Part shown: positions 1-64,000 of the stretch, one piece after another | Layout of the letters: each line of letters begins with the position of its first letter | How positions within the stretch are numbered: the stretch's first letter is position 1 | From: Frankiales bacterium | Lineage (GTDB): Bacteria; Actinomycetota; Actinomycetes; Mycobacteriales; SCTD01 | Direction of reading: 5' to 3' | DNA: 64,000 bases | NCBI GenBank assembly: GCA_025465135.1 | Contig: JAODNA010000049.1 | Location: 44,507-108,506 of the forward strand | The notes under the pieces: model-generated | Told to the model about the DNA's origin: nothing | Seen by the model: the letters and a program-made list of their open reading frames with translations, nothing else | Database searches by the model: none | Position numbers and translations under genes: made by a program

Positions 1-370
1 GGACCACGCCGTGCTCGCGGTGAAGCACGAACCGCATCACGGCGCCATCCACCACGAGCATCGAGCCGACCCACAGAGCGCCGTACATCATGTCGACGCT
101 GCGACCGAAGAAGGCGCCGGGAAGCGCTCGCTCGAGGACGGCCGGCCCGACCATGGCGGGCAGCGCGCCCGGCGGGTACTCCCAGGGGAAGTCGCGGTAG
201 GGAACGCGGCTGCCCGTCAGGGCCCCATGAGCCCAGCGGGCGTAGTAGTTCGTGTCGAAGAAGACGTTCCCCCGATGCAGGGAGAAAGCGGCAACCCCCA
301 GACCCAGCGCGATCAGCCGCGTCACGCCCCACGACGCCCAACGCGCGCGGCGATACGGCGACGCGGGCAC
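1..370 (-). CDS. Membrane glycosyltransferase, GT87/DUF2029-like (N-terminal part only; gene continues beyond window start)
   Basis: Absent from the ORF track because it runs off the edge. Reverse translation from GTG at 370 (in-frame TGA two codons upstream) gives VPASPYRRARWASWGVTRLIALGLGVAAFSLHRGNVFFDTNYYARWAHGALTGSRVPYRDFPWEYPPGALPAMVG... It has hydrophobic helices plus the PYRDF-x-EYPP loop that I recall as typical of DUF2029/PimE-type mannosyltransferases. Confidence 0.55.
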   Translation of the reverse strand, partial: MPASPYRRARWASWGVTRLIALGLGVAAFSLHRGNVFFDTNYYARWAHGALTGSRVPYRDFPWEYPPGALPAMVGPAVLERALPGAFFGRSVDMMYGALWVGSMLVVDGAVMRFVLHREHGVV

Positions 371-470
371 CAGTCAAGCCTGTCCCGGGCTCCCTGAACC
401 GCTCCTGAAGGGATCGCAGCCCCGGAACCAGGGGGCCAACGGGAGCGTTCGCGTTGCGGGGGTGAGAGAC

Positions 471-1364
471 ATGACATTGCGCTGCGGCCTGCGTTGCGTC
501 TCGGCGGCCCTCACCGTTGCGGGCCTGCTCGGCGCGGGAGCAGTCTCCGGTATGCGCGAGATACGGCCGGCTGCGCTCGCGGGGGTCTCCCGTCTCACCG
601 TCTCGGGCGTGTCAGTGGCCGGCATGGCATCCGCGTTGCGCACAGCGCCCGTGGTCCGCAGAACCGTGCGTTGGACCTCAGGGGGACGGCAGAGGGCACT
701 CATCGAGGTGGCTCCGCGGACGTCGCACGGCAGGCTGCCGCTCGTGATCGTGTTGCACGGCCGGCGCCAGACCGCGTCGCGGGCCGAGCGCACGCAGCAC
801 TGGGACCAGTTCGCCGGCGCTGGCCGTGCGGTGATCGTCTACGGCGCGGGATACGGCGGATCATGGAACGCCGGCAGCTGCTGCGGTCCCGCTCAGGGTC
901 GCCACATCGACGACGTCCGCTACCTGTTGCAGGTCATCACGAGAGAGGAGAAGCGGCCGGACGTCGACCCCCGTCGCGTGCTGCTGGTCGGCTTCTCCAA
1001 TGGCGGAATGCTGGCCTTCCGGTTCGCCTGCGAGCACCCCGGCCTGCTGAGCGGCTTGGCGGTGGTCGAGGGCTCGCTGCAGGTCCCGACCTGCCGCCCG
1101 GCCGTGCCGTTGAGCGTCCTCGACGTGGAAGGCGACCGAGACCGAGTCGTCCCCTATCTCGGGAGTCGGTTCAGCGCCTTTGCCGGCGCAGCGACGACAT
1201 CTCTCTCTGCGTCGCTTCGGCCGTGGCGCCGTCGCGATGAGCACACCAGCTGCACGGTCACCGTCATTCGTCTCCCACGCCTAGGACACGACTGGCCATC
1301 CCTGTCCCGTGGCGGCTGGGATGCGACCACCCACGTGTGGGGGTTCTTCAGCCGTCTGCGTTGA
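471..1364 (+). CDS. Secreted LpqC/PHB-depolymerase-family esterase
   Basis: Lies in ORF 252..1364. The internal ATG at 471 gives a signal-like N-terminus, MTLRCGLRCVSAALTVAGLLGAGA. Motifs are LVIVLHG, GSWNAGSCCG and GFSNGGM (GxSxG). A paralog lies at 52737..53609. Confidence 0.85.
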   Translation: MTLRCGLRCVSAALTVAGLLGAGAVSGMREIRPAALAGVSRLTVSGVSVAGMASALRTAPVVRRTVRWTSGGRQRALIEVAPRTSHGRLPLVIVLHGRRQTASRAERTQHWDQFAGAGRAVIVYGAGYGGSWNAGSCCGPAQGRHIDDVRYLLQVITREEKRPDVDPRRVLLVGFSNGGMLAFRFACEHPGLLSGLAVVEGSLQVPTCRPAVPLSVLDVEGDRDRVVPYLGSRFSAFAGAATTSLSASLRPWRRRDEHTSCTVTVIRLPRLGHDWPSLSRGGWDATTHVWGFFSRLR

Positions 1365-2133
1365 CTCGTCGTCGAAGCGCCTCGTGCTCAGCAACGTCGA
1401 GAGGCTCCAGCTCCCCGACAGCTACGCCGAGGGCACGAGCCGTGATCAGGTCTGCGAGGGCCGGGTTGCGGGCGAGCACTGGCCCGTGCAGGTAGGTCCC
1501 GATGATGCGGTCGGTGACGGCCCCTTCGCTCGCGCGTGCCCGGCCGGAGCTCGGGCCGTTCCCGACGCCGCGCCGCACCGTGGCGAGGGGTCGCGTCGTC
1601 GATCCCAGGACCGTGTGGCCGCCGTGGTTCTCGAAGCCTGACAGCGGCGGGAGCGCGAGGCTCGGTTCCGGGTCGGCGAGGAGCTCACCCACTGCTCGTC
1701 GGCCGAGGCGCGACGTACGGAGGTCGAGCAGCCCGAGACCAGGGGTCTGCGTGCCGCTGCCGTCCAGGAACCACTCGCCGAGAATCTGCAGGCCCGCGCA
1801 CACCGCGAGCAGCTGAGCGCCCTGCTCCACGGCTACCGCCAGCGGCGAGGCCTCGCGCCCGCTGCCTTGCAATGCGGACATGGCAGCGAGCTGGGAACCG
1901 TCCTCCCCGCCGCCGAGGACGTAGATGTCGCCGCTGGTCGGGATCGTGTCTTCTGCGGATACGGAAACCACGTCGACGCGCTGCCCTCGCCAGCGGGCGC
2001 GCTGCGCCAGCACCAGCACGTTGCCGCCGTCGCCGTACGTCCCGAGCAAGGAAGGGAACAACGACACGATGCGGAGCGCGGATGTCCCGCGGCGAACACC
2101 GGCCACGGTCAGGGCACCGCCAATCGCCGGCAC
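1348..2133 (-). CDS. gatD: Lipid II isoglutaminyl synthase, glutamine amidotransferase subunit GatD (CobQ/CobB-type GATase)
   Basis: Motifs are LAVCAGLQILG (nucleophile Cys) and YLHGPVLARNP (His). It lies immediately downstream of murT. The start is uncertain: ATG 2133 overlaps murT by 25 nt, while an in-frame GTG at 2106 lies 2 nt after the murT stop. Confidence 0.85.
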   Translation of the reverse strand: MPAIGGALTVAGVRRGTSALRIVSLFPSLLGTYGDGGNVLVLAQRARWRGQRVDVVSVSAEDTIPTSGDIYVLGGGEDGSQLAAMSALQGSGREASPLAVAVEQGAQLLAVCAGLQILGEWFLDGSGTQTPGLGLLDLRTSRLGRRAVGELLADPEPSLALPPLSGFENHGGHTVLGSTTRPLATVRRGVGNGPSSGRARASEGAVTDRIIGTYLHGPVLARNPALADLITARALGVAVGELEPLDVAEHEALRRRVNADG

Positions 2134-3491
2134 AGCGCAGTGAAAGCGGTGTAGTTGGCCAGCAGATCGACGCGGCGTCCGAGAGCTGCCGTGTCGATGC
2201 GAGACACGGCGTCGAGCGGATCGGTCGCGAGCGTGTAAGCGACCTCGGCATAGCGCAGCCTGACTGCGAGGTCCTCAGCCCGCTCGCCCGAGACGTACAC
2301 GACCCGATCGGCGAGCTGCTCGAAGGGCACGTCCCAGATCCAGGACGTGTCCTTGCCGTCCGGTCCTTGCGCGTTCAACGCGAGCACGACCGGTCCGGGC
2401 GGTCCAGGGGGCGCTTCCTCGACTCCGAGGGCGAGCATCTCCTGCCAGCCGGCCGGGTTCTTTGCGAGCAACAACCGGACGGGTACGCCGGCAACGTCCA
2501 CGGACGCGTACCGGCCGCCGATCGAGTCGAGCCGTCGCATCGGGGGCAGGGCGCTGTCGACCGGGATTCCGAGCTGTGCTGCAGCTGCCGCAGCCATCAC
2601 GGCATTGGCCCGGTTCGCGCGACCGGGCAGGGACAGCTCCAGCGCGCGCTCGATGCGCTGTGGCCCGACGAGCGTGTCGCCCGCCAGGTGCCACGTCGGC
2701 TCGGGCTGCGCGAAGTCGCAGTATCGGCAGGCGAAGCGCGGACCGAGATCCCATGGTCGGGAGCAGCGGGGGCAGGCGGCGGCGTCAGCAGACCAGGGCT
2801 GGCCGGCGGAGACCCAGATCACCGGGAGAACGGGTGCCGACCCCGGACCGGGCAGCACGGCGGCCACGACCATGGGGTCGTCGACGTTCGCCACCACGAC
2901 CGGCGCCGGGACCCGCGACACCTCGGCCTCGGCTGCCGCCCGCCCCAGCAGCTGCTGCCAGACGCCGACCAGCACACGTACCTCTGTCATTCGATCGAGC
3001 TGATCACGAGAGAGATTGCAGAGCACGAACAGATCCGGGTGGATGTCGCCTGCCACCGGATCGAGCGCCAGCTCATCGACCTCGAACACGCAGGTCGCGA
3101 GCCGACGCCGAGGATCGGTCATCAGGGCTGTCAGGACCCCGCGGGCAAGGTTCGAGCCGTCTTCGTTGGACAGCACCGGACCGGTGGAACGCAGTGCTGC
3201 GGTGAGCATCCTGGTCGTCGTCGTCTTGCCGTTCGTCCCGGAGACGACGGCGATCCGTCGTCCTGCTCCCAGCGAGGCGAGCAGGCCGGGAGCGACACGT
3301 CCGGCGACCTTCCCCGGCAGCGTCGCCCCGGCGCCGCGCCCGGTGGCTCTCGACGCCGAGGCGGCGGCCCGACCCGCCAGCAGAGCCAGCCACTCCCGCC
3401 CACCGAGGGCCTTCACGCCGCCTACCTGGAGACGGTCGCGATGGAGGACCTGCACGTTGTTGCCATGACCGTCTCCCGTCGCGAGCTCCAT
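2109..3491 (-). CDS. murT: Lipid II isoglutaminyl synthase, Mur-ligase-like subunit MurT
   Basis: It has the P-loop VVSGTNGKTTTTRML, the Cys4 ribbon CPRCSRPW...CRYCDF and the C-terminal GRYASVDVAGVPVRLLLAKNPAGW (DUF1727-like). It pairs with gatD. The start could be an internal GTG (3455 or 3416). Confidence 0.9.
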   Translation of the reverse strand: MELATGDGHGNNVQVLHRDRLQVGGVKALGGREWLALLAGRAAASASRATGRGAGATLPGKVAGRVAPGLLASLGAGRRIAVVSGTNGKTTTTRMLTAALRSTGPVLSNEDGSNLARGVLTALMTDPRRRLATCVFEVDELALDPVAGDIHPDLFVLCNLSRDQLDRMTEVRVLVGVWQQLLGRAAAEAEVSRVPAPVVVANVDDPMVVAAVLPGPGSAPVLPVIWVSAGQPWSADAAACPRCSRPWDLGPRFACRYCDFAQPEPTWHLAGDTLVGPQRIERALELSLPGRANRANAVMAAAAAAQLGIPVDSALPPMRRLDSIGGRYASVDVAGVPVRLLLAKNPAGWQEMLALGVEEAPPGPPGPVVLALNAQGPDGKDTSWIWDVPFEQLADRVVYVSGERAEDLAVRLRYAEVAYTLATDPLDAVSRIDTAALGRRVDLLANYTAFTALCRRLAVP

Positions 3492-3602
3492 GGACAGAGT
3501 GGCAGCACCTGCTCGGGAGGAACGCTTGTCGCCGGCCTGCGTGCCCGGCCGAGGGCGGTTGCTCAGGTTGCGTTCAGGGCCCGGGGCGCCAGCGCCCCGG
3601 CA

Positions 3603-4805
3603 CTATCGCGTGAATCGCACTCCGTGCGCCTTCAGCCATGCAACCGGGTCAACGGGCTGGTCCTGCACGTGGACCTCAGCGTGCAGGTGCGGGCCGGTGC
3701 TCTCCCCCTCATCGCCCACGAGCGCGATTACCTGTCCGGCGCGGACCGGCCCCGACGTCACGAGGATCTGCGACACGTGCCCGTAGACGGTCGACACGCC
3801 GCCGGGATGGGAAAGCACGATCTCGTTCCCGAACCCCGACGCCGCTCCGGCGTAGAGCACCTGCCCGGCGCTCATGGCGTAGACCGGTGCGCCCAGCGGC
3901 GCGCCGATGTCGATGCCGTTGTGGAACTCGGGCAGCTGCGTGATCGGGTGTATGCGCATGCCGAAGGGGGACGTGATCGGACCGATGGCAGGCGGCACCC
4001 ACCCGGCGTCGGGTGAGGCGTCGGACAAGACCGACTCGACCAGGAGGTCGCCGCCAAGCGCGTGCTGCAGCACGGCCGCGACGATCGCGGGGTCAGTCTC
4101 CGGTACGGCAAGGATGAGCCCGGTCCGCGGCCGCAGCCCCAACCGGTCGCCCACGGCGCGGTTGACGACCAGTCCGACGCCCGGCAGCTGGGTGGTGGCG
4201 AAAGCACCGATCCGCAGCCGCACGGCCGAGCGCCGTCCGCGGACGAGCACAGTTCCACCCAGAGGAACGGCATTTGCCTTGGCGACAAGGTGCGCCACGA
4301 CCCCCTCACCGATGGCTGCGCGCTGCCACACCCCGGTCGCGCGGCCCGTGGCCGCCGGCGTCCAGACCCGCGTCTTGACGGGGTCAGCAGCGAGCGCGCG
4401 GGTCCGCCCGTGCCCGAGGTCGACATCACCGACGGCGACGACGAGGCTCGCGTTGGCATGCGCAAGAGACACCGCGCGGCGGACCAGGGCATCTGGCAGG
4501 GACTGGTCGCTCGTGACGAGCACGGCCGCTTGGATCAACGCACGGAGCGGCGGAAGACTCGGCAGCAGCACGGCGCGGCGCGTCGGCAAGAGCCCGCGGT
4601 CGGCCGCGGGTGCCGACGCGGGCGTCTCGGGCACGGCGGCTGGCCGCGCTGACGTCGTCCGCAGGTCGGCAGCGCCCACCACAACAAGGATCAGCAGGCT
4701 GAGGCTCAGGCCCACCGCCGAGACGTTGGCTCGCGTGAAGTGTCGATGAGAGCGCGCCACGCGAGCGAGCAGCGCGCTGAGCCGCACGACGCCTCGCCTT
4801 CCCAC
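3603..4805 (-). CDS. M23-family peptidoglycan metalloendopeptidase, membrane anchored
   Basis: The N-terminal TM is VGLSLSLLILVVVGA. The C-terminal LytM signature is FHNGIDIGAPLGAPVYA...GFGNEIVLSH...VYGH...TGPHLHAEV (HxxxD and HxH). Confidence 0.9.
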   Translation of the reverse strand: MGRRGVVRLSALLARVARSHRHFTRANVSAVGLSLSLLILVVVGAADLRTTSARPAAVPETPASAPAADRGLLPTRRAVLLPSLPPLRALIQAAVLVTSDQSLPDALVRRAVSLAHANASLVVAVGDVDLGHGRTRALAADPVKTRVWTPAATGRATGVWQRAAIGEGVVAHLVAKANAVPLGGTVLVRGRRSAVRLRIGAFATTQLPGVGLVVNRAVGDRLGLRPRTGLILAVPETDPAIVAAVLQHALGGDLLVESVLSDASPDAGWVPPAIGPITSPFGMRIHPITQLPEFHNGIDIGAPLGAPVYAMSAGQVLYAGAASGFGNEIVLSHPGGVSTVYGHVSQILVTSGPVRAGQVIALVGDEGESTGPHLHAEVHVQDQPVDPVAWLKAHGVRFTR

Positions 4806-4928
4806 GCCATGAATCGGTCACCAAGGACGCTCGTCGGCGTACCGAGCCCCCGCTACCCGCGCCCTCGCAAGGGTAGATGTCGCCGGGCAGCAGACGCCGT
4901 GACAGCGACTCACTGCTGGCGAGAGTCG

Positions 4929-6962
4929 TCAGCCTGCGTGATAGCCGACGACGTCGGCGACGAGCTGGGTCTTTGCGCCGTACACCGTGAGTGTGAGCTG
5001 CCCGTTGCGGATCGCAGAGATCGCGAGACCGGTGGTGTTGAGACCGGGCAGGAAGTTCAGGGAAGTCGTTGTGGGCGTGGTTCCTGGGGCCGACAGCCGC
5101 AGATATCCCTTCCCGGCCCCCGACACGACGGAGATGTCGATCACGACCCCCGTGGCTGAGGCGGGGACGCTGGCCGGCAGGGACACCGTGACGGGGCCGC
5201 TTCCGGGGCCGGTGGCGCCCATGCCGCCGCGGGTGTCGAGGAAGCGCTGAGGAGTGATGGCCACATAGGCGCTGCTGCTCGTCGAGCCTGCGTCGTAGAA
5301 GCCGACGACGTCCAGCACCAGCTGCGTCGGGTTGCCGGCGATGGAGACGGTCAGCGACCGGTTGTTGGTCCTGGTCATGGCAAGAGCTGTGACGGACTGA
5401 CCGCCCGTGTAGTTCAGCGCCGTCGTGGTCGGGGTGGTGCCCGTAGGGGCGATCCGGAGGTAGCCGTCGCCGCTCGGCTCGACGACCGAGACGTCGAGGA
5501 CGACACCGGCCGCGTCGGCAGGGACGCTGCTCGGCACCTGGACCGTGACATCGCCGGTGCGCGGTCCGCTGGTCGTCCCCTTGCCGGCGCGGGTGTCCAC
5601 GAAACGGACCGGCGCCAGCGGCACGTAGTGACCGCCGGAGCCGCTGGCAGCGGTGTAGTAGCCGACCAGGTCGACCACGAGCTGGCTCGAGGATGTGTAG
5701 AGGGTGAGGGTGACCCGCCGCTGCGCGTCCATCAGTGTGACGACAAGGCCGGTGACGGACTGGCCGGTGGCGAAGTTCAGCGCAGTAGTGCTCGGCTGGG
5801 CGCCGGCCGCGGACGCCCGCAGGAAGCCGGTGTGGGTCGGCCCGATGACCGAGACGTTGAGGACCACTCCGGTCGCGTCGGTGGGTACCTGGGCCGGCAC
5901 GCTGACCGTGAGCTTGCTCGTCCGACCGCTGCGGGCGCCGATGCCGCTGCGCGTGTCGACGAAGCGGACCGGGTCAACCCCGACGTACCGGCTGTTGCGT
6001 GGCGCGGTGCGCAGGTCTGCACTCGGCGGGTTGTCGTCGGGGCTGCTCGTGCCCGGACCCCACGAGCCGCTGGAGCCGCCGGTCGGCTGCGGCGTCGGGG
6101 AGGACGGCGTCCCCGACGGGCTCGGGTCGGCGGCCGCGGCGGAAGACGGGCTGGGGGTCGGCGGGGTTGTCGGCCCCGCCGCCGGCGTGGGCGTCGGCGT
6201 GCCAGGCGCGGTCGGTCCGGGTGTCGGCTGTGGGGGCGGGCCGAGGGCGAGGTCCGAGAGCCGCTGCGGGTCGCCGTGGAACTGGTCGACGTCGGTCGAG
6301 CCGCTGCTGGAGATCCCGTCGACAGATCCGCTTGAGGTGTACTGCCAGAACGTCCACGTCGGCCAGGTGAGCGAGGTGGGCGCGCTGACCCCGTAGTTCG
6401 CGATCCACAGGGGGTAGCCGGTGAAGGCGGCGCTGTTGCCCATCGAGTGCTGCCAGAAGTACGGGTACGTGTAGATCATCGGCGTACGACCCGTGAGGTT
6501 CTGCAGGGTCGTGAGGAAGGTGGTCGTCCAGTTCTCCAAGGCCGCGGCGGTCAGCCCGCCGTTCTCCTCGAGGTCGAGCGTCGGCGGCAGCGTTCCCGGG
6601 ACGTTCTGCGCGCCGATGGCACCCGCGAACGCCTGCGCCTGGCTCTGCGCCGTCGTGATGTCGGACGAGGGCCGGGCGTAGTGGTAGGCGCCGTGGATCA
6701 GGCCGGCGGACGCGGAGTCCTGCCAGTCGGGGCCGAAGTAGGGATTCGTGTACGTCGTGCCTTCGGTGGCCTTGATGAAGGTGAACTGGTCGCCGGCGTC
6801 GTGGACCCGGTGCCAGTCGATCGCCGCCCCACTGGGGTGCTGGTAGCTGGCAACGTCGGGGCCCTCGGGACCGAAGCTGCCTGCGACAGCCCGACCGGCG
6901 GGAAGGGCGAGCACCGTCCCGACGACAGCCGCCACCAAGCCAACGAGAAGCCGGGGGGACAT
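4929..6962 (-). CDS. Secreted GH25 muramidase with Pro-rich linker and three tandem C-terminal repeats
   Basis: GH25 motifs are GPDVASYQHPSGAAIDW, FTFIKATEGTTYTNPYF and GAYHYARP. ATG 6962 gives the signal peptide MSPRLLVGLVAAVVGTVLALPAGRAVA; the longest ORF starts at GTG 6989. A P/T/S linker follows, then three repeats of about 115 aa. Confidence 0.9.
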   Translation of the reverse strand: MSPRLLVGLVAAVVGTVLALPAGRAVAGSFGPEGPDVASYQHPSGAAIDWHRVHDAGDQFTFIKATEGTTYTNPYFGPDWQDSASAGLIHGAYHYARPSSDITTAQSQAQAFAGAIGAQNVPGTLPPTLDLEENGGLTAAALENWTTTFLTTLQNLTGRTPMIYTYPYFWQHSMGNSAAFTGYPLWIANYGVSAPTSLTWPTWTFWQYTSSGSVDGISSSGSTDVDQFHGDPQRLSDLALGPPPQPTPGPTAPGTPTPTPAAGPTTPPTPSPSSAAAADPSPSGTPSSPTPQPTGGSSGSWGPGTSSPDDNPPSADLRTAPRNSRYVGVDPVRFVDTRSGIGARSGRTSKLTVSVPAQVPTDATGVVLNVSVIGPTHTGFLRASAAGAQPSTTALNFATGQSVTGLVVTLMDAQRRVTLTLYTSSSQLVVDLVGYYTAASGSGGHYVPLAPVRFVDTRAGKGTTSGPRTGDVTVQVPSSVPADAAGVVLDVSVVEPSGDGYLRIAPTGTTPTTTALNYTGGQSVTALAMTRTNNRSLTVSIAGNPTQLVLDVVGFYDAGSTSSSAYVAITPQRFLDTRGGMGATGPGSGPVTVSLPASVPASATGVVIDISVVSGAGKGYLRLSAPGTTPTTTSLNFLPGLNTTGLAISAIRNGQLTLTVYGAKTQLVADVVGYHAG
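4932..5987 (-). repeat. Three tandem in-frame domain repeats (about 360, 360 and 336 nt) inside the GH25 gene
   Basis: Repeat starts are YVGVDPVRFVDTR (aa 335), YVPLAPVRFVDTR (aa 455) and YVAITPQRFLDTR (aa 575). Each repeat contains GVVL(N/D)VSV..., G(F/Y)LR..., TT(A/S)LN(F/Y) and ...LV(V/L/A)D(L/V)VG(Y/F)(Y/H). Nucleotide spans are 5987-5628, 5627-5268 and 5267-4932. Confidence 0.8.
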
Positions 6963-7153
6963 CGACCGACGGTAAGCCCGGGACTCCACTTCTCTGGGGA
7001 TTTGGGATGCTGCGAACCTGCGGTGTCGGGCGTCGCGACCCGCCCCTCGAAGTCGGCTCTCAGGTAACGGTCAGTTGCTGCCCTCGGACGCGGGGCACGC
7101 TTGGCTCTCCCATGAGGAACGGAACCCGCCGTGGAGCTGGCTGACTTCATGCC

Positions 7154-8794
7154 GTGGTCGCTGGTCGCGGCCGGGCTGCTGTGGGTCCTGACGGCCATGC
7201 GCCGGGGGTGGTGACCGCTCCGGTCCCGGGGGAAGCCGTCCCGGCACGGCGCTGGCCGTGGCGAGCCGATTCGGCCTTTCTCGTGGCGGGCGTCCTCGAG
7301 CTCATCTACCTGGCAGTGCGCCCACAGGCGCCGGACCTGCCGGCACAGCTCGCACGAGCAAGCGCCGTGTCCCGCGGCGTGCAGCTGTGGTGGGCCGGCT
7401 GGTACGGCGGGATCAACACCTCCACGTACAGCCTCATCTCCGCGCACCTGATGAGCGCCCTCGGCGTGAGCGTGGTGGGGGTGGTGGCGACCGCCGCGAT
7501 CTGCCTCTTCGGCGCCGACCTGGTCCGACCCACCGAGCGCCCGCGAGCGGGTGCGGTCGCCGTCGCGGTCGCCGCCTGCGCGAACCTCTACTCCGGTCGC
7601 ATCACCTTCGCGGCCGGCATGGCGATCTGTCTCGCGAGCTTCTGCGCCTTCCGCCGCGGCCACGTGCGCGCAGCAGTCGTGCTGTCACTGTGCACGGGCT
7701 TCGTGAGTCCCCTTGCCGCCCTGTGTCAGCTCGTGGGCCTCACGGCGCTCCTGCTGACCGGCGGCCCCCGGGCGCGGCTCGTGTCGATGAGCGTGGCGTG
7801 CCTGCTGCCGGTCGCCGTCATCTCGCTGGTGTTCGGCCAGCCGTCGTACATGCCGTTCAGTGCCGACACCTGCGTGTTCGCGTTGCTCGCCTGCGCGGGC
7901 GTGGCTCTGGCGCCGGTACCGCGCCTGGTGCGAGCCTTGGCTCTTGTCTCTGCGGTGCTGGCGATCGTTGCCGTCGCCGTCCACTCCCCGGTCGGGAGCA
8001 ACGCCGCACGGATGCCCATGCTCGCTGCCGCCCCCCTGGTTGTCGCGACCGCCCGTCGTGGCACGCAGCACGCCAAGGTGCTCGTCGTCGGTCTGCTGGT
8101 CTGGCCGCTGATCAGCTTCTCCAGCGACATGGCGATCGCAGCTCAACCCAGCAGTCACGCCTCCTTCTACTCGCCGCTGCTGCGGCAGCTCCCCCCGGCG
8201 GGTACCTCCTTGCAGCGCCTGGAGGTCCTGGATCCACGCAGTCACGGAGCCGCGTTCTACCTGTCCAGGCAGGTACCTCTTGCCCGCGGCTGGGAGCGGC
8301 AGATCGACGCAGCCAGCAATCCGATCTTCTACGTCGGACCGCTCACCGCGGCGACGTACCGTGCGTGGCTGGTGACCCACGCCGTGGGCTGGGTCGCCGT
8401 CCCCGACGGAGCGCTCGACTACAGCGCGCTCGCCGAGAAGGCCCTGGTCACCCGCGGCCTCCCCTACCTGCACCAGACGTGGTCCGATCAGCACTGGCGG
8501 CTGTACCGCGTCACGGCAGCCGCGCCCGTTGCAACCGGGGTGCTGAGCGCCACCGGGCTCACGGACACCGGCGTCGAGCTCGAGGCCCGGTCGGCCGGTA
8601 GCGGCGCGGTGCGCGTGCCCTACAGCAGGTTGCTCACGGCCCGGTCGACGAACGACCCGCGTGTGCTCGGGTGCGTCTCACCAAGCCCGAGCGGCGACGT
8701 GGTCATCACGGTGCCCGCCGCCGGACCGTACGTGCTGCACGCAGAGGTCGGCGCGTTGGCGCGGTCATGTGCATCGCCCGGGGGCCCGCAGTGA
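7154..8794 (+). CDS. Polytopic integral membrane protein with C-terminal soluble domain (possible GT-C-like enzyme; function unknown)
   Basis: 546-aa ORF with many hydrophobic segments (e.g. FLVAGVLELIYLAV, VVGVVATAAICLFGA, LLACAGVALAPV, VLAIVAVAV). It has a non-hydrophobic C-terminal part of about 200 aa (PLARGWERQIDAASNPIFY...). It is divergent from the GH25 gene. The start is uncertain. Confidence 0.7.
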   Translation: MVAGRGRAAVGPDGHAPGVVTAPVPGEAVPARRWPWRADSAFLVAGVLELIYLAVRPQAPDLPAQLARASAVSRGVQLWWAGWYGGINTSTYSLISAHLMSALGVSVVGVVATAAICLFGADLVRPTERPRAGAVAVAVAACANLYSGRITFAAGMAICLASFCAFRRGHVRAAVVLSLCTGFVSPLAALCQLVGLTALLLTGGPRARLVSMSVACLLPVAVISLVFGQPSYMPFSADTCVFALLACAGVALAPVPRLVRALALVSAVLAIVAVAVHSPVGSNAARMPMLAAAPLVVATARRGTQHAKVLVVGLLVWPLISFSSDMAIAAQPSSHASFYSPLLRQLPPAGTSLQRLEVLDPRSHGAAFYLSRQVPLARGWERQIDAASNPIFYVGPLTAATYRAWLVTHAVGWVAVPDGALDYSALAEKALVTRGLPYLHQTWSDQHWRLYRVTAAAPVATGVLSATGLTDTGVELEARSAGSGAVRVPYSRLLTARSTNDPRVLGCVSPSPSGDVVITVPAAGPYVLHAEVGALARSCASPGGPQ

Positions 8795-8831
8795 GGCGGC
8801 GCGGACGCGACGCCGTCAGCCTGTCCGTGCA

Positions 8832-9659
8832 GTGAGCCGACGTCCCTCGCGCTGGCGCGGCTGGCTCGTCTTCATCGGCCTGCTGTTCCCGGTGACTGCC
8901 GCAGCTGCCTGGTTCATCCTCACCAGCGGCGCACCCGGCGCACAGCGACCCGTGGGCTGCACGGTGGCAGCGGGTGCCGGGCACTACTCCCTCGAGCTGC
9001 CGCAAGCGGCGAACGCGGCCACGATTGCGGCAGTGGCGGCTCACTTGGGCTTGAGCGACCACGCGGTCAGCATCGCCCTGGCCACCGCGTTGCAGGAGAG
9101 CAAGCTGCACAACCTCCCTTACGGGGACCGCGACTCGGTCGGGCTCTTCCAGCAGCGGCCGTCGCAAGGCTGGGGTCCCCGCGAAAGGCTGCTCGAACCG
9201 CATTACGCGGCGTCGACGTTCTTCGCACACCTGGCGCAGGTCCCCGGATGGCAGACGATGCCCGTGGCGACCGCCGCCCAGGCTGTCCAGCGAAGCGCTG
9301 CCGGGTCGGCGTACGCCGACTGGGAGCCGGAAGCGCGCGCGATCGCCCAAGCTCTGACCGGCGAGGTGCCGCGGGGCATCGCCTGCGCCTTCGGTCACAC
9401 CGGCAGCTCGGTGCAGGGTCTGACGTCGGCGCTCGCCAGCGACCTCGGGCCACGCGCCACCGGCGTGCCCGCCTCCAGCAAGCAGCGTTGGCGGGTCGCC
9501 AGCTGGCTCGTCGCGCAAGCCGCGCAGTACGACGTGGTGACCGTGAGGTGCGGTGGCTGGCAGTGGACCCGGGCGTCCGGGGCGTGGAGTCTCAAGCCGG
9601 CTCGCTCGCCGCGCCCGATCGTGTCCTACGCCGTCGGAGCCCCAGCAGCCACGTCGTAA
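8832..9659 (+). CDS. Conserved membrane-anchored hypothetical protein (GLFQQRPSQGWG motif)
   Basis: Lies in ORF 8661..9659. The in-frame GTG at 8832 gives VSRRPSRWRGWLVFIGLLFPVTAAAAWFIL (TM). The motif is LHNLPYGDRDSVGLFQQRPSQGWG. No function can be assigned from sequence alone. Confidence 0.75.
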   Translation: MSRRPSRWRGWLVFIGLLFPVTAAAAWFILTSGAPGAQRPVGCTVAAGAGHYSLELPQAANAATIAAVAAHLGLSDHAVSIALATALQESKLHNLPYGDRDSVGLFQQRPSQGWGPRERLLEPHYAASTFFAHLAQVPGWQTMPVATAAQAVQRSAAGSAYADWEPEARAIAQALTGEVPRGIACAFGHTGSSVQGLTSALASDLGPRATGVPASSKQRWRVASWLVAQAAQYDVVTVRCGGWQWTRASGAWSLKPARSPRPIVSYAVGAPAATS

Positions 9660-10008
9660 GCGGTCTCAGAAGAGTCGGTAGCTGTCGAGGCTGATGGAGT
9701 TGCCTCCCGCGGTGCAGGCCGCGACGGTGAGCACCCCCCACGCCGCTGCGAGCAGCCGAGTCCGATCGCGCACGAGCGGACTTTGCCAGATTGCGGAGCC
9801 CAAGTGGGGGTCGTAGCGACATGAATCGAACCTGAGTGAGACAGCGGTTCGCCGAACCGAACGCCGCCGCGCGGACTCTCCTGTAGGGAGCGGGGCGCCC
9901 GCGGCAGAGCGCGCTGAGCGAGGTGGGCCGGGAACCTGGAGGCGAGGGCGTCGTTCTTCCCAGTAGGTCGAAAGGGCGCCAACAACGGCGGCGAGGGAAG
10001 TAGGTGCG

Positions 10009-11085
10009 GTGGATCGCGGTCCTGACCGGGCATATCGCGGTCTGGCGTGGACCGGCGAGCGGGCGCTGCCCTGGGGTGAGGACCTTCAGGTCCTTTACGA
10101 GCACTACCACCGCTACCTCCTGGTCCGGGCGTGGGTGACCGACCGGGACGTCCTCGACCTGGGTTGCGGTGAGGGCTACGGCGCTGACCTGCTCGCTGCG
10201 AACGCTCGATCGGTTGTCGGGATCGACATCGCCGACGAGGCCGTTCAGCACGCCCAGCGGCGATACGCCCGGCCGGGACTGCGCTTCGCTCAAGGGTCGA
10301 TGACCGACGCGTCTTCGGTGGACGCCGACAGCTGCGACATCGTCGTCTGCTTCGAAGCGCTCGAGCACGTCGTTGAGCATCAGGAGCTGCTGGCCGTCGT
10401 ACGCAAGGCACTGCGGCCCGGCGGCCTGTTCGTCACGTCGACACCGGAACGGGTGGCCTACAACGACGACCGGTCGGGCGGCGAGAACCCGTTTCATCTT
10501 CGAGAGCTCGACCGGGGGGAGTTCGCTGACCTGCTCGGCGGGGCGTTCATCAACTACGCACTGCTGGACCAGCAGATCGCCGTCGGGTCCCTGGTCACAT
10601 CCGCCAGCGCGAGCCCCGACCACTCGGCGACGGTGGCACTCCTGCGCCAAGGCGACGGATGGGTAGGCGCGGAGCTACCGCCGGCGACCTACCTACTAGG
10701 CGTGGCGTCCGACGAGCCGCTGCCGTCCTTGCCCTCGGTGTCGGTGCTCGTAGACCCGCAGATCGAGCTCGTCCGTGACGCGCAGCGACGGATGTACGAC
10801 GCGATGGACCAGGCAGCCCAGCTCCGCGACCAGCTCGCGACCGCACGAGCAGCAGCGGACCGGCGGACGGCCGACTCCATGGCGAACGCCGATGTCCTTC
10901 GCGGGGAGACCGCCCGACTAGGCCAGGAGCTGGTCGCGACACGCGAGCGGCTGCGCGATGCGGATCAGCGGGCAGCTGACCTGCGCGTGCGGGTGGACTA
11001 CCTGGAGTCCTCGCGTGCCTACCGGGTCTACCGCGCGTTGCGTGCCGCCTATGCCGCAGCCCGCTCGGCGGGCACGGCCGGCTGA
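10009..11085 (+). CDS. Class I SAM-dependent methyltransferase with about 100-aa C-terminal coiled-coil
   Basis: The SAM motif is VLDLGCGEGYGADLL, followed by IVVCFEALEHV and LRPGGLFVTSTP. The C-terminus is heptad-like and R/A/D/Q-rich (QLRDQLATARAAADRR...LRDADQRAADLRVRVDYLESSRAYRVYRAL). The RBS GAGGGAAG lies 8 nt before GTG 10009. Confidence 0.85.
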   Translation: MDRGPDRAYRGLAWTGERALPWGEDLQVLYEHYHRYLLVRAWVTDRDVLDLGCGEGYGADLLAANARSVVGIDIADEAVQHAQRRYARPGLRFAQGSMTDASSVDADSCDIVVCFEALEHVVEHQELLAVVRKALRPGGLFVTSTPERVAYNDDRSGGENPFHLRELDRGEFADLLGGAFINYALLDQQIAVGSLVTSASASPDHSATVALLRQGDGWVGAELPPATYLLGVASDEPLPSLPSVSVLVDPQIELVRDAQRRMYDAMDQAAQLRDQLATARAAADRRTADSMANADVLRGETARLGQELVATRERLRDADQRAADLRVRVDYLESSRAYRVYRALRAAYAAARSAGTAG

Positions 11086-12251
11086 GTCCCCGGGCCGCCC
11101 CTCGGCCGAGCCCGCGCGGGGGCGATCCGGTCCGCCAGCCGTAGTGCGGGGCGCTCGATGAGGAACCAGCTCGCGGCGGCTGCAGGGACGGAGACCGCGA
11201 GCAGCACGAACACGTCCACCGCGAACCCGAGACTGCCGCGAGCACCAGTGAAAACACCGTAGAGCTGTAGGTCCCGTTGAAGGAGGAAGTGCCACAGGTA
11301 GATCCCGAAGGAAATGACCCCGAGCGGCGCCAGCGCGCGGACAACCGGGCCATGGCGCCGTCCGGAGGTCAGCCACGCCAGAAGAAGTGCCCCCGCCAGG
11401 GCCCGAAGCAGCCGGCGACCATCCTGCACCGGCAGTGCGGGGACGGCGTCGAGTGCCAGCATCGCCACCGTCAGTGCGCCGACAGAGAGCGCTAGGAGCC
11501 GCGGGCGCGCGAAATCGGCCAGCACGACCGGAAGTCGGGGCCACGCGGCTGCGGCCTCGGGAGTCCGAGCCACAGCCAGGAGCATGCCGGGCACGAACAG
11601 GCACATCGTCGCGGGTACGGACAGCCTCAGGGGGCGCGACCAGACGCTGTGGTGCTCATCTCCGACTCCTGCCGCCAGCACGGCGAACGTGACCGACACA
11701 ATCGCAACCGCGATGAGCGCCCCGACAACGCGCTCCGGCGACAACGGCGTGCTCCCCCGGCGTCTCCGAACCACCACGCAGGTCAGTGGCATGAAGACGT
11801 AGAAGACGATCTCGCAGTGCAGGGTCCAGGCGACCCCGAGGCCGTGTGCGAGTTGCCCTGGGAAGGGGTTCTGCAGCAAGAGGATGTGCAGGGTCCACAT
11901 CCACCACGGCCACGGCACGTAAGGAGCAGCTGTGATCGCCGCGAGAGCGACCCAGTACGCCGGCAAGACGCGCAGCGCACGACGTACGCCGTAGCGACGC
12001 AGGTCCGGCAACGGGCCGCCGTCAAGGAGCCGACGCAGGAACGGGCCGGCGACCAGGTAGCCGGACAAGGCGAAGAAGATGTCCACCCCGATGTCGAGGT
12101 TGGCCCACAGCAGGTAGAGCACCGCGCCGGGCCAGCCCGGCGTCGGGTGTGGTCGGCCGACGGGGAACAGGCCGCTGTGGATCGCGAGCACGGACAGTGC
12201 GGCGACGGCGCGGAGGGCATCGATCCCCGGATCGCGGGCGAGCTTGGTCAC
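11049..12251 (-). CDS. Acyltransferase-3 family membrane O-acyltransferase
   Basis: IDALRAVAALSVLAIHS is the typical acyltransferase_3 N-terminal motif, followed by about 10 hydrophobic segments. GTG 12251 forms a GTGA overlap with the stop of the upstream GT gene; the longest ORF runs to 12362. Confidence 0.85.
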   Translation of the reverse strand: MTKLARDPGIDALRAVAALSVLAIHSGLFPVGRPHPTPGWPGAVLYLLWANLDIGVDIFFALSGYLVAGPFLRRLLDGGPLPDLRRYGVRRALRVLPAYWVALAAITAAPYVPWPWWMWTLHILLLQNPFPGQLAHGLGVAWTLHCEIVFYVFMPLTCVVVRRRRGSTPLSPERVVGALIAVAIVSVTFAVLAAGVGDEHHSVWSRPLRLSVPATMCLFVPGMLLAVARTPEAAAAWPRLPVVLADFARPRLLALSVGALTVAMLALDAVPALPVQDGRRLLRALAGALLLAWLTSGRRHGPVVRALAPLGVISFGIYLWHFLLQRDLQLYGVFTGARGSLGFAVDVFVLLAVSVPAAAASWFLIERPALRLADRIAPARARPRGGPGTQPAVPAERAAA

Positions 12252-14233
12252 CCGCTGAGTACGCCGAGGCGGAGCAGTGCGTCCTCGAGCGCCTGCTTCG
12301 CGGCATCGGGCGACAACCGCCCGGCGATGTGCTCGGCACCGGCGGAAGACAGTCGACGCCAAAGCTCGTCGTCCGCGAGCAGACGTAAGACGCCCTCGGC
12401 AGTGGAGGCCGCGCTGTCCGCGACGAGCAGGTGAGTTGCATCTACGAGGTCCATTCCCTCGGCACCGACGGAGGTGGTGACTACGGGAAGGCCTCGCCGC
12501 AGGGCGTCACCAACCTTGCCCTTGACCCCTGCGCCGAAGCGCAACGGCGCGACGAGCACCCGGCTCGTGTTGTGCAGCTCCGTCAGGTCCGCGACCCAGC
12601 CGAGCACCTCCACACAAGGCCCGGCAAGCTGTTCGACGTCCGGGGGCATCCGGCTGCCTACGATGCGCAGCACCGTCCCGGGCGCCCGCTCCTGGATCAG
12701 CGGCAGGATCTTCTCGACCATGTACTGCGCACTGTCGACGTTCGGCGGGTGCTGGAAGTTGCCGACCAGGAGCAACCCGGACCGCCCGTCGGGACCGGGC
12801 GGCGGTGGCAGGGTCGGGTGGATGTTGGACACGACAGCCACGTCCAGGCCGGGGTGCTCGGCCAGCAGGAGCTGACGTTCGGGCTCGCTCACGGCGAGGG
12901 TGAGGTCCACGTCAGACGCGATCGCGAGCTCCATGGCCTTCATCGTCAACGCCAACCGCGAGATGTGGCTGGCGTCGGTGGCCTCGCCCTCACGCAACAA
13001 GCGGACGAAATGCAGGTCGACGGTGTCGTACACAAGCACGGCCTGGGGGACGAGCTGCCGGACAAGGGGCAGGAATCGGAGCGCGTTGGCCGGCCGGCTC
13101 AACACCACCGCAGCGAGCTCAGGTCCCAACTCGGCCAGCACCTGGGCCGGGTCCACCGGCCCATAGCGAACCTCGACTCCCCGCTGTTGCAGACGGTCCA
13201 GCCACGGCTGGCGAAGAACCCCGTCGACGGGCAAGAGCGTCACGACGCAGCCCAGCGCGCCGAGGATCTCCAGCAGGTGCCACATCCGTTCTGAGCCGGA
13301 GTCCTCATCGGGGGTGGGGACGCGATCGTCGACGACGAGCACCCGCGGGCCGGGGCGGCGGTCCCGGGCCCGCGTGAGCCTGGGCGGCGCCTCCGGCAGC
13401 TGCTCGGCGAGCCGCTCGGCCCATCGCTCGACGAAGACCCCATGGTTGCGTACCTGATGGGCCTTGCCGCCGCTGGTCACGTCCGTCCCGTGGCTTGCTC
13501 CCTCATGGTGGAACACCGTCGCCCGCGGTTGGTAGACGACCTTCCAACCGAGCTCTCTGGCCCGAAAGCACAGGTCGGTGTCCTCGTAGTACGCCGGAGA
13601 GAAGATGGGGTCGAAGCCGTCGAGGGCCCCCCAGACCTCGCGCCGTACGAGCAGTGCCGCCCCGGAGCAGTAGTCGACCTCGCGGACGTAGGCGTACTCC
13701 CCGACGTCTGGGCTCTCGCCCCGGCCGTAGTTCCAGCCGTGGCCGCTCTGCCAGATGATGCCCCCGGCCTCCTGCAGCCTCCGGTCTGGATACACGAGCC
13801 GGCAGCCCACGACACCGACGCGGGGGTCGGCCTCTACCGTGGCGACCAGTTCATCGAGCCAGCCGGCGGTCACTTCCGTGTCGTTGTTGAGCAGCACGAC
13901 GTACTCACCGCGGGCAAGGCCGGCGCCGGTGTTCGCACTGTGCAGGAAACCGCGGTTGGCTTCGTTGCGGTGCACGAGAAGGTGGGGAACCTGGCTGAGG
14001 ACTGCGGCGCTCTCATCGGGTGAGGCGTCGTCGATCACGATGACTTCATAAGCGAGTGCGGGCGGGTTCCGCGCTATGGACTCCAAGCAGCGCACCGTCA
14101 GCTCGAGCTGGCCATAGGCGCAGATGACGACCGAGGCAGTGGGCACCGCACACGGCGCGAGCAAGACGTCCGCCGCGCGCGCAGCGAGGGCGGGGTCCGA
14201 GGCCCCGCGCTCATAGGTCAGCATGCGGCCCAT
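12248..14233 (-). CDS. Bifunctional glycosyltransferase (N-terminal GT2 + C-terminal GT4/GT1-like)
   Basis: GT2 motifs are VVICAYGQ..., VIVIDDASPDES, LLNNDTEV and YYEDTDLCFRARELGW. The C-terminal half carries GT4-like motifs (VGNFQHPPNVDSAQY..., PLRFGAGVKGKVGDALRRGLPVVTT). The start is ATG 14233 or 14224; the longest ORF (14284) would collide with the divergent ABC gene. Confidence 0.9.
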   Translation of the reverse strand: MGRMLTYERGASDPALAARAADVLLAPCAVPTASVVICAYGQLELTVRCLESIARNPPALAYEVIVIDDASPDESAAVLSQVPHLLVHRNEANRGFLHSANTGAGLARGEYVVLLNNDTEVTAGWLDELVATVEADPRVGVVGCRLVYPDRRLQEAGGIIWQSGHGWNYGRGESPDVGEYAYVREVDYCSGAALLVRREVWGALDGFDPIFSPAYYEDTDLCFRARELGWKVVYQPRATVFHHEGASHGTDVTSGGKAHQVRNHGVFVERWAERLAEQLPEAPPRLTRARDRRPGPRVLVVDDRVPTPDEDSGSERMWHLLEILGALGCVVTLLPVDGVLRQPWLDRLQQRGVEVRYGPVDPAQVLAELGPELAAVVLSRPANALRFLPLVRQLVPQAVLVYDTVDLHFVRLLREGEATDASHISRLALTMKAMELAIASDVDLTLAVSEPERQLLLAEHPGLDVAVVSNIHPTLPPPPGPDGRSGLLLVGNFQHPPNVDSAQYMVEKILPLIQERAPGTVLRIVGSRMPPDVEQLAGPCVEVLGWVADLTELHNTSRVLVAPLRFGAGVKGKVGDALRRGLPVVTTSVGAEGMDLVDATHLLVADSAASTAEGVLRLLADDELWRRLSSAGAEHIAGRLSPDAAKQALEDALLRLGVLSG

Positions 14234-14286
14234 CGTGCTACAACCAGGGATTGGACGGCCACGGAGCCGCAGCAAGGGGGACACGG

Positions 14287-15486
14287 GTGGTCGTACGCGC
14301 TGCGGGAGTCAGCAAGCGCTTCTCCGCCTATACGCACCGTCCCACATCGATCAAGGAGCGCCTCGTACGAGGACGGCTCGAGCACGACGACTTCTGGGCC
14401 CTCCGCGACATCACGCTCGACATCGAGGCCGGACAGACTGTGGGCCTCATCGGTGCAAACGGCTCCGGCAAGAGCACCCTGCTCAAGATCCTGGCCGGCA
14501 TCCTTCGGCCCACCGCCGGCGCGGTCGACGTCACCGGGCGCACCGCCTCACTCCTCGAACTGGGGGCCGGCTTCAACGGCGAGCTGACCGGCCGCGAGAA
14601 CGTCTACCTGAACGCCGCGATGCTCGGTCTCACGCGGCGTGAGGTCGACAGCCTCTTCGACGACATTGTCGAGTTCGCCGAGCTCGGGAACTTCATCGAC
14701 GGGGCCGTCAAGCACTACTCCTCGGGCATGTACGTCCGGCTCGGTTTCGCGGTGGCTGTGCACGTCGACCCCGACGTGCTGCTCGTGGACGAAGTCCTGG
14801 CCGTGGGTGATGAGGCCTTCGCCGCGAAGTGCCTGGCAAAGATCAGCGAGTTCCAGGCTGAAGGACGGACGATTCTCGTCGTCAGCCACTCCCTCGACAT
14901 GATTCAGGCGGTCTGCGACCGCGCCGTCGTGCTCAGCGCCGGGAGAGTCATTCACGACGGCGCTGCAGACGAGGGTGTGCAGGTCCTGCGTGCAGTCCTC
15001 AGCACGGCCACCCAGAAGCGGGCTGAGGAAGCCGGCTCGGATCAGGCTTCGGTGGTCGCCTGTCTGGGAGTCGAGCTCTTCGACCGAGGCGGCCGGCCGC
15101 ACATGGAGGCCGCGGCGGGCGACGGCATAAGACTTCACGTCCGCCTGCGCCTCGAAGAGCCCCGCAGCCTCGTCGTACGAGTTGTGATCACCGGCCACTT
15201 CGACCTGCCAATGTTCGTCCTGCAGACACCGACAGCGGTCGAGCTGCCGATCGGAGAGTCTGAGGTCATCTTCACGGTGGATCAGCTGCCCCCGCTCGAA
15301 GGGACGTTCTCGCTTGCCGTCGGAGTCGAGGACGGCCGAGGCGGCAGCGTCGCGGCGGCCGCGCGCTACGAGCACCGATTACACATCCGCAGCGGACACG
15401 GGCACGGCTTGCTCGCCGTGCCCCACATCGCGGCCGTTCGCCCTGCGGGCGGAGCCGCGGTCATATCACCGAAGGCTCCCACTTAG
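14287..15486 (+). CDS. Wzt/TagH-type polysaccharide-export ABC transporter ATP-binding protein with about 150-aa C-terminal extension
   Basis: Motifs are Walker A GANGSGKSTLLK, signature YSSGMYVRLGFA and Walker B LLVDEVLAVGD. A beta-rich C-terminal tail spans residues about 250-400. GTG 14287 is preceded by AAGGGGG. No ABC-2 permease gene is adjacent. Confidence 0.9.
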   Translation: MVVRAAGVSKRFSAYTHRPTSIKERLVRGRLEHDDFWALRDITLDIEAGQTVGLIGANGSGKSTLLKILAGILRPTAGAVDVTGRTASLLELGAGFNGELTGRENVYLNAAMLGLTRREVDSLFDDIVEFAELGNFIDGAVKHYSSGMYVRLGFAVAVHVDPDVLLVDEVLAVGDEAFAAKCLAKISEFQAEGRTILVVSHSLDMIQAVCDRAVVLSAGRVIHDGAADEGVQVLRAVLSTATQKRAEEAGSDQASVVACLGVELFDRGGRPHMEAAAGDGIRLHVRLRLEEPRSLVVRVVITGHFDLPMFVLQTPTAVELPIGESEVIFTVDQLPPLEGTFSLAVGVEDGRGGSVAAAARYEHRLHIRSGHGHGLLAVPHIAAVRPAGGAAVISPKAPT

Positions 15487-15530
15487 CTTTCCGCGCCTGC
15501 CCGGGATGCGCTCGCCGTGGAGGCGCACGA

Positions 15531-15932
15531 TCACCGGACGATGATGATCATCGCGCAGACCGCCAGCGTCGCTGCGGTCAAGACCACTGCCAACTGCGTT
15601 ACCAGGGCTACAGCAGGCTCTGCGGCCCGGACTGCGTCGATGCCGCGCACGAGTCGGTCGGTCATCCCGGCGACGAAGAGCCCAGTCAGCCAGGCGAGGG
15701 CGGTCAGCGGCACGACCGCCAGGAGCACCCAGAGAGCCGCGTCCCCGGCGCCCCCGTCGGTGGCGAACGCGGTCGGGCTGATCCGGCCGCCGTGCCAGCT
15801 GATCCAGGCTCCGCGCACCGACCAGGTGAAGGCGAGCGCCGCGCACACCGCTGCCGCCCGCCCCGCTGCCCGCATGTCGAGAGTGTGACCAGCCCTTGGG
15901 CCCAGGGCAAGGGTCGCCGTGGGCTCCGGCAC
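15531..15932 (-). CDS. Small hypothetical membrane protein
   Basis: Hydrophobic segments are AAAVCAALAFTW, ALWVLLAVVPLTALAWLTGLFVAG and LAVVLTAATLAVCAMIIIV. The start is uncertain (GTG 15932 or ATG 15875). There is no recognisable domain. Confidence 0.45.
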   Translation of the reverse strand: MPEPTATLALGPRAGHTLDMRAAGRAAAVCAALAFTWSVRGAWISWHGGRISPTAFATDGGAGDAALWVLLAVVPLTALAWLTGLFVAGMTDRLVRGIDAVRAAEPAVALVTQLAVVLTAATLAVCAMIIIVR

Positions 15933-15965
15933 GTCGAGGCATGAGTCGGCCCTCGGGCAGGGTTG

Positions 15966-17303
15966 CTAGTTCTGCTCTTGGCAGTGCTGGAACGCCCACT
16001 GCGTCCGCCCGTATCTGGGGTCGATGGGCTTGGCTCTGCGCCACCTGGGAGTGAGACCGAAGATCCCTTCGATGTCGTCGAGTGCTCCGGGTCTGTCGAG
16101 GCGTACGTACTCGCCGGCGTTGCAGGTCATGCGTTGCGGTTGCGTGCTCCCTGGGTCGCAGCGGCCGACGTTGTCCAGGTCCAACCTGTCACCCGGCTTG
16201 AGGCTGTTGCAGTCATAGAAGCGGCTGCGCTGGGTGTAGACGCGCAGCGCGTCATCGCTCTCCAGAACGAGGGATGGCATCGTCGTTCCCGGCTGGATGT
16301 GAAGGTGCGACGGTGACCCCGAGTCGACGTGGCTCTGCATCGACGGCATGCGGTCGACACTCGACACGTTGGCCTTCCGGTCGATGGCCAAGTAGGAGGC
16401 AAGAACCAGGGTGTGCGGACCCTCGTCCGTGCTGCCGTAGACGAGCAGGTGAAGGGTGCCGTCTGCGTCGGTGACGTACTCCACGCCGGCGAGAACGCGC
16501 GCCTTCGGATGCTCGGCCGAGCTGAGGGGGAAGGTCAGCCGCGTCGGCGGGAGCGCGTCGGGCAGCTCGACGAGCAGACGCAGGTCGCTGATCGACACCG
16601 AGAAGCGCTCTCCGTGGTGCGTCCGGAACCAATCCGTCGTGCCGACGAGTGGTCGGCCATCGACGACCTCGACGGTGGCGACCGGACCGCTGGCGGCGCG
16701 TCGCGCATAGGCACGCTGTCCGTCGTCGTACGTCCAAGCCCTTCCTTCTGAGCCGGGCAGCGCGACGCGACGCGCAGTCGTTCCGTCGGACACCACGGTG
16801 TCGGCTTTCGCGGAGCCGAACGGTGCGAGGATGGAGCCGCCCTCGAACACGTGCAGGAACTGCGCCGGGATGGCCCCACCGGGGATGGGGACCGCACCGA
16901 GGTACGTCCCCGAGCCGCTGAAGTGTGCGAGCCGGTGCTTGCTGCTGTCGAGGAACCACCATGTGCCATCGGCGGCCGGCGCAGCCGACGCCGGCCCCGA
17001 CGGCGGCGACTTCCCGCCGTGGGCGCCGGCGAGCCCGAGCTGCGAGGGACGGCTGCCGTAGCCGATCGTCATGGCCAGCTGCCACGTGCCGAGCATCTTG
17101 CCCGCGGTCGCCAACGCGAGCGACTGCCCGGAGGACACCCAAGGGATCGCGGTGCTCCTAGCAGGAGATGCCGGCGAGGGCGACTGCGGCAACGTCGGTT
17201 GCGCGGTGACCGTGCCGCCGGTGCATGCGGGCAGCAGCACGAGAAGGATCAGTAGGTTCACGAACCTGGTCGGCCGCACGGCGCCGACTGTCGCAGGTCT
17301 CAT
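15966..17303 (-). CDS. Lipoprotein, third gene of ECF cassette 1
   Basis: Lies in ORF 15966..17543. ATG 17303 gives MRPATVGAVRPTRFVNLLILLVLLPAC with the lipobox LLPAC. It lies 32 nt downstream of partner P1. The C-terminus is Cys-containing and the domain is unknown. Confidence 0.8.
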   Translation of the reverse strand: MRPATVGAVRPTRFVNLLILLVLLPACTGGTVTAQPTLPQSPSPASPARSTAIPWVSSGQSLALATAGKMLGTWQLAMTIGYGSRPSQLGLAGAHGGKSPPSGPASAAPAADGTWWFLDSSKHRLAHFSGSGTYLGAVPIPGGAIPAQFLHVFEGGSILAPFGSAKADTVVSDGTTARRVALPGSEGRAWTYDDGQRAYARRAASGPVATVEVVDGRPLVGTTDWFRTHHGERFSVSISDLRLLVELPDALPPTRLTFPLSSAEHPKARVLAGVEYVTDADGTLHLLVYGSTDEGPHTLVLASYLAIDRKANVSSVDRMPSMQSHVDSGSPSHLHIQPGTTMPSLVLESDDALRVYTQRSRFYDCNSLKPGDRLDLDNVGRCDPGSTQPQRMTCNAGEYVRLDRPGALDDIEGIFGLTPRWRRAKPIDPRYGRTQWAFQHCQEQN

Positions 17304-17335
17304 GCCGCTTTGCCGTCTCGCGTCGCCTTGCTGCG

Positions 17336-18241
17336 TCAGTCCGCCGGGACGAAACGGATGTCCCCGAACTCTCCGCCCGTCACATGCTTGCCCGTCCACT
17401 GGGCCACGACCACCGCATAGCCGGGGAACTGGTCGTAATGCTCCACGGCCGCGGCCAGCCGAACTCCACGGGCGTCGACCGTGCCGGCCTTCGCGTTCGT
17501 CGCGACGACGCCGCCGATGAGGCTGCATCGAGGTTCCTCGCACGGTGGTCCGAGGACGGGGTCGAGGTGCTCGACCCCGTCAGGGGTCACGATGCTTCCC
17601 GCACAGACATGCTGGAACGGGTCGGGCTGACCCCAGCAGGGAACGGTGCCCGCGCCCGGTCTGGACGCCTCAAGCCAGGTTTGGGAGCCGGCGATGCCCG
17701 TGTCCCGCAGGGATCCCGGAACCGCCTGCGGCAGGTCTGCGTAGGTGAAGTGAAGCAACACGGGGCGACCGTGCTCGCCGACGGCAGAGACGTGGGCAAC
17801 GCCATCCTGGCGCGACGCGCAGCCGTACATCGTGACGGTCGCCGCTGCCGAGCTCGTTTGGTATCGGAACTCGTGCGATCCCCTCGCTGCCTGCGCGGCG
17901 GCTGCGGCCAGACGGGCACACTCCCGCAGGCGCTCGGCGACGTAGGAAGGCGCCGTCGACGCCGTCACGACGGTGATGGTCGCGGCGCCGGACCCCGCGG
18001 AGAGGGTGGATCCGCCGTCGGTCCCGAGCTGTCCATTGGCGCTCCCGCCGCCGCCTGGCAGTCCGGTGATCACGAACGCCGTCGCGGCGGCGGCGAACGC
18101 GCCAGCCGCGCCGAGCGCGGCGCTGCGGCGGCGGTGACGGCGCCTGCCTTCGCGGAACACGGCTGCCGCGGGCGGCATCGCGCCGTGCGAGGCGATCTCC
18201 CGCGCGCCGTCCCGCATCAGTGTGACGAGGGGATCAGTCAT
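17336..18241 (-). CDS. ECF cassette 1 partner P1: single-pass membrane protein (putative anti-sigma/sensor)
   Basis: ATGA overlap with the sigma-1 stop (18238-18241). The N-terminus is MTDPLVTLMRDGAREIA...GRRRHRRRS followed by the TM AALGAAGAFAAAATAFVITGL, then an ectodomain of about 240 aa. No HxxxCxxC motif is present. Confidence 0.8.
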   Translation of the reverse strand: MTDPLVTLMRDGAREIASHGAMPPAAAVFREGRRRHRRRSAALGAAGAFAAAATAFVITGLPGGGGSANGQLGTDGGSTLSAGSGAATITVVTASTAPSYVAERLRECARLAAAAAQAARGSHEFRYQTSSAAATVTMYGCASRQDGVAHVSAVGEHGRPVLLHFTYADLPQAVPGSLRDTGIAGSQTWLEASRPGAGTVPCWGQPDPFQHVCAGSIVTPDGVEHLDPVLGPPCEEPRCSLIGGVVATNAKAGTVDARGVRLAAAVEHYDQFPGYAVVVAQWTGKHVTGGEFGDIRFVPAD

Positions 18242-18774
18242 CGCGCTTGCTCCTGTTCAGCTAAGGACAGCAAGTCGACGAGGCGCGCTCGCGCCCGGAC
18301 AAGCTGCGTCTTGACGGTGTTCTCCGACCTCCCGAGCTCCCGGGCGACCTCAGCAACGGGCAGGTCGAGCAGGTGGTGCAGCACCACCACCTGCCGCTGT
18401 TCACTGGACAGCTGGGCGACCGCTCTGACGACGTCGACGGCGGCCTCCCCCGGAGCAGGCGCCGGCGCCGGTGGGCCTTCTTGCTCAGCGATACGTCGTC
18501 GTACTCGCCGGCGGCGATGGCCGTCGACGGCCAGGTTCATTGCGACGCGCCGCACCCACGCTTCGGGGTTGTCGCACGAACGGACCGTCCGCCAGCGCGC
18601 CGCCGCGCGGGCGAACGCCTCCTGAAGGCAGTCCTGCGCGTCCTGGAGGTCTCCTGTTGCGAGCACGAGCGCGGGCAGCAGGCGTCGGCTGGAGACCCCG
18701 TAGAACTCATCGAAGTCCAACGCCGGTCTGTCCACACCTCGCACACGCGCCAGGTGCTTCCCAGGTTTCTCCAC
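18238..18774 (-). CDS. ECF sigma factor 1 (sigma-70 family, subfamily B)
   Basis: Region 2 is DFDEFY...DAQDCLQEAFARAAARWRTV...NPEAWVRRVAMNLAVD. Region 4 is QRQVVVLHHLLDLPVAEVARELGRSENTVKTQLVRARARL. The true start is possibly GTG 18735 (see the promoter feature). Confidence 0.9.
   Translation of the reverse strand: MEKPGKHLARVRGVDRPALDFDEFYGVSSRRLLPALVLATGDLQDAQDCLQEAFARAAARWRTVRSCDNPEAWVRRVAMNLAVDGHRRRRVRRRIAEQEGPPAPAPAPGEAAVDVVRAVAQLSSEQRQVVVLHHLLDLPVAEVARELGRSENTVKTQLVRARARLVDLLSLAEQEQAR
18743..18767 (-). promoter_or_regulatory. ECF-type promoter candidate for sigma-1 (AACC-N17-GTGT)
   Basis: On the reverse strand, GAAACC (AACC 18767-18764) is followed by 17 nt and GTGT (18746-18743). Seven nt further is the in-frame GTG 18735 (VDRPALDFDEFY...). 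The element lies inside the longest-ORF version of sigma-1, which argues for the shorter, leaderless start. Confidence 0.4.
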
Positions 18775-18859
18775 GTGCCGAATATTCTCGCCTCGACGCT
18801 TGTTCGCCGAGTCAGCCGGCAGTGCCGGGAGCCGCCGTCCGGTGACCTGGCTCCGGACG

Positions 18860-20170
18860 TCAGTGCGTCAAGGGCACCACGATCTGGCTGTTCCCAGTGA
18901 CGCGTACTGCTGTCGATGCGTCGGGCACGAGGGCTGCGTCGCGACCGGCGCGGATCCACGCTCCGGTGCCGATGCGGTACTCCAGGGTGCGCTCGAAGGA
19001 GGCGACGATCCACCCGTCCGAGTCTGGAAGGCGGATCGCGACCGGCAGGGGCGACGCGGGATCGACCTCGCCGCCCGGGACGAATACCTGCCCGGAGCCA
19101 GTTCCGAGGACGGCGTACAGGTGGCTCGGGTCTTCCTCGAGCTGGTGCTCACCGACGACCACCTGTCGGCCGCTCGGCGTCGTGCCGTAGGCGTACCAGA
19201 GGCTGAAGCCCTCCGAGAACGGAGTGCCACCGCTTTGATGCGCGCGCACGGCAGCGTTGAAGCGTGCCCGCAGCTGACCGGCGTCCGCCTGCCAAGATCC
19301 GCCTAGCGGCATCACCGTCTCACCCTGCCCACCGGGGTTGATCCAATCGAGCCGCTTCATTGCTGGCCGCGTGTCCACGACTCCCCCCAACACGCCTCGC
19401 ACGTCGTCCGGGCTGGTGACCGGGAGCAGGCCTAGGTGCACGGAAAGCCCCGGAACTGTTCCCGGTGGAAGCTCGAAGAGCGCGACGCCGTCGTGCTGGG
19501 ACATCGGCGCATAGGTGCGGGATACAGACCCGTCCTTGCCGTACACCCAGCCGAACGAGATGCCGAGCGGCTTGCCGGTATCCAGCGCAGCAACCACGTG
19601 CCGGCCGCTGTCGACGTACCAGGCGATGTCCGACTGGACGCCGGGTGCGGGGTAGGTGTCGGCGACGACTGTGGGCTGGCCGTCCGCCCCGGGACCAACG
19701 AAGCCGAGTAGCTGGTAGACCCCCTCGTGCTCGAGCGAGATGTCGGCGTGGTGGTGCAAGAAGGCGTCCTGACTGACCACAGCTGCCGGCCCCGCGGGGG
19801 TGGTGCCTGCCCAAACGACCTTCGCCTGGCCCCTCATGTCTTCGAAGATGCCTCGCCCAGCGTTGAGCGACGTGGCGTGGCTCGCTCCCCACGCCTGCAG
19901 GACCGAGGCGCGGTACGTGGCATCCGAGGACAGATCGCCGTGGGTCTGACCGTCGAACAGCGCGCCGGCGAACACGACGCGATCCGGGCCCTGACGCGAC
20001 AAGGCGCGCGGTGCTGCGAATCCGACCAGCGCCAGCACGAGTGCTAGGGAGCCAGCCGATGCGCGGCGGCGGCGGATGCGCCGCTGACCGCCGCGGCGCG
20101 TCTGGGTCAGCAGTGCCGGGGACGGCTCGACGTCGGTCGTCGCCAGTTCAAGGAGCTTGGTCAGTTCCAT
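18860..20170 (-). CDS. ECF cassette 2 partner P2: single-pass membrane protein (putative anti-sigma/sensor)
   Basis: ATG 20170 shares 1 nt with the sigma-2 TGA; a TTG at 20176 is an alternative start. The N-terminus is MELTKLLELATTDV...GGQRRIRRRRA followed by the TM SAGSLALVLALVGFAA, then an ectodomain of about 390 aa with no known motif. Confidence 0.8.
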   Translation of the reverse strand: MELTKLLELATTDVEPSPALLTQTRRGGQRRIRRRRASAGSLALVLALVGFAAPRALSRQGPDRVVFAGALFDGQTHGDLSSDATYRASVLQAWGASHATSLNAGRGIFEDMRGQAKVVWAGTTPAGPAAVVSQDAFLHHHADISLEHEGVYQLLGFVGPGADGQPTVVADTYPAPGVQSDIAWYVDSGRHVVAALDTGKPLGISFGWVYGKDGSVSRTYAPMSQHDGVALFELPPGTVPGLSVHLGLLPVTSPDDVRGVLGGVVDTRPAMKRLDWINPGGQGETVMPLGGSWQADAGQLRARFNAAVRAHQSGGTPFSEGFSLWYAYGTTPSGRQVVVGEHQLEEDPSHLYAVLGTGSGQVFVPGGEVDPASPLPVAIRLPDSDGWIVASFERTLEYRIGTGAWIRAGRDAALVPDASTAVRVTGNSQIVVPLTH

Positions 20171-20649
20171 CAGCAAGGTTCCTCAGCAAAGGCGAGTAGT
20201 GCTCGTAGGCGAGGCAGCGCGCGGGCCGTCTGGCTCTTGACCGTGCCGGTGGAGCAACCGAGCGCTGCGGCGGTCTGGTCGATCGACAGGTCATCGAAAA
20301 ACCGGAGGATGACGACGGCTCGCTGACCCGGAGGCAGCGTGGCGAGGGCCGCGAGGACGTCGCGACATGCGGACTCGGGCTCGGTGCCGGCGGCGGCGTC
20401 GCGCTCCCCGAGCGGCACTTCGGCGTGGCGACGGCGGGTGCGCCAGCGATTGGTGGCGGCGTGCGCGATTGCTCGCCTCGCGTACGCGTGCGGGTCGTCG
20501 ATCCGGGACCAGCGTGCGTACATGCGCTCCAGGACGTCTTGCAGGAGGTCCTCTGCGGTACCGCGGTCGCCGACCAGCAGGAAGGCGGTGCGGAGCAAGC
20601 GACGGGACGCTCCTAGGACGAAAACGTCGAAGCCCTCGTCCCTCGCCAC
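20170..20649 (-). CDS. ECF sigma factor 2 (subfamily A, actinobacterial SigE-like type)
   Basis: Region 2 is FDVFVLGASRRLLRTAFLLVGDRGTAEDLLQDVLERMYARWSRIDDPHAYARRA. Region 4 is GQRAVVILRFFDDLSIDQTAAALGCSTGTVKSQTARALPRLR. Confidence 0.9.
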   Translation of the reverse strand: MARDEGFDVFVLGASRRLLRTAFLLVGDRGTAEDLLQDVLERMYARWSRIDDPHAYARRAIAHAATNRWRTRRRHAEVPLGERDAAAGTEPESACRDVLAALATLPPGQRAVVILRFFDDLSIDQTAAALGCSTGTVKSQTARALPRLRALLAFAEEPC

Positions 20650-20680
20650 GTGCCTGCCTCTCTTCGGTCCCGAGGGAAGG

Positions 20681-20704
20681 ACACCGCAGGCGGGCTCCTA
20701 GGTT
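20681..20704 (-). promoter_or_regulatory. ECF-type promoter candidate for sigma-2 (AACC-N16-GTGT)
   Basis: The reverse strand reads GACAACC-taggagcccgcctgcg-GTGTCC. A 31-nt leader containing AAGAGAGG precedes GTG 20649. Confidence 0.4.
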
Positions 20705-20708
20705 GTCA

Positions 20709-20722
20709 CGCCCTATAGGGCG
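20709..20722. promoter_or_regulatory. 14-bp perfect palindrome CGCCCTATAGGGCG in the sigma-2/sigma-3 divergent region
   Basis: It is self-complementary over all 14 nt and has an AT core in very GC-rich surroundings. It lies 5 nt upstream of the sigma-2 candidate -35. Confidence 0.3.
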
Positions 20723-20867
20723 AGAGACCGGGACACGAGCAGCACGAGCGTGGAGCTGGTGGCGCACGGCCCACGACACGATGAAGCGGACGACTCCTCC
20801 CGACGATGCAAGGGCCGTCCGGTGCGTCCCGCGGGGGCGCCTGCGCCAAATACTTCGATCGAACGAG

Positions 20868-20892
20868 AACCGCTGGGCGCTCGACAGCGTGT
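20868..20892 (+). promoter_or_regulatory. ECF-type promoter candidate for sigma-3 (AACC-N17-GTGT)
   Basis: The sequence is GAGAACC-gctgggcgctcgacagc-GTGTGT. A 42-nt leader precedes GTG 20935. Confidence 0.4.
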
Positions 20893-20934
20893 GTTGGGCG
20901 TGGCTGCTGCACGCGGCGGCCGGAACGGGACGGT

Positions 20935-21411
20935 GTGGACGACTTCGAAAGCTTCTACGTGGGCAGCTATCGGCGGCTGTTCCACGACCTCCTGCTGGTG
21001 ACCGCCGACCAGGCCGATACCGAAGACGTCCTGCAGGACGCCTACACGCGGGCGGCTGTTCGCTGGCGCAGGGTGCGCTCGCTGGACAACCCTGAGGCGT
21101 GGGTACGACGGGTCGCGATCAACCGAAGCCTCGACCTGCACCGGCGGCACAGCCGGCAGCGTCGCGCCTACGCCAGGCTGGCGCCAGCCGTCGAGCACCA
21201 GGACGACCTGAGTCTCGAGGTCCTCGACGCCCTGCGGCAGCTGCTCCCAGAGCTTCGCCAGGTCGTTGTGCTGCACCACCTGCTCGGCGAGACCGTCGAG
21301 TCCATCGCGGCCATCGTCGGTCGCCCGACCGGGACCGTGAAGGGTCAGCTCGTCCGCGGCCGTGCCGCGCTGCACGCTGCCCTGAGTCCCGCTGCCGAGG
21401 AGCTGTCGTGA
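20935..21411 (+). CDS. ECF sigma factor 3 (subfamily B)
   Basis: Lies in ORF 20806..21411. The in-frame GTG 20935 gives VDDFESFYVGSYRRLFHDLLLVTADQADTEDVLQDAYTRAAVRWRRV...NPEAWVRRVAINRSLD. Region 4 is LRQVVVLHHLLGETVESIAAIVGRPTGTVKGQLVRGRAAL. Confidence 0.9.
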   Translation: MDDFESFYVGSYRRLFHDLLLVTADQADTEDVLQDAYTRAAVRWRRVRSLDNPEAWVRRVAINRSLDLHRRHSRQRRAYARLAPAVEHQDDLSLEVLDALRQLLPELRQVVVLHHLLGETVESIAAIVGRPTGTVKGQLVRGRAALHAALSPAAEELS

Positions 21412-22517
21412 CGGACCAGCTGGATTCGCTGCTCGCGCACACCGCCGAGCACCTCAGCAGGGACGTCGTCGCTCCGCCCTCCGGCCCACTGCTCGCGCGG
21501 GCCCGCCGTCGGCGCGTGCTGCGCGTCGCGGTGCCGACGGTGCTGACGCCGCTCCTGGCTGCGACGCTCGCTGTGGCCCTCGGCGCTGGGCCGTCTCTGG
21601 TGCTCCCGGGCCACCACGGCCTGCGGACGGTCTACGCCAGGGGCGGCCCCGAGCTCGGGCACCTGCCGCTGCCCGCCGCCGCGCGTGCACAGCTGGCAGA
21701 GCTCGGCGGCGACCTCGCCGCGGACGCGCCCGCCGACCTGCTGGCTGTCGCGACGACCAAGAACGGCCGAGCCAGGCTGATCGGATTCCAGCGACGCAGC
21801 GGCGCCCGCTGCGTCTTCCAGGACTACGTCGTGCCGTTTCTGAACTCCAACGGCGGTGTGGATTGCGGGCTGAACGGAAGGGAGCCCCTCGACCGGCAGC
21901 CGATCACCGTGGCCGGGAGCGCGGACAGCACCCCGGGCTCCATCAAAGCGGCGCCCATCTCGTTCGGCTCGGCACCTCCGGGCACCCGTACCGTCGAGTT
22001 CACCGCGCCAGCGACTCAGACGGTCCGCGCCGTCGCCCGCGACGGCGGGCCGGCTTACCGCCATCGGTCCTTCTTCCTCACCTCGTGGCCGGTGGGCGTG
22101 AGTTCCACCGTGCGGGCCCTTGATGCGCAGGGTCGCGAGCTGGCTCGCGTCCAGCTGCCGGGACAGGATGCCCGGCAGGTTGCCCGCCAGTGTCAGGACG
22201 TGGCGGGTGTCCTGCTGTCGCACCTGCAGCGCGCAACGCTCGTCGGTACGAAATGGGCGCGGGCGCATCCCCAGTCCGGAGATGCCGCCAGACTCCGCTT
22301 CCTCGACGGTGTCGCCGTCGGTCCGGGCCGACACGTTGCTCGCGAGTCCGAGGCGCTCGCGCGTCTGCAACTCGCGGACGCTGAAGCGTCCCGGCTCGGC
22401 CCAGAGGAGACCTACGAGTACCGGCTCGCAGCTGTGCTCCTCCTTGGTGACGGCAAGGGCTGCTTCACCGGACCGATCCTGTCGACGGCCCGTGAGTTCC
22501 TCAGCAAGACCCGCTGA
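21408..22517 (+). CDS. ECF cassette 3 partner P3: single-pass membrane protein
   Basis: GTGA overlap with the sigma-3 stop (21408-21411). The N-terminus is VTDQLDSLLAHTAEHLS...ARARRRRVLRV followed by the TM AVPTVLTPLLAATLAVALGAG, then an ectodomain of about 310 aa. Confidence 0.8.
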   Translation: MTDQLDSLLAHTAEHLSRDVVAPPSGPLLARARRRRVLRVAVPTVLTPLLAATLAVALGAGPSLVLPGHHGLRTVYARGGPELGHLPLPAAARAQLAELGGDLAADAPADLLAVATTKNGRARLIGFQRRSGARCVFQDYVVPFLNSNGGVDCGLNGREPLDRQPITVAGSADSTPGSIKAAPISFGSAPPGTRTVEFTAPATQTVRAVARDGGPAYRHRSFFLTSWPVGVSSTVRALDAQGRELARVQLPGQDARQVARQCQDVAGVLLSHLQRATLVGTKWARAHPQSGDAARLRFLDGVAVGPGRHVARESEALARLQLADAEASRLGPEETYEYRLAAVLLLGDGKGCFTGPILSTAREFLSKTR

Positions 22518-22602
22518 CCTGCACAGACCGAGGCAGGAGATGGGCGCGACCTGCCGAATAGGGGGCCTAGGTCACCGGTGCCAGACCGCTCAGGGGGTTG
22601 CT

Positions 22603-23082
22603 GTGAAGGTCCGAGGTCTCCTCCTCGCCATGACCGCGCTCGCGACCGCGTCGGCTCTGCCCGCCTCAGCCGGCGGCTCCGTGGCCCTGTCCCCCGGCCA
22701 GACGGCGTCGATCAAGGGTCACCTGCAGGGCGTCTCGCCAACCGGTCCGGTGTACGCCCCCGGCGCGGCCGACGTCTGCATCAGCAACGCGTGCGACGTC
22801 ACGACCGTGAAGCTGCGGCTGCCAGCCGGCAGGCGCGGGGACCTCACCGTCAACGCTGTGGCGGGCGCGACGGTCGTCGGCTTGACCATCCGCGTCTTCG
22901 ACGTCACCGGACAGCTGTTGGGCTCGAACACGGCTGGCGGCACCGCCGTCACCGCGACTCCGTCTCAAGGCGCACAAGCCGTCGTGCGGGGCCTGTCGGC
23001 TGCGTCGTACACGGTGCAGCTCTCGGTCGGAGCAGGGACGGCTGACTTCACCGAGACCCTGAAGCTCGCTGTGGCCCGGTAG
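22603..23082 (+). CDS. Small secreted beta-rich protein (pre-peptidase C-terminal/PPC-like pattern, tentative)
   Basis: Lies in ORF 22120..23082. GTG 22603 follows CAGGGGG and gives the signal peptide VKVRGLLLAMTALATASALPASA. The body resembles a PPC-type beta sandwich (DLTVNAVAG...LTIRVFDVTGQLLG...SYTVQLSVGAGTADF). This is recalled pattern only. Confidence 0.7.
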   Translation: MKVRGLLLAMTALATASALPASAGGSVALSPGQTASIKGHLQGVSPTGPVYAPGAADVCISNACDVTTVKLRLPAGRRGDLTVNAVAGATVVGLTIRVFDVTGQLLGSNTAGGTAVTATPSQGAQAVVRGLSAASYTVQLSVGAGTADFTETLKLAVAR

Positions 23083-23095
23083 CTCCCACGCCTTC

Positions 23096-23446
23096 ATGGT
23101 CAAGCAGAAGCTCGCCGGGTCGGTGCTGCTCGCCCTGGCTGCGCTCGTCTTCCTCGTGCCGTGGCCGCACCACGTCTTGACGTGGACAGGAACGTCCAAC
23201 GGCCAGACCGTGGACTCCGCCGCCTATGCGCGGAGCTTCAAGATCACCACCGCGCAGGTTCCCAGCATCCAGAGGGGCGACCCGGTCCTCACTGCCATCG
23301 TCCGCTCGAATCAGGCCGCCGCGCACAATGGCCTGGCGGCGAACCGGCGTCTGCTGTGCTTGGTGCTCGGGCTGCCAGGTGCCTACCTCCTTGGACGGGG
23401 CCGCCGTGGCAGCGCGGCCGCTCACAGCGGGCCGGGCACCAGCTAG
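23096..23446 (+). CDS. Small hypothetical membrane protein
   Basis: The N-terminal TM is GSVLLALAALVFLVPW and a second hydrophobic segment is LLCLVLGLPGAYLL. It lies 13 nt after the preceding gene. Confidence 0.55.
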   Translation: MVKQKLAGSVLLALAALVFLVPWPHHVLTWTGTSNGQTVDSAAYARSFKITTAQVPSIQRGDPVLTAIVRSNQAAAHNGLAANRRLLCLVLGLPGAYLLGRGRRGSAAAHSGPGTS

Positions 23447-23502
23447 AGCGCACGCTGCGGCACAGGAGGTGGCGGGCAGGAGAGCTCGGCAGAACGCGCG
23501 AA

Positions 23503-24030
23503 CTACTGGACCTGGAGCTGGAGCATCGCCAGGGCCTGGCCAGCACCGCACGGCGTCGGCGACTCCAGCTCGGTCAGCAGCGCGTAGGACCCACTCGCCA
23601 ACTGGTCCGGACGCGCGACCTTGACGGTGAGCTCGGGCCCGGTTGCAGCCGACTTTCCTGAAGCCAGAGCAAGGTGATCGGCATCCCGTGCGGTCACGCT
23701 GTCGTTCTGAGTGCCCGCCGGGAGGACGAAGACCTGCAACCCCGAGAACGCAGTCACCGAGCCGGCAGCGCTCCGGACCGTGACCGAGAGCCCGTCATGA
23801 CGGCTGATCGTGCTGCTGGCCGGGGACTCATGGATCCCGTCTTCGGCCATGACCCCGTTGACCAGAACCGCGAAGGGCGGCGCCAGACCCGGACCGGTGC
23901 ACGGCGTAGGCGGGCTGGACTCGTGGGTCTGGGCGGCTCCGGCCCGCTCCGCGTCGCCAGCCGTGACCGTGCCGCAACCGGCCGCCAACGACACGCACGC
24001 CAGCAGCCCGAGCAGAGGACGGACGGCCAT
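23503..24030 (-). CDS. Lipoprotein, divergent from sigma-4
   Basis: The N-terminus MAVRPLLGLLACVSLAAGC carries the lipobox LAAGC. Two further Cys residues are present. No known domain. Confidence 0.75.
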   Translation of the reverse strand: MAVRPLLGLLACVSLAAGCGTVTAGDAERAGAAQTHESSPPTPCTGPGLAPPFAVLVNGVMAEDGIHESPASSTISRHDGLSVTVRSAAGSVTAFSGLQVFVLPAGTQNDSVTARDADHLALASGKSAATGPELTVKVARPDQLASGSYALLTELESPTPCGAGQALAMLQLQVQ

Positions 24031-24081
24031 GCGGCGCAGTATCCCCAGCGCAGCGCTATCCCTCGCTTCTGCCGTCTACTC

Positions 24082-24106
24082 AACCGATCGGGCGGCTCGC
24101 GCGTTT
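24082..24106 (+). promoter_or_regulatory. ECF-type promoter candidate for sigma-4 (AACC-N17-GTTT)
   Basis: The sequence is CTCAACC-gatcgggcggctcgcgc-GTTTGATGAG, with 8 nt before GTG 24115. It shares the 11-mer TTGATGAGGTG with the sigma-8 promoter/start region. Confidence 0.4.
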
Positions 24107-24114
24107 GATGAGGT

Positions 24115-24654
24115 GTGGGCATTGACGGGAAGGGCACGAGCGCGGACTTCGATGCGTTCGTGGCCAGCCGCGCGACCGCACTGCTTCGATACGGCGTTCT
24201 GCTGTTCGGCAACCAGGGCGATGCTGAAGACGCGCTCCAGGACGGGCTGGAGAAGACGTGGCGTCGATGGGACCGCCTGTCCGGGGCCGCGCCCGAGGCC
24301 TACGTCCGCCAGTGCCTGTTGAACGCGGCACGAGACTCGGCGAGGCGTCGCCGGGTACGCCTGAACGCCGCTGCCCGCCTCTTCACCAGGCCTCCTGAGT
24401 CCGTGACCACCGCCGTGGATGGCCGGGACGAGTTGCTGCAGGCCCTCGGGGCGTTACCCCCTCGGCAACGCGCAGTGCTGCTCCTGCGCTACTGGCTGGA
24501 CATGGCCGAGGCCGATGTCGCCCGCGAGCTCGGCTGCTCGGTCGGGACGGTGAAGAGCCAGGCAGCTCGCGGGCTAGCCAGGCTGCGCAGCACCGACGCG
24601 CGGCTGCCTGAGGCAACCGCGCGCTCGACATCACGGACCGGAGAGACGGCATGA
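24115..24654 (+). CDS. ECF sigma factor 4 (subfamily A)
   Basis: Region 2 is DFDAFVASRATALLRYGVLLFGNQGDAEDALQDGLEKTWRRWDRL...PEAYVRQCLLNAARD. Region 4 is RQRAVLLLRYWLDMAEADVARELGCSVGTVKSQAARGLARLR. Confidence 0.9.
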   Translation: MGIDGKGTSADFDAFVASRATALLRYGVLLFGNQGDAEDALQDGLEKTWRRWDRLSGAAPEAYVRQCLLNAARDSARRRRVRLNAAARLFTRPPESVTTAVDGRDELLQALGALPPRQRAVLLLRYWLDMAEADVARELGCSVGTVKSQAARGLARLRSTDARLPEATARSTSRTGETA

Positions 24655-25691
24655 CCGACACCGAGCTCATCGCGCGCTTCCGCCAGGCCTGCGAGGACGC
24701 CACCGACGCGGTGGAGGCACCGTCGCTGTTCGTCCCGGCGCGAGCTCGGCGTGCCCGGCGCACCCGGTGGGGAGCGCCGTTGGCGAGTGCGGTTCTCGCC
24801 GGCGGCGCCGCCTTGGGAGCGTTCATGCTCCAGCAGCAGCTCGGTGCGACGGCGCACCGATCTGACGCGACCGTGCAGTTCGCCGGGGTGTGCGACAGCC
24901 CGTACAACGTGCCGGCCCGCCCCGGCCACGTGATCGCGAAGGGGTTCCGGGTCGGCGACATCGTCGTTGCACCCGCCGGCGGCACTCCCGTCCCCTCCGA
25001 GGCGACGGTGCGGGCCCAGCTCCGGAAGGCAGATCTTCCGGTCGGCGCGCAACTGAGGTGGGCCTCGATCATCGAACCCGCCCTGTCCCCCACCGCCACG
25101 GACCACTGGCTCCTGACCAGCTGCGGGCAACCGGGCGCCTTCCTGCGGCCGACAGCCACGGACCCGTCGCCGATGTCTCGGATCTACCAGACCGCCACCT
25201 ACAGCGTCGTCGGTCCGACAGGGCAGCCCGGACAGCCGTTCACGGTCCAGCTGAACCAGCCGCAGTGCCCGCATCGCATCGGCACTGCCGGGGGACCCAG
25301 CAACGGGAAGCCAAGCTCAGCCCGCCTGGTGGACGGGCACGTGACCGCTGGTCTGTTCTGCCGCTACTACTCGGTCCTTCCGGGCCCCGGAAACAAGTAC
25401 CCCGGCACCGAGCACGGTGCCGCTGGGATCCCCCCGGATCTGGCTGCCGCGATGGCCAAGGCGATCAACGCACTTCCACCTGCCAGTGGGGTGGCCATGA
25501 GCTGTCCGAACGACATCGGCGTGACCGACGTCCTGTCCTTCCAGACCTCGAACGGACCGCAGCAGGTCTGGGTCTCGGCCACCGGCTGCAACGTCTTCAA
25601 GAACGGAGCCCGGGTCGCGATCGGGAGTGGGCCGGCGATGGCGACCTACCTCGAGCTCCGGGCTCGCCTCGTCCTGCCTAGCGTCCGGTGA
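24651..25691 (+). CDS. ECF cassette 4 partner P4: single-pass membrane protein
   Basis: ATGA overlap at 24651-24654. The N-terminus is MTDTELIARFRQACEDA...ARARRARRTRW followed by the TM GAPLASAVLAGGAALGAFML, then a Cys-containing ectodomain of about 285 aa. Confidence 0.8.
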   Translation: MTDTELIARFRQACEDATDAVEAPSLFVPARARRARRTRWGAPLASAVLAGGAALGAFMLQQQLGATAHRSDATVQFAGVCDSPYNVPARPGHVIAKGFRVGDIVVAPAGGTPVPSEATVRAQLRKADLPVGAQLRWASIIEPALSPTATDHWLLTSCGQPGAFLRPTATDPSPMSRIYQTATYSVVGPTGQPGQPFTVQLNQPQCPHRIGTAGGPSNGKPSSARLVDGHVTAGLFCRYYSVLPGPGNKYPGTEHGAAGIPPDLAAAMAKAINALPPASGVAMSCPNDIGVTDVLSFQTSNGPQQVWVSATGCNVFKNGARVAIGSGPAMATYLELRARLVLPSVR

Positions 25692-25713
25692 CGCAGCGGG
25701 CGCTCAGCCATCG

Positions 25714-27819
25714 CTACAGCGATCGGGTCTGGCGGCGCTCATGGTGGGGGCCGCTGTCGCGGAAGACGATCTCCACGACGGCGAAGTGCCCGTTGCTGTT
25801 GCCGGAGAAGTGGAACGTGGCGGGATAGGAGTGCTTGGTTCCGCTCACGCACTGCGGTGTGCAGTCGTTCTCCGACAGGACCCCCTCCGCCGTCGCCTCG
25901 GTCTGACCCCACGACGTCCACGTCAGGCTCTCGGCGATGCTGCTGCCGTCCGCGCAGGCGAGCGCGACGTACGACGGGCGGATCGGCCGGTCGCTGCAGG
26001 TGGGGTCGAAGGTGGTGGGTTGGCCAGCGGATTGTCGCGTCGTGCTCACCTGGTCCGGCTCCACGGGCGACACCACGATGCGGCTCCCCGGATCGCCGGG
26101 CCCGCAGTAGCCCAGCCGGCTCGGCGTGGCGGGCAAGGGGACCTGCAGGGGGAACGCGCGGCCGGGAAGCGTGACGTCGACGGCCGCCGCGAGCGCCTTG
26201 TCGCCAAGGTCGCAGCGGTACTTGCCGAACGCGACATAGGCAAGGCCCCCGACCGGAACAGTCACTTCCCCAGCCGGGCCGGCGGTGATGGTCTGGCTGC
26301 CGGTGTGCTCGATGGAGAACGCGAGCGGCTTGCCGCGAAGGTCGAGCAGGGTGAGCTCGGGGTAGCCGTCGAGCACGCACGGCCCTGGACCGATGTTGGT
26401 GATGGCGAGCAGGACGCCACTCTCACCGCCGGCTCCGCCCGCGGCCGGGCTGGCGGAGATGGCGAGCTTGGATCGCTCGCAAGGGCCGGGCGAGGGCAGT
26501 GGCGGCGGCGGACGGGTGGAACGGGCAACGGAATAGGCGGTCCACCGGCTCGTTCCGGTGCCCGACCAGACGGCGCCGGCGCCGTCGGCCTGGCCAGGGG
26601 CGACGCCGCGACCGTCCAGGAGGACCTGCACGGGTCCGAAGAAGTCAGAGTTGTCGGTCACCGGCACCCAGGAGTGGCCGCCGTCCGCGGTCGCGGAGAC
26701 CTCGCCGCGCGACGCGCTGACGTAGGCCGTCGAGGCGCTCGACGCGGCGATGGAGGCGGCGTAGCCGCGGTCGGGCAACAGCGCCGCCGGCCGGAAGGGC
26801 TGCCCGGTTCCCGACGACACGAAGACGCGCTTGCGCTGAAGTCCCGCGGACCCCTCTTGCGTGCACAGGACCCACACGGCCCCTGTCTGCGTGGTGCTGA
26901 TGTCGGCGGTGCTGTACGGACCTGCGCCGTCCGGCCCCTGGCACGGTGCGGCCTCGCGGGTCCACGTGCTGCCGTCATCGGCGGAGGTGAAGATCGCGTC
27001 CGGCAGGAGCTGGGCCGCGCCTACCGGCTGGCGGACCGCCACTGCGGCACGCCCTCCTGCCGCCCGCGACACGACGACTGCGCCACCAGCATGCGAGGTG
27101 GGCAACGGGAGGGTGGCGAACGATGCCGGGTCCTGTCCGGCCTTCCCGCCGCGTAGCCCCAGCGCGCAGCCGTCGGCGCCGGGCCGGGCCGGGCAGTCCA
27201 TCGTCGCGATCCAGACCGAGTCGGAGTCAGGAGCGACGTCGAGATCGACGAGCTGACCGGCCAGCTGATCCCGGCTCGTCCAGGTCGCGCCGTCGTCGTT
27301 GGAGTAGGCCAGGCCGTTGCCCCAGACGTAGACGCTGTGCTGACCTGCCACCGAGACGCGACGGACATCGGGTGCGTGAGCGCCCTCGGGAAGAACGCGT
27401 TCAGTACCGGGGTCGAGGGTCCGGCCGCGGTCGGAGGTGAGACGCAGCAGCTGCCGGCAGGGACTGACGTCGGCCAGGCAGGTGCCGACGACGGCGGCTC
27501 CCGTGCCGTCGGGGCGCAGGGCGATCGCGGACACGAACGCTGGGGGTTGCGGCGCCGGAGACGGGGAGTCGGTCGGCTCGCCGGTCGACGTCGCGGCCGG
27601 AACCGGCGCCGCGGTGCGGGCAGCGTTGCGAGTGGCCGCCGTCACTCCCCCAGCCACCGCGATCACGGCGAGCACCGAGGCCGCCGCGGCCAGCGCTGTT
27701 CTGCGCCGGCGCGCGCGCCGGAGCCGACCATCGAGCCAGCTCCCGTCGGTGTGGACCGCGCGGTGGCGTTCGCCCAGATCGGCCAGCAGTGCAGCCAGGC
27801 GACGCTCCTCAGGCGTCAT
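25714..27819 (-). CDS. ECF cassette 5 partner P5: single-pass membrane protein with BNR/Asp-box beta-propeller + DUF4232-like + C-terminal Cys-rich domain
   Basis: It overlaps sigma-5 by 11 nt. The N-terminus is MTPEERRLAALLADLGERH...RRARRRRT followed by a TM. Asp-boxes are SNDDGATW, SADDGSTW and TADGGHSW. The DUF4232-like stretch is CERSKLAISASPAAGGAGGESGVLLAITNIGPGPCVLDGYPELTLLD. Confidence 0.85.
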   Translation of the reverse strand: MTPEERRLAALLADLGERHRAVHTDGSWLDGRLRRARRRRTALAAAASVLAVIAVAGGVTAATRNAARTAAPVPAATSTGEPTDSPSPAPQPPAFVSAIALRPDGTGAAVVGTCLADVSPCRQLLRLTSDRGRTLDPGTERVLPEGAHAPDVRRVSVAGQHSVYVWGNGLAYSNDDGATWTSRDQLAGQLVDLDVAPDSDSVWIATMDCPARPGADGCALGLRGGKAGQDPASFATLPLPTSHAGGAVVVSRAAGGRAAVAVRQPVGAAQLLPDAIFTSADDGSTWTREAAPCQGPDGAGPYSTADISTTQTGAVWVLCTQEGSAGLQRKRVFVSSGTGQPFRPAALLPDRGYAASIAASSASTAYVSASRGEVSATADGGHSWVPVTDNSDFFGPVQVLLDGRGVAPGQADGAGAVWSGTGTSRWTAYSVARSTRPPPPLPSPGPCERSKLAISASPAAGGAGGESGVLLAITNIGPGPCVLDGYPELTLLDLRGKPLAFSIEHTGSQTITAGPAGEVTVPVGGLAYVAFGKYRCDLGDKALAAAVDVTLPGRAFPLQVPLPATPSRLGYCGPGDPGSRIVVSPVEPDQVSTTRQSAGQPTTFDPTCSDRPIRPSYVALACADGSSIAESLTWTSWGQTEATAEGVLSENDCTPQCVSGTKHSYPATFHFSGNSNGHFAVVEIVFRDSGPHHERRQTRSL

Positions 27820-28336
27820 GGCGCACCTCTTGGGCGTGATCAGGATCGGACAGGAGGCCGCTTTGCCGGAGCGCTTCGAGCGCCCGGTTGGCTCTGCTCT
27901 TGACCGTCCCCAGCGAGCAGTCGAGCGCGTCGGCGGTCTCGCGCTCGGAGAGCTGCTGGTAGTAGCGCAACACGACCACAGCCCGCTGCTGGTACGGCAG
28001 CGCGCGAAGAGCCCGAGCGAGGGCGTCCTGGGTCGCCATACGGTCGGCGTCGTCGGGCCCGGCAGCCTCCGGCAGCCGGGCGGTCGGCACCTCGCCGCTC
28101 CATCTGCGCTGCCCCCAGCGCGCCGCCAAGCGGACCATGATCATGCGCGTGTAGGCCTCCGCGGCTCCTTTGTCCGCAAGGCGGTCCCAGCGCATGGCGG
28201 TCTTGGTCAGCGCGGCCTGCACGAGGTCCTCCCCTGCTGCTGTATCCCCGACGAGCAGCGAGCCGGCGCGCACCAAGGCCGGGTAGCGGCCGCGCATGAA
28301 CTCCGCGAACTCGTCATCGGCCCGGTGCACCCTCAC
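27809..28336 (-). CDS. ECF sigma factor 5 (subfamily A)
   Basis: Region 2 is EFAEFMRGRYPALVRAGSLLVGDTAAGEDLVQAALTKTAMRWDRL. Region 4 is QQRAVVVLRYYQQLSERETADALDCSLGTVKSRANRALEALR. Confidence 0.9.
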   Translation of the reverse strand: MRVHRADDEFAEFMRGRYPALVRAGSLLVGDTAAGEDLVQAALTKTAMRWDRLADKGAAEAYTRMIMVRLAARWGQRRWSGEVPTARLPEAAGPDDADRMATQDALARALRALPYQQRAVVVLRYYQQLSERETADALDCSLGTVKSRANRALEALRQSGLLSDPDHAQEVRHDA

Positions 28337-28355
28337 CTCGCTCTCACTCTCTAGG

Positions 28356-28378
28356 AGACATCAGCGGCCGGGAAGGTT
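28356..28378 (-). promoter_or_regulatory. ECF-type promoter candidate for sigma-5 (GGAACC-N15-GTCT)
   Basis: The reverse strand reads CGGAACC-ttcccggccgctgat-GTCTCC. A 19-nt purine-rich leader precedes GTG 28336. Confidence 0.45.
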
Positions 28379-28382
28379 CCGT

Positions 28383-28411
28383 GCGCTCGCCTACGTCGGG
28401 TTGGCGAGCGC
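28383..28411 (-). terminator. Hairpin (9-bp GC-rich stem, 11-nt loop) between cassette 6 and the sigma-5 promoter
   Basis: GCGCTCGCC (28383-28391) pairs with GGCGAGCGC (28403-28411). It abuts the sigma-5 -35 element and there is no U-tract. It is a possible insulator or terminator for the sigma-6/P6 transcript. Confidence 0.3.
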
Positions 28412-28596
28412 GAAGCCAAGGCGGGCCAGCGAGACCGGGACGGGAGTGCTCGTGGGTAATGGCACCACCGTCGGTCCCTCGGTGACCAGCAAGAGCTCCG
28501 CGGGCAGGAAGTCCAGCGAGTCGTTGGTCGACGTCTGTGGTCGCCTGCGGACGATGCGCCAGCCGCGCGAGCTCTTCGGCGCCGCGGCGCCGGGCC

Positions 28597-29379
28597 CTAG
28601 CCGCGTCCGGTGACGAGGCCGGTCTCCAACACCTGGACGTTCGCCAATGCATCGAGGCAGGAGAAGACGCGCTGCTGTTGGGCTTGGGTTCCCGTGACGG
28701 TGACGCCGCGGGTGAGACGGTCGTTGGGCTCCTGCCCCGTTGCCCGAGCTCCGGGCAAGGAGAGGCAGTGCCTGAATGCCTCGTGTCGAGCCGGGGCGTC
28801 GGGGTCGACGCCCCGCTCATAGGCCGCGACGAAGTGGACTCGCACGCCGACGCCGAACACCGCCGCTACCAGTTGGGGAGTGACTTGGCGGTAGGTCAGG
28901 GTGCGATTGTTGCGGATGAAACCGCAGCCGGTGTTCACGTTGAAGACCTCAGTCGCGAGGCTGGCAGAGCGCACCGTGATGTCCGCATTGCGATACGGCC
29001 CCGGATTCTGGCAGGGCCAGGTCCTCTCCACCGGGATCGCCGGACTGTCGTTGGCGGCAGCCAGAAAGGCGGCCAGCCGAGGCTTGGTCAGGTCCTCGCA
29101 AGTCGTGGGGCTTCCGGCGCGACACACGGTCGCGCTCGTTGCTCGTTCGCTCACGAACGGCTGAGACACGACGCCCGGCTGCGAGGAGTCACCTCCCGTC
29201 GGCAAGGCGAGGTACAGCGCCGCTCCGGACGCGACCAAGAGGAATCCCGCCGTCCCGGTCATGGCCACACGACGGCGACGGCGCCTGTCAGCGGCTCGTT
29301 CGAGGACGGAGAACGGCGGGGCGGGCAGGCTGCGTACCGGTGCAGCGAGCTCGTTGAGCAGCGTGGACAGGTCGGTCAT
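28597..29379 (-). CDS. ECF cassette 6 partner P6: single-pass membrane protein with Cys-rich ectodomain
   Basis: Lies in ORF 28597..29925. ATG 29379 forms an ATGA overlap with the sigma-6 stop. The N-terminus is MTDLSTLLNELAAPVRS...AADRRRRRRV followed by the TM AMTGTAGFLLVASGAALYLAL. Confidence 0.8.
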   Translation of the reverse strand: MTDLSTLLNELAAPVRSLPAPPFSVLERAADRRRRRRVAMTGTAGFLLVASGAALYLALPTGGDSSQPGVVSQPFVSERATSATVCRAGSPTTCEDLTKPRLAAFLAAANDSPAIPVERTWPCQNPGPYRNADITVRSASLATEVFNVNTGCGFIRNNRTLTYRQVTPQLVAAVFGVGVRVHFVAAYERGVDPDAPARHEAFRHCLSLPGARATGQEPNDRLTRGVTVTGTQAQQQRVFSCLDALANVQVLETGLVTGRG

Positions 29380-29897
29380 GGTTGCTCCTCCGTCAACAGC
29401 GGTGCGAGCGCGGCTCTCGCTCTGTTCAGCCGGGATTTCACGGTGCCCATAGGAACTCTGAGCTCCTGAGCGACCCTTTCCAGCGGCAGACCGACCAGGT
29501 GGTGCAGCACCACCACTTGTCGCTGAGCCACGGGCAGCGCTGCGAGAGCGCGGGCGACGTCCATCGCCAACAGCGACGGCTCGGGGCTCGTTGTCGCCCC
29601 CTCTATGCGCCCCAACGCGGCGCGGGCCCGCCGGAGCTGTCGAAATCGGTTGCTCAGCAGGCGAAAGGCCACCTGCCGCACCCATGCTTCGGGGTCCTGA
29701 TATCGAGAGATGGCCTGCCAGCGCGGCACCAGCCGGATGAAGGCCTCCTGCACGACCTCTTCCGCCTCGCGGTGGTCGCCGGCGGCGACGGTAAGAACGG
29801 CCAGCAACCGCGAGTAGGTAGCCGCGTAGAAGTCGGCAAGCGCCGTGTGGGACGCCTCCGACTCCGGTGGCGCGGTCGCGTCCTGCTTCACGATCAC
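29376..29897 (-). CDS. ECF sigma factor 6 (subfamily B)
   Basis: Region 2 is ADFYAATYSRLLAVLTVAAGDHREAEEVVQEAFIRLVPRWQAI...DPEAWVRQVAFRLL. Region 4 is QRQVVVLHHLVGLPLERVAQELRVPMGTVKSRLNRARAAL. Confidence 0.9.
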   Translation of the reverse strand: MIVKQDATAPPESEASHTALADFYAATYSRLLAVLTVAAGDHREAEEVVQEAFIRLVPRWQAISRYQDPEAWVRQVAFRLLSNRFRQLRRARAALGRIEGATTSPEPSLLAMDVARALAALPVAQRQVVVLHHLVGLPLERVAQELRVPMGTVKSRLNRARAALAPLLTEEQP

Positions 29898-29904
29898 CTA
29901 GGTA

Positions 29905-29929
29905 ACACCCCGAAGCGGGTGCCAAGGTT
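29905..29929 (-). promoter_or_regulatory. ECF-type promoter candidate for sigma-6 (GGGAACC-N17-GTGT)
   Basis: The reverse strand reads GGGAACC-ttggcacccgcttcggg-GTGTTACCTAG, followed directly by GTG 29897 (7 nt after GTGT, so leaderless-like). Confidence 0.45.
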
Positions 29930-29989
29930 CCCGGTCCCCAGGACGCAGGCAGGGACAGCGCCGACTGTCGACTCGCTGGCGCGCGTGAC

Positions 29990-31126
29990 CTAGCCCGTCC
30001 GTGCGGTGAGCGCGCTACCGAAAAGGCGGCTACACACCGTCGCCCCTCGAGACCTGAAACCGCTAGCCGCCCTCGCGAACGCCGGCCTCCCAGCCTTGGC
30101 CGCGGCCAGGCTCCGTGTCACGGATGCGCGGTCCCCGTTCTTCGCGGAGGCCGCGGCGGTGAGGGTGTCGTCCAAGAACTGAAGCACTCCCCGCAGCGGT
30201 GCGGCGACGAGCCGCTCGTGCAAGGCCGCATCAGCAGACGGCACCTTCACCAGGAGGACCCGTTCCACTCCCTCCCGCAGCGTCAACCCCAGATCCGTGA
30301 TCGCCGGGGGTGCAGGCCGCGAGTCTGCTGCGAGGAAGGCCAGAGAGCTGATCGACTCACCGCACGCGCCGTCGGCGGCGAGGACCCATGCGGCGCGGCT
30401 CACCGCGTCGCGTCGGCTGGCGACCTTCGAGCTCGGCGTCGCAGGGACGTCGTGCGTCCCGAACGCGGCCTCGAGAGCCGACGCCCAGTACGCCGCTGCG
30501 GCGTCGAGCTGCTCCTGTACCTGCAAGACCGTGTCGATGCCCCCCGGGTCCGTCCCGGGCGCGCCGGGAGTGCGCCCGACGCTGACCGCCGTCGACGCGA
30601 GACTGTCCAGAGCCGTCACAAGTCCTGTGGCAGCTCGTGCTGCCGCAGCAGGCGGCTTCACCCTGCGCAGGGCAGCCAGTTGTGCCGCAAGCCCCTCCTG
30701 CACGCCAGCTCGGGTGAACACGTCCGCGCGCACGTCCGAGCCGACCTGCCCGAGCACCAACGTGTCCGTGGTGGCGTCGAGCAGCGGCTGCACTTGGTCG
30801 AACACTGCTTCAGCTATCGGTCGGACAGCCCTGCGGAAGCGGTCCACCGCCGCCCGCTTGGCCGACGCCGCGCGCGCCACCTGCTGCTTTGCCCGGAGCG
30901 AATCCACCGCCAAGCCATCGGAGACGAGAGTGCCGACCAAGGCCATGCAGACGGCAACGGGAAGCGCGACCCGGGATCGACGTGAGGCCAAGGCGACTCC
31001 GGGCAGGTGGCGGTCCGACGGGGTCCGCGGTCGACAGAAGGCTTCGATGTTGCCACGCCAGGGAATCGGCGCGGATCGTTGCGATCGCCCGCTGCGGCCC
31101 AAGCAAACAACAGAAGGCCTGGGCAT
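29990..31126 (-). CDS. Hypothetical membrane-anchored Ala-rich protein
   Basis: 378-aa ORF with one hydrophobic segment (VALPVAVCMALVGTLV), followed by helical, Ala-rich sequence. The start is uncertain (ATG 31126, or TTG about 30991). No domain recognised. Confidence 0.6.
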   Translation of the reverse strand: MPRPSVVCLGRSGRSQRSAPIPWRGNIEAFCRPRTPSDRHLPGVALASRRSRVALPVAVCMALVGTLVSDGLAVDSLRAKQQVARAASAKRAAVDRFRRAVRPIAEAVFDQVQPLLDATTDTLVLGQVGSDVRADVFTRAGVQEGLAAQLAALRRVKPPAAAARAATGLVTALDSLASTAVSVGRTPGAPGTDPGGIDTVLQVQEQLDAAAAYWASALEAAFGTHDVPATPSSKVASRRDAVSRAAWVLAADGACGESISSLAFLAADSRPAPPAITDLGLTLREGVERVLLVKVPSADAALHERLVAAPLRGVLQFLDDTLTAAASAKNGDRASVTRSLAAAKAGRPAFARAASGFRSRGATVCSRLFGSALTARTG

Positions 31127-31135
31127 CTCACGGCG

Positions 31136-31684
31136 TTAGAGGCTCAGGTCTGCTTGGACCAGGGAGAAGATCGCAAGGTCGACCCGCCCGGCATGGATGT
31201 AGCCGGCGCGCCGTGCCACCCCTTCGCGGAGGAATCCGGCCTTCTCGGCCACGCGCAGCGAGGCTGCGTTCCCCGTAGCGATCCGCAGCTCCACCCGGTG
31301 CAAGCCGAGGTCTGTCAACGCCCACCTCGCCATCGCCTGTACGGCCTCCGTGACGAACCCCTGCGACCTTGCCCACGGGCACGCCAGATAGCCGATCTCC
31401 GTCACCCCCGCTGCCCATTCGGTTCGCTTGAAGTCGATGGTCCCGGCAAGCTGACCGGCCGCGTCGATGGCTCGCACGAGGCCGAAGCCGGAACGCTGCC
31501 GGTCAGGAGCGACCTGGCCGATCCATCGCAGAGCGTCGCCCTCCGAATAGGGGCGAGGGAGAGGGAGCCACGTTTGCGTCAGATCGTCGGAACCCGCAGC
31601 CGCGAGGGCAGCAGCATCGGTCATCTCCAACGGCCGAAGCGTGAGCCGGGCCGTTGTCAGGGTCGTCTCAGGAAACGTGCTCAC
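31136..31684 (-). CDS. GNAT family N-acetyltransferase (RimJ/RimL-like)
   Basis: The N-terminus is TTARLTLRPLEMTDAAAL. The core is EIGYLACPWARSQGFVTEAVQAMARWAL...LHRVELRIATGNAASLRVAEKAGFLREG. Confidence 0.85.
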   Translation of the reverse strand: MSTFPETTLTTARLTLRPLEMTDAAALAAAGSDDLTQTWLPLPRPYSEGDALRWIGQVAPDRQRSGFGLVRAIDAAGQLAGTIDFKRTEWAAGVTEIGYLACPWARSQGFVTEAVQAMARWALTDLGLHRVELRIATGNAASLRVAEKAGFLREGVARRAGYIHAGRVDLAIFSLVQADLSL

Positions 31685-31717
31685 GCTGCGACGGTATTGC
31701 GCGGGAGGTTCCGGCAG

Positions 31718-32287
31718 TCACCTTCGCCCGGCGTCCAGGGCTGTCGTCAGACTCCGATATGTGGCCGCGATATCGCTCTCCCGCGTCTGGACCGACAGGG
31801 CATCCGGTCTTTCCGCACGGACGGCCTCGATGCGGTCATGCATCTCGGCAAGCGCGTTCGCTCCGCCGATGGTGCGAACGGCTTCGGCATGATGCTCGGC
31901 CCAGCGAGGGTCGTCCTTACGCGCCTCGAACCGAGCGAGGGCGACCTGGCGGTCGTCTGTCAGGTAGACCTCGAAGAACTGTCCACCAGCCGATGCGGCG
32001 GCCTGGGCAAGCTCGTCGATGAACGCCGGCCGCGCGACGTACTGGGGCACGACGACGTCATGGCCGCTGTCGAGGTGCGTACGGACCATCGCCAGGGCCA
32101 TGGCTCTCGCCAGCAGTCCTGATTCCTCCTGACGGAGCTCCCATCCGCCTATCAGGCGACGCAAGCCGTCGATGTCCAGGCAGAAGGCCAGCGGTCTGTC
32201 TTTGACGTAACGCCGTGCGAGCGTGGACTTGCCGATCCCGGGAGGTCCATTGAGCAGGATCACGCGTGGCCCTGGATGGCTGTCCAT
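31718..32287 (-). CDS. P-loop NTPase/kinase (AAA_33-like)
   Basis: The Walker A is LLNGPPGIGKSTLARRY. At about 190 aa it has a small-molecule/nucleotide kinase-like size. The substrate is unknown. Confidence 0.8.
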   Translation of the reverse strand: MDSHPGPRVILLNGPPGIGKSTLARRYVKDRPLAFCLDIDGLRRLIGGWELRQEESGLLARAMALAMVRTHLDSGHDVVVPQYVARPAFIDELAQAAASAGGQFFEVYLTDDRQVALARFEARKDDPRWAEHHAEAVRTIGGANALAEMHDRIEAVRAERPDALSVQTRESDIAATYRSLTTALDAGRR

Positions 32288-32347
32288 CGCCCGAGGTTAG
32301 GGCTGGTGCTCCATACCGTTCGGACGGTGCCGGGCGGCCGTGGGTCG

Positions 32348-33247
32348 CTAGAAGGGCCCGTTCACGACGAGCAGCCGGATGTCCTCCGGCGACGTGGTCA
32401 AGGCGACGCCTGCGTTGAGCTGCGCGGCCGTGTTCGTCGTTCCCCAGACGTCTCCGGCGAGCGCCCAGATGGTTGACCGCGAGGCGGCCGCGCCCGAAAT
32501 GACCGTGGAGCCGGGGGCGCAGCCGAGGCCGACCGGCCTGGTTCCGCCTGTCAGCTGGGCGCTCCCTTGGCCGGTCTGAGCGGTCGAGAGGGATTGGCAG
32601 GGCACGGCCGCGACCGCGAGGCTGCCCCCCGACCCGCCCGCTGCGGTGGCGTGCGTGAAGTGCTCGATGGTCTGCGAGTTGCTCGAGACGTAGAGGTCGG
32701 CGACGTCGGCGGCCCGCAGCAGCTGCAGCCGTCGATGGATCAGGCCGCCGTGCCACCCGCTGCCGCGCGCTGGCCGGCTGACCTGAGTGAGCCGGTCGTC
32801 GGCGACCAGGCCGATCACGAGTCGCCGGGCATCTGTCCTCGAGGCGGGAATGGTCACGTCAACGAAGACCAGGTTGCCGGCCCGGCTCTCGCAGACTGTC
32901 TCAGGCTGGACGGGCAGGGTCGTGCATCCTGCTGGGGATCCGGTGGCGTTGGTCTGTGGCGCGAAGACGCCAGCCGGTTGTACGACGAGGTCTGGGCGTT
33001 CGATCGGTTGCCCCGCCCGGTCGAGCACCCAGAACGCCACCGGAGCTGTCGAGTAGCCGGCTGTCCCGACCTGGATGTGCAGCACGAGCGGGCCATCCGC
33101 AGTTCCAGCCAAGCGGCTGAACGAGTACACCCGGGAAACCGTATGTATCCGAGCGGCATCTGAGGACGGCGACGCCGTCGCGGGACCTGCTGCGAGGCAG
33201 CAACATGCTGCGACAACGGCTAGGGTCGCCCGCGACCAAACCCCCAT
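32348..33247 (-). CDS. Secreted hypothetical protein
   Basis: Lies in ORF 32348..33328. ATG 33247 gives the signal peptide MGVWSRATLAVVAACCCLAAGPATA. No known motif. Confidence 0.65.
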   Translation of the reverse strand: MGVWSRATLAVVAACCCLAAGPATASPSSDAARIHTVSRVYSFSRLAGTADGPLVLHIQVGTAGYSTAPVAFWVLDRAGQPIERPDLVVQPAGVFAPQTNATGSPAGCTTLPVQPETVCESRAGNLVFVDVTIPASRTDARRLVIGLVADDRLTQVSRPARGSGWHGGLIHRRLQLLRAADVADLYVSSNSQTIEHFTHATAAGGSGGSLAVAAVPCQSLSTAQTGQGSAQLTGGTRPVGLGCAPGSTVISGAAASRSTIWALAGDVWGTTNTAAQLNAGVALTTSPEDIRLLVVNGPF

Positions 33248-33506
33248 GACCCATACGGTTCGACACCCGGCACGCCGTTCCTGCCTCAACTCCGACAGCG
33301 GCCCGCGTCGCCCGGACAGGGCACCCATTCAGTGCCACGTCATGAACGGGTCGAGCAGCGGCTCCCGTCATCGCCTGGGCTCATGATGTTCGGCGGTTCC
33401 ACGGCGGCCACCTGAGTCGGAGCATCCGCCGTCGTCCAGGCCCGGCATCCGCGCAGGTAGTCATCTCGGGCGGTGGGATCGACGAACAAAGCACCGACGA
33501 CAAGGA

Positions 33507-33800
33507 TCACCCAACCCAAGCTACGTCGGACCAAGCACCAACGAACGGCACCTCCAGGCGGTGCTTGGACACCCAACGGAAGGCAACCGCGCAATACGCC
33601 ATGAGGACGACCGACAGCACCACGATCGACACGACCGCCGACGTGATGATGCTCAGAGGAAGCATCAGCGGCCCGAGCAGAACCAGAAGCCAGGCGTACT
33701 TCATCCACACCGGAGGCTCGATGTCGTGTGGCCGCTGGAACCGCTTGCCGTACGTCTCAGCCCGACGGTCCAGACCGCGAAGCCGTTGCGCTACACGCAT
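33507..33800 (-). CDS. Small hypothetical two-TM membrane protein
   Basis: Hydrophobic segments are YAWLLVLLGPLMLPLSIITSAVVSIVVLSVVLMAYCAVAF. Third-position G/C bias looks coding by eye. No domain. Confidence 0.45.
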   Translation of the reverse strand: MRVAQRLRGLDRRAETYGKRFQRPHDIEPPVWMKYAWLLVLLGPLMLPLSIITSAVVSIVVLSVVLMAYCAVAFRWVSKHRLEVPFVGAWSDVAWVG

Positions 33801-33932
33801 GCAGTCAGTCTCGGATCTGCGATGCCGCCTGACAAGGAAGGTAGGAGTGGCACCTAGCGTTCTGACGGTGCGGCGGCAAAGACCGGGTCTTCGGAGGCCA
33901 ACCGTTCGGCCGTGAGGTGCATGTCGGAACCG

Positions 33933-34463
33933 TCAGCTGTCGGGAAGTCGTGACCATATCTCGGTGTCCTCGCGTAGATCCTGCTTGAAGTGCCTCGACC
34001 GGAGCACACCCTCACGCACATAACCGCATCGCTGCGCGACCCGCTGCGACGCGGCATTGTCGACGCTGATGTAGAGCTCGATCCTCAACGCTCCCAAGAC
34101 GGAGAGCGCCCAGTCTGTGAGTTGGCTCAGGGCGGCCGTGGCGACACCCTGACCGCGCGCCTCAGGCGCGACGAGGTAACCGAGTTCGACGGTCCTTGTT
34201 GAAGAGTTGATATCAGGAGCGAGAGCGACGCCCAGGAACTCGTCGCACTCGCCCGCGATCGCAAACGCCTCGCGCGTTCCGTCGACTCGTCCGCCTTGGT
34301 AACTCTGTAGCCACGCGCGCTCGAAGCCATCCGGCACGGGCACCGGAACCCTCGAGAAGCGCAGGACGTGCTCATCGGCCAGCATCGCCCGCAACGAGGC
34401 CAGGTGCTGTTCGCCGAACAACACCAGCCCGAGCTGCGGCCGTTGCGGCGGTGCCGTTGTCAT
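33933..34463 (-). CDS. GNAT family N-acetyltransferase
   Basis: Lies in ORF 33933..34529, starting at ATG 34463. The core is ELGYLVAPEARGQGVATAALSQLTDWAL...ALRIELYISVDNAASQRVAQRCGYVREG. Confidence 0.85.
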   Translation of the reverse strand: MTTAPPQRPQLGLVLFGEQHLASLRAMLADEHVLRFSRVPVPVPDGFERAWLQSYQGGRVDGTREAFAIAGECDEFLGVALAPDINSSTRTVELGYLVAPEARGQGVATAALSQLTDWALSVLGALRIELYISVDNAASQRVAQRCGYVREGVLRSRHFKQDLREDTEIWSRLPDS

Positions 34464-34844
34464 GACGCGAGTATGCCGAAAGAGTCGGGGTCCGCTGGGA
34501 GGCGAGTCTCCAACTGGATCATCGGGCACGGCACCTACTTGCGGCGGAGCGAGCCGAGCCTGCGGCGAGTCGCGTCACCAGCGCCACGCGCCATCCATCG
34601 CCGACAGGGATGCCTCTGGGACTGGGCGGGCTTGGGAAGCCACGTTGTTTCGGCAGGCGAAGCAGTCATCCATCAACCGATGGCTAAGCCGGGTGCCGTC
34701 GTGAACCGCCACTTCGTTCGCCGTGGCCAGGGGTGCCATGCGTGGCAGATCGGTGGTTCTCCGTGCCACGACGCGGTGAGGGTGTCATGAAGCGCACAGA
34801 GCCGCGCCCCGGATGGCGCCTCGGGATGACCATGGAGGGAAAGC

Positions 34845-35000
34845 GTGGCGGACCGGCACGCGCTGCTGCTGATGTTCACGGGCGTGGCGGTCGCGGGTGC
34901 CGCGTTCTTGTTACTCAGCCTGGCATTGGCTGTGGCTACTCGGGGACTCGCCGGTGGGGCAGTAGTCGTTTCAGTAGCTATGGGAGGTCTGGCCTCGTGA
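34845..35000 (+). CDS. Candidate 51-aa two-helix membrane peptide (not in ORF track)
   Basis: GTG 34845 lies 4 nt after GGAGGG. The translation is VADRHALLLMFTGVAVAGAAFLLLSLALAVATRGLAGGAVVVSVAMGGLAS*. Codons such as TTA, GTA, GTT and TCA are atypical for this genome, so this is a weak call. Confidence 0.25.
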   Translation: MADRHALLLMFTGVAVAGAAFLLLSLALAVATRGLAGGAVVVSVAMGGLAS

Positions 35001-35103
35001 CACGCCGTGGTCGTCATCAATCCGCGCTGGCAGACCGGGTCGGGCACCGACGCCAGACTGCCCGGACATAAAGCTCGGCAGTCGCCTCTCGATATGCCTT
35101 GGG

Positions 35104-35610
35104 TCAGCAGCGGGTGGCCGCCTTGTCCACTTCTTGGCTGCCCGCCTGTAGGTGCACCTGAAGTCGTTGTCGGGCCCGGTGGATGCGTACTCGCACAGTG
35201 CCCGGGCTCCTGCCGAGGACAGTCGCGATCTCCGCGGGCGTGAGCTGGTCGTAGACCATGAGCTCGATGAGCTCACGGTCGCTCGGCGACAGCTTGCTGA
35301 GTAGTTCGCTGACGTGCAGGTCGTCGAGCGAAGGCTCGTATTGCTCCACCACCTGCTCTCGTAGGCGTTCAGCGAGGGAGTTCTGCACCTGCTTACCCCG
35401 GCGGTGTGCCGCGAGCACTTTTCGGGCGACCCCGAAGAGCCAGAGGCGTGGGTTGTCGTGGGACACCCCACGGTGCCGCCAGGCCACGACGAAGACGTCA
35501 GACAGCAGATCCGCTGCATCCGCTGGCTGCTGGACTCGTCGCAAGAAGTAGCGCAGCACATCATCTCGGTTAGCTTCGTACAGCTGGGCGAACGGCTCGT
35601 CGTCGGTCAC
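35104..35610 (-). CDS. ECF sigma factor 7 (distinct subfamily)
   Basis: Lies in ORF 35104..35820. GTG 35610 forms a GTGA overlap with the stop of P7. Region 2 is FAQLYEANRDDVLRYFLRRV...AADLLSDVFVVAWRHR. Region 4 is SDRELIELMVYDQLTPAEIATVLGRSPGTVRVRIHRARQRL. Confidence 0.85.
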   Translation of the reverse strand: MTDDEPFAQLYEANRDDVLRYFLRRVQQPADAADLLSDVFVVAWRHRGVSHDNPRLWLFGVARKVLAAHRRGKQVQNSLAERLREQVVEQYEPSLDDLHVSELLSKLSPSDRELIELMVYDQLTPAEIATVLGRSPGTVRVRIHRARQRLQVHLQAGSQEVDKAATRC

Positions 35611-36266
35611 GAGGCCGGCCACGGCCGGGGGTCGGGGCAGTTGATGTCGACGTATTGCTGCAGCGGCGCGGGGTCGCCCTGCTGGGCTTGTTCGACCAGC
35701 CGGAGGTTGTAGGAGCGCAGGTTGATCCGGCGAGCGAGGTCTGAGTCCGCCAAGCGCCTCATGTGCTCGAGCGCGCCGGGGTCGGTCGTCGACGTCCGCG
35801 CCCACGAGCAGAAGGCCCACGACAGCCCCGAGCCCCGGACGCCGGTGACCTGCATGACGTAGCCGCGACCGCGCAGCTCAGGGGCGGTATCGGCGTCCAT
35901 GCGACGAGGGTCGAGTAGCCCCAGGTACATCTGCGCGGAGTAGCCCGGCGCATAGTCGAAACCCGACGTGTAGCGCAGGGCGACGTCCCGGAAGTCGGGA
36001 GCATTGAGGTCTAGGTATTCGCTCGTGTCGTTCTCGGTCGCGCCCGGCAGGCCGAACAGACCGGTGTGGCTGCCGCCGGTCGCTACCGCTACGCCGCCAA
36101 TGCCCATGACAGCCGCGCTGACCGCGCCGATGGCGACGAAACGACGGCGGCGGCTCGACGCAGGGCGGATCTGCCTCACGGCAGCGAGGAGTCCCTCGTA
36201 GCCCTCCTCGCAGCTCAGCTCGACGGGACTCAGGCGGGCACGGAGCTCGTCCACTACATCGGTCAT
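35607..36266 (-). CDS. ECF cassette 7 partner P7: single-pass membrane protein, encoded UPSTREAM of its sigma
   Basis: The N-terminus is MTDVVDELRARLSPVEL...PASSRRRRF followed by the TM VAIGAVSAAVMGIGGVAVA, then an ectodomain of about 155 aa. Confidence 0.75.
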   Translation of the reverse strand: MTDVVDELRARLSPVELSCEEGYEGLLAAVRQIRPASSRRRRFVAIGAVSAAVMGIGGVAVATGGSHTGLFGLPGATENDTSEYLDLNAPDFRDVALRYTSGFDYAPGYSAQMYLGLLDPRRMDADTAPELRGRGYVMQVTGVRGSGLSWAFCSWARTSTTDPGALEHMRRLADSDLARRINLRSYNLRLVEQAQQGDPAPLQQYVDINCPDPRPWPAS

Positions 36267-36449
36267 GCCCCTACCTGTCTGCAGGACGGCGCATCGTTAC
36301 ATCGCATTGACATCCTTTTACGAGGACGCTTCGGTCCAGCGCGAGGCGCACGCTCCGGCGCTACCGACGCGGATGGCAGCGCCCCGTCTGAAGCGCAGCT
36401 GCCTGACACCTGTGTAGACCGCCGCTCTGCCGAGCGCCAGGATTGACTG

Positions 36450-36773
36450 ATGCGCAGGGGGCTGGTGTCGCTTGGTGTGGCCCTCGGGCTGAGCCTCGGC
36501 ACTGCGGCGCTCTTGCTCGTCCCTAGCCGCGTGCACGTGGCGAGCAGCACGATGCCCCAACTGGTGGGGCAGACCCAGGTGCAGACGGCCCCGGCCCAGA
36601 CACTCGACTGCGGCTCGGTTATCAGCCCTGGACCACAGTGGAGCTCAGAAGGAGGCACCTGTCAGGCAGTGATCAGCGGGCGGCGATCGGATGCGCTGGC
36701 CGTCGGCGTCCTTGCCTCGTTGGCCGTCACTACGGCCGCGATCCGGCTCGCTGTACCCGGACGACGACGCTAG
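36450..36773 (+). CDS. Small hypothetical protein with N- and C-terminal hydrophobic segments
   Basis: The N-terminus is MRRGLVSLGVALGLSLGTAALLLV and the C-terminus is ALAVGVLASLAVTTAAIRLAVPGRRR. No domain. Confidence 0.45.
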   Translation: MRRGLVSLGVALGLSLGTAALLLVPSRVHVASSTMPQLVGQTQVQTAPAQTLDCGSVISPGPQWSSEGGTCQAVISGRRSDALAVGVLASLAVTTAAIRLAVPGRRR

Positions 36774-36831
36774 TCGCGCGCTTCCGGGAGAACGGCTCGA
36801 TGCGACTCGCCGACAACCGGCGCTGCAGTTG

Positions 36832-37491
36832 CTAGCTCGACCTCACGCAGTTCCGTGCACCGATGGTCGTCGTGGCGCCAGGCTGCTGCGTGCGGTCGAC
36901 GGTCGTCCCTGCGTACAACCCGGTGCTCTGGGTCGCAAGAGTCCCCACCCCCGTCACGGTATCCACGCTGATCTTGCTGATCTTGTCTCCCGCGCGTGTG
37001 TGCCCGATGAGATCCCGCGGCAGCACGATACGCACTTCGTTGGTGGTCGGATCGAACTCACCAGTCACCGGGATCGTGGCGGTGAAGCCGGGGGCGGCCT
37101 GCTTCTCCGCGAAGTCTCCGGCAACCCAGAACTGAAGCCCGTCGATCGCCCTGGCCGCGGTGGCCGCGAACCCCCCGCCGCGAAAGGTGAAGTAAACGAC
37201 CCATTGGTCGAGCCGGGGACCGGCATCGACGGCTGTTCCCAGCCCGGCTACCCGCACGACGAGGGTGAGGTTCCGGGCCCCGGACGCAACGTCCGCCGAC
37301 AGAACGTCGAGGGCAGGGTCGTTCGGCGTCGCAGACGGCACCCTGCTGGACAGAGAAGCGTCACCCGCGGGGTCGGTAACGAGTCGACAGGGCACGACGC
37401 CAGCAGGCGCTGCCGTCGCGCTTCCCGCCATGAGCAGGCCAGCCGTTACTGCCGCAGCCGGCGCGACGCGCAACAGCTTGGTCCACCGCAC
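36832..37491 (-). CDS. Secreted hypothetical protein
   Basis: Lies in ORF 36832..37629. GTG 37491 gives VRWTKLLRVAPAAAVTAGLLMAGSATAAPA (signal peptide). The body is beta-rich. Confidence 0.65.
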   Translation of the reverse strand: MRWTKLLRVAPAAAVTAGLLMAGSATAAPAGVVPCRLVTDPAGDASLSSRVPSATPNDPALDVLSADVASGARNLTLVVRVAGLGTAVDAGPRLDQWVVYFTFRGGGFAATAARAIDGLQFWVAGDFAEKQAAPGFTATIPVTGEFDPTTNEVRIVLPRDLIGHTRAGDKISKISVDTVTGVGTLATQSTGLYAGTTVDRTQQPGATTTIGARNCVRSS

Positions 37492-37677
37492 GGCCGTCCC
37501 CCCGGGTACGCAGTCGGATAGCGATTCGACAGCGGATCGGCGAATCCTGCACCGGCCGTTCGTGCCGCTCGGCGGGAGGCAGCCTCGACTTGCTGGGCGC
37601 CGGGCAGACTTCTGCTCGGACCGGTGCATACAGCGGAGAGGGCGCGACGGAGGGTGCCGCGGTTGGCTCGTCCGCGA

Positions 37678-37956
37678 TTAGCGGCCGAGCTGGGTAGGCG
37701 AGCACTCGCCCTCCTCCCCACGTACAGATCCGCTCCCGCTGGAAGGACCTTGGTCGTGCCATTCGGACCAGGCCGCCGCAGCCGCCATGGAGCTGACCGC
37801 AGCTGCGCTCGCGACGTCCGATGCATCGAAGAAGTGCACGCCGAGCAGGTGCTCGTTGATGACGATCAACAGCGACCCAACGAACGCATAGATCGGGACC
37901 GGCCAAGGCAGCGCAAACAAGATGGCCGAGGTACAGCGGCGTCTCCGTTCCTCCAC
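37678..37956 (-). CDS. Possible small membrane protein
   Basis: 92-aa ORF with one hydrophobic segment (AILFALPWPVPIYAFVGSLLIVI). Third-position G/C is high by eye and the stop is TAA. It sits in an otherwise unexplained 550-bp divergent gap. Confidence 0.3.
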   Translation of the reverse strand: MEERRRRCTSAILFALPWPVPIYAFVGSLLIVINEHLLGVHFFDASDVASAAAVSSMAAAAAWSEWHDQGPSSGSGSVRGEEGECSPTQLGR

Positions 37957-38043
37957 GGATGCAAGGACGCGGGGCTTGCCAGGTCGGTTCCGTGGGTGGA
38001 ACTACTCAGGTCCGCATGGCCCGGTCGCATCACGATTGCGGAC

Positions 38044-38385
38044 ATGGCCACTCCTCGGATCTCCGATGTCACGCCCCGCTTCACGTCATTGCTGCTTGCC
38101 GCCGGACCGCTCCTGTCACTGCTGCTGGCGCTGCCGCTGCTGCAGGCGGCCGCTCGTCACGATCGGCACTGGCGGACGACCACGAACGGTGTCGTCGACC
38201 ATCGAGTTGGCGCCGGTCTCTTCGTGCTCTACGGCCTCGCCGCAGCGACGCCGACATTCGCCACGGCCGCGTTCGGACCGCGCCATCGGGTGGGGGCAGC
38301 CTGGATGGCGGCGTGTGTCCTGGGACTGGCCGTACTCTGCGAGCTCGTCGTCTCCGTCGCCCCTGAGCCCTGGTTCACCTTCTAA
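38044..38385 (+). CDS. Small hypothetical membrane protein (3-4 TM)
   Basis: Lies in ORF 37624..38385. ATG 38044 gives MATPRISDVTPRFTSLLLAAGPLLSLLLALPLL, followed by GLFVLYGLAAATPTF and AAWMAACVLGLAVLCELVV. Confidence 0.55.
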   Translation: MATPRISDVTPRFTSLLLAAGPLLSLLLALPLLQAAARHDRHWRTTTNGVVDHRVGAGLFVLYGLAAATPTFATAAFGPRHRVGAAWMAACVLGLAVLCELVVSVAPEPWFTF

Positions 38386-38520
38386 CGAAGCGAAGAGCGA
38401 CGTCGCGCGACACAGCTCCTCAGGGCCCAGGAGGGTCCGTGACGGCGGCTAGGCGCGCAGGATGGCGATGCTCTGCGTCAGGACGGACCGTTGACCGCTA
38501 GACGACGGCGCCGGGCCGCT

Positions 38521-38545
38521 CGCGGACACAGCGGTCGTGTCCGCG
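38521..38545 (+). promoter_or_regulatory. Perfect 9-bp inverted repeat (7-nt spacer) at the arr start region
   Basis: CGCGGACAC-agcggtc-GTGTCCGCG. The right arm begins with the longest-ORF GTG (38537). It lies 22 nt upstream of the alternative GTG 38567. Confidence 0.35.
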
Positions 38546-39040
38546 GCGCGTGCGACGATCCTCTTCGTGCCAGACGACTTCGATCCGCCGCCGCCCGCGA
38601 CACTGGCAGACCACGGCCATGTGGGTGGGCCGTTCCTCCACGGCACCAAGGTCCCCTTCGCGCCTGGCGAGCTCGTTCTGCCCAGGCGACCCTCGCACTT
38701 CCGTCCCGCCCGCCCGCTGGAGCACGTCTACTTCACGACGCGAAGCGAGACAGCCGTTTGGGGTGCAGAGCTCGCAGCCGCGCTCGCCCCCGACGGCGTG
38801 GACGGGGTTTCGATGCCCCGCATCTACAAGGTCGAGCCGCTCGGCCCGTTCGAGGACGACCCGAACGTCACGGACCGCCGGTTCCCCGGAAACCCGACCC
38901 GGTCCTACAGATCCCGCGAGCCACTCCGCGTCCTCGCTGAGGTCTCGGAGTGGACCGGGCACACCGACGACGAACTACAGCGGATGCTCACGTCGCTGGC
39001 CGGGCTGCGCGCTCAGGGCCTGGACCTCGTCCAGGACTAG
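38537..39040 (+). CDS. arr: NAD(+)-rifampin ADP-ribosyltransferase (Arr)
   Basis: Near-colinear with my recollection of M. smegmatis Arr. Matching stretches are GPFLHGTK, HVYFT, AVWGAELAA, YKVEPLGPFEDDPNVTDRRFPGNPTRSYRSREPLRV and LAGLRAQGL. The start is GTG 38537 or, closer to Arr-ms length, GTG 38567. Confidence 0.92.
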   Translation: MSAARATILFVPDDFDPPPPATLADHGHVGGPFLHGTKVPFAPGELVLPRRPSHFRPARPLEHVYFTTRSETAVWGAELAAALAPDGVDGVSMPRIYKVEPLGPFEDDPNVTDRRFPGNPTRSYRSREPLRVLAEVSEWTGHTDDELQRMLTSLAGLRAQGLDLVQD

Positions 39041-39259
39041 GCCACGAGCAGTCCTCTGGCAGCTCGTCAGGGTCGCTTTCGTGCTCCTGTTCGTAGTACA
39101 AGGCTCCATGCCATCAAACGCCATGACTACTTGATGGTCACTTCGATGGCGGTCGGGACTGCTGCCTTGATTTGGTCCGGCGTTCTGTCCGCGAGGTCCA
39201 GGCTCCGCCGCGGGTAGGTGCCTCGCAGCTCCCCCGGCACTCGAGAACGATACGGACGG

Positions 39260-39282
39260 AACCAACCGGCCCTCTGTGGTGT
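39260..39282 (+). promoter_or_regulatory. ECF-type promoter candidate for sigma-8 (GGAACC-N15-GTGT)
   Basis: The sequence is CGGAACC-aaccggccctctgtg-GTGTCTTGATGAG, followed by GTG 39292 (9 nt after GTGT). Confidence 0.45.
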
Positions 39283-39291
39283 CTTGATGAG

Positions 39292-39783
39292 GTGCCGATC
39301 GCCTTCGAGGAGTACGTCGCTGCGCGCTTCCCGGCGCTGCGACGGCTCGCCTATCTGCTGACCGGTGACTGGACCGAGGCAGAGGACCTCGTCCAGGACG
39401 CGCTCGTGCGCTGCGAGCGACGCTGGTCCGGGATCGCCACTGACGACCCGCACGCCTACGTGCGGCGTTCGGTGGTGAACGGTGCTGCGAACTGGCGGCG
39501 ACGCCGACGGATCGAGCTTCCACTCGACGAGGGCGGCGCCGTTGCTGACCACACGCCCGCCACGGATGAGCGTCTGGTCCTGCTGGAGGCACTGCGGCGC
39601 CTGCCTGTCGACCAGCGCCAGGTCCTCGCTCTGCGCTTCTTCGAGCAACTCAGCGAAGCCGAGACCGCCCATGCGCTCGACATCGCGCCGGGCACGGTCA
39701 AGAGCCGTACTTCTCGCGGCTTGGCGGCGCTGCGGGAGGCCGGTCTCACGGCCGGGTCGAAACGGATGGAGATCACGTCATGA
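39292..39783 (+). CDS. ECF sigma factor 8 (subfamily A)
   Basis: Lies in ORF 39172..39783. GTG 39292 gives VPIAFEEYVAARFPALRRLAYLLTGDWTEAEDLVQDALVRCERRWSGI...DPHAYVRRSVVN. Region 4 is DQRQVLALRFFEQLSEAETAHALDIAPGTVKSRTSRGLAALR. Confidence 0.9.
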   Translation: MPIAFEEYVAARFPALRRLAYLLTGDWTEAEDLVQDALVRCERRWSGIATDDPHAYVRRSVVNGAANWRRRRRIELPLDEGGAVADHTPATDERLVLLEALRRLPVDQRQVLALRFFEQLSEAETAHALDIAPGTVKSRTSRGLAALREAGLTAGSKRMEITS

Positions 39784-41450
39784 CCGATCTTGAGCAGCTG
39801 TTCCAGGACTCCGTCGCGCTGGCCGAGCAGGGCCACTCGTCGCCTGGGGATCCTCTCGGGCGGCTGACTGCGGCCCGATCCGCGTACCGGCGTCGTCGAT
39901 GGGGGGCGGTCGCAATCCCGGCCGCTGCCGCGGCAGTCGCCGCAGTCATGATCCTGCCGTCGGTGCTCACCCCAGGCGGTGGTGGCGGAGCCGTCGTCGC
40001 GGCCGGCGACGGCCCGACCCCGTCGGCGTTCGTGGCGCTGGTCGCCGGCCGGGCTGGTCTGTTCAATGCGACTGACGGCACGCGAGTACTGGACTTCGGG
40101 TCGGCTACAGCAGTCTCCACCGACCCGCTCGGGGTGTACGTCGGGGCCGGCGCCGGGTGCTCGTCCGTCCTGCGCTTCTTCCACGCCGGGCAGTCGTCGT
40201 TCCTCGACGGTGAAGGACCTATCGGCGGCCACATGAGTGCGCTGGCCATCTCGCCGGGGGGGCGGACCCTTGCCTACACGCTGGGCCACCGCCCTGACGC
40301 CGAGCCGGGCGTGCCGTGCGGAAGCCCCGACCTGGTACTGCGCGACGGCCCTACCGGTGCAGTGCGCCGGTGGACCGGCGAGGTGGGCAGCGGGGAGATA
40401 TCGCAGCTGTCGTGGTCCGCCGACGGCAAGCACCTCGCCTTCCAGACCAGCGTGTGCTGCGACGCCAGCACCACGCTGCACGTGCTCGCGACAGACGCGG
40501 CTCCAACCCCGGTGACCCAGGTGCCCGCTGCGCTCCACGGGCGGCAGACGTGCCAGTTCACGCTGCCGGTGTACTCGGGCAACCAGCTGCTTGCGGTCCG
40601 TCAGTGCGACGGCGGCGCCGACCTGGTCCGGATCGGGCTCGACGGCGCGGTCAGCCTCGAGCGAAAGCTGCCAGCAGGCAGCCCCATCGCTCTCTCGGCC
40701 GCCGGCGGGGCACTGCTGCTCTCTGAGTACGGCACGCCGGAGACACCGGGCAAGCTCCTACGGCTGGACGCCGACGGCACCGCGACTGTCCTCGGCACTG
40801 GCTTCTCGCAGCCCAGCTGGGCCGTGCCCGGATCGACGCAGGCGTCACCCACGGCGTCCGCCGCGGCAACGGCCGCGCCGCAGGAAAGCGCTGCGGCAAC
40901 GAGCTGCGTCTACCGCCCTTCACCGAAGGACGCGGTCGGCCCGGCCGTCGGACTTCCCGCGGCGGAGCCCCGCAACCTACCTGCCAGCGCGACCATCCAC
41001 ACCAGCCGCGGCGACATCACCGTGGACTTCAGGCCGGAGCGCACCCAGGCGCCCTGCACGGTGAACAGCTTTGCGCACCTGGCCACGAGCAAGTTCTACG
41101 ACGGCACCCGCTGCCATCGCCTGACCACCGCGGGCATCTACGTCCTGCAGTGCGGCGACCCGTCCGGCACCGGTAGCGGTGGTCCCGGCTACACGTTCGC
41201 CGACGAGCACCTGCCGGGCACGACGTACCCGACGGGCACGGTGGCGATGGCCAACGCGGGCCCCGACTCGAACGGCAGCCAGTTCTTCCTCGTCTACAAG
41301 ACCAGCCAGCTCGGCCCGGACTACACCGTCTTCGGACACATCACGGCCGGACTCGACGTCCTGACGGGTGTTGCCGCTGGCGGCGCGCTTCCCCCCAACG
41401 ACGGAGCACCGAAGCTGCCGGTTCGGATCGTGAACGTCGCCCTCGGCTGA
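39780..41450 (+). CDS. ECF cassette 8 partner P8: single-pass membrane protein with PD40-like beta-propeller region and C-terminal cyclophilin-type PPIase
   Basis: ATGA overlap at 39780-39783. The N-terminus is MTDLEQLFQDSVALAEQG...SAYRRRRW followed by the TM GAVAIPAAAAAVAAVMILPSV. PD40-like motifs are ISPGGRTLAY and WSADGKHLAF. The cyclophilin stretch is APCTVNSFAHLA..FYDGTRCHR...LQCGDPSGTGSGGPGYTFADE...GTVAMANAGPDSNGSQFFLVY...YTVFGHI. Confidence 0.9.
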   Translation: MTDLEQLFQDSVALAEQGHSSPGDPLGRLTAARSAYRRRRWGAVAIPAAAAAVAAVMILPSVLTPGGGGGAVVAAGDGPTPSAFVALVAGRAGLFNATDGTRVLDFGSATAVSTDPLGVYVGAGAGCSSVLRFFHAGQSSFLDGEGPIGGHMSALAISPGGRTLAYTLGHRPDAEPGVPCGSPDLVLRDGPTGAVRRWTGEVGSGEISQLSWSADGKHLAFQTSVCCDASTTLHVLATDAAPTPVTQVPAALHGRQTCQFTLPVYSGNQLLAVRQCDGGADLVRIGLDGAVSLERKLPAGSPIALSAAGGALLLSEYGTPETPGKLLRLDADGTATVLGTGFSQPSWAVPGSTQASPTASAAATAAPQESAAATSCVYRPSPKDAVGPAVGLPAAEPRNLPASATIHTSRGDITVDFRPERTQAPCTVNSFAHLATSKFYDGTRCHRLTTAGIYVLQCGDPSGTGSGGPGYTFADEHLPGTTYPTGTVAMANAGPDSNGSQFFLVYKTSQLGPDYTVFGHITAGLDVLTGVAAGGALPPNDGAPKLPVRIVNVALG

Positions 41451-41510
41451 ACGCAGCCCCTGATCTGGTGAGGAAGCGGATCCTCGGGCAGGGAAGAGGT
41501 GGCTAGGGTG

Positions 41511-41583
41511 CTCCCCCGTCTGGACTTGAACCAGAAACCCTGCGATTAACAGTCGCATGCTCTGCCAATTGAGCTACGGGGGA
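41511..41583 (-). tRNA. tRNA-Asn (anticodon GTT)
   Basis: The reverse strand reads TCCCCCG-TA-GCTC-AATTGGCA-GAGC-A-TGCGA-CTGTTAA-TCGCA-GGGTT-TCTGG-TTCAAGT-CCAGA-CGGGGGA-G. This is a full cloverleaf with a 7-bp acceptor stem and anticodon loop CT-GTT-AA. CCA is not encoded. Confidence 0.93.
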
Positions 41584-41688
41584 TCGCGCCGGCGGACCGG
41601 CGGCGGAAGCCAACATTAGCGCAACCGACAGCCCGCCTTTCGTCCGGTTTCGCCTACAGGGGCGGCCTGGGTCACCGACACTAGAGGT

Positions 41689-42825
41689 GTGCTGACCCGT
41701 CCCGAACGCCTCATCGCCGTCGCAGCGGGCGGCGTGCTCGTGGTGGGTCTGGTGAGCACCTCGTACGCCGGCCCGCCGGCCGTCGCCGCCAAGGCGGCCG
41801 ACGTCACGACGCCGACCACCGCCCCGGCTCCGACGACGGCGCCGACGATGGGCCCGGTCGCGCCCACGCCGACGCTCCAGCCGAAGCCAGCGCCCGTCCA
41901 GGCACCCGCCGTACCGGGCGCGCTGCCGGCCATGGCCGCCGCGCCGACGGTCCCGCAGTCGGGCTGTCCCGCTCCGGTCCAGCACCCGAGCTCGTGGACG
42001 CCGAAGCCACTCGGTGCCCCGGCTGTCGCTGACGCCGCACTGCCCAAGACGCTCCCCCGTCGGGCGAAGGCCACCGACCTCAGCGCCGTGACCGGCAAGG
42101 GGATCTGGGTCACCAACTGGCCGAAGGACACGGTCGACGTGAAGGGGGTCGTCGCGAAGGCGAAGGCCGCGGGCCTGACGAGCATCTGGGTCCGCACCGG
42201 CGGCTCCCGCCAGGGCTACTACGGCAACCGCGTCCTGCCCGCCCTCGTGCCGGCAGCCCACCGCGCCGGGCTGAAGGTCGTCGCCTGGGACTTCCCGTTC
42301 CTGTCCGATCCCGTGTCCGACGTCGTGCGCGCCCACAAGGCGCTCGCCGCCGGCATCGACGCGTTCGCACCCGACATCGAGACCGCCGCCGAGGGCACCC
42401 ATGCGAGCAGCCGCCGGGTGTCGCTCTACCTGTCGCTGGTGCGGTCCGTGGCCGGCAACCGGCCCATCGCCGCGACGGTGCCACGGCCCACGCCGAAGCG
42501 CCTGACGTCCTTCCCGTACGCCGCCTTCGCGCCGTACGCCGACCTGTTCGTCCCGATGGTCTACTGGTCCTGCAACGAGCCCGGGCTGCTGGTGCAGCAG
42601 TCCCTGCAGCGCCTGGGGCGCTGGCTCCCCGTCGCGCCGGTGGGCCAGGCCTACGACATGCGCACCGATGGCGGCCGCGGCGGCCTGCCGACCCGCGCGG
42701 AGACGTGGCGCTTCCTCGACAGCGCCCGTCGCGGCGGCGCGGTCGGCGCCAGCCTGTGGACGATCGAGACCATCGGAGCCGGCCAGTGGTCCGCGCTGAA
42801 GGCCTACCCCTGGTTGGGACGCTAG
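41689..42825 (+). CDS. Secreted protein with Pro/Thr/Ala linker; possible glycoside-hydrolase-like TIM-barrel domain
   Basis: GTG 41689 gives a signal/TM (LIAVAAGGVLVVGLVSTSYA). A P/T/A-rich linker follows. The C-terminal domain carries ...SIWVRTGG...AHRAGLKVVAWDFPF...GIDAFAPDIE, which is weakly reminiscent of GH-like hypothetical families. Function is unverified. Confidence 0.75.
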   Translation: MLTRPERLIAVAAGGVLVVGLVSTSYAGPPAVAAKAADVTTPTTAPAPTTAPTMGPVAPTPTLQPKPAPVQAPAVPGALPAMAAAPTVPQSGCPAPVQHPSSWTPKPLGAPAVADAALPKTLPRRAKATDLSAVTGKGIWVTNWPKDTVDVKGVVAKAKAAGLTSIWVRTGGSRQGYYGNRVLPALVPAAHRAGLKVVAWDFPFLSDPVSDVVRAHKALAAGIDAFAPDIETAAEGTHASSRRVSLYLSLVRSVAGNRPIAATVPRPTPKRLTSFPYAAFAPYADLFVPMVYWSCNEPGLLVQQSLQRLGRWLPVAPVGQAYDMRTDGGRGGLPTRAETWRFLDSARRGGAVGASLWTIETIGAGQWSALKAYPWLGR

Positions 42826-42886
42826 ATCCGCCGGATCGCGGGTAGGGGTCCAGCCAACTGACCCCTGAACGTCCCCGGAGGACCCC

Positions 42887-43237
42887 GTGATCCGCAAGCT
42901 CACCCTCGCCGCCGGCTTCGGTGCCGGCTACGTCCTCGGCGCCAAGGCCGGCACGCAGCGCTACGACCAGATCGTCGGCAAGCTCCGCGAGCTGGCCGGC
43001 ATGCCCGCCGTGCAGGAGGTCAAGGAGACGCTCGCCGACACGGCCGGCCAGATCGGTGACAAGGCCAAGGCCACCGTCAACGAGAAGGTCGCGGCGGTGG
43101 GCGACAAGGTCAGTGACGTCGTCGACCTCGGTGCAGGAACCTCCACCGGCGGGAGCGGCAAGTCCCGCACGGGAGCGCGCACCGCAGCCGCGCCCATGCC
43201 TGGCGCGGCACCCAGCGCGACGGCCCCGGACGCCTGA
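42887..43237 (+). CDS. Small Gly-zipper/YtxH-like protein
   Basis: GGAGG lies upstream of GTG 42887. The translation begins MIRKLTLAAGFGAGYVLGAKAGTQRYDQIVGKLRELAG..., followed by a helical K/E/A-rich body. Confidence 0.7.
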   Translation: MIRKLTLAAGFGAGYVLGAKAGTQRYDQIVGKLRELAGMPAVQEVKETLADTAGQIGDKAKATVNEKVAAVGDKVSDVVDLGAGTSTGGSGKSRTGARTAAAPMPGAAPSATAPDA

Positions 43238-43626
43238 TGAGCTCGCGTCTCCCGGAGACCCCCTCGGCGATGGAGGCGGAGGGCATCCCCGACACCGACG
43301 ACGACGGCGCCATGGAGCCGCCGCACGACGTCGCGATTGCCGTCGACGACTTCGGTACGACGGCGGCCGAGATGCACGACGGCGAGCCCCTCGACGGCCG
43401 CATCGCCCGCGAGGAGCCCGACGTCATCTCGCTCGTCGACCAGGACGCCGACGAGAGTGCCGGCCTTGACGACCGTCGCGCCGGCCAGGGCGTCGGCCGG
43501 CTCGTCGAGTCCGACGAAGGCGCACGCACCGACACCGAGGCCGAGCTGGTCGCGGCCGACGTCGGCACCGACCTCGGCGGCTACTCCGCCGAGGAGTCGG
43601 CGATGCACCTCGAGCCCGAGGTCTGA
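43237..43626 (+). CDS. Small highly acidic protein
   Basis: Its ATG shares 1 nt with the preceding stop (TGATG). It is very D/E-rich (EAEGIPDTDDDGAMEPP...EEPDVISLVDQDADES...) and ends EESAMHLEPEV. It resembles conserved actinobacterial acidic proteins, from memory only. Confidence 0.65.
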   Translation: MSSRLPETPSAMEAEGIPDTDDDGAMEPPHDVAIAVDDFGTTAAEMHDGEPLDGRIAREEPDVISLVDQDADESAGLDDRRAGQGVGRLVESDEGARTDTEAELVAADVGTDLGGYSAEESAMHLEPEV

Positions 43627-43636
43627 CGAGCACGTC

Positions 43637-44692
43637 GTGGCAGCCACCCGACTGCGCCGCATCTCCTGCTCCGGACCGGGACTCGCCCGGCGACGGCGCG
43701 GGAAGGGGTTCGTCTACGTCGACGCCGGCGGCCACCTGGTCACCGACCCGGCGACACTCGCCCGCATCAAGGCGCTGGTGATCCCCCCGGCGTGGAACGA
43801 CGTCTGGATCTGCCCGACCTCCAGCGGGCACATCCAGGCGACGGGCGTCGACGCGCGCGGCCGGCGGCAGTACCGCTACCACGACGTGTGGCGGTTGCAG
43901 CGCGACCTCGCGAAGCACGACCGCATCCTCGACTTCGCAGCCCGGCTCCCGGCCGCCCGCGAGCGCATCAAGGCCGACCTCGCTGGTGACGACCTCACCC
44001 GCGAGCGGGTGCTGGCGTGCGCCGTCCGCCTGCTGGACCTCGGGTTCTTCCGCATCGGCGGTGAGCAGTACGCCGAGGAGAACCAGACCTACGGCCTGGC
44101 AACGATGCGCAAGGACCACCTGCACGTCGCCAAGGACGGGACGCTGACCTTCGACTACACCGCGAAGAGCGGCAAGCACCTGCACAAGTCACTCGCGGAG
44201 CCGGAGGTCGGCGCGGTCATGGCCGCCCTCAAGCGCCGGCGCGGCGGCGGCGAGGAGGTGCTCGCGTATCGCGGCACCGACGGCGCGTGGGTCGACGTCA
44301 AGAGCGGTGACATCAACGTCTACCTGCGGCAGGCCACCGGTGGCGAGGACTCCGCGAAGGACTTCCGCACGTGGTCCGCCACGGTGCTCGCGGCGATCGG
44401 GCTCGCGGTGTCGACCAACGCCGTGACGGAGTCGGCGCGCAAGCGGGCCGTAGCGCGCGTGGTGAAAGAGGTCTCGGAGCAGCTCGGCAACACGCCGGCG
44501 GTGTGTCGCTCGTCGTACATCGACCCGCGCATCATCGACCTGTACGACGCCGGCGTCACGATCCGCAAGGACCTCGACAAGCTCGGTGCCGACGCGTCGT
44601 ACGGCGAGCCCGCGTTCCAGGGCGCCATCGAGGCCGCGGTGCTGCGGCTCCTGCGCGACGCCCCGGAAGAGATCCTCTCCAAGGCCGGCTAG
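43637..44692 (+). CDS. DNA topoisomerase IB (poxvirus-like bacterial TopIB)
   Basis: Lies in ORF 43337..44692, starting at GTG 43637. Motifs are GKGFVYVDAGG, IPPAWNDVWICP, GHIQATGVDARGRRQYRYH, FRIGGEQYAEENQTYGLATMRK and KDFRTW. The catalytic-Tyr motif is VCRSSYIDPRI. Confidence 0.9.
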   Translation: MAATRLRRISCSGPGLARRRRGKGFVYVDAGGHLVTDPATLARIKALVIPPAWNDVWICPTSSGHIQATGVDARGRRQYRYHDVWRLQRDLAKHDRILDFAARLPAARERIKADLAGDDLTRERVLACAVRLLDLGFFRIGGEQYAEENQTYGLATMRKDHLHVAKDGTLTFDYTAKSGKHLHKSLAEPEVGAVMAALKRRRGGGEEVLAYRGTDGAWVDVKSGDINVYLRQATGGEDSAKDFRTWSATVLAAIGLAVSTNAVTESARKRAVARVVKEVSEQLGNTPAVCRSSYIDPRIIDLYDAGVTIRKDLDKLGADASYGEPAFQGAIEAAVLRLLRDAPEEILSKAG

Positions 44693-45891
44693 CGACGGGG
44701 GCGCAGGGCGGCGACGGCTCCGACGGCCGAGAGCACGGCGGCGATGGCGAAGCCGACCGAGCCCGACGCGGGCAGCACCAGCGCGATGGCCGCCCCGAAC
44801 ACCCAGGTCAGCTGCAGCGCCGTCTCCGACCGCGCGAACGCGCTGCTCACCGAACGCGCCGGCACCTCCGTCTGCAGCGAGGCGTCGAGCCCGAACTTCG
44901 ACATCGACGCGACGAAGCTGGCCACCCCGGCGGCGACCGCAGGCAGTACGCCGTGGGGCCGGACCGCCGCGGCGAGGCAGGCCAGTCCCGCGAGCAGCGG
45001 CGACAGCCGCGTCAGGGCCCGCACCGAGATCCGGATCCGGGCGGCGCCGATCGTTCCGCCGATCTGACCGACCGCAGCCGCTCCGACGACGAGCGCGACG
45101 TCCCAGGCCGACGCGTGCGTCGCCCGGAGCAGGAAGGCCAGGAACACCGTGAGCAGCCCGGAGACCGACCGCAGCGCGGCGGCCGAGCTCAGGGCGCCGA
45201 GGACCACCGGACCCGAGTCGCGCAGCAGGAACGGCGCCGAGCGCTCGGCCGGATCAGCCGGTGCCTCGTCGACCCGGCTCGGCAGTCGCAGCGCGAGGAC
45301 CCCGGCGGCGAGCAGCAGCAAGCTGGCGGCGTACAGCACCCACGAGGCGCCCAGCGTCTTGGCGACGACCGCGCCCACCGCTGCTGCAGCCGACGACGAC
45401 GCGGTGCCCGCGATGTTCAGCCGCGCGTTGGCCTGCACCAGCCCCATCCCCTCGGGGCGGACCCGCGGCGTCGCCGCACTCCTCGCGACGCCGTACGCCC
45501 GCGCGAGCACGAGCACTCCGAGCGCGAGCGGGTAGAGCCCGAGCCCGGCGATCGCGCCGGCCATCACCCACGTCAGCAACCCGCGCCCGCCCGCGGTCGC
45601 GGCAAGGACGTTGCGCCGGCCGTGCCGGAACCGGTCGAGCAGCGGGCCGGCGATCGGGACGAGGAACGAGAACGGCAGCAGCGTCAGGACGAGGTAGAGC
45701 GCGACCCGGCCACGGGCCTGCCCGAGCGGGACGGAGAAGAACAGCGTCCCCGCCAGCGCCACCGCCACCAACGCGTCGCCGGCCGACTGCAGGGCATGGA
45801 CGCCCAGCAGCGCGGACAGACCGCTGCTGCCGGCGCCGTCGGCGCGCGCCGCCTTCCGCAGCCGTCGCGCTGCGGGCCGGACCAGCTCCAT
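44689..45891 (-). CDS. MFS transporter
   Basis: About 12 hydrophobic segments are visible. The motif LLDRFRHGRRNVL lies after TM2-3 (D-R-x-G-R-R-like). Confidence 0.85.
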   Translation of the reverse strand: MELVRPAARRLRKAARADGAGSSGLSALLGVHALQSAGDALVAVALAGTLFFSVPLGQARGRVALYLVLTLLPFSFLVPIAGPLLDRFRHGRRNVLAATAGGRGLLTWVMAGAIAGLGLYPLALGVLVLARAYGVARSAATPRVRPEGMGLVQANARLNIAGTASSSAAAAVGAVVAKTLGASWVLYAASLLLLAAGVLALRLPSRVDEAPADPAERSAPFLLRDSGPVVLGALSSAAALRSVSGLLTVFLAFLLRATHASAWDVALVVGAAAVGQIGGTIGAARIRISVRALTRLSPLLAGLACLAAAVRPHGVLPAVAAGVASFVASMSKFGLDASLQTEVPARSVSSAFARSETALQLTWVFGAAIALVLPASGSVGFAIAAVLSAVGAVAALRPRR

Positions 45892-45938
45892 GCCCGAAGG
45901 CTAGGGCGCGCGGACGCCGTACGTCGTACGGTGAGGCG

Positions 45939-47207
45939 ATGACGCGGCGAGGAAGGTGGGCCGGGGCCCTGCTCGCCCTCGGGCTCGTGGCGGCCGCCGT
46001 ACCGGCCTTCGCCGCCGGCACCGCGGCCCAGCGCACCTGGAACTTCGACCAGGTGCACATCCCCGCCGCACGGACGGCAGGCCACTCGGGCGCCGGGGTG
46101 ACGGTCGCCGTCCTCGACTCCTGGGTCGACGCTTCCCACCGCGACTTCGAGGGGCGGGTGCTGCCGGGTGCCGACTGCATCGGCGGGACGTGCAAGGACG
46201 GCCCGGCGACCCCCGACAAGTGCGACCACGGCACGCACGTCGCCGGCACCGTGGCCTCCTCCTCGTTCGGGGTTGCCCCGAAGGCGCGGGTCCTGCCGGT
46301 GCGCGTCCTCACCTATGACGCGAAGTCCGGCAACTGCATCGGCCAGCCCGACGACGTCGCGGCCGGGATCCGCTGGGCGGTCGCCCGCGGCGCCCGCATC
46401 CTGAACCTGTCCCTCGGCCCCGACGTCCCCGGCCTGTCCTCGTCGACCGCCATCCCCAGCGCCGTGACGGAAGCCGCGGACGCAGGTGCGGTCGTCATCT
46501 TCTCCGCCGGCAACAGCAGCGCGCCGGTCGCCAACAGCTACGGCTCCGACGCCATCGTCATCGCCGCGACCGCCCGCTCCGGGCAGCTGGCGTCGTACAG
46601 CCAGCGCGGCACGGGCGTCGACCTCGCCGCGCCCGGTGGCGACCCGAAGACCAAGGACACCTGCACGCAGTCCGACTGCGTCACGTCGCTCTACCCGGGC
46701 AACCGCTACGCCGTCGCGGCCGGTACGTCGATGGCGGCGCCCCACGTCAGCGGGATCGCCGCGCTGCTGCTCGCGCAGGACCCGGCGCGCACGCGCGACC
46801 AGGTCATCTCGCGGCTCGAGGACACGGCCCGGCCGCTGGCCCAGGCCGGGCACGGGGTCGTCGACGCCGCCGCCGCACTGGGCGTACCGGCCACCGCTCC
46901 CCGGGCCTCGCAGGCGCCGAGTCCGGTCCCGGTGGTGCGGCCCGCGAAGTCCCCCGTGGCCAAGCCGAGCCCGAAGCCGGTTGCAAGCCGTGTGGCCGCC
47001 CCGCCCAGCCTCGGGCCGGGAAGTCCGAGCCCCACACCGCCGGCGCCGGTGGTCGAAGCGAGTCCTTCGACGGCCGTCGCCGAGCCGCGTGCCACCAGCC
47101 GCTCGGAGCAGGACGAGATCCCGCTCCCCCTCACGCTGCTCGCGGCTGGTCTGGTCACGCTCGCGGGCGCGTCCGTGGCGGCGGTCTGGCGGCCTCGCCG
47201 CCGGTAG
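45939..47207 (+). CDS. S8 (subtilisin-family) serine peptidase with Pro-rich stalk and C-terminal TM anchor
   Basis: Lies in ORF 45261..47207, starting at ATG 45939. The signal peptide is MTRRGRWAGALLALGLVAAAVPAFA. The triad motifs are VAVLDSWVD, HGTHVAGT and GTSMAAPHVSG. The C-terminus is LPLTLLAAGLVTLAGASVAAVWRPRRR. Confidence 0.9.
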   Translation: MTRRGRWAGALLALGLVAAAVPAFAAGTAAQRTWNFDQVHIPAARTAGHSGAGVTVAVLDSWVDASHRDFEGRVLPGADCIGGTCKDGPATPDKCDHGTHVAGTVASSSFGVAPKARVLPVRVLTYDAKSGNCIGQPDDVAAGIRWAVARGARILNLSLGPDVPGLSSSTAIPSAVTEAADAGAVVIFSAGNSSAPVANSYGSDAIVIAATARSGQLASYSQRGTGVDLAAPGGDPKTKDTCTQSDCVTSLYPGNRYAVAAGTSMAAPHVSGIAALLLAQDPARTRDQVISRLEDTARPLAQAGHGVVDAAAALGVPATAPRASQAPSPVPVVRPAKSPVAKPSPKPVASRVAAPPSLGPGSPSPTPPAPVVEASPSTAVAEPRATSRSEQDEIPLPLTLLAAGLVTLAGASVAAVWRPRRR

Positions 47208-47210
47208 CGG

Positions 47211-47708
47211 TCAGCCGATGGTGCGGCGCGCCGTCTCCAGGTGAGCTTCCGCCTGCGAGCGCAGCGCCGGGTCGTCCGGGTCGGTGTCGCGGTCGAAGAC
47301 GAGCTGCCAGTCGAGGACCTCACGGCCGGCCCGGCGGCGCCCGACGATCCGCACCCCGCCCGCCGGCTTGAGCTTCACGTGCGACGTCCACGCGACGCTC
47401 GCGCTGATCCGCGAGCGGACCACCTCGGGCAGGTCGGTGTCGTGGTCGAGATCGAGGTCGAGCTCGTGGGTGCGGCCGCTGCCCTCGCGCTCCGTCAGCT
47501 CGACCAGCCGCAGCGTCGGCTTCTCCCACTGCGCCCGCTCGATCTCGTCCCAGGCCAGGGTCGTGCCGTCGGGCAGGTACAGCGCGCGCGTGCTCGCCAC
47601 CACCGGCTGACCGTCCGGCGTCGTCCCCCACGCGACCCGCCGCTCCCCCGATCCCAGCGCGACCGCCTTCACCGCATCAGGCACGGAGGTACGCCGGAGG
47701 AGAGCCAC
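47211..47708 (-). CDS. Conserved hypothetical protein (third gene after dnaG-rpoD)
   Basis: 165-aa ORF starting at GTG 47708, 9 nt after the rpoD stop. No recognisable motif. Confidence 0.7.
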   Translation of the reverse strand: MALLRRTSVPDAVKAVALGSGERRVAWGTTPDGQPVVASTRALYLPDGTTLAWDEIERAQWEKPTLRLVELTEREGSGRTHELDLDLDHDTDLPEVVRSRISASVAWTSHVKLKPAGGVRIVGRRRAGREVLDWQLVFDRDTDPDDPALRSQAEAHLETARRTIG

Positions 47709-47717
47709 GTCGTGACG

Positions 47718-48935
47718 CTAATCCAGGTAGTCGCGGAGCTTCTGGGAGCGGCTCGGATGGCGCAGCTTGGACAGGGTCTTGGACTCGATCTGGCGGATCC
47801 GCTCACGGGTGACGCCGAACTCCTTGCCGACCTCCTCCAGCGTCCGCGGGTGACCGTCGGTCAGCCCGAAGCGCAGCTGGATGACCTTCTTCTCCCGCTC
47901 GCTCAAGGAGTGCAGGACCGAGTCGAGCTGCTCCTGCAGCAGGATGAACGACGCCGCGTCGATCGGGACGATCGCGTCGGAGTCCTCGATGAAGTCGCCG
48001 AGGTGCGAGTCGTCCTCCTCGCCGATGGGCGTGTCGAGCGAGACGGGCTCCTGCGCGAGCTTCTGGATCTCAAGGACCTTGTCGGGCGGCAGGTCCATCT
48101 CCTTGCCCACCTCTTCGGGCGTCGGCTCGCGGCCGAGGTCCTGCAGCAGCTGGCGCTGGATCCGGATCAGCTTGTTGATCGTCTCGACCATGTGCACAGG
48201 GATGCGGATCGTGCGCGCTTGGTCGGCGATCGCGCGCGTGATCGCCTGCCGGATCCACCACGTCGCGTAGGTCGAGAACTTGTAGCCCTTGGTGTAGTCG
48301 AACTTCTCGACCGCGCGGATCAGCCCGAGGTTGCCCTCCTGGATCAGGTCGAGGAAGAGCATGCCGCGGCCGACGTAGCGCTTCGCGATCGACACGACCA
48401 GCCGCAGGTTGGCCTCGACGAGCCGGCGCTTGGCGATCGAGCCGTCGTACTCGATGGCCTCGAGGTCACGCCGCAGCGCAGCAGGCACGCGCATCGTCAC
48501 GAGCTTCTCGGAGGCGAACAACCCGGCCTCGATCCGCTTCGCGAGGTCGACCTCCTCCTCGGCCGTGAGCAGCGCGACCTTGCCGATCTCCTTGAGGTAC
48601 ATCCGGACGGGGTCGTTGGTGGGACTCGCCTTCAGGGCGAGCTCCTCCTCCTTGCGCAGCCGCGCCTCGTCCTTCTCCGCGGCCTCGAGCTCCTCGCCGG
48701 AGTCGATGATCTCGATGCCCTCGTCGTTGATCACGGCGAGCACGGAGTCCATCGCCTCGGGCGTGATCTCGGCCGCCGCGAGCACCGTGCCGACCTCGTC
48801 GGCCGACAGGAAGCCGGCCTCCTTGCCCCGAGCGATCAGCGATCGGACCTCATCGACCTGCGCCTCCCTCGGCAGTGTGGCCAAGGGCTGAGGCGGTACG
48901 ACGACTGTCGCGACGACACGCTCGGGTGCGATCAC
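47718..48935 (-). CDS. rpoD: Principal RNA polymerase sigma factor (RpoD/SigA/HrdB type)
   Basis: Region 1.2 is [29 protein letters not shown]. Region 2 is [38 protein letters not shown]. Region 4 is [15 protein letters not shown]...[33 protein letters not shown] 48935 is preceded by GGAG. Confidence 0.95.
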
Positions 48936-50779
48936 AAGGCTCCGATCCCTCGCTCACGATGCGAGCGGGCCGTCTGCTCGAGGCGTATCAGCTCAGTGAA
49001 CAACGCGTTGTACTTCTCAGGGTCCTCCACGGGGTTGACCCGTTGGAGCCGTGGCTTCAGCTCGGTCACCTTGCGGGTCACGGCGTGCTCCTGCACGCGC
49101 GCCAGCACGGCGCCGGCGTAGCGCTCGTCGGGCGGGTTGTCGCTGCGCAGCCCTTCGACGGCGAGCATCGTCACGTGCTGGCGGACCCGGTCGTCGGGGC
49201 ACTGCTCGAGGAGCTTGGTCACCCACGCCTCGCCGCCCGACGACGTCGCCGCACCGCCGGCCGCGATCACGACCTGGTGCACCGCACGGAGGTCGTCGTC
49301 CGTGAACACCTCTTCCCCGAGAGCGTCGTAGAGAGGCCCCGCCAGCACCGGCAGCTGCACCGCGAGCTTGACTGCCTCGCGCTCAACAGCGACCGCGGCC
49401 GCATCGGCCGACCGCGCCGGCGACGTCGTACGGCGCTGGTGGGGTGCGCGGGTGTCGCCCGCGAGCTCGGCGACCCGCGAGGCCACCGGCTCGACCTCCA
49501 TGCCCATCCAGCCGGCGAGGCGGCGGGCGTACTCCGGCCGCAGCGCGCGGTCCTTGATCTTGGCGACGAGCGGCGCGGTGGTCTGCATCGCCTGGACCCG
49601 GCCCTCGGCGGTCTCGAGGTCGTACTTCGCGAGCATCGACTTGATCGCGAACTCCACCAGGGGCACCCGGCTCGCGACGACGTCGCGCACCGCGACATCG
49701 CCCTTGGCCAGGCGGAGGTCGCACGGGTCCATCCCGTCCGGGCTGATCGCGACGTAGGTCTGCGCGACGAACTTCTGCTCGTCGCCGAAGGCCTTCAGCG
49801 CCGCCTTCTGCCCCGCGTCGTCACCGTCGAAGGTGAAGATGACTTCGCCGCGGAACTCGTCCTGGTCCATGAGCAGCCGGCGGATCACCTGGATGTGGTC
49901 GGCACCGAAGGCGGTGCCACACGTGGCGACGGCGGTCGGTACGCCGGCGAGATGCATCGCCATCACGTCGGTGTAGCCCTCGACGACCACGGCCTGCCGG
50001 CGCCGGGCGATCTCCTTCTTCGCCGCGTCGACGCCGTACAGGACGTGCGACTTCTTGTAGATCGGCGTCTCCGGGCTGTTGAGGTACTTCGGCCCGTTGT
50101 CGCTCTCGTGCAGCCGCCGCGCACCGAAGCCGATGATGTCGCCGGTGATGTCGCGGATCGGCCAGGTGAGCCGGCCGCGGAAGCGGTCGATCGGGCCGCG
50201 CTTGCCCTCGGAGGCGAGTCCGGCCGTGAGGAGCTCCTCCCCCGAGAACCCCTTGCCGCGAAGATGGACGATCAGGTGGTCCCAGCCGTTGGGCGCGTAG
50301 CCGACGCCGAACTGCTCGGCCGCTGCCTGGTCGAAGCCGCGCTCGGCCAGGAAGCTGCGTCCGATCACGGCCTCCTCACCGGCGAGGTGCTCGACGAAGA
50401 ACTCCTGCGCCAACCGGTGGGCCTCCACCAGTCGCGTGCGCTGGCCGGTGTTGCGGCCGGTTGCGGAGCCGCCCTGCTCGTACTGCAGCTGCACGCCGTA
50501 GCGACCCGCCAGGTGCTCGACCGCCTCGACGAACGACAGGTGGTCGTTCTCCCGGACAAAGGTGATGACGTCACCCGACTGCCCACAGCCGAAGCAGTGG
50601 AACATGTTGAGCGCGGGGTTGACGTTGAACGACGGGGTCTTCTCGTCGTGGAAGGGGCACAGGCCCTTCAGCCGGCCACCGCCGGCGCTGCGCAGCTGGA
50701 CGCTCTCACCGATGACGTCGGCGATCGGCGCGCGCTCGCGCACCAGGACCACGTCCTCGTCGCGGATGCGCCCGGCCAC
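48932..50779 (-). CDS. dnaG: DNA primase DnaG
   Basis: Lies in ORF 48932..51733. GTG 50779 is preceded by GGAGG. The zinc ribbon is [30 protein letters not shown]. Also present are RLTWPIRD and the TOPRIM motifs [11 protein letters not shown] and [11 protein letters not shown]. Confidence 0.95.
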
Positions 50780-50872
50780 TCGACCTCCTGCCTCCCCCGG
50801 CTGCACGCCGAACTTGCGGGCGGCTTGGGGGAAGGGCCCGATGGGGCAGTCTAAGCCCCCTAGGCTTCCGAT

Positions 50873-52648
50873 ATGCCCTCCTTGTTGCTGTCCCGCCGTG
50901 ACCTGGACTTCCTGCTCTACGAGTGGCTCGACGTCGAGCTCCTGACGAAGCGGGCCAGGTACGCCGAGCACTCGCGGGAGACCTTCGACAGCGTGCTCGA
51001 CCTGTCCGAGCAGATGGCGACCAGGCACTTCAGGCCCCACAACAAGAAGAGCGACGCCAACGAGCCGACCTTCGACGGCGAGCGGGTGCACCTCATCCCC
51101 GAGGTCAAGGCCGCGCTCGACGTCTTCGCGCAGAGCGGGCTGGTCGCCAGCTCCATGAATCACGAGATCGGCGGGATGCAGCTGCCGAGCGTCGTCGCCG
51201 GCGCCTGCTTCGCGTGGTTCCAGGCCGCCAACGTCGGCACGTCGTCGTACCCGTTCTTGACGATCGGGAATGCCAACCTGCTGCAGAAGTACGGCACCCC
51301 GGAGATCGTCGACGCCTACGTGCGGCCGATGGTCGAGGGCCGGTTCTTCGGCACGATGTGCCTGAGTGAGCCGCAGGCCGGGTCGTCGCTGTCCGACGTG
51401 ACGACGCGGGCCGAGCCGCAGGACGACGGGACCTACCGCCTCTTCGGCAACAAGATGTGGATCTCCGGCGGCGAGCACGAGCTGTCGGAGAACATCGTGC
51501 ATCTCGTCCTCGCGAAGATCCCTGGCGGGCCGGCTGGCGTGAAGGGCATCTCGCTGTTCGTCGTACCGAAGCACGTTGTCGAGACCGGCGAGCGCAACGA
51601 CGTCGTGCTCGCGGGGCTGAACCACAAGATGGGCTACCGGGGTACCACGAACACCCTGCTCAACTTCGGCGAGGGCGTGCACCGGCCCGGCGGAGAGCCG
51701 GGGGCCGTCGGCTTCCTCGTCGGTGAGCAGCACCGCGGCCTGGCCTACATGTTCACGATGATGAACGAGGCACGCATCGGCGTCGGCTCCGGCGCGATGT
51801 CACTCGGCTACACCGGCTACCTGCAGTCGCTGGACTACGCGCGCAACCGGCCGCAGGGCAGGCCGATCGCGTCGAAGGACCCGACGCAGCCGCAGGTGCC
51901 GATCATCGAGCACGCGGATGTGAAGCGGATGCTGCTGGCGCAGAAGTCGTACGTCGAAGGAGCGCTGGCGCTGCTCCTCTACTGCAACCGCCTCGTCGAC
52001 GAGGAGCGGACTGCGGACAGCGATGAGGACCGGGCCCGCGCGACGCTGCTGCTCGACGTGCTGACCCCGATCGCGAAGTCCTGGCCGTCGCAGTGGTGCC
52101 TCGAGGCCAACAGCCTCGCCATCCAGGTCCTCGGCGGCTACGGCTACACCCGCGAGTACGACGTCGAGCAGCTCTACCGCGACAACCGCCTCAACCCCAT
52201 CCACGAGGGAACCCACGGCATCCAGGGCCTCGACCTCCTGGGCCGCAAGGTCGTCATGCAGGGAGGTGCCGGACTCCAGCTGCTGGCCCAGACGATCAAG
52301 GCAACGACCGAGCGGGCCGGTGGCGCCGAGCGCAGCGAGGCCGCCGCTCTCCAAAGCGCGCTCGAACGCGTGGTGCAGGTCACCGCGGCGCTGTGGTCCA
52401 CGGGCGACCCGGAGACCGCGCTGGCCAACTCGTCCGTCTACCTCGAGGCGGTCGGCCACATCGTGGTGGCCTGGATCTGGCTGGAGCAGCTGCTCGCGGC
52501 CGAGGGCCGGACAGGCGACTTCTACGACGGCAAGCGGCAGGCGGCGCGGTACTTCTTCCGCTACGAGCTGCCGAAGACCGGCCCGATGCTCGATCTGCTG
52601 GCCAGCCTGGACCGGACCACCGTGGAGATGTCGGACAGCTGGTTCTAG
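50873..52648 (+). CDS. Long acyl-CoA dehydrogenase (about 590 aa)
   Basis: Motifs are GTMCLSEPQAGSSLSD, FGNKMWISGGEH, MGYRGTTNTLLNFG and VLGGYGYTREYDVEQLYRDNRLNPIHEGTHGIQ. There is a C-terminal extension. Confidence 0.9.
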   Translation: MPSLLLSRRDLDFLLYEWLDVELLTKRARYAEHSRETFDSVLDLSEQMATRHFRPHNKKSDANEPTFDGERVHLIPEVKAALDVFAQSGLVASSMNHEIGGMQLPSVVAGACFAWFQAANVGTSSYPFLTIGNANLLQKYGTPEIVDAYVRPMVEGRFFGTMCLSEPQAGSSLSDVTTRAEPQDDGTYRLFGNKMWISGGEHELSENIVHLVLAKIPGGPAGVKGISLFVVPKHVVETGERNDVVLAGLNHKMGYRGTTNTLLNFGEGVHRPGGEPGAVGFLVGEQHRGLAYMFTMMNEARIGVGSGAMSLGYTGYLQSLDYARNRPQGRPIASKDPTQPQVPIIEHADVKRMLLAQKSYVEGALALLLYCNRLVDEERTADSDEDRARATLLLDVLTPIAKSWPSQWCLEANSLAIQVLGGYGYTREYDVEQLYRDNRLNPIHEGTHGIQGLDLLGRKVVMQGGAGLQLLAQTIKATTERAGGAERSEAAALQSALERVVQVTAALWSTGDPETALANSSVYLEAVGHIVVAWIWLEQLLAAEGRTGDFYDGKRQAARYFFRYELPKTGPMLDLLASLDRTTVEMSDSWF

Positions 52649-52736
52649 GCAGGGATCTTCCGGGGTACGCCGAAACCAGATCCGACCCGAGTCGTTGATC
52701 AACGTGGCGCGCCCGCGCCCGGAGCCAAGGGGAGAC

Positions 52737-53609
52737 GTGTCGCAGGTCCGCCGCATGCTCGCGCTGCTCGTGACGGTCGCTGTGGCCGTCCTCGCTGCGC
52801 CTGCCTCCGCGGCCCCGGTGGGCGGCATCGACGCCACCATCGCGACGCCGTACGCCGGCCAGGTCCGGACCTTCAACCTCTACGTCGCTCCCCGCGTGCC
52901 GGTGCAGACGCCGGTGCCGTTGCTGATCGTCCTGCACGGGCTCTACCTCGACCCTGCGAGCGCCGAGGCGAGCAGCGGCCTCGATGCCGTCGCCGACAAC
53001 GAGGACGTCGCGCTCGCCTACCCGGCGGGCGTGCAGGGCAGCTGGAACGCCGGCACCTGCTGCGGCGACAGCCATGCGCAGGGCATGGACGACGTGGGCT
53101 TCCTCGTCCAGGTGGTGCGTCTGGTCCAGAAGATCCGGCCGATCGATCTCGACCGCGTCTACATCGCCGGCTTCTCCAACGGCGGCATGATGGCGCTGAA
53201 GGCCGTCTGCAACCGTCCTGACGTCTTCGCGGGCGCCGTCTCGGCATCGGGTCCGCTGCAGGCCCCCTGTCTCGGCCGGCGGCCGGTCAACGCGATGATC
53301 ATCCACGGCCTGCGCGACACGACCGTGCCGTACGACGGCGAGGCACACAGCACGTTCCTCGGCGTGCCGGTCAGGTCCGCGCCCGCGTCCGCGGCAATGC
53401 TGGCGGCCCGGTCGGGATGCACGGCGCGACACACGTCGAGTGCGAAGCGCTACCTGCGGATGGACTACCGCGGCTGCTCCGAGCGCACCTCGGTGCAGCT
53501 GATCACGGTCCCGGCCATGGGCCACCGATGGCCGACCGCACAGCACGACGGCGTCGACGGCGGAGCGCTCGCATGGCGGTTCCTGCAGGCGCAGCGCCGC
53601 CTCGACTAG
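52737..53609 (+). CDS. Secreted LpqC/PHB-depolymerase-family esterase (paralog of 471..1364)
   Basis: Lies in ORF 52266..53609. GTG 52737 lies 6 nt after AAGGGGAG. The signal peptide is [25 protein letters not shown]. Motifs are [17 protein letters not shown] and GFSNGGM. Confidence 0.85.
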
Positions 53610-54790
53610 CTCAGCTGCCGGTGCAACGCGGCCGCGGCCGCATCGGTCAGCCCCGCGACCTGGTCCACGACCACGCGCAGCCGCATGGTGTCGTCGCCGG
53701 CCGACGTCCAGGCCTCGGCGTACGACGGCTCGAGGGGCCCTGGCGCCTGGTCCGCGAGCAGCGACACCAGCTCGGAGACGACCTGGCGCTCCCGCTCCTG
53801 GACCACGCGCACCCCCGGCCGGTCCATGACGTAGCGCGCGGTCACCGCTTTCAGCACCGCGCACTCGGCGCGGGCGGTCTCCGGCACGACGAGATCAGCG
53901 TCGTAGCGCGTCAGCGGCCCGTCGCCGTGCGCTGCGCGCGTCCGGTCCTCCGCCGCCCGGCAGAAGCGCCCGATCAGCGAGCTGGTCGCGGACTTCAACG
54001 CGACCTGCGCGCCGGAGGAGCCGTCGTACTGCCGCGGCCACCAGGGCTGGGCCAGCAGCTCCTCCAGCGCGGCGCCCAGGTCGGCCGCTGGCTCGGAGTA
54101 GGCACGAGCGGCTGCGATCACCGCGTCGCGGTCGCCGGCGAGAGCGTCCAGGGGGATCAGGCCGGCCACGACGCCGTCCTCGAGGTCGTGGACCGAGTAG
54201 GCCACGTCATCGGCCCAGTCCATGACCTGCGTCTCCAGGCAGCGCCGCCCTTCGGGTGCCCCCGCACGGAGCCACGCGAAGATCGGCTCGTCGTCGTCGT
54301 ACACGCCGTACTTCGGGCCATCGCCCTTGCGCCACGGGTACTTCGTCGCGGCGTCGAGCGTCGCGCGGGTGAGGTTGAGCCCCGCACCCGGGACCTTCAC
54401 CTCGAGCCGGCTGAGCAGCCGCAGCGACTGCGCGTTGCCCTCGAACCCGCCGCACGCCTTGGCCGCGTCGTCGAGCGCGGTCTCGCCGTTGTGACCGTAC
54501 GGCGGGTGCCCCAGGTCGTGGGCCAGGCAGGCCGTGTCGACGAGATCCGGGTCGCAGCCGAGCGCCGCCCCGAGCTCGCGGCCGACCTGCGCGCACTCGA
54601 GGGAGTGGGTCAGCCGAGTGCGCGGGACGCTGGCGCTGCTCGGCTCGACCACCTGCGTCTTGCCGGCAAGACGGCGCAACGCGCTGCTGTGGAGGACGCG
54701 TGCGCGGTCGCGCGCGAACGCCCCACGACCCGACTGCGACGGTGACTCGGGGACGAGCCGCTCCGCGTCGACGTCGTCGTAGCCAGGCAT
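53606..54790 (-). CDS. dgt: dGTP triphosphohydrolase-like HD-domain protein (Dgt)
   Basis: Lies in ORF 53606..54865, starting at ATG 54790. Motifs are [39 protein letters not shown] and [15 protein letters not shown]. Confidence 0.9.
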
Positions 54791-54800
54791 TGCAGCGAGC

Positions 54801-55148
54801 CTACGGCGTGGCGACCTCCCACGGGCGGGTGTCGGTCGCCGCGCTGTCGATGCGCCCGTCCGCACCGCGGGTGATGTTGACGCGAGCCCAGATGAGGTCG
54901 GCTCGGCGCCCTGCGAAGCCGGTGTGGTCCTTGAGGATCCGGCCCTCCCGGGCGGCGACGGCTTCGGCCTCCGGGATCGTCAGGCCGAGGTAGTGGTCGG
55001 TGGGCAGCAGGATCACGGCGACGGCGCCTCGCATGCCCTCCGCGAACTCCTCGAACGTCGTGGGCCGGTCACTCGGCTCAGGCGGGTGCTCGCGCATCAG
55101 GGTCTCGGCGAGGTCGAGCCGCTCCTTCAGCCACTCCTCCGGCGTCAT
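54801..55148 (-). CDS. Hypothetical protein (115 aa)
   Basis: Lies in ORF 54801..55664. ATG 55148 forms an ATGA overlap with the stop of the upstream lipoprotein gene. The translation is [21 protein letters not shown]...[21 protein letters not shown]. No confident family. Confidence 0.55.
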
Positions 55149-55717
55149 GGCCGGTACTGCTCCTCGATCCCGACGACGAGGCCGTTCTCGACGTCGAAGT
55201 GGAACAAGGGCTTGCGCTCCGTGGGCGTGTGCAGGTAGGTCAGCCACTGCGTCACGGTGACCGCGCGGGGCGTGTCCGCATGGGCGTTGTCGACGCGCCA
55301 GATGTGCACGGCGCCGGCGAGGACGTAGCGCCTGGTCCTGGGGTTGTTGTTCACGAGGAAGTAGTCGTTGGCGTAGTCCTGGCCGGCCGCAGCGGCCGCC
55401 TTCTCGCCCTCGTCGCCGGAGAGCATGTCGACGCGGTCGACGTCGACCGAGACCCGACCCTGGGACCGGATCGCCCTGACCACGAGGCCGAACTCGTCGG
55501 TCTCGGCGAGCCTCACGGTCGGGGCGGACTTGATGCCCGCGACGGCTGCGCGCGTCGCAGGAGCGGAGGGCAGATCCGCGGCGGGCGACGACGACGACGA
55601 CTCCGGAACCGCGAGCGGGGCGCGGGCGGGCGACGCCGTACAGGCAGCGAGCAACGGTGCGCACAGCAGCGCCACGGCCAGTTGCCTGCAGCGGCGCACC
55701 ACCTCCGAAGCATGCAC
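55145..55717 (-). CDS. Lipoprotein (hypothetical)
   Basis: Lies in ORF 55145..56011. Candidate GTG starts are 55717, 55702 and 55699. The N-terminus ...RRCRQLAVALLCAPLLAAC carries the lipobox LLAAC. Confidence 0.65.
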   Translation of the reverse strand: MHASEVVRRCRQLAVALLCAPLLAACTASPARAPLAVPESSSSSPAADLPSAPATRAAVAGIKSAPTVRLAETDEFGLVVRAIRSQGRVSVDVDRVDMLSGDEGEKAAAAAGQDYANDYFLVNNNPRTRRYVLAGAVHIWRVDNAHADTPRAVTVTQWLTYLHTPTERKPLFHFDVENGLVVGIEEQYRP

Positions 55718-55762
55718 CGAAAACCGCTTGCCCGCGCCCTTCTCAGTGACTCTGATGCAGCC

Positions 55763-56542
55763 GTGACACCCACGCCGTACGACGAGCTGAACGCCCTGCT
55801 CACGGACCTCGTCCGGCGCGCGTCGAGCGTTCTCGGCGACAACTTCCACGGTGCCTACGTGCAAGGGTCGTTCGCTCTCGACGCCGGCGACCTGCAGAGC
55901 GACTGCGACTTCCTGGTGACGACGCGGGCGCCGTTGACCGCCGAGCAGGAGGCCGGCATCCGTGCGCTGCATGACGAGATCCCGACCCGGCCCGGGCACT
56001 GGACGCACCACCTCGAAGGCTCGTACGCCGTCGCCGACGAGCTGCGATCGGTCTCATCCCTCGGCCGCGCATGGCTGTTCGTCGACCACGGGTGGCGCGA
56101 GATGTCGTGGTCGACCCACTGCAACAGCGAGGTCGCGCGCTGGATCACGCGCGAGCGCGGCATCACCCTTGCCGGACCGGGCCCGCAGTCGGTGATCGAC
56201 GTCGTACCGCCGTCGGCCCTGCGTTCCGCCATGAAGGAGCAGATCCCCAGGCTGCTCGACGACCTCGCAACGTGGGTCAGCCTCGACCTCGCCTGGGGCC
56301 AGCGCTACGCCGTCACCACGTACGCCCGGATGCTCTACACGCTCGAGACCGCCGAGGTCGCGTCGAAGGCAGGCGCCCTGATCTGGGCCCACGCCGCGTT
56401 GGACCCCGCCTGGCAACCCCTGCTGGAGCAGACCTTCCTCGACCGGCCGCTCGGCTTCGACCCCGACGCCACGGCCCGCCCCGGCAGCGTCGCGCAGACC
56501 CGAGCCTTCGCCCGGTACGCCGAGTCGCTCGCGGCGGGCTAG
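55763..56542 (+). CDS. Nucleotidyltransferase-domain protein, aminoglycoside adenylyltransferase (ANT/AadA, DUF4111)-like
   Basis: Lies in ORF 55199..56542, starting at GTG 55763. The NTase motif is GAYVQGSFALDAGDLQSDCDFLV (G-S...D-x-D). Its length of about 259 aa and helical C-terminal half fit AadA-type enzymes. The substrate is unverified. Confidence 0.8.
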   Translation: MTPTPYDELNALLTDLVRRASSVLGDNFHGAYVQGSFALDAGDLQSDCDFLVTTRAPLTAEQEAGIRALHDEIPTRPGHWTHHLEGSYAVADELRSVSSLGRAWLFVDHGWREMSWSTHCNSEVARWITRERGITLAGPGPQSVIDVVPPSALRSAMKEQIPRLLDDLATWVSLDLAWGQRYAVTTYARMLYTLETAEVASKAGALIWAHAALDPAWQPLLEQTFLDRPLGFDPDATARPGSVAQTRAFARYAESLAAG

Positions 56543-56770
56543 CGAGCCGGCATGCCAGCATGGCCGCGCAGGTGGCCATCGCGCCGGCTGCACGACACCG
56601 AGCACCGCGCAGGGGCGTTCCTCGTCGGACAGGGCCTACTGCCCACGCCGTGGTGCTGGTGCCGTGTCCACGGCTGAGGACCTACACCGCCGCTGACGGC
56701 AACGTCACGGGCAGGAGCGCGGGTCAGTCCGCGGCTCCGAAAGAAGGCTGTGCACAGGGGACATTCACGC

Positions 56771-56803
56771 TTGACACGGCCTTTTCTTCGAACTAGTGTT
56801 CGA
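56771..56803 (+). promoter_or_regulatory. Promoter (TTGACA-17-TAGTGT) overlapped by a perfect LexA SOS box TCGAAC-TAGT-GTTCGA
   Basis: TTGACA lies at 56771-56776 and TAGTGT at 56794-56799. The box TCGAACTAGTGTTCGA lies at 56788-56803. The ATG of the DUF222 gene is at 56806, 6 nt after the -10, which implies a leaderless mRNA. Confidence 0.7.
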
Positions 56804-56805
56804 AC

Positions 56806-58347
56806 ATGTTCATCACGACCAGCGCCGCGCCGCAGGTCGATGACGGCTGGGAAGCCTTCGCGCGGCCGGAGTTCAGGGACGACCTCGAGCTGCTGGCGAC
56901 ATCCGTGCGCGCCGACGGTGAGCGCTGGGCGGAGCAGGCGATCGTCACGGCCCGACTTGCCGCCCAGGTGCCCTGCGAGGCTGGGATCACCCGGACCGCG
57001 ACCGCCTGGAAGTCCTTCGTCCGGGAGATCGCGGTCGCGCGTCGCTGCAGCGACCAGGCCGCAGCCAAGGAGATCTACCTGTCGGTCGCGCTGACGACGT
57101 CGCATCCGAAGACGCTTGCCTTCCTGCAAACCGGCCGGCTCCCCCTCTACAACGCCCGCGTCCTGCTCGAGGAGTCGGCCGGCTGCGAGTCGGCCATCGG
57201 CGCTGCAGTGGATGCCGAGCTCGCAGAACGGGCCTGCCGGCTGACACCGTCGCGGATCCGCGACGCCGTCCGCCAGATCGAGCTCCGCATGGACGCTGAT
57301 GCGGCTGCCGCCCGGTCAGCCAAGGCGACAGCGACCCGCAACGTGCGGCTGAGCGCTGACCGCGACGACCAGGCAACGATCGTGCTGTCCGGACCGGCCC
57401 TTCCCCTCGTCCAGTTCTACGAGACCGTCACGGCCGCGGCGCGCGCCGCCCGCGCCGCCGGGGATCCGCGGGGCATCGACGCGCTCCGCTTCGACCTCGC
57501 CCTCGATGTGCCTGCCGAGGTCCCCGTCGCTGCCGCGATGCGGTCGGTCGTCGAGACCGGGGACACCGACGCATCGGAGGCCGTCGCCTCAGAGGCAGGT
57601 GGCCCCGACGAGCGATCGACCGGGTCGGTGGTCCCGAGCTGGCTCGGCGACCGCCGCCTGCTGCGACCGATCCAAGCGCTGCTCAACCTGTCCGTGACAA
57701 CAGCGCTGGGGCTCGACAACGAGCCGGGCTGGCTGCACGGCTACGGCTGGGTCAGCGCCCCCCAGTGCCGGCAGTGGCTGACGGAGGCCGAGCTGCGGCA
57801 GGTCTGCGTGGGGCGCGACGGCTTCGTGCTCGACACCGCGGACCGCGTGGTCCGTCCCGAGCCGACGCCGGTGGGCGTGCGCGACGCGGTCCTCGCGATG
57901 GTCTCCGATCCCGGAGAGATCACCGACAAGACGTTCCGATCCGAGCCGCGGCACGACCCGAGCCCGGCGCTGGCGGGCTTCGTCGATGTCCGCGACCTCG
58001 ACTGCGACGGGCCTACGGGCACGCGCGTGCCGGCCTCGCGGTGCGAGCACGACCACGACATCCGCTACCCGGACGGGCCGACGGCCGCGTGGAACCTCAA
58101 GCCGCGCGCGACCCGCACGCACGTGCTGAAGTACAACGGCTGGACGCCACTACGCACGGCCACCGCGACGCTCTGGTTCAGTCCGGCCGGCCAGATCGTC
58201 GAGGTCCCGCATCACACCGGGCCACCACCCGACCTCGATCCGGACGCCGAGCTGCCCGATCCACAAGAGCTTCATGACGTGGAAGCCGAGCTGCTGCGAC
58301 CGCCGGGTCCCGACGACCAGCCACCGTGGGACGCGCCACCCTTCTGA
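56806..58347 (+). CDS. DUF222 / HNH-endonuclease-domain protein (13E12-repeat-family type)
   Basis: The N-terminal DUF222-like region is ...ARLAAQVPCEAG...FLQTGRLPLYNARVLLEE... The C-terminal HNH-like region is CDGPTGTRVPASRCEHDHDIRYPDGPTAAWNLKPRATRTHVLKYNGW; the second half of the motif looks degenerate. Confidence 0.85.
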   Translation: MFITTSAAPQVDDGWEAFARPEFRDDLELLATSVRADGERWAEQAIVTARLAAQVPCEAGITRTATAWKSFVREIAVARRCSDQAAAKEIYLSVALTTSHPKTLAFLQTGRLPLYNARVLLEESAGCESAIGAAVDAELAERACRLTPSRIRDAVRQIELRMDADAAAARSAKATATRNVRLSADRDDQATIVLSGPALPLVQFYETVTAAARAARAAGDPRGIDALRFDLALDVPAEVPVAAAMRSVVETGDTDASEAVASEAGGPDERSTGSVVPSWLGDRRLLRPIQALLNLSVTTALGLDNEPGWLHGYGWVSAPQCRQWLTEAELRQVCVGRDGFVLDTADRVVRPEPTPVGVRDAVLAMVSDPGEITDKTFRSEPRHDPSPALAGFVDVRDLDCDGPTGTRVPASRCEHDHDIRYPDGPTAAWNLKPRATRTHVLKYNGWTPLRTATATLWFSPAGQIVEVPHHTGPPPDLDPDAELPDPQELHDVEAELLRPPGPDDQPPWDAPPF

Positions 58348-59292
58348 TCAGCCGAGGCCGCTGACGAGCTCCGCGACGACGTCGGCGGCCGGGCTGACGT
58401 CGGTGACGCTGCCGACGCCCTCACCGGCGTACAGGGCCATGGCTGCGACCTCGCCCTCGACGTGCCGGCTCGGGGTGGCGACCCCGAACCGCGGCACCGC
58501 CACCCGCACCGGCCCGGAGACCACGTGACCGACGAAGTCCCCGTCGAACGCCTCGGCTGCCGCGACCGCTGACCGCAGCACCCGGTGCGGCGCATCGGGC
58601 CAGCCCTCGCTGAAGGTCGTCGTGAGCACGGTGTCCTCACCCGACGTCGCAGCAACCAGGGCGGAGATGTACGCCGGGTGCGCCCGCGACTCGGCGGTCG
58701 CGACGAACCGCGTGCCGACCCGCACCCCCGCGGCCCCCGCACCGATCACCGCTGCCACGTCGGGCGCGCTGGAGATGCCTCCCGCCGCCAGCACCGGCAG
58801 CGACGTACGACCCAAAACCGCCGCGAGCAGCTCGTCGCGGCCGGTGCTTCCCCGCACGTGCCCCCCGGCCTCGACGCCCTGCACGATGACGAAGTCGCAG
58901 CCGGCGTCCGCGGCGGCCAGGGCTGCGTCGACGGTCCCGACCTGCCAGGCCACGCGGGCCGCACCCGACCGGCGGGCCCGGCCGACGACGGCGGGGTCCG
59001 GCTCGGTCCAGAACACCTCGACGACGCGCAACCGCGACGCGGCATCCTCGAAGGTCGCGAGGTCACCGTCCATCCACTGTCCGAAGAAGCCCATGCCGAC
59101 GGCCCCACCGCCGCTCAGCTGCAGCGCGCGCGTGATGCGGTCGGTCGACGGCTCCACGTCGAACTCGCAGAGCATCCCGAGCGCCCCGGCGGCGGCGACC
59201 GCTCCGGCGAGCTCGGGCCCCGCGACCCCGCCCATCGCGGCCTGCTGGAGCGGGTGCGTGCAGTCGACGAGCTGCGTGAACGGCGTCTCCAT
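58348..59292 (-). CDS. Nitronate monooxygenase / 2-nitropropane dioxygenase-family FMN oxidoreductase
   Basis: Motifs are PLQQAAMGGVAGPELAGAVAAAGALGML, VIVQGVEAGGHVRG, PVLAAGGISS and GAAGVRVGTRFVATAES. ATG 59292 follows GGGGGG; ATG 59313 is an alternative start. Confidence 0.85.
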   Translation of the reverse strand: METPFTQLVDCTHPLQQAAMGGVAGPELAGAVAAAGALGMLCEFDVEPSTDRITRALQLSGGGAVGMGFFGQWMDGDLATFEDAASRLRVVEVFWTEPDPAVVGRARRSGAARVAWQVGTVDAALAAADAGCDFVIVQGVEAGGHVRGSTGRDELLAAVLGRTSLPVLAAGGISSAPDVAAVIGAGAAGVRVGTRFVATAESRAHPAYISALVAATSGEDTVLTTTFSEGWPDAPHRVLRSAVAAAEAFDGDFVGHVVSGPVRVAVPRFGVATPSRHVEGEVAAMALYAGEGVGSVTDVSPAADVVAELVSGLG

Positions 59293-59337
59293 CGTGACCC
59301 CCCGGCGCAGCATTCTGCGCCCATCGGCGGCCCGCGG

Positions 59338-60345
59338 CTAGGGCTTGCCTCCCCCTCGGGCGCGCATCTCCTTGCTGAAGCGCTTGTACTTCGCGCGCTC
59401 CTCGGAGCGCAGCCGGGCATCGGTGCGGCGGGCCTGGAACGCCAGCTCGCGCTGCAGCTTGCGCCACGAGTCCACGCGTACCTGGGCCAGGTCGCCGGCC
59501 TCGACGCTCGCCGTGATCGCGCACCCCGGCTCGTCGCCGTGCCGGCAGTCGCTGAAGCGGCACGCACTCGCCAGCTCCTCGACCTCGGCGAAGGCCCGGG
59601 AGAGGCCCTCGTCCGCCGCGTAGAGAGCGACACCGCGCAGTCCCGGCGTGTCCACGACGACCGCCCGGTTCGGCAGCACGATCAGCTCCCGGTGACTCGT
59701 GGTGTGCCGCCCCTTCCCGTCCACCTGCCGGACGTCGCCGGTCGCCATGACCGGGGCCCCGGCCAGCGCATTCACGAGGGTGGACTTCCCGGCACCGGAC
59801 GAGCCCAGCAGGGCTACCGTCGCGCCCTCCACGACGTACGGCCGCAGCGCCTCGACATCCCCCGTCGCGGCGGACACCGCGATGACCTCGGCGCCGGGCG
59901 CGTGCGGCAGCACCATCCGTACGGCGGCCTCCGGGTCCGCACAGAGGTCAGCCTTCGTCAGTACAACGACAGGAGTCGCGCCGCTCTCCCACGACAGGGC
60001 GAGGAGCCGCTCGATGCGGCGGACCGGCGGCGCGCCGGTCAGGCCGGCGCAGATCAGCACGACGTCGACGTTGGCCGCGAGCGGCTGGGCCGTGCTCGTC
60101 CCCGACGACGCCCCGCGGGCGAGCAGGGTGCGCCGCGGCAGCAGGGCGACGATCTCGGTGTCGGTGACTGCGAGCCAGTCTCCCACCGTGGGCGCGTCGA
60201 GCGGGTCCGGTGGAGCGGGCCACGCGGGCAGCCGCAGGTGCCCGGTGTCGGTCAGGACGTCGTAGGCGGAGCGGTCGACCCGGGCAAGCCGGGCCAGAAC
60301 GGTGCCGTCAGGAAGAGCGTGGTCGAGCGGAGCGCCAGGCAGCAC
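59338..60345 (-). CDS. rsgA: Ribosome small-subunit-dependent GTPase A (RsgA/YjeQ)
   Basis: The circularly permuted GTPase motifs are VVLTKADL and LLGSSGAGKSTLVNAL. The zinc knuckle is CRFSDCRHGDEPGCAI. Confidence 0.9.
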   Translation of the reverse strand: MLPGAPLDHALPDGTVLARLARVDRSAYDVLTDTGHLRLPAWPAPPDPLDAPTVGDWLAVTDTEIVALLPRRTLLARGASSGTSTAQPLAANVDVVLICAGLTGAPPVRRIERLLALSWESGATPVVVLTKADLCADPEAAVRMVLPHAPGAEVIAVSAATGDVEALRPYVVEGATVALLGSSGAGKSTLVNALAGAPVMATGDVRQVDGKGRHTTSHRELIVLPNRAVVVDTPGLRGVALYAADEGLSRAFAEVEELASACRFSDCRHGDEPGCAITASVEAGDLAQVRVDSWRKLQRELAFQARRTDARLRSEERAKYKRFSKEMRARGGGKP

Positions 60346-60434
60346 AGCAGTGCCTTCCGGAAGGAGGAGTGGGGGTCAGGCGAAACAACGGCATGACCAC
60401 ACCCCCTCGCGCTCGGGCGGCCCCTGAACGGCCG

Positions 60435-60463
60435 CGCGGGGACAGGCTAGGCCTGTCCCCGCG
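60435..60463 (-). terminator. GC-rich hairpin (13-bp stem) downstream of the ydcF-BNR operon; no U-tract
   Basis: CGCGGGGACAGGC (60435-60447) pairs perfectly with GCCTGTCCCCGCG (60451-60463) around a TAG loop. It lies 20 nt after the BNR gene stop (60483) and upstream of rsgA. No T/U run follows on either strand. Confidence 0.45.
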
Positions 60464-60482
60464 TCGACGTACAGCGAATTAG

Positions 60483-61877
60483 CTACAGCGCGCTGCGCCC
60501 ACCGGTCTGCTTGGCCCAGACGACCCGGCCGGCCTTGCCGCCGTAGCCGGAGTTGTCGGCATAGGCGACCTGCGCCATGCCGTCGGGCCCGATGGCCAGC
60601 TCGAAGAAGTCGGCGAGGCTGCGGTCGCCGCCGGCGATGCAGAGCAGGCCGTTGAGGCAGATGTCGCCCTTGTGGATCGGGTCGGCGTCGATCAGCGACC
60701 GCGTGATGCTCGGGTGCGCCGAGGTCGCGTTGCGGACCTGGGCGAAGTGCACCTTCCAGTTGGCCGTCTTGTCGGCCGGGCTGGCCGCGGCATCCGCGCC
60801 GTACCAGGCGATGTCGACGACGCCGGCGGCTCCGGCCTGACCGGTCGCGTAGACCTGCGCACCCGCTGCCATCGGCGCGTCATCGACCTTGACCGGCTTC
60901 GACCAGGACTTCGACTTGTCCTTCGACACGACGTAGTAGGTGTGGAAGTGGCCCGGCGTCCCCGCGTCGCTGTTGAACAAGATGTAGACGTTGCCGGCCT
61001 TGTCGATGGTGCCCCACGGGAAGATGGCCCCGTTGATCGACTTTCCGTCGCTGGTCACGGCGTACTTGTTCGTGAAGGACGTGTCCTCGGCGCCCTTGTG
61101 CGCGACGACGATGCCGCGGGTCGGGCCGTACGGCGGCGTCGTGGTGCCGACCGTGTTGCTGCCGAGGTCGGAGATCGAGTAGAGGACGTACTGGTCGCGC
61201 TGGTCCGGGCTGATGAGCATCGGGCCGCTGAAGGTGTTGCCGCCCTGGTCGAGCAGCGACGCCGAGCCACCTGGCTTGGCGGGCGTGACGGGACCGCCGG
61301 GCGTGACCTGGTCGGCACCGTTGACGGGGTTGGCGGCGTCGGCCGTCGGCCACGTCTTGCCGCCGTCGGTGCTGCGCGCGAAGAACTCACCCTCGGCCGC
61401 GAAGTCGTGGTAGACGAGGTAGGTCGTCTTGCCGTCCGCCGAGTGCGCGAACCACTGCCGGTCCTGCTCCACACCGACGCTGCGGCCGCCGTCGAACGTC
61501 TTGCCGAAGTCGTGCGAGAGCTTGACGTTGCTGTCGTAGACCTCGAGGTCGGCGTTGAGCAGGTCGCCGTTCGGCAGGAAGTCGAGCTCGCAGTCGCCGC
61601 CGCCGTTGTCGCTCGCGGTGGCTGTCTTGCCGAAGGAGTGGCCGTCGTTGCCGGAGTACCAGACGTAGGTCCCGCTGCCGCCCGGCACGCAGACGGCGAT
61701 GTGCTTGCCGTCCTTGGTGATCGCCAGCGAGGGCTCGCCGTAGGACCCCTGCGGGTCCAGCACGGTGTTGCGGAACGCCAGCGGCTTCGGGGCGGTCGCT
61801 GCCTGGGCGAAGGACACGGCCGAGAGCGCGGCAACCACGGCCGAGGCCACGACGAGAGAAGGACGACGCAGGATCAT
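60483..61877 (-). CDS. Secreted BNR/Asp-box repeat (sialidase-fold) protein
   Basis: Lies in ORF 60483..62441. ATG 61877 gives the signal peptide MILRRPSLVVASAVVAALSAVSFAQA. Asp-boxes are STDGGKTW, SHDFGKTF and SKDKSKSW. Confidence 0.85.
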   Translation of the reverse strand: MILRRPSLVVASAVVAALSAVSFAQAATAPKPLAFRNTVLDPQGSYGEPSLAITKDGKHIAVCVPGGSGTYVWYSGNDGHSFGKTATASDNGGGDCELDFLPNGDLLNADLEVYDSNVKLSHDFGKTFDGGRSVGVEQDRQWFAHSADGKTTYLVYHDFAAEGEFFARSTDGGKTWPTADAANPVNGADQVTPGGPVTPAKPGGSASLLDQGGNTFSGPMLISPDQRDQYVLYSISDLGSNTVGTTTPPYGPTRGIVVAHKGAEDTSFTNKYAVTSDGKSINGAIFPWGTIDKAGNVYILFNSDAGTPGHFHTYYVVSKDKSKSWSKPVKVDDAPMAAGAQVYATGQAGAAGVVDIAWYGADAAASPADKTANWKVHFAQVRNATSAHPSITRSLIDADPIHKGDICLNGLLCIAGGDRSLADFFELAIGPDGMAQVAYADNSGYGGKAGRVVWAKQTGGRSAL

Positions 61878-61912
61878 GCAACGTCTTTCGACGCCGCGCC
61901 CCGCATTCCTGC

Positions 61913-62530
61913 TCAGACCGCTTGGGGACCGGCCTCGCTGCTCGCTCCGAAGATCCGGTAGTAGAGGTAGGCGGCCGTCTCCCTGGCCACGTAGCGCAGC
62001 TCGGTCCCACGGTCCCGGACGGCCGGGCCGGTGCGGGTGGGCGACGTCCAGGCCTTGATCCCGAGGTCGGAGGCCATCCGGCGGGCCCGCAGCTCGTGCC
62101 AGGGATCGGTGACGAGGACCGCCGTCTTCCAGCCCTGGGCGGTGAACTCGGTCTTCAGCGCCTGCAAGGACTGCAGGGTGTTGCGGCCCTTCCCGACCGC
62201 CACCGCGTCGACGCCGCGGTCCCGGAGGAAGCGGGCGCCGGCCTCCGCCTCGGTGAACCGGTCGCCGGGCGCGCCCCCGCCCACCGTGACCACGCGGGGG
62301 GCGACGCCCTCGTCGTACAGGACCTTGGCGTGCAGCAGCCGGGCTCGGAAGACGGTGCTCGGCTTGCCGTCGAACTGCGAGGCGCCGAGTACGACGATCG
62401 CATCGCTGGTGGGGTGATGGTCCTGCCGGGCGACCCACCACACCCGGAAGGCGGTGGTGCCCACGACGAGCAGGACAAGGAGCAGCAGCCCGGCGAGGAC
62501 CCGGCGGGCGACCTTGAAGGCGAGGAACAC
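61913..62530 (-). CDS. YdcF/DUF218 (ElyC/SanA-like) family membrane-anchored protein
   Basis: The N-terminal TM is VLAGLLLLVLLVVGTTAF. Other motifs are DAIVVLGASQFDG..., VVTVGGGAPGDRFTEAEAG and VLVTDPWHELRARR. The GTG start directly follows the ppdK stop. Confidence 0.8.
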   Translation of the reverse strand: MFLAFKVARRVLAGLLLLVLLVVGTTAFRVWWVARQDHHPTSDAIVVLGASQFDGKPSTVFRARLLHAKVLYDEGVAPRVVTVGGGAPGDRFTEAEAGARFLRDRGVDAVAVGKGRNTLQSLQALKTEFTAQGWKTAVLVTDPWHELRARRMASDLGIKAWTSPTRTGPAVRDRGTELRYVARETAAYLYYRIFGASSEAGPQAV

Positions 62531-64000
62531 CTAGCGGGTGTCGCTCCCGCCGCCCTCGAGGGCCGCACGACCGGCCTCGAGTCGGGCGACCGGGACCCGG
62601 AACGGCGAGCAGGACACGTAGTCCAGCCCGACCTCGTGGAAGAAGTGGATGCTGTCGGGATCGCCGCCGTGCTCCCCGCAGACCCCGAGGTGCAGGTCGG
62701 GACGGGTGGCCCGGCCTTCCTGCACGGCGATCTGCACGAGCCGGCCGATGCCGTCGCGGTCGAGCGACTCGAACGGGCTGACGCCGAAGACGCCCAGGTC
62801 GAGGTAGCGCGAGAAGAAGGACGCCTCGACGTCGTCACGGCTGAAGCCCCAGCCCATCTGGGTCAGGTCGTTGGTCCCGAAGGAGAAGAACTCGGCGGCC
62901 TCGGCGATCTGACCGGCCGTGAGTGCCGCGCGCGGCACCTCGATCATGGTCCCGATCAGCGCCTCGACGCCGACCTCGGCCAGGATCTGCTCGGCCTCCT
63001 CGCGAACCACCTCCAGCTCCTGCACGGCGCCGACGAGCGGAACCATGATCTCGGGCCGCGGATCGAGGCCCTCCTCCTTCAGCGCCTTCGCCGCCTCCGC
63101 GATCGCCCGCACCTGCAGGGCGAACAGGCCGGGGATGACGAGACCGAGGCGGACCCCGCGCAGGCCGAGCATCGGGTTCTGCTCGTGCAGCCGGCGGACG
63201 GCCGTCAGCAGCTTGCGCTGCGCATCGTCGACCTTCTTGCCGGTCGCGTCCGCGACGGCGATCTCGACCGAGAGCTCCGTCATGTCGGGCAGGAACTCGT
63301 GCAGCGGCGGGTCGATCAGCCGCACCGTGACCGGCAGGCCGTCCATCGCCCGGAAGATGCCGATGAAGTCCTCCCTTTGCAGAGGCAGGAGCGCTTGCAG
63401 GGCCTCGCGTTGCTCGTCCTCGCCTTCGGCGAGAACGAGCCGCTCGACGAGCATTCTTCGGTCGCCCAGGAACATGTGCTCTGTGCGGCACAGGCCGATG
63501 CCGGCCGCGCCGAAGCGGCGGGCGCGCTCGGCATCCTCCGGGGTGTCGGCGTTGGCCCGGACCTTCAAGCGCCGTACGCCGTCGGCCTGCTTCGTGAGCC
63601 GGTCGACCGCCTCGACGAGGTCGTTGGCCTTCGCGTCGAGAGTGCCCTCGAAGTACTGCACGACCTCGCTGGGGCTGACCGGCACCTCGCCGAGGTAGAC
63701 CGCACCGGTCGTGCCGTCGATGGACAGGACGTCGCCCTCTTCAACGGTCGTGCCGTCCTTGAGCCGGATCTGCTTGGCGTTGACGTCGACGTCGAGCTCC
63801 TCGGCGCCGCAGACGCAGGTCTTGCCCATGCCACGGGCGACGACCGCCGCGTGGCTCGTCTTCCCGCCGCGGCTGGTGAGGATGCCCTGCGCGGCGATCA
63901 TGCCGACGAGGTCGTCGGGATTGGTCTCGCGCCGCACGAGGATCACGGACTCACCGCGCGCGGCCCACTCGGCGGCCGTCTCGCTGGAGAAGACGGCCTT
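62531..64000 (-). CDS. ppdK: Pyruvate, phosphate dikinase (C-terminal about 490 aa; 5' end outside window)
   Basis: The phospho-His region is ILTSRGGKTSHAAVVARGMGKTCV. The PEP-utilising TIM barrel carries GLCRTEHMF, GTNDLTQ and GVCGEHGGDP. The reading frame stays open to the window end. Confidence 0.92.
   Translation of the reverse strand, partial: KAVFSSETAAEWAARGESVILVRRETNPDDLVGMIAAQGILTSRGGKTSHAAVVARGMGKTCVCGAEELDVDVNAKQIRLKDGTTVEEGDVLSIDGTTGAVYLGEVPVSPSEVVQYFEGTLDAKANDLVEAVDRLTKQADGVRRLKVRANADTPEDAERARRFGAAGIGLCRTEHMFLGDRRMLVERLVLAEGEDEQREALQALLPLQREDFIGIFRAMDGLPVTVRLIDPPLHEFLPDMTELSVEIAVADATGKKVDDAQRKLLTAVRRLHEQNPMLGLRGVRLGLVIPGLFALQVRAIAEAAKALKEEGLDPRPEIMVPLVGAVQELEVVREEAEQILAEVGVEALIGTMIEVPRAALTAGQIAEAAEFFSFGTNDLTQMGWGFSRDDVEASFFSRYLDLGVFGVSPFESLDRDGIGRLVQIAVQEGRATRPDLHLGVCGEHGGDPDSIHFFHEVGLDYVSCSPFRVPVARLEAGRAALEGGGSDTR

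Follow-up and report, generated by a model that had tools for sequence, protein, structure and literature searches.

A strategy that combines a polymerase, a terminator of chain growth and a transporter that reads the cap is known from Escherichia coli O8/O9a and Klebsiella and is described as widespread in bacteria; the markers given for it are a terminator with an extended coiled coil and a transporter whose nucleotide-binding domain (NBD) bears a carbohydrate-binding module (CBM) (PMC11231755). In E. coli O8/O9a (Klebsiella O5/O3) these roles fall to the multi-module polymerase WbdA, to the terminator WbdD, in which a catalytic head is followed by a long helix and a C-terminal helix, and to Wzm-Wzt, whose ABC ATPase bears the CBM as a C-terminal beta-sandwich (PMC11231755, PMC3482155). 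The CPA 'TET operon' of Pseudomonas syringae packs the same four functional classes into a compact, strain-variable transport, elongation and termination unit comprising wzm, wzt with a Wzt_C-like domain, a methyltransferase and a bifunctional glycosyltransferase, beside rhamnose biosynthesis genes (PMC7820976).

Here we describe a locus of this already well-known kind, unusual solely in that the gene for the membrane channel of the exporter is nowhere to be found in the 64 kb of DNA analysed (hereafter the window). The source is a MAG of an uncultured Frankiales bacterium, which agrees with the actinobacterial host proposed in a preliminary description of the DNA; the strands and domains given there for a cluster of four genes (10009-15486) are likewise borne out by ORF coordinates and Pfam searches. 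These encode a methyltransferase (MT1), an acyltransferase-3 (AT3), a GT2+GT4 glycosyltransferase fusion (GT) and a Wzt-type ABC ATPase. With moderate confidence we interpret them as the part of an ABC-transporter-dependent cell-envelope glycan pathway that handles elongation, termination, decoration and energy coupling, with wzm located elsewhere. The multi-module polymerase, the layout of the terminator and the beta-sandwich on the ATPase are common to the locus and E. coli O8/O9a, from which it differs in that its host is an actinobacterium without LPS and its wzm is unlinked. The likeness to the TET operon is by functional class, and the 64 kb hold neither wzm nor sugar-precursor genes; Pfam searches of the window ORFs recovered no priming transferase, NDP-sugar gene or LCP ligase.

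The ATPase (14287..15486, + strand; 399 aa) starts at GTG 14287 behind the Shine-Dalgarno sequence AAGGGGGA, and its product is identical to MCU1589587.1; the longest ORF, of 411 aa from 14251, was rejected in favour of this start and the NCBI protein. It matches ABC_tran in Pfam (E = 1.4e-20), and its NBD (residues 1-240; 14287..15006, +) displays the Walker A (GANGSGKST), signature (YSSGM), Walker B (LLVDE) and H-loop (SHS) motifs, the residues of which occupy invariant columns in an alignment of 64 sequences (A1). The best PDB matches in a phmmer search are to Aquifex aeolicus Wzt (8dku, 7k2t; E = 7e-67; query residues 3-348), part of the closest solved relative, WzmWzt (7k2t, 8dku, 8dne; carbohydrate-binding domain (CBD) alone 6o14, 8dky), followed by TagH/TarH and mycobacterial Wzt; NCBIfam searches recover TagH (E = 1e-59 to 1e-65) and galactan Wzt (E = 1.5e-49), all below the equivalog cut-offs. 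On the strength of these comparisons we assign the ATPase to the Wzt/TagH family, its NBD being of the same family as those of the Gram-positive and mycobacterial glycopolymer exporters TagGH/TarGH and galactan Wzm-Wzt (RfbD/RfbE; PDB 7dd0, 6jbh, 9cfl, 9qfx). Among the solved chains matched, those of TarH and mycobacterial Wzt are NBD-sized, at 260-270 residues, whereas the ATPase of the window adds a Wzt_C-like beta-sandwich.

ABC ATPases as a class are promiscuously annotated, and the NCBI record of this one reads merely 'transporter related protein', which would also suit an unrelated importer or drug-efflux ATPase standing beside the glycan genes by coincidence; the unrelated importer had already been raised in the preliminary description. 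We regard this as extremely improbable: Wzt, TagH and TarH lead both the sequence and the fold matches, the orthologues adjoin the same GT wherever a related locus shows the two genes, and ABC2_membrane permeases partner the ATPase in its nearer relatives (clade C, below) as well as in more distant ones. Synteny and homology thus effectively refute this alternative.

The C-terminal domain of the ATPase (residues 246-399; 15022..15483, +) confirms the beta-rich extension of about 150 aa described earlier: it spans ~155 aa and is modelled with ~10 beta-strands (257-386; pLDDT mostly 85-96). It appears to be a distant relative of the Wzt_C carbohydrate-binding domain. The suggested match to Wzt_C (PF14524) stayed below the Pfam threshold (17-20 bits, where the cut-off is 30.4), as it does for 13 of the 23 members of the family, with a best E of 1.3e-5, and found its support in the fold, in that Foldseek aligns 381-389 columns of the model, C-terminal domain included, with full-length, CBD-bearing A. 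aeolicus Wzt chains at 30-32% identity (E ~1e-36). The NBD gives most of this score (TM is 0.55 with the full-length match and 0.51 with a chain that comprises the NBD only). With a profile of the C-terminal domain alone, the top PDB matches are again the A. aeolicus CBD (8dky, 6o14), at marginal E-values of ~1.2-1.6 that are not significant.

MT1 (10009..11085, +; 358 aa) is a class I SAM-dependent methyltransferase with a helical stalk. It matches Methyltransf_11 and Methyltransf_23, as had been expected of it, along with Methyltransf_25 and Methyltransf_31, the Methyltransf_11 match covering residues 49-142 (E = 1.5e-20); the exact sequence is present in NCBI as MCU1589584.1, mis-named there 'putative glycosyltransferase'. 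Model secondary structure resolves its catalytic head (10138..10740, +) into a Rossmann core (~44-150) and a conserved beta-rich subdomain reaching to ~244, and the family alignment (A2) reveals invariant D50, G54, G56, G58, E116, H120, N160 and Y228. As in the O8/O5 terminators, the head is a methyltransferase and has no kinase domain. In the AlphaFold2 model (pLDDT 90) there follows a continuous helix at residues 253-333 (10765..11007, +; 81 aa, ~12 nm if straight; block pLDDT 86-98), a candidate coiled-coil spacer, and the length of this segment differs among homologues in A2. A second helix, SRAYRVYRALRAAYAAARS (residues 336-356; 11014..11076, +), is a candidate membrane- or partner-binding element; its S-x-x-[YW]-R...R motif is conserved across A2, and its hydrophobic moment of 0.39-0.53 makes it moderately amphipathic only.

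The coiled-coil tail claimed for MT1 is therefore supported as a long helix and not proven as an oligomeric coil, because its heptad periodicity, by a crude score that 96 of 1000 shuffles reach, is not significantly above that of shuffled sequences. For two relatives (P0147, P0176), precomputed Pfam lists also name PF19220, PF00261, PF24161 and PF10473, which we take to be coiled-coil-type families. Similarly, the proposed parallel with WbdD holds for the succession of head, long helix and terminal helix and fails for homology: a phmmer match between WbdD and MT1 (E = 3.5e-4) is limited to the Rossmann core, and WbdD is absent from the top 50 fold matches of MT1, which are generic small-molecule methyltransferases such as UbiG. 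Neither its sequence nor its fold ties MT1 specifically to WbdD, of which it is an architectural analogue, not a demonstrable homologue. The helix of MT1, at about 81 residues, is a further point of difference from the E. coli system.

The resemblance of the MT1 head to generic small-molecule O- and N-methyltransferases, the weak heptad signal and the sub-threshold Wzt_C match would fit a pathway without capping, in which MT1 acts on internal residues or a non-glycan substrate, the helix serves in oligomerisation or anchoring, and the C-terminus of Wzt binds the chain generally or regulates the ATPase; moreover, the full cassettes of relatives hold a second methyltransferase, fused to a GT2 (MT2), that might be the true terminator. 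We find this doubtful in view of the layout of MT1, of its tight linkage to the two-module GT across phyla, and of the CBD-like domain on the ATPase, which accompanies terminal modification in studied systems (PMC11231755).

That GT (12248..14233, -; 661 aa), a candidate polymerase, joins an N-terminal GT2 module (GT-A; Glycos_transf_2, E = 4e-25) to a C-terminal GT4-type module (GT-B; Glyco_trans_1_4, E = 1.8e-21), whereas the modules of WbdA are GT4 and all mannosyl. For its start, ATG 14233, kept in two related loci (L172, L174), is preferable to that of the longest ORF. Orthologues 67-73% identical adjoin wzt every time, and full-length fusions with 36-47% identity are spread over many phyla, where an MT1 homologue frequently lies 1-3 kb upstream of them; the pairing is kept in distant phyla (L009, L010, L013, L022, L023, L033, L035), as expected of a terminator and a polymerase. 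The stop codon TGA of GT lies over the start codon GTG of AT3 in a GTGA overlap (12248..12251, -), so that the translational coupling noted in the preliminary description stands, and the same 4-bp overlap recurs in the relative L001 (genes 6599-7825 and 7822-9810). AT3 (11049..12251, -; 400 aa; Acyl_transf_3, E = 2.9e-30) is an integral-membrane protein with eight hydrophobic segments and a probable glycan O-acetyltransferase; its 3' end overlaps that of MT1 by 37 bp, and orthologues 67-77% identical are found in L001, L007 and L173. Such an integral, translationally coupled AT3 sets the cassette apart from E. coli O8/O9a.

If E. coli O8/O9a and the TET operon are taken as models, GT would polymerise a polyprenol-linked chain at the cytoplasmic face, its two active sites possibly making two linkages, and AT3 would O-acetylate the glycan. 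The ~12-nm helix might hold MT1 away from the membrane and the polymerase, with the terminal helix as an anchor, and methylation of the non-reducing end by MT1 would stop growth; the beta-sandwich of the ATPase could then bind the modified terminus and license export. The analysis establishes the identities of the domains, their folds, the conserved linkage of the genes and the intact state of the ATPase; the methyl cap, the ruler function with its control of chain length, the recognition of the cap and the nature of the sugars are what we infer from these systems.

The comparison of gene order sustained the linkage of these genes and at the same time revealed a permease in the cassette of some relatives. 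In metagenomic relatives with ATPases 64-70% identical (clade C: L001, L006, L007 and L173, from uncultured 'Mycobacteriales/Frankiales'), orthologous MT1 (63-69% identity), AT3a, GT and Wzt lie in a seven-gene cassette, with the same GTGA coupling and divergent GT/wzt promoter region and with proteins 64-77% identical to their counterparts in the window. The cassette further encodes a second acyltransferase (AT3b, or AT3-SGNH), MT2, a fusion of a methyltransferase with Glyco_tranf_2_4, and Wzm, an ABC2_membrane protein; the window, which has none of these three, is a four-gene subset of this unit. Clade C has Wzm in the same cassette, and its absence here does not characterise the pathway type. 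The order is MT1> <AT3a <GT Wzt> AT3b> MT2> <Wzm in L001 and (AT3b>) MT2> Wzm> MT1> Wzt> (<AT3a) <GT in the other three, so that the AT3b-MT2-Wzm block, downstream of wzt with wzm inverted in the former and upstream of MT1 in the latter, is mobile within the cassette. Throughout clade C, Wzm is within 3 kb of wzt, and in every one of the more distant Wzt relatives examined wzm is directly upstream of wzt.

The window itself contains no ABC-2 permease gene or remnant, as the preliminary description had reported: ABC2_membrane matched none of the GC3-supported ORFs submitted to Pfam, a tblastn search of the 64 kb with the Wzm of relatives found no match, and a Wzm profile run against its six-frame translation (hmmsearch --max) gave a best E-value of 2.1. 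The ORF survey agrees, the only multi-TM ORFs in the window being the membrane protein at 7154, AT3, one MFS ORF and one weak, low-GC3 ORF with three segments. A decaying remnant, from which AT3b-MT2-Wzm was deleted to leave an orphan ATPase without a channel and a glycan unexported or no longer made, would account for this absence, given the close linkage of wzm and wzt in clade C and the distant relatives. It would also suit the unrelated convergent ORF only 44 bp from the wzt stop and a metagenome scan with the Wzm profile, contingent on assembly coverage and a pair of exact peptide patterns, in which no detached AT3b-MT2-Wzm block and only loci with wzm directly upstream of wzt appeared.

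We nevertheless think such decay unlikely. All four ORFs are intact, with starts and coupling conserved, and a strain 99-100% identical (L089) retains the same upstream part of the locus. The ATPase keeps all 134 columns conserved at >=90%, at up to 7 of which relatives with a linked Wzm deviate, and against outgroup proteins it averages an identity of 0.523, not below the 0.504-0.513 of Wzm-linked orthologues; this intactness without acceleration suggests that it probably works with a permease whose gene lies elsewhere. Furthermore, two lineages whose Wzt differs by about 31-32% have kept GT and wzt intact with no such block immediately downstream, a pattern that neutral decay would hardly produce unless every loss was very recent. 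What comes after <GT Wzt> in L172 is a gene of the glyoxalase family and a convergent ORF judged by eye to encode a GT1-type glycosyltransferase (~1.3 kb visible downstream of wzt), and in L174 a convergent ORF judged by eye to encode an acyl-CoA dehydrogenase-like C-terminus (~0.5 kb visible there, the region upstream of MT1 lying outside the visible part). No ABC2_membrane gene is present in the 10 kb upstream of the MT1 orthologue in L090, from the same sample as L172. The Wzt sequences fall into clades A, B and C, with 52% bootstrap for A+B; one old separation and several recent losses both fit.

An ATPase apparently under purifying selection without a linked permease, and two further lineages without the block directly downstream of wzt, might alternatively point to a shared or non-canonical channel, the ATPase docking on the Wzm of another glycan exporter of the same cell (such as a housekeeping Wzm-Wzt for cell-wall polysaccharide or a TagGH-type system) or on an unrelated membrane protein. 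Its NBD is closely related to TagH/TarH and mycobacterial galactan Wzt, and Actinomycetota such as Mycobacterium possess such a housekeeping exporter (PDB 9qfx and related entries). Two substrates, each chosen by its own ATPase, would in that case leave through a single channel. We hold this to be improbable, knowing of no precedent for such an arrangement. Clade C has a dedicated Wzm that is better conserved than its Wzt (74-76% against 67-77% identity), which suggests specific pairing, and the neighbouring membrane proteins of the window, the 133-aa ORF and DUF7485, have no match in any related locus examined and are hence not co-conserved with the cassette; the membrane protein at 7154-8794 has an 80% identical homologue in an unrelated setting that lacks the cassette. 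We consider it likeliest that wzm is sited elsewhere in the genome and that the ATPase continues to function with its product.

The 53-bp divergent intergenic region between GT and wzt yielded no sigma-70 consensus promoter. An alignment of the window with L001, L172 and L174 reveals in it a conserved 17-nt motif, CCCATCGTGCTACAACC (14229..14245), which overlaps the start codon of GT.

Given that the window is about 70% G+C, we anchored the gene calls on third-position GC and homology and recovered at 10009-15486 all four genes of the preliminary description, with the domains it had assigned to them. In Pfam searches these are: 1) MT1 (10009-11085, + strand), a class I SAM methyltransferase of 358 aa whose Methyltransf_11 domain (residues 49-142; E 1.5e-20) answers the methyltransferase profile check; 2) AT3 (11049-12251, - strand), an acyltransferase of 400 aa with eight hydrophobic segments (Acyl_transf_3 with E 2.9e-30 and 105.9 bits, the cut-off being 31); 3) GT (12248-14233, - strand), a glycosyltransferase of 661 aa with Glycos_transf_2 (E 4e-25) and Glyco_trans_1_4 (E 1.8e-21) modules in one polypeptide; and 4) wzt (14287-15486, + strand), which begins at a GTG at 14287 with the Shine-Dalgarno sequence AAGGGGGA upstream and codes for a Wzt-type ABC ATPase of 399 aa. 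The GTGA by which GT had been said to be coupled to the acyltransferase is indeed present at 12251-12248, where the GT stop overlaps the AT3 start, and the identical 4-bp overlap recurs in one relative. The ATPase is identical to a protein from a Frankiales bacterium MAG (NCBI MCU1589587.1), which confirms the actinobacterial origin of the locus, and the MT1 product is MCU1589584.1. The public annotation of both is uninformative or wrong, MT1 being named 'putative glycosyltransferase' and the ATPase 'transporter related protein'. Moreover, in 90%-identity clustering a 91-aa fragment stands for the full-length ATPase and masks it in homology searches.

The nucleotide-binding domain (NBD) of the ATPase carries a complete set of motifs, namely Walker A (GANGSGKST), signature (YSSGM), Walker B (LLVDE) and H-loop (SHS), which occupy invariant columns in an alignment of 64 sequences. 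A phmmer search of PDB recovered the full-length Aquifex aeolicus Wzt, with its carbohydrate-binding domain (CBD) included (8dku, 7k2t; E 7e-67), over query residues 3-348, i.e. well beyond the NBD, followed by TagH, TarH and the Wzt of M. abscessus. The Foldseek ranking agrees, with the full-length A. aeolicus chains first (E ~1e-36; 381-389 aligned columns), and the best NCBIfam matches are TagH and galactan Wzt, every one of them under the equivalog cut-off. Thus, by sequence, family profile and fold the closest characterized relatives are Wzt and TagH, and the ATPase is of the Wzt type rather than part of an importer, as the preliminary description had held. In an AlphaFold2 model (64 homologues; pLDDT 86) the canonical NBD extends to about residue 240, and about 10 predicted beta-strands follow at residues 257-386. 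The beta-rich part of the claimed Wzt_C-like extension is therefore borne out by the model, but the Pfam profile Wzt_C (PF14524) scores below its cut-off of 30.4 bits, both with the whole ATPase (17.3 bits) and with the domain alone (20.2 bits). Sub-threshold Wzt_C matches occur in 13 of 23 family members (best E 1.3e-5), and a profile of the C-terminal domain places the A. aeolicus CBD chains on top, yet only at E ~1.2. Taken alone, the C-terminus appears to be only a distant relative of Wzt_C; model and profiles together make a Wzt_C-like beta-sandwich credible, but not proven at the level of the domain.

In the family alignment of MT1 the residues of the glycine-rich motif (D50, G54, G56 and G58) are invariant. 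Its AlphaFold2 model (pLDDT 90) has an unbroken helix of 81 residues (253-333; block pLDDT 86-98), whose length differs among homologues, followed by a helix at 336-356 that bears a conserved S-x-x-[YW]-R...R motif and is only moderately amphipathic (hydrophobic moment 0.39-0.53). The coiled-coil tail proposed earlier survives as a long predicted helix, on which this reading relies, since a crude home-made heptad score failed to separate the tail from shuffles (96 of 1000 reached it). The proposed likeness to WbdD, the terminator of the E. coli O8/O9a systems, holds for the architecture of head, helix and terminal helix but not for specific homology: in phmmer, WbdD (E 3.5e-4) matches no more than the Rossmann core and ranks behind more than 30 unrelated methyltransferases, and it is not among the top 50 Foldseek matches, by which the MT1 head is like that of generic methyltransferases, UbiG for instance. 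As neither Pfam nor NCBIfam finds a kinase domain in MT1, its layout most closely resembles the methyl-only O8/O5 type and not the kinase-bearing O9a/O3 type.

GT unites two glycosyltransferase modules, which belong to CAZy families different from those of WbdA, the O8/O9a polymerase. It neighbors MT1 and wzt in all the related loci, and homologs of MT1 recur with full-length GT2+GT4 homologs in Solirubrobacteraceae, Verrucomicrobia, Betaproteobacteria and Ancylobacter. This lasting linkage supports MT1 and GT as a putative functional pair of terminator and polymerase. Among species-representative genome contigs GT has no close relative, the best match being 47% identical and from other phyla. 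The 53-bp divergent region between GT and wzt contains a 17-nt motif, CCCATCGTGCTACAACC (14229-14245), that overlaps the GT start codon. Despite protein identities of only about 68%, the motif is kept in the window and in the related loci L172 and L174, with partial conservation in L001. It may serve these loci as a common regulatory or promoter element; a scan for consensus promoters and terminators gave nothing beyond shuffle expectation.

The ATPases most similar to that of the window (64-75% identical) are from metagenome assemblies, and four of the loci, L001, L006, L007 and L173, encode orthologs of all four window proteins at 64-77% identity. With AT3a and AT3b as the first and second acyltransferase and MT2 as a second methyltransferase, the order in L001 is MT1> <AT3a <GT Wzt> AT3b> MT2> <Wzm, and in the other three (AT3b>) MT2> Wzm> MT1> Wzt> (<AT3a) <GT, such that the position of the AT3b-MT2-Wzm block within the cassette varies. 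Here Wzm is an ABC2_membrane protein and MT2 a methyltransferase-GT2 fusion. Since all four window proteins have orthologs in these relatives, the window genes are a four-gene subset of a seven-gene cassette that includes Wzm, which settles the synteny comparison that had been proposed. Likewise, the components of the P. syringae TET operon (wzm, wzt, methyltransferase and bifunctional GT) are complete in these four loci, while the window has three of the four and wants wzm. MT2 (578-597 aa; L001 12189-13982 and L006 2154-3890) has a Glyco_tranf_2_4 match of 28.1 bits and ends in an arginine- and tryptophan-rich segment; absent from the window, it is possibly what actually caps the chain in the relatives. 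L173 has an extra AT3-SGNH fusion of 752 aa within the cassette (4569-6827), an architecture that we take to be typical of extracytoplasmic glycan O-acetyltransferases, OafA among them; its presence suggests that acetylation patterns may vary among strains.

The preliminary description had also noted the lack of a Wzm permease next to the ATPase, and this extends to the entire 64 kb. A hydrophobicity scan of all window ORFs returned only AT3, an MFS protein and a 546-aa membrane protein, plus one weak low-GC3 ORF with three segments; Pfam found no ABC2_membrane domain among the submitted GC3-supported ORFs; and the Wzm proteins of the relatives, searched against the six-frame translation with tblastn and unfiltered hmmsearch, gave nothing (best E-value 2.1). 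We rejected a pseudogene remnant of wzm 3' of wzt, as the gap between the wzt stop and the next ORF, which is convergent and unrelated, is just 44 bp and leaves no room for it, and there is no similarity at E up to 10. Nor do we take the 546-aa membrane protein (7154-8794) for a non-canonical permease, for it belongs to no Pfam or NCBIfam family and its 80% identical homolog, in L175, lies in an unrelated context that is not syntenic with the cassette. Similarly, the 133-aa ORF and the DUF7485 gene downstream of wzt have no matches in any related locus and were rejected as cassette members.

By contrast to the window, wzm and wzt are linked in the orthologous loci of clade C of a neighbor-joining Wzt tree and in more distant relatives: wzm lies immediately upstream of wzt in Pseudofrankia and Frankia (Wzt 52-57% identical) and in the metagenome loci L092-L099, all with the same C-terminal domain in Wzt. 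The tree has three well-supported clades, whose mutual order is not well supported: A (window, P0001), B (P0002, P0003, P0005) and C (P0004, P0006, P0007). All four clade C loci, among them L173, which is outside the tree and was assigned on its L007-like synteny, have a linked Wzm, as against none of the three observed loci of clades A and B. In L172 the sequence after the <GT Wzt> pair (~1.3 kb seen) holds a glyoxalase-family gene and, convergent with wzt, an ORF that is by eye a GT1-type glycosyltransferase; in L174 (~0.5 kb seen) it holds a convergent ORF resembling, by eye, an acyl-CoA dehydrogenase C-terminus. On these short contigs the AT3b-MT2-Wzm block does not directly follow wzt. 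A contig from the sample of L172 has no permease gene in the 10 kb upstream of an MT1 ortholog, and no detached AT3b-MT2-Wzm block for the window lineage turned up when metagenomes were scanned with a Wzm profile.

An ATPase that had lost its permease might be decaying. The window Wzt, however, has no deviations at 134 columns that are at least 90% conserved, where Wzm-linked orthologs depart at as many as 7; on average it is no less identical to outgroup proteins (0.523) than they are (0.504-0.513), with no drop in either the NBD or the C-terminal domain; and a metagenome strain in JGI (L089, 99-100% identical) keeps the same upstream arrangement. These observations disfavor decay and, as far as sequence comparisons go, argue for a working partner encoded elsewhere. 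The single unusual feature, an unlinked or possibly absent wzm beside a conserved ATPase, more likely reflects genome organization than new biology. It is rather improbable that several Frankiales/Mycobacteriales lineages stably keep a CBD-bearing Wzt with no dedicated permease, whether sharing the Wzm of another exporter or working away from any transporter, where it would sense caps for the complex of polymerase and terminator. If the ATPase truly has no dedicated Wzm, the question arises of channel sharing between ABC exporters. The more probable organization, with an unlinked permease, is a warning for cluster-based annotation, as this locus would escape pathway calls that demand wzm and wzt side by side.

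Pathways combining a terminator, a polymerase and a cap-reading transporter are reported to be widespread in bacteria (PMC11231755). The O8/O9a and Klebsiella systems, together with the P. syringae TET operon (PMC11231755, PMC3482155, PMC7820976), suggest by analogy the following likely order of events: 1) the two-module GT would polymerize a lipid-linked chain; 2) MT1, set off by its helix, would methylate the growing end and so terminate it; 3) the Wzt C-terminal domain would recognize the terminated chain; 4) the NBD would power export through Wzm; and 5) AT3 would add O-acetyl groups. Domains, folds, linkage and conservation are direct observations; that the chain is capped, measured by a ruler and recognized by its cap, and what its sugar is, we infer. 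Neither a priming enzyme nor NDP-sugar genes nor an LCP ligase is encoded in the window. The pathway type is a known one, of which the cluster is an actinobacterial case with another polymerase family and an integral AT3. To our knowledge, this strategy has been worked out almost wholly in Gram-negative O-antigens, and we know of no chemical description of a methylated, acetylated envelope glycan from these actinobacteria. The cassette and its seven-gene form in uncultured relatives indicate that the same strategy serves Frankiales/Mycobacteriales-type actinobacteria in making such a glycan, and the compact set, with a single polymerase, a single stalked methyltransferase and a single CBD-ATPase, could offer a simple Gram-positive model for relating helix length to glycan length.

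Several neighbors of the cluster are peptidoglycan-related (GatD/MurT, an M23 peptidase and a GH25 muramidase), and many ECF sigma factors are also encoded. The GH25 muramidase (4929-6989) has, by eye, a proline/threonine-rich linker and after it 3-4 repeats of about 105 aa with the pattern V-R-F-x-D-T-R ... G-V-V-L-x-V-S-V ... L-x-x-D-x-V-G-Y, without a Pfam match. The membrane protein at 7154-8794 (503 aa per NCBI and JGI) has at least seven hydrophobic segments and a soluble C-terminal part of about 200 aa, and despite lacking a named family it has about 700 homologs in Frankiales/Mycobacteriales-type metagenomes. Convergent with wzt, 15531-17543 codes for the DUF7485 protein (525 aa; E 8.7e-44) and then the co-oriented 133-aa ORF with two TM segments. 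ECF-type sigma factor genes are unusually dense, with at least seven at 20170-29897 and 39127-39783 (20170-20697, 20785-21411, 24112-24654, 27809-28360, 29376-29897, 39127-39783 and others), and the Pfam-less ORFs adjoining most of them may be anti-sigma factors. The window further encodes a rifampin ADP-ribosyltransferase (38495-39040; Arr-ms, E 1.2e-36) and a bacterial type IB topoisomerase (43241-44692; Topoisom_I and Top1B_N_bact).

Follow-up and report, generated by a model that had tools for sequence, protein, structure and literature searches.

Eight proteins encoded beside the ECF sigma genes of the window (the whole 64,000-nucleotide stretch of DNA analyzed here) are, as judged from sequence comparisons, probably single-pass membrane anti-sigma factors with a cytoplasmic N-terminus and an external C-terminus. 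Seven of them (P1–P6 and P8) appear to be the standard partner type of SigE-family sigmas (TIGR02983; ECF38/ECF39 clade), and the eighth (P7) appears to be a look-alike. We consider this reading probable together with the following mechanism. Two short helices in the cytoplasmic head would cover surfaces of sigma4 and sigma2, holding the cognate sigma at the membrane. The Arg cluster at the end of the head would set the topology through the positive-inside rule, and may itself contribute to the binding helix. Sensing of a signal by the variable ectodomain would then lead to sigma release, probably via regulated proteolysis of the partner, and the released sigma would transcribe its own operon from AACC-N15–17-GTGT promoters. 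The initial annotation, which saw in these heads a minimal and poorly described sigma-binding module, is supported in part.

Sigma genes and promoter motifs

The window contains exactly eight ECF sigma genes, and the partner lies downstream of its sigma in only seven of the pairs. Seven sigmas belong to the SigE family: S1 (18238–18774, minus strand; TIGR02983, 140.8 bits), S2 (20170–20649, minus; 154.5 bits, above the TIGR02983 cut-off of 141.55 bits), S3 (20806–21411, plus; 116.3 bits), S4 (24115–24654, plus; 163.3 bits), S5 (27809–28336, minus; 174.3 bits), S6 (29376–29897, minus; 120.9 bits), and S8 (39172–39783, plus; 162.7 bits). Coordinates of S1, S3, and S8 are those of the longest ORF, and TIGR02983 is the best family match of S3 and S6. 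In the Rhodius sigma library, all seven score best against ECF39. The next-best ECF group is ECF38 for S2–S6 and S8, while for S1, ECF27 and ECF17 outscore ECF38. The library sigmas ECF38_1322 and ECF38_1442 themselves exceed the TIGR02983 cut-off. S7 (35104–35610, minus) is an ECF sigma of another group, with PRK09645 as its best NCBIfam match (83 bits), only 68 bits against TIGR02983, and a weak best library match to ECF17.

Five AACC-N15–17-GTGT sites occur in the window, a number not above chance (2.45 expected), and each of the five sits at the 5' end of a sigma gene and points the same way as that gene. They match Pecf38_up1322 (CAACC-N15-GTGTC), the ECF38 promoter used in Rhodius et al. 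The site at 20681–20704 (minus, N16) begins 55 bases upstream of S2, and that at 29905–29929 (minus, N17) begins 32 bases upstream of S6. The other three lie at the 5' end of the S1 ORF (18743–18767, minus) and within the 5' extensions of the S3 (20868–20892, plus) and S8 (39260–39282, plus) ORFs. The true start of S1 is probably downstream of its promoter-like site, and that of S3 probably downstream of 20892; the deposited S8 protein (P0090, 163 aa) starts downstream of the longest-ORF start.

Partner genes and head layout

The eight N-termini quoted in the initial annotation are all present in the sequence exactly as given, and the start codons of P1–P8 coincide with deposited gene starts, since identical proteins, annotated as hypothetical, have been deposited from a Frankiales MAG. 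Measured up to the last charged residue ahead of the hydrophobic span, the heads are 36–42 residues long, and the membrane span starts at residue 37–43, in agreement with the earlier estimate of 38–43. The final 12 head residues contain five to eight Arg in all eight partners. An uncharged span of 18–36 residues follows, with a conserved Pro ~20 residues in, and the top 19-residue Kyte-Doolittle mean is 1.59–2.21. The motif HxxxCxxC is absent from the eight full-length proteins, and the eight heads together contain two Cys. Pairwise BLASTP among the partners gave no match at E≤0.01, and the heads resemble one another in layout, without strong sequence conservation. The ectodomains are mutually unrelated; cyclophilin, beta-propeller/BNR, and DUF4232 are represented, and most of the folds are unknown. 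To gauge chance occurrence, all 257 six-frame ORFs of 100 aa or longer in the 64 kb were scanned for a head of 30–50 aa with at least five R/K in a 12-residue stretch, followed by 18 or more uncharged hydrophobic residues. Nine ORFs matched, seven of which were partners and two unrelated; the partner that was missed, P4, fell narrowly below the hydropathy filter.

The partner genes are translationally coupled to their sigma genes. The 4-base ATGA or GTGA overlap with the sigma stop codon described earlier holds for five partners. P1 (head, aa 1–39, and membrane span, 18059–18241, minus; full gene 17336–18241, 301 aa) overlaps S1 by ATGA, and P3 (aa 1–39, GTG start; 21408–21590, plus; 21408–22517, 369 aa; orthologue P0024) overlaps S3 by GTGA. 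ATGA recurs in P4 (aa 1–39; 24651–24833, plus; 24651–25691, 346 aa), P6 (aa 1–37; 29203–29379, minus; 28597–29379, 260 aa; orthologue P0018), and P8 (aa 1–40; 39780–39965, plus; 39780–41450, 556 aa; orthologues P0014, P0017, and P0023), the last of which has a C-terminal cyclophilin-type PPIase domain. The overlap is different in P2 (aa 1–36; 19997–20170, minus; 18860–20170, 436 aa), which shares a single base with the S2 stop (TGATG), begins M-E, and has an ectodomain 41% identical to that of the partner in a Kribbella locus (L023). In P5 (aa 1–40; 27634–27819, minus; 25714–27819, 701 aa), whose ectodomain combines a BNR-like region with DUF4232, the overlap with S5 is 11 bases. The overlap had also been thought to force the M-T-D start in part. 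This is so only for residue 2, because its codon has to begin with A, but the acidic character of residue 3 reflects a real preference: 31 of the 67 heads from outside the window have D or E there.

P7 (aa 1–42; 36075–36266, minus; full gene 35607–36266, 219 aa) had been grouped with the other seven, but both its sigma family and its gene order are different. There is no sigma upstream of P7; S7 is instead downstream, with its GTG start overlapping the P7 stop codon, and no ORF was found after S7. Homologues of the P7 ectodomain are likewise located upstream of S7-like sigmas in two other loci (L086 and L083). P7 is most likely a look-alike head attached to another ECF group.

Fold and conservation of the head

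The head was initially described as one amphipathic helix plus an Arg cluster. An alignment of 75 heads and an AlphaFold2 model of P6 instead point to a pair of short helices with a Pro-rich break between them. The alignment has conserved L/L/A-V positions, then a Pro-rich stretch, and then V/A/I with the Arg run. Helix 1 is acidic, spans ~12 residues, and carries hydrophobic side chains at positions i, i+4, and i+8 (L-x3-L-x3-A/V). The break is five to eight residues, and helix 2 is basic, has conserved V, A, and I positions along with five to eight Arg, and runs uninterrupted into the membrane helix. In the P6 model (eight input sequences, mean pLDDT 69.7), residues 4–16 form a helix, 17–22 the break, and 23–58 the second helix. 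The hydrophobic moment of helix 1 is clearly higher than in shuffled sequences for P1 only, and amphipathicity is mostly not above controls.

Between orthologues, identity is 36–83% over helix 1 and the linker, 26–61% in the ectodomain, and 27–64% in the membrane span. Heads that are kept between orthologues, while the paralogous heads of the window cannot be aligned by BLASTP, form the pattern expected of partner-specific binding surfaces.

Distribution beyond the window

The head type is widespread. Among 80 SigE-family (TIGR02983) sigma loci from many genera of other Actinomycetota, 67 have an overlapping downstream gene with the same head layout. These 67 heads have a median length of 41 residues (34–48 in 59 of them), 66 have five to eight R/K within the final 12 residues, and 52 of the partner genes overlap the sigma stop by four bases. 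Searching 1.84 billion representative proteins with a profile made from the eight window heads gave 81 matches at E≤1e-3, nearly all at protein residues 1–60. All three matches that were checked immediately follow an ECF sigma gene, which they overlap by 4–8 bases, and no natural sigma-head fusion turned up in the searches. The head is not something newly seen: it is family-wide, and Casas-Pastor et al. (2021) had already noted that ECF222, ECF51, ECF38, and ECF39 have one single-pass (one-transmembrane-helix) anti-sigma type in common. From its sequence, the head appears to be the ordinary anti-sigma type of the ECF38/ECF39 clade and not peculiar to this genome.

Relationship to tested anti-sigmas

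A profile built solely from the 67 outside heads was compared with a library of 40 published anti-sigmas from about 30 ECF groups. The top three were AS38_1442 (29.0 bits), AS39_1438 (21.4 bits), and AS38_1322 (18.4 bits), and these align end to end, whereas other library members align only over the Arg-plus-membrane part. Window heads outscored versions with a shuffled pre-Arg part (z 1.9–7.0); the P5 head, the weakest of them against the family profile, was barely above its shuffled versions (z 1.0–2.1). AS38_1322 is SCO3612, AS38_1442 is Krad_3401, and AS39_1438 is SCO4995; all three are cognate ECF38/ECF39 anti-sigmas (Staron 2009; Rhodius 2013).

In E. coli, repression of ECF38_1322 by its own partner AS38_1322 is 54-fold, and none of 35 other sigmas is repressed by AS38_1322 more than 11-fold (Rhodius 2013). 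The 54-fold value belongs to a protein with ~110 extra low-complexity residues before the head and thus not to the ~40 residues alone. Such repression weakens the earlier suggestion that proteins with such heads may not be anti-sigmas at all. A related possibility is that the partners bind sigma but are mainly needed for its activity, rather than being plain inhibitors. FecR-type proteins are reported to be positive or dual sigma regulators, a very small head offers little surface to block both sigma domains, and our data on the window proteins are compatible with either inhibition or activation. A dual activator-inhibitor role is also documented for RskA (PMC7509140). We nevertheless consider positive or dual regulation unlikely, as AS38_1322, the only tested protein with this type of head, represses its sigma strongly and specifically, and in E. 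coli ECF38_1322 drives its promoter when the partner is absent (381 versus 2.2 units; Rhodius 2013).

The proposed lack of a class I or zinc anti-sigma domain was borne out. Profile searches of Pfam, NCBIfam, and the PDB placed no head in any anti-sigma family, at E values up to 1–10. With no confident placement in a known anti-sigma domain class, no Pfam model, and no solved structure, the module is indeed poorly described. A cut-down or highly diverged class I domain might still retain the equivalents of helices 1 and 4, or be completed by a second, separately encoded cytoplasmic protein. In class I anti-sigmas helix 1 binds sigma4 and helix 4 binds sigma2 (PMC7406223), so a two-helix remnant could work likewise, and actinobacterial class I members likewise carry Arg clusters ahead of the membrane helix, as in AS40_3198/RsdA (QRRRARR) and AS17_1691 (HRRRRRTR). 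We judge this quite improbable, since the same searches found no similarity to class I domains, in the 40-protein library the match of class I members to the head profile is confined to the Arg-plus-membrane part, and an unsystematic look beside the 67 outside pairs revealed no extra conserved small gene.

That the head, Arg cluster, and Ala/Gly-rich stretch are a Tat signal peptide or signal anchor of secreted or anchored sigma-regulon products, with no sigma-binding role, is very improbable: the Arg runs do immediately precede a moderately hydrophobic Ala/Gly/Val stretch, and Tat models gave sub-threshold matches (UCR_Fe-S_N with E=0.16 for P7 and, for 3 of 56 heads, a best E of 0.009; MelC1 with E=0.85 for P5), but the post-Arg consensus is A/V/G-rich without the F-L-K of the Tat motif, the length of the uncharged span and its conserved Pro fit a membrane helix, AS38_1322 inhibits a cytoplasmic sigma, and the ~25 conserved residues before the Arg run, which between orthologues are conserved like the ectodomain and above the hydrophobic stretch in five of six pairs, are unlike an expected signal-peptide n-region.

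Comparison with known systems

Among the closest known counterparts of the putative window anti-sigmas are AS38_1322, AS38_1442, and AS39_1438. Their genes similarly adjoin a TIGR02983 sigma, and they have a helix, a Pro-rich break, an Arg-cluster helix, and a single membrane helix. Their ectodomains are unrelated to those of the window proteins, pre-Arg similarity is weak (5–13 bits with a helix-only profile), and the heads of AS38_1442 (59 residues) and AS39_1438 (48 residues) are longer.

Class I anti-sigmas (RseA, RsrA, ChrR, RslA, RskA, and RsdA) also have genes adjoining that of the sigma and are often single-pass with a cytoplasmic N-terminus. However, class I domains have a mean length of 101 ± 33 residues and touch sigma through helices 1 and 4, with Hx3Cx2C in zinc-binding members (PMC7406223), whereas the window heads are far shorter, have two helices, and lack both this motif and a profile match.

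AS37_2513 (Burkholderia thailandensis BTH_I1043), an ECF37 anti-sigma that represses its sigma 13-fold (Rhodius 2013), is the top match of the helix-only profile (14.2 bits). Its ~48-residue head likewise consists of a helix, L-P, a helix, a basic cluster, and a hydrophobic span. Unlike the window proteins, it is proteobacterial, pairs with another sigma group, carries Lys/Arg where they have an Arg run, and ends in a small C-terminal part; the resemblance may be convergence.

CnrY of Cupriavidus metallidurans (class II anti-sigma domain, PDB 4CXF) is proteobacterial as well and signals through a separate sensor, CnrX (PMC4598750), whereas the window proteins carry their own large ectodomains. 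It is also unlike the window heads in sequence, as the PDB profile search retrieved no anti-sigma chain at E≤10. CnrY nonetheless has a very short two-helix cytoplasmic domain and one membrane helix, and its helices embrace sigma, helix 1 on sigma4 and helix 2 on sigma2 (PMC7406223; PMC4598750). By analogy, CnrY offers the best working model of how so small a head might function.

Results

Layout of the window partners and their sigma genes

P1–P8, the eight membrane proteins encoded beside ECF sigma genes in the window, each start with a short head, a predicted cytoplasmic N-terminus that leads into an arginine cluster and a membrane span. All eight N-termini quoted in the initial annotation were placed in the window by exact match, and the same proteins, with identical starts, are deposited for a Frankiales metagenome-assembled genome (120-kb contig), where they are called hypothetical proteins; P8 bears the deposited name of a cyclophilin-type isomerase. 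The G+C content of the window is ~70%, and third-position GC was used to tell genuine genes from spurious ORFs. Counted up to the last charged residue preceding the hydrophobic span, the heads of P1 to P8 are 39, 36, 39, 39, 40, 37, 42, and 40 residues in length. Each contains 5–8 arginines within its last 12 residues and is followed by a single hydrophobic span (19-residue Kyte-Doolittle mean 1.59–2.21), which is consistent with the positive-inside rule and a predicted topology having the N-terminus in the cytoplasm. Net charge is 0 to -4 in the first half of each head and +1 to +5 over the entire head. As had been claimed, the zinc motif HxxxCxxC is absent from the eight partner proteins by regular-expression search. 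The observation made on the eight partners is confirmed. An arginine cluster followed by at least 18 uncharged hydrophobic residues, with a head of 30–50 amino acids, occurs in 9 of the 257 six-frame ORFs of at least 100 amino acids in the window; seven of these nine are partners, and the association with sigma factors is therefore not due to chance.

Exactly eight ECF sigma genes (S1–S8) were detected in the 64 kb by tblastn with the sigma proteins. The initial ATGA or GTGA of P1, P3, P4, P6, and P8 overlaps the sigma stop codon, and the overlap with the sigma gene is 1 base for P2 and 11 bases for P5. The stop codon of P7 overlaps the GTG start of S7, which lies downstream. For S1–S6 and S8, the best NCBIfam model is TIGR02983 (SigE family RNA polymerase sigma factor; 116–174 bits), with S2, S4, S5, and S8 passing its cut-off of 141.55, as do the library sigmas ECF38_1322 and ECF38_1442. 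These same seven window sigmas are closest to ECF39 in a sample of the sigma library of Rhodius et al. The second-best group is ECF38 for S2–S6 and S8; S1 instead scores ECF27 and ECF17 higher. The best NCBIfam model for S7 is PRK09645, and in the library sample S7 weakly resembles ECF17. Seven of the eight partners thus lie beside a sigma of the ECF38/39/51/222 clade, and P7 does not.

Altogether, ~24 kb (17336–41450) accommodate eight sigma/partner modules, seven of the SigE family and one from another ECF group. S5 shares only 28–42% identity with the other window sigmas, and the window partners are unrelated to each other outside the head. A candidate gene for a probable lipoprotein (N-terminus MAVRPLLGLLACVSLAAGCG; 23503–24030, minus strand) is divergent from S4, and two candidate GNAT-type acetyltransferase ORFs, recognized by eye, lie on the minus strand between sigma modules (31136–31684 and 33933–34529). 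Judged from sequence, the cluster consists of old paralogues and is not the product of recent tandem duplication.

Search for a known anti-sigma domain

The heads of P1–P8 have no match in Pfam at E≤1, whether to zf-HC2, RskA, RsdA_SigD_bd, or any other anti-sigma domain. NCBIfam yielded only sub-threshold matches over the arginine-plus-membrane region, to the CU044_5270 family and to the 'antisigma' model NF052375. The latter had an E of 0.2 on P4 and a best E of 4e-5 among 61 relatives, below its cut-off of 100 bits. A profile of 56 heads compared with all PDB chain sequences at E≤10 matched 17 chains, none of them an anti-sigma and all attributable to Arg-rich or hydrophobic noise, and nothing consistent was found when the 56 heads were scanned singly against Pfam. 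A known domain was therefore rejected as a candidate on the basis of Pfam, NCBIfam, and PDB searches, in which the matches were noise (Arg-rich viral proteins, Tat-signal models, and DUF3040); placement in an established anti-sigma family, the outcome that the initial annotation had named as contrary to its proposal, did not occur. RsuA/SigU was also considered as a characterized relative and was dropped, the sole literature match for RsuA and anti-sigma factors being an article on zinc-containing (ZAS) anti-sigmas (PMC3177212).

Distribution of the head beyond the window

Sigmas of the SigE family rank with the most abundant ECF sigmas of Actinomycetota. Four window sigmas were used to query a genome set with a single genome for each species, because the alignment of all eight was too divergent to serve as seed. 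The 80 loci recovered come from Micromonospora, Streptomyces, Nocardioides, Kribbella, Actinoplanes, Catenulispora, Glycomyces, Lentzea, and many MAGs. The next gene has the same head layout in 67 of these 80 outside SigE-family loci, and the head is hence not peculiar to the window modules. The gene overlaps the sigma gene by 4 bases in 52 of the 67. The outside heads have a median length of 41 residues (34–48 in 59 of 67, and 62–63 in a Micromonospora subgroup), and all except one have 5–8 R/K within the last 12 residues (66 of 67). The zinc motif is absent from these 67 heads as well.

When 1.84 billion representative proteins were searched with a profile made from the eight window heads, 81 matched at E≤1e-3, nearly all within residues 1–60 of the matched protein. 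The three matches whose contigs were examined all lie directly 3' of an ECF sigma gene, with an overlap of 4–8 bases. The ectodomains of the relatives are very diverse and include cyclophilin, DUF4232, BNR/sortilin propellers, META, PASTA, and PD40, with most having no Pfam domain. Natural fusions of sigma and partner were found neither in the best 120 homologues of a query fusing S8 to the P8 head nor among the 81 profile matches. A metagenomic protein of 222 amino acids (P0123) combines sigma-70 region 2/4 Pfam domains with a cyclophilin domain (PF00160), has no head, and matches S8 with 78% identity over 61% of the query; either a deletion or chimeric assembly across a sigma-partner pair could account for it.

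Relationship to experimentally studied anti-sigmas

AS38_1322 (SCO3612), AS38_1442, and AS39_1438 (SCO4995) were described as cognate anti-sigmas by Rhodius et al. in 2013 (PMC3817407), the number after AS denoting the ECF group. They share with the window heads an arrangement of helix, proline, a helix with an arginine cluster, and a membrane helix. As a proxy for a clade anti-sigma profile, we built a profile from the 67 outside downstream-gene heads only. Among 40 anti-sigmas from ~30 ECF groups, its top three matches were AS38_1442, AS39_1438, and AS38_1322, which align end to end; the remaining anti-sigmas align over the arginine-plus-membrane part only. Because composition correction distorted the HMM scores of whole sequences, we used trimmed heads and compared them with versions in which the helix part preceding the arginines was shuffled. 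On the full profile, the AS38 heads had z values of 4.7 and 6.8 and the window heads 1.9–7.0, P5 being the lowest-scoring window head on this profile. The sequence signal preceding the arginines is weak.

AS38_1322 lowers the activity of ECF38_1322 54-fold in E. coli and that of 35 other sigmas by ≤11-fold (PMC3817407). Within this type of anti-sigma, it is the one member for which inhibition of the cognate sigma has been demonstrated (PMC3817407), and ECF38 and its anti-sigma were later reused in synthetic biology as an orthogonal pair. Given the profile relationship and this repression, the head type is already known at the bioinformatic level, with one member functionally validated. Unlike the window heads, that of AS38_1322 is preceded by a long additional stretch, which limits what its repression says about whether ~40 residues would suffice. 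No structural or mutational study of the head type was found in a literature search.

Anatomy of the head and constraint on its sequence

In an alignment of 75 heads, the N-terminus reads M, then T/N/S, and then often D or E. A first helix follows with conserved hydrophobics at i, i+4, and i+8 (L, L, and A/V), and next a Pro-rich stretch. The second segment has conserved V, A, and I within R-R-x-R-A-R-R-I-R-R-R-R-R, and the alignment ends in an Ala/Val-rich span with a proline ~20 residues on. An AlphaFold2 model of the P6 head, based on an alignment of the eight window heads, has a helix at 4–16, a break at 17–22, and a continuous helix at 23–58, with moderate to low confidence owing to a mean pLDDT of 69.7. 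Alignment and model suggest, at low to moderate confidence, that the head consists of two short helices, of which the second would carry the arginine cluster into the membrane helix. The proposal of a single amphipathic helix does not agree with this Pro-rich break between two helices. Its amphipathic character could not be established either: the hydrophobic moment of helix 1 is clearly above that of shuffled sequences in P1 only, and as most others resemble the shuffles, we do not rely on the label.

The M-T-D start had been put down in part to the ATGA overlap. This holds for residue 2, which is T, N, S, K, R, or M in 62 of the 67 outside heads because the A of ATGA dictates how its codon begins. 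It does not hold for the acidic residue 3, which is unforced and is D/E in 31 of 67.

Conservation was followed in six pairs of window proteins and database orthologues (P1/P0012, P3/P0024, P6/P0018, P8/P0014, P8/P0017, and P8/P0023). Identity is 36–83% in helix 1 and linker, 26–61% in the ectodomain, and 27–64% in the membrane span. The eight paralogous window partners have no mutual similarity by BLASTP. Conservation among orthologues together with divergence among paralogues is the pattern expected of a surface fitted to one sigma.

The P7-S7 module

The P7-S7 pair (35104–36266, minus strand) has the membrane partner first. Nothing sigma-like lies upstream of P7, and a degraded sigma gene at that place was rejected, as tblastn with the eight sigmas was negative and there was no coding-like third-position GC bias. 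In most metagenomic relatives of S7 (34–44% identity), the partner gene follows the sigma gene and encodes a longer head of 45–88 residues with an L-x2-L-x3-(D/N)-P motif. In a minority, including the outside loci L083 and L086, the membrane partner is upstream. Proteins homologous to the P7 ectodomain are encoded 5' of S7-like sigmas in L086 (E=2e-7) and L083 (E=9e-4), and the reversed order is therefore conserved in another ECF group. By sequence comparison, P7 has a short version of the head belonging to the S7 group. The claim that all eight partners share one module thus stands for the layout of P1–P8 and fails for family membership, P7 belonging to another ECF group.

Promoter-like motifs

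The motif AACC-N15-17-GTGT occurs five times in the window, a count not above chance (2.45 expected). All five sites are located at the 5' ends of sigma genes (S1, S2, S3, S6, and S8) in the orientation of the gene, at 18743–18767, 20681–20704, and 29905–29929 on the minus strand and at 20868–20892 and 39260–39282 on the plus strand. The motif is that of the ECF38 promoter CAACC-N15-GTGTC used by Rhodius et al. (PMC3817407). Three sites fall inside the longest ORFs, and the true starts of S1, S3, and S8 (163 amino acids as deposited) are therefore probably further downstream. S4 has the variant CAACC-N16-CGTTT, and no match to the motif was seen at S5 or at the P7-S7 operon.

Ectodomains of P5 and P8

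P8 (39780–41450, plus strand) has a short head, a probable β-propeller (weak PD40 match), and a C-terminal cyclophilin-type prolyl isomerase. This architecture is kept in the orthologues P0014 and P0017; P0023 (291 amino acids) has the head and isomerase only. To our knowledge, an extracytoplasmic cyclophilin on a putative anti-sigma is unusual. P5 (25714–27819, minus strand; 701 amino acids) has a BNR/F510_1955-like glycosyl-hydrolase region and DUF4232 outside the membrane.

Discussion

The evidence presented here establishes gene coupling, a common layout, family-wide conservation, and a relation to a tested anti-sigma. Part of the earlier interpretation survives, in that Pfam, NCBIfam, and the PDB contain no known anti-sigma domain corresponding to the head. 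Novelty does not, the head being family-wide and present in the ECF classification. The window finding is mainly explained by existing knowledge, and P1–P8 belong to a known, poorly characterized kind of protein. In the mechanism that we consider most likely, the two helices would mask the σ4 and σ2 surfaces of the cognate sigma and so tether it to the membrane, by analogy with CnrY. The arginine run would orient the protein so that its N-terminus lies inside, and it may itself belong to the binding helix. The variable ectodomain would serve as signal sensor, with proteolysis of the partner then freeing the sigma, which could transcribe its own operon.

It is conceivable, though on balance doubtful, that the ECF38/39-type head forms a structural class of its own, the fourth for ECF anti-sigma domains, binding sigma in a manner unlike classes I, II, and III. 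Such a head would be a bipartite motif of ~30 residues, in which an acidic helix and a Pro-rich hinge precede an Arg-rich helix fused to the membrane helix, and this juxtamembrane helix could, for example, bind an acidic face of sigma close to the membrane. If true, the head would act as an adaptor shared by the varied sensor ectodomains that actinobacteria show among the head-profile matches. That the head is a cut-down class I domain is improbable, and the profile searches lend it no support. The activity measured for AS38_1322 is repression; that the partners act as positive or dual regulators of sigma is improbable. Tat signal peptides combine an S/T-R-R-x-F-L-K motif with a short hydrophobic region and a site of cleavage. 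An RR in the arginine run, an Ala-rich span, and weak, sub-threshold matches to Tat-signal models would suit an export signal (Tat signal peptide or signal anchor), but the consensus after RR is A/V/G-rich, and both the conserved pre-arginine region and the cytoplasmic activity of AS38_1322 would be left unexplained, which makes this explanation highly improbable.

For the partners of SigE-family sigmas, annotation as hypothetical proteins follows from the putative sigma-binding part having no Pfam model. If a head of ~40 residues determines partner specificity, no other widely used membrane-tethered anti-sigma module would be as small. With a structure or a validated head profile, many 'hypothetical' sensors could be annotated, and synthetic biology would gain compact sigma/anti-sigma parts that do not interfere with one another.

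Comparison with anti-sigma classes

Class I anti-sigma domains average 101 ± 33 residues, and their zinc-binding members carry Hx3Cx2C (PMC7406223). The window heads differ from class I, zinc-binding members included, in size (36–42 residues) and in having no class I profile match, and Hx3Cx2C is absent from them. A comparably short head is found in AS37_2513, an ECF37 anti-sigma of the proteobacterium Burkholderia thailandensis, which has a helix, L-P, a helix, a basic cluster, and a hydrophobic span. It is the top match of a helix-only profile (14.2 bits), and the likeness could reflect convergence or a distant relationship. At low to moderate confidence, the predicted layout agrees with that of class II, with two helices, a cytoplasmic domain of ≤~45 residues, and one membrane helix. 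No homology to CnrY or NccY was detected with the 56-head profile among all PDB chains at E≤10. In the class II protein CnrY, two helices cover the sigma, and CnrY may serve as a model for the head by analogy only (PMC7406223, PMC4598750).

Follow-up and report, generated by a model that had tools for sequence, protein, structure and literature searches.

ECF sigma factors usually autoregulate, and this is the basis on which their promoters are found (PMC7826278, PMC7776599). Sigma-E of Streptomyces coelicolor (ECF39), the founding member of its family, is not autoregulated, has no anti-sigma factor and has its gene driven by the CseBC two-component system (PMC6767563), so autoregulation is not universal in this clade. 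The consensus validated for sigma-E reads AAC(C/G)-N16-17-CGTCT (Tran et al. 2019, PMC6767563), and several validated or predicted targets lie 4–7 bp from the start codon (PMC6767563), which is a precedent for leaderless promoters of the sigma-E type. Leaderless transcripts likewise figure among predicted ECF promoters, a class reported to be specific to Actinobacteria and in which A (of AUG) is overrepresented as the first base (Todor et al. 2020, PMC7776599).

We analyzed a 64,000-nucleotide stretch of the MAG of an uncultured Frankiales actinobacterium (the window) in which seven two-gene cassettes, each an ECF (stress-type) sigma with a membrane partner, lie between 17.3 and 41.5 kb. The arrangement is best read, with high probability, as ordinary ECF positive autoregulation with one ECF-type promoter per cassette. 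As in S. coelicolor sigma-E targets, the predicted promoters have two boxes with the same layout and spacing (AACC-N17-GTCT), and s8 and s5 have GTCT exactly; the sigmas also fall in the same NCBIfam family as sigma-E, TIGR02983. Unlike those targets, five of the seven sites have G rather than C at the third -10 position, and unlike sigE, each sigma here would have its own promoter copy and a membrane partner in the same transcript. No cse-like genes were found adjacent to the cassettes.

Results

Exactly eight ECF sigma genes (s1–s8) were present in the window. The seven in cassettes form two subfamilies (s1, s3, s6 and s2, s4, s5, s8), and the best NCBIfam match of all seven is TIGR02983, the actinobacterial SigE family, to which their short starts align at profile positions 2–7. 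The stop codon of the sigma overlaps the start codon of its partner in the form ATGA or GTGA (TGATG for s2/d2), and each sigma is translationally coupled to this partner, a single-pass membrane protein and putative anti-sigma. The partners share a short cytoplasmic N-terminus and a single TM pass with an Arg-rich stop-transfer segment, while their outer domains vary; a Pfam search recognized no anti-sigma domain in them, and d1 had no Pfam match. Genes are as follows, in window positions.

s1, 18238–18735, minus strand: SigE-family ECF sigma, 165 aa (short start), probably leaderless; TIGR02983 141.4 bits against a cut-off of 141.55
d1, 17336–18241, minus: s1 partner, MTD...RRRR, one TM helix, extracytoplasmic domain; ATGA overlap; putative anti-sigma
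s2, 20170–20649, minus: SigE-family ECF sigma, 159 aa; TIGR02983 154.5 bits, above cut-off
d2, 18860–20170, minus: s2 partner, RRRR-TM type; TGATG stop/start overlap; putative anti-sigma
s3, 20935–21411, plus: SigE-family-like ECF sigma, 158 aa; TIGR02983 115.6 bits, below cut-off
d3, 21408–22517, plus: s3 partner, VTD...RRRR-TM; GTGA overlap; putative anti-sigma
s4, 24115–24654, plus: SigE-family ECF sigma, 179 aa, likely leaderless, or else with a leader no longer than 2 nt; TIGR02983 163 bits
d4, 24651–25691, plus: s4 partner, MTD...RRARR-TM; ATGA overlap; putative anti-sigma
s5, 27809–28336, minus: SigE-family ECF sigma, 175 aa, or 173 aa from GTG 28330; TIGR02983 174 bits
d5, 25714–27819, minus: s5 partner, RRRR-TM, three Asp-box-like motifs, DUF4232
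s6, 29376–29897, minus: SigE-family-like ECF sigma, 173 aa, probably leaderless; TIGR02983 120.9 bits, below cut-off
d6, 28597–29379, minus: s6 partner, MTD...RRRRRR-TM; ATGA overlap; putative anti-sigma
s7, 35104–35610, minus: ECF sigma of a different group, second gene after u7; GTGA overlap with u7
u7, 35607–36266: gene upstream of s7
s8, 39292–39783, plus: SigE-family ECF sigma, 163 aa, probably leaderless; TIGR02983 163 bits
d8, 39780–41450, plus: s8 partner, MTD...RRRR-TM, long extracytoplasmic region, C-terminal cyclophilin PPIase (PF00160); ATGA overlap

s7 itself probably begins at GTG 35610, which overlaps the stop codon of the preceding gene. For s5 the gene caller on the Logan contig picked the 173-aa form, and s8 is 162–164 aa in NCBI and most JGI gene calls.

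The preliminary description had placed an element AACC-N15-17-GT(G/C/T)T upstream of every sigma except s7. Its coordinates, strands and distances to in-frame starts were borne out at all seven genes, as was its absence at s7. The predicted promoters are:

s1 promoter, 18743–18767, minus: (GAGA)AACC-N17-GTGT, 7 nt before GTG 18735
s2 promoter, 20681–20704, minus: (GAC)AACC-N16-GTGT, 31 nt before GTG 20649; GAGAGG is Shine-Dalgarno-like
s3 promoter, 20868–20892, plus: (GAG)AACC-N17-GTGT, 42 nt before GTG 20935
s4 promoter, 24082–24106, plus: (CTC)AACC-N17-GTTT, 8 nt before GTG 24115
s5 promoter candidate, 28356–28378, minus: (CGG)AACC-N15-GTCT, 19 nt before GTG 28336
s6 promoter, 29905–29929, minus: (GGG)AACC-N17-GTGT, then TACCTAG, then GTG 29897
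s8 promoter, 39260–39284, plus: (CGG)AACC-N17-GTCT, then TGATGAG, then GTG 39292

The s8 element had been read as N15-GTGT followed by 9 nt; it is present at 39260–39282 on the plus strand, but the better parse is AACC-N17-GTCT and a distance of 7 nt to the GTG, a form that four orthologues conserve. Distances originally quoted as leader lengths hold from box to start and not as 5′ UTRs, which would be about 7 nt shorter. Of the seven sites s5 is the weakest, with an N15 spacer that falls 2 bp short of what is normal for the family; at s2 the spacer is N16. No weight attaches to the 11-mer TTGATGAGGTG, to which attention had been drawn as common to s4 and s8, as about 21% of random draws of eight 70-nt windows have an 11-mer or longer in common.

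Both boxes were kept upstream of every close orthologue fetched. More broadly, AACC-N15-18-GT[CGT] was found upstream of 65 of 80 genomic s4 homologues (background 0.06 per 160 nt) and AACC-N17-GT[GCT] upstream of 18 of 27 metagenomic s1-like homologues (background 0.02). In close orthologues of s1, s6 and s8 the boxes, the N17 spacing and the start codon at N7 were all retained, but the spacer diverged and so did the 7 nt from -10 to start; two boxes kept while the spacer changes are the signature of a functional site. Three s1 orthologues (L173, L175, L176) have GTGAAACC-N17-GTG(T/A)-N7-GTG, and a fourth, L174, has the same promoter with its start codon 20 nt downstream. The form is GGAACC-N17-GTGT-TACCTnn-(G/A)TG in s6 orthologues L082, L085 and L086 and GGAACC-N17-GTCT-N7-GTG in all four s8 orthologues (L169–L172). 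Actinocrinis homologues of s2 (L077, L078) have GACAACC-N18-GTCT, and CTCAACC-N15-GCGTTG is kept upstream of about 60 Streptosporangiaceae homologues of s4. Partners were retained as well, the 260-aa d6 in L082 and L085 and the pairing of s8 with a PPIase in L169–L171. Neither a sigma-70-type consensus promoter nor an Rfam element was found in the region. The ECF promoter layout first proposed is supported by the match to the sigma-E consensus, the TIGR02983 assignment, the conservation of the boxes and the lack of a competing sigma-70 or Rfam signal.

NCBI annotates s1 from a long start at 18774 (178 aa) that overlaps the -35 box, while most s1 orthologues are called at 160–166 aa. The shorter start at 18735, favored from the outset, is upheld by L173, L175 and L176, in which a GTG stands exactly 7 nt after the box, in L176 with an in-frame TGA directly upstream. 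Four genes had been proposed as leaderless. The conserved 7-nt geometry supports this for s1, s6 and s8, whose mRNAs are probably leaderless, and s4 is graded as likely, because an in-frame stop lies one codon upstream (TGA 24109–24111) and there is no usable Shine-Dalgarno; nor does another canonical start occur in frame ahead of the conserved FDAF motif. Homologues of s4 at about 50% identity all have leaders of about 30 nt and a strong Shine-Dalgarno, so that the lack of a leader at s4 would be a change specific to its lineage. For s6 an in-frame TAG directly precedes GTG 29897, and the in-frame stops just upstream of the s4 and s6 start codons exclude longer ORFs.

Discussion

An element recognized only after the sequences were seen could be a chance or post hoc pattern, functionless, in GC-rich intergenic DNA. 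Consistent with this, the window total on both strands (128 kb) was 10 matches, not significantly higher than the 5.7 expected from shuffles, and the looser AACC-N17-GT[GCT] occurred 19 times where base composition predicts roughly 16. Against chance, of the 10 strict matches seven are found on the correct strand no more than 70 nt ahead of sigma starts (Poisson P = 1.4e-14 for seven matches in 8 x 100 nt). The preliminary description had itself called for an unbiased test, and enumeration of every 4-mer/gap/4-mer in the eight sigma upstream regions gave AACC-N15-17-GTGT as the only dyad in at least four of eight. Five of the eight regions have it, and the window contains no other copy (P = 3.4e-11; about 1.5e-5 once corrected for 458,752 dyads). 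With the element also independently kept in other genomes and metagenomes, clustering, enumeration and conservation refute chance, to which we give almost no credence. It is also very improbable that the shared sequence encodes an N-terminal extension of longer sigma ORFs, conserved as peptide rather than as promoter. In s1, L173, L175, L082 and L085 an upstream GTG or ATG does begin an uninterrupted frame, and gene callers and NCBI chose upstream starts (178 aa for s1, 184 aa for several orthologues). Against this, in-frame stops come right before the start in s4, s6 and L176, the L174 box is out of frame with its gene, and only the two boxes are conserved, the 17-nt spacer varying freely with non-synonymous changes included. 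In many homologues the same boxes are also found ahead of unrelated leaders, at a distance of 45–80 nt, the GC pattern in the upstream ORF extensions of s3 and s8 is that of non-coding DNA (GC2 = 0.79 for the upstream part of the long s3 ORF), and the family HMM begins at the short sigma starts.

A different question is which sigma reads these promoters. They could be real ECF promoters not read by their own sigma, either in a cascade under a master sigma, from the cluster or elsewhere, or with all paralogues sharing one regulon. AACC and GTGT are identical in five of the seven sites, and S. coelicolor sigE is itself transcribed by another regulator. However, each orthologue group retains its own third -10 base across genomes, being G in s1 and s6, C in s8 and T in s4 homologues, with GTA at -10 in a further paralogue group; in 118 sigma/promoter pairs this base tracks the sigma-2 loop type, an association confounded by phylogeny. 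The element is also present at loci with no second SigE-family cassette among the neighboring called genes (e.g. L086, L169–L171), and ECFs need near-consensus promoters, with same-genome paralogues generally thought to have distinct regulons (PMC7776599). We consider such a cascade or common regulon unlikely. The group-specific third base favors partial insulation over one shared regulon and argues for partial insulation between cassettes, although cross-recognition, which had been suggested earlier, is possible, most plausibly among s1, s3, s6 and s2 (all AACC/GTGT).

Returning to autoregulation by each cassette's own sigma, the standard inference for ECFs and here for the seven sigmas, we infer from sequence the promoter activity, transcription starts, leaderless translation, cognate sigma and anti-sigma function of the partners. 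Each predicted promoter would consist of a -35 nnAACC, an unconstrained spacer usually of 17 bp, and a -10 GT(G/C/T)T. RNA polymerase with the cognate sigma, or perhaps with a closely related paralogue, would bind AAC(C) via sigma-4 and GTn via sigma-2 and begin transcription about 7–8 nt past the -10 box. Co-transcription of sigma and anti-sigma would set up a positive feedback loop, restrained by the anti-sigma as long as no envelope or extracellular signal frees the sigma. For s1, s6, s8 and probably s4 the transcript would start at the G of the GTG start codon and be translated without a Shine-Dalgarno, whereas s2, s3 and s5 would have short leaders.

This would resemble generic autoregulated ECF sigma/anti-sigma operons and the ECF38/ECF39/ECF51/ECF222 clade (Casas-Pastor et al. 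2021, PMC7826278) in having an own, group-specific promoter, a single-pass membrane regulator in the same transcript, actinobacterial distribution and many paralogues per genome; it differs in that the partners lack a Pfam anti-sigma domain. As in the actinobacterial leaderless ECF transcripts predicted previously (PMC7776599), the promoter abuts the start codon and the 5′ UTR would be about 0. Unlike that set, nearly all orthologues here have GTG as their conserved start, and the predicted leaderless mRNA is that of the sigma gene itself, with the geometry kept in three paralogue lineages. The seven clustered, predicted ECF self-promoters are a clean case of a well-known arrangement and nothing new in kind. 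With seven cassettes within 24 kb the locus is denser than usual ECF loci; arrays of 2–3 cassettes were common in the Streptosporangiaceae loci fetched.

Results

A six-frame search of the window, which has a G+C content of 70% and is part of a Frankiales MAG, found exactly eight ECF sigma genes (s1 to s8), all within 18-40 kb, and no decayed additional copy. Pfam assigned Sigma70_r2 and Sigma70_r4_2 to the called genes, the domain content of ECF (group 4) sigma factors, which have sigma-2 and sigma-4 domains only in about 160-200 aa, and all eight scored over the TIGR02937 cut-off. For s1 to s6 and s8 the best NCBIfam match was TIGR02983, the 'SigE family' (SigE-fam_strep), whose curated cut-off of 141.55 bits was passed by s2 (154.5 bits), s4 (163.3), s5 (174.3), and s8 (163.0); s1 fell 0.15 bits under it at 141.4 bits, and s3 (115.6) and s6 (120.9) were also under the cut-off, yet this family was still their best match. 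These seven SigE-type sigmas form two subfamilies, s1/s3/s6 and s2/s4/s5/s8, and s7 is an ECF of another kind. A PDB search returned remote relatives only, SigE and SigL of M. tuberculosis (E about 1e-10), and no close solved structure.

The preliminary description had placed an element, consisting of AACC as the -35 box, a spacer of 15-17 nt, and GT(G/C/T)T as the -10 box, upstream of s1 to s6 and s8, and its coordinates, strands, and distances to in-frame start codons were all confirmed. The layout is that of an ECF-type promoter, in which about 16-17 bp separate a -35 box with AAC from a short -10 box with (C)GT, and the predicted promoters lie upstream of genes on the coding strand; the spacer is N15 in s5 and N16 in s2, where Nx denotes x nt between the boxes or between the -10 box and the start codon. 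On both strands of the window AACC-N15-17-GTBT matched 10 times versus 5.7 expected from shuffles, a total that is unremarkable. It is the placement of the matches that is remarkable: 7 of the 10 are on the coding strand and no more than 100 nt before a sigma start (Poisson P = 1.4e-14). Because the motif had been defined post hoc, for which an unbiased test had been called for at the outset, all possible dyads were enumerated, taking every 4-mer/3-wide-gap/4-mer in the eight sigma upstream regions (458,752 possible dyads). This recovered AACC-N15-17-GTGT alone, as the sole dyad in at least 4/8 upstream regions (it was in 5/8), and its occurrences in 128 kb were just five, all upstream of sigmas (P = 3.4e-11, or about 1.5e-5 corrected for the number of dyads). 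An 11-mer common to s4 and s8, also pointed out originally, was not significant, since a shared stretch of 11 nt or more turns up in about 21% of random sets. In the region a promoter scan detected no sigma-70 consensus promoter and an Rfam scan no Rfam family. The three matches away from sigma genes are consistent with a chance background:

6144, within a long gene
33238, overlapping the start codon of a probable lipoprotein gene
36598-36620 (-), 330 nt upstream of u7, the gene that precedes s7

A hidden or decayed sigma near s7 was considered as the owner of the last match; the search found none there.

A genome scan with s4 alone as query, taking one genome per species, returned 80 loci, mostly from Streptosporangiaceae, at about 50% identity to s4. 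The strict pattern occurred at only 3/80 of these, which could be read as non-conservation of the element. That reading was rejected, since the homologues have instead G as the fourth -10 base (GTTG) or a spacer of N18: the commonest form was CTCAACC-N15-GCGTTG, homologues from Streptomyces, Actinacidiphila, and Actinocrinis had G(G/A)CAACC-N18-GTCT, and the relaxed pattern AACC-N15-18-GT[CGT] was found at 65/80 loci (background 0.06 per 160 nt). CTCAACC-N15-GCGTTT of s4 is the same element as that of its homologues. A metagenome scan with s1 as query returned homologues at 41-51% identity, and 18 of 27 non-redundant metagenomic loci had AACC-N17-GT[GCT] at most 110 nt from the start (background 0.02). 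In every comparison with relatives the boxes and their spacing were retained and the spacer sequence had diverged, which is the pattern expected of a promoter contacted by protein. Duplicated DNA or coding sequence as the source of the likeness was rejected, given that spacers differ and boxes and spacing are kept. About a dozen s4 homologues, from Actinoallomurus and related MAGs (L016, L020, L023, L034, L038, L040, L042-L044, L047, L057, and L063), were without the AACC/GT element and carry GGACGGAGCACCTTGGCGCGTCGAGATGACGAG after a GC-rich hairpin (GCGCGGGTGGCCC...GGGCCACCCGC), which suggests that these members of the s4 sigma lineage are expressed in another way.

A leaderless mRNA was defined as one with the start codon at its 5' end, without a Shine-Dalgarno sequence and with a fixed distance between promoter and start codon, and s1, s6, and s8 are candidates, having those of these features that can be read from sequence. 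A distance of 7 nt from box to start codon (N7) was kept in 3/4 orthologues of s1, 3/3 of s6, and 4/4 of s8. The s6 orthologues (L082-84, L085, and L086-88, with 76%, 72%, and 67% identity) have GGAACC-N17-GTGT-TACCTnn-(G/A)TG, with the start codon in frame exactly 7 nt past the box. The four s8 orthologues (L169-L172, 74-81% identity) have GGAACC-N17-GTCT-TG(A/G)nnnn-GTG, again 7 nt from box to start, with a conserved F-E-(E/D)-Y three codons past the GTG; because all four show this form, s8 itself, which had been parsed as N15-GTGT with 9 nt to the GTG, is better described as N17-GTCT with 7 nt. In s1 orthologues L173 (86%), L175 (72%), and L176 (70%) we found GTGAAACC-N17-GTG(T/A)-N7-GTG, with an in-frame TGA immediately before the GTG in L176; the fourth, L174 (76%), has kept the promoter and starts 20 nt downstream, behind GAGGG, and its second sigma gene also has the N17/N7 geometry. 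In s4 the distance is N8. In-frame stops lie directly upstream of the GTG in s4 and s6, and the 7-8 nt before these codons are too short for a usable Shine-Dalgarno sequence; in s3 and s8 the GC pattern of the stretch that would extend the ORF upstream is non-coding, and the short starts are where the TIGR02983 HMM begins. Taken together, orthologue geometry, in-frame stops, non-coding extensions, and HMM start support mRNAs of s1, s6, and s8 that are leaderless or have leaders of 0-2 nt. Three of the four leaderless starts proposed in the preliminary description are supported by their conserved N7, and the fourth, s4, is likely leaderless or with a leader of 0-2 nt, although its homologues at about 50% identity carry leaders some 30 nt long that contain a strong Shine-Dalgarno sequence. 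The s3 -10 box is also followed at exactly 7 nt by a GTG, but this one is out of the s3 frame and opens a 33-codon ORF overlapping the s3 start (20900-21001 (+)). L174 likewise has an N7 GTG that is out of frame, around 100-130, and the 9-codon ORF it opens ends across the start of the sigma gene. Both may be leaderless upstream ORFs, or the GTG may simply offer a preferred G start point.

Gene callers often pick a GTG or ATG that belongs to the -35 region (GTGGAACC, ATGGAACC, GTGGAGAAACC), as in the public calls of L082, L085, L173, and L174 (1586), which start at GTGGAACC or ATGGAACC, and such calls add at least 13 spurious residues. The length of the NCBI s1 (178 aa) and of the L082 and L085 calls (184 aa) arises because their starts were chosen within the -35 region. 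The shorter s1 start originally favored, at 18735, agrees with the N7 GTG of L173, L175, and L176 and with the stop codon in L176, so the NCBI annotation of s1, with its extension 18736-18774 (-), is probably 13 aa too long.

Each of the seven SigE-type sigma genes is followed directly by one that encodes a single-pass membrane protein (d1 to d6 and d8). Sigma stop and partner start overlap in ATGA, GTGA, or TGATG in six cassettes and by 11 nt in s5/d5. A regulator gene in this position is expected of an autoregulated sigma/anti-sigma operon, and orthologous loci have kept the partner. The partners have a common layout, in which MTD and about 30 residues lead up to an Arg run (RRRR), one TM helix, and a variable outer domain, and no partner had a recognizable anti-sigma domain (ASDI, zf-HC2, RskA, and similar) in Pfam at E < 0.01. 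From layout and position we infer that they are putative anti-sigmas. Two partners and the s7 operon have distinct features:

39780-41450 (+), d8, partner of s8: 556 aa, single-pass, ending in a cyclophilin-type PPIase domain (Pfam)
25714-27819 (-), d5, partner of s5: 701 aa, three Asp-box-like motifs, then DUF4232
35104-36266 (-), s7 operon: u7 first, s7 second

The pairing of an s8-type sigma with a PPIase-containing partner is kept in three orthologous loci (L169-L171), and an extracytoplasmic PPIase fused to the anti-sigma-like d8 may be a hint at the signal sensed. The d5 motifs (SNDDGATW, SADDGSTW, and TADGGHSW) suggest a beta-propeller-like outer domain. The probable start of s7, GTG 35610, overlaps the stop of u7 (35607-36266) in GTGA. 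As u7 (219 aa) has the same MTD...RRRR-TM layout as the other sigmas' partners and comes before s7, gene order there is reversed, with partner and then sigma; no AACC/GT element was found upstream of u7.

Discussion

On the sequence evidence, it is essentially right to read the element as the autoregulatory promoter that a known ECF clade is expected to have, present here in seven clustered paralogous cassettes. Expectations for ECF sigmas are confirmed and no new principle is involved. The validated sigma-E consensus of S. coelicolor is AAC(C/G)-N16-17-CGTCT, with dozens of nnnAACC-N16-CGTCT sites in Table 1 of that study, some with just 4-7 bp between site and start codon (PMC6767563). In the notation used here this is AACC-N17-GTCT, the same layout as in the window, so the ECF promoter assignment made originally agrees with it, the s5 spacer being 2 bp short. 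Autoregulation is usual for ECFs and is the property on which the standard search for their promoters relies (PMC7826278, PMC7776599), and for predicted ECF promoters leaderless transcripts are reported specifically from Actinobacteria (PMC7776599). ECF38, ECF39, ECF51, and ECF222 are one clade with a common anti-sigma type (PMC7826278); our literature search found no ECF38 promoter sequence printed in the papers that use ECF38. The S. coelicolor sigE gene is under the control of CseBC and not of sigma-E itself, and it is without an anti-sigma; in ECF39 proper the genes behind sigE are cseA (lipoprotein), cseB (response regulator), and cseC (sensor kinase) (PMC6767563). In contrast, the genes downstream of the window sigmas encode single-pass membrane proteins, and no two-component-system domains were found in them.

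AACC and GTGT are common to five sites, so cross-talk between cassettes is possible, above all among s1, s3, s6, and s2, and in S. coelicolor sigma-E promoters do get read by related ECFs. A fully shared regulon, however, is at odds with the third -10 base, which is fixed per orthologue group from genome to genome: the s1 and s6 groups have G, the s8 group C, the s4 homologues T, and a further paralogue group adjoining the s4 homologues A. In ECF sigma-2/-10 structures this base is the one flipped into a sigma-2 pocket. Over 118 sigma/promoter pairs it tracks the type of sigma-2 loop (RW to PEAY/W motifs), an association confounded by phylogeny and as such only suggestive of a real link. A cross-wired network of cassettes keyed by the third -10 base, jointly with a selected fusion of transcription start to start GTG, seems to us unlikely. 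If it did exist, there would be one -35 box throughout, and a -10 base (G, C, or T), matched to the sigma-2 loop type, would decide the paralogue that reads each promoter; s1, s3, s6, and s2 (GTGT) would co-activate one another, and s8 and s5 (GTC) and s4 (GTT) would be insulated. The fused start would then be a conserved, selected feature freeing sigma synthesis from initiation driven by a Shine-Dalgarno sequence, something of possible importance under stresses in which leaderless translation is favored.

In Streptosporangiaceae (L002-L068) the s4 homologues belong to conserved arrays, each with two or three sigma cassettes, at about 7.5 kb, 10 kb, and 11.5-12.6 kb per locus. The upstream paralogue has CTTCC...GGTGGAATCT with ATG 8-10 nt later, the central cassette CTCAACC-N15-GCGTTG with a 30-nt leader, and the downstream paralogue GGGCAACC-N16-CGTAC with ATG 9 nt later. 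By these distinct signatures, the -10 boxes of neighboring paralogues are clearly different.

The practical value of these promoters lies in start-codon correction, where they would fix starts that annotation pipelines get wrong, and in a natural set of near-identical promoters. AACC-N17-GTnT could serve as a usable promoter model for a large uncharacterized actinobacterial ECF branch in uncultured Frankiales, and seven paralogous sigma/promoter pairs differing mainly at one -10 base provide a compact natural test set for ECF promoter orthogonality and specificity and for building genetic switches.

An eighth site with the geometry of the family, CGGAACC-N17-GTCC-N8-GTG at 37954-37992 (-), opens an ORF of 92 aa at 37678-37956 (-) whose product starts VEERRRR and then has a hydrophobic helix (GC3 = 0.76). 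This ORF could be a leaderless member of the regulon, but the site could equally be a chance match because the window holds 19 occurrences of AACC-N17-GT[GCT] versus roughly 16 predicted by our own arithmetic from base composition.
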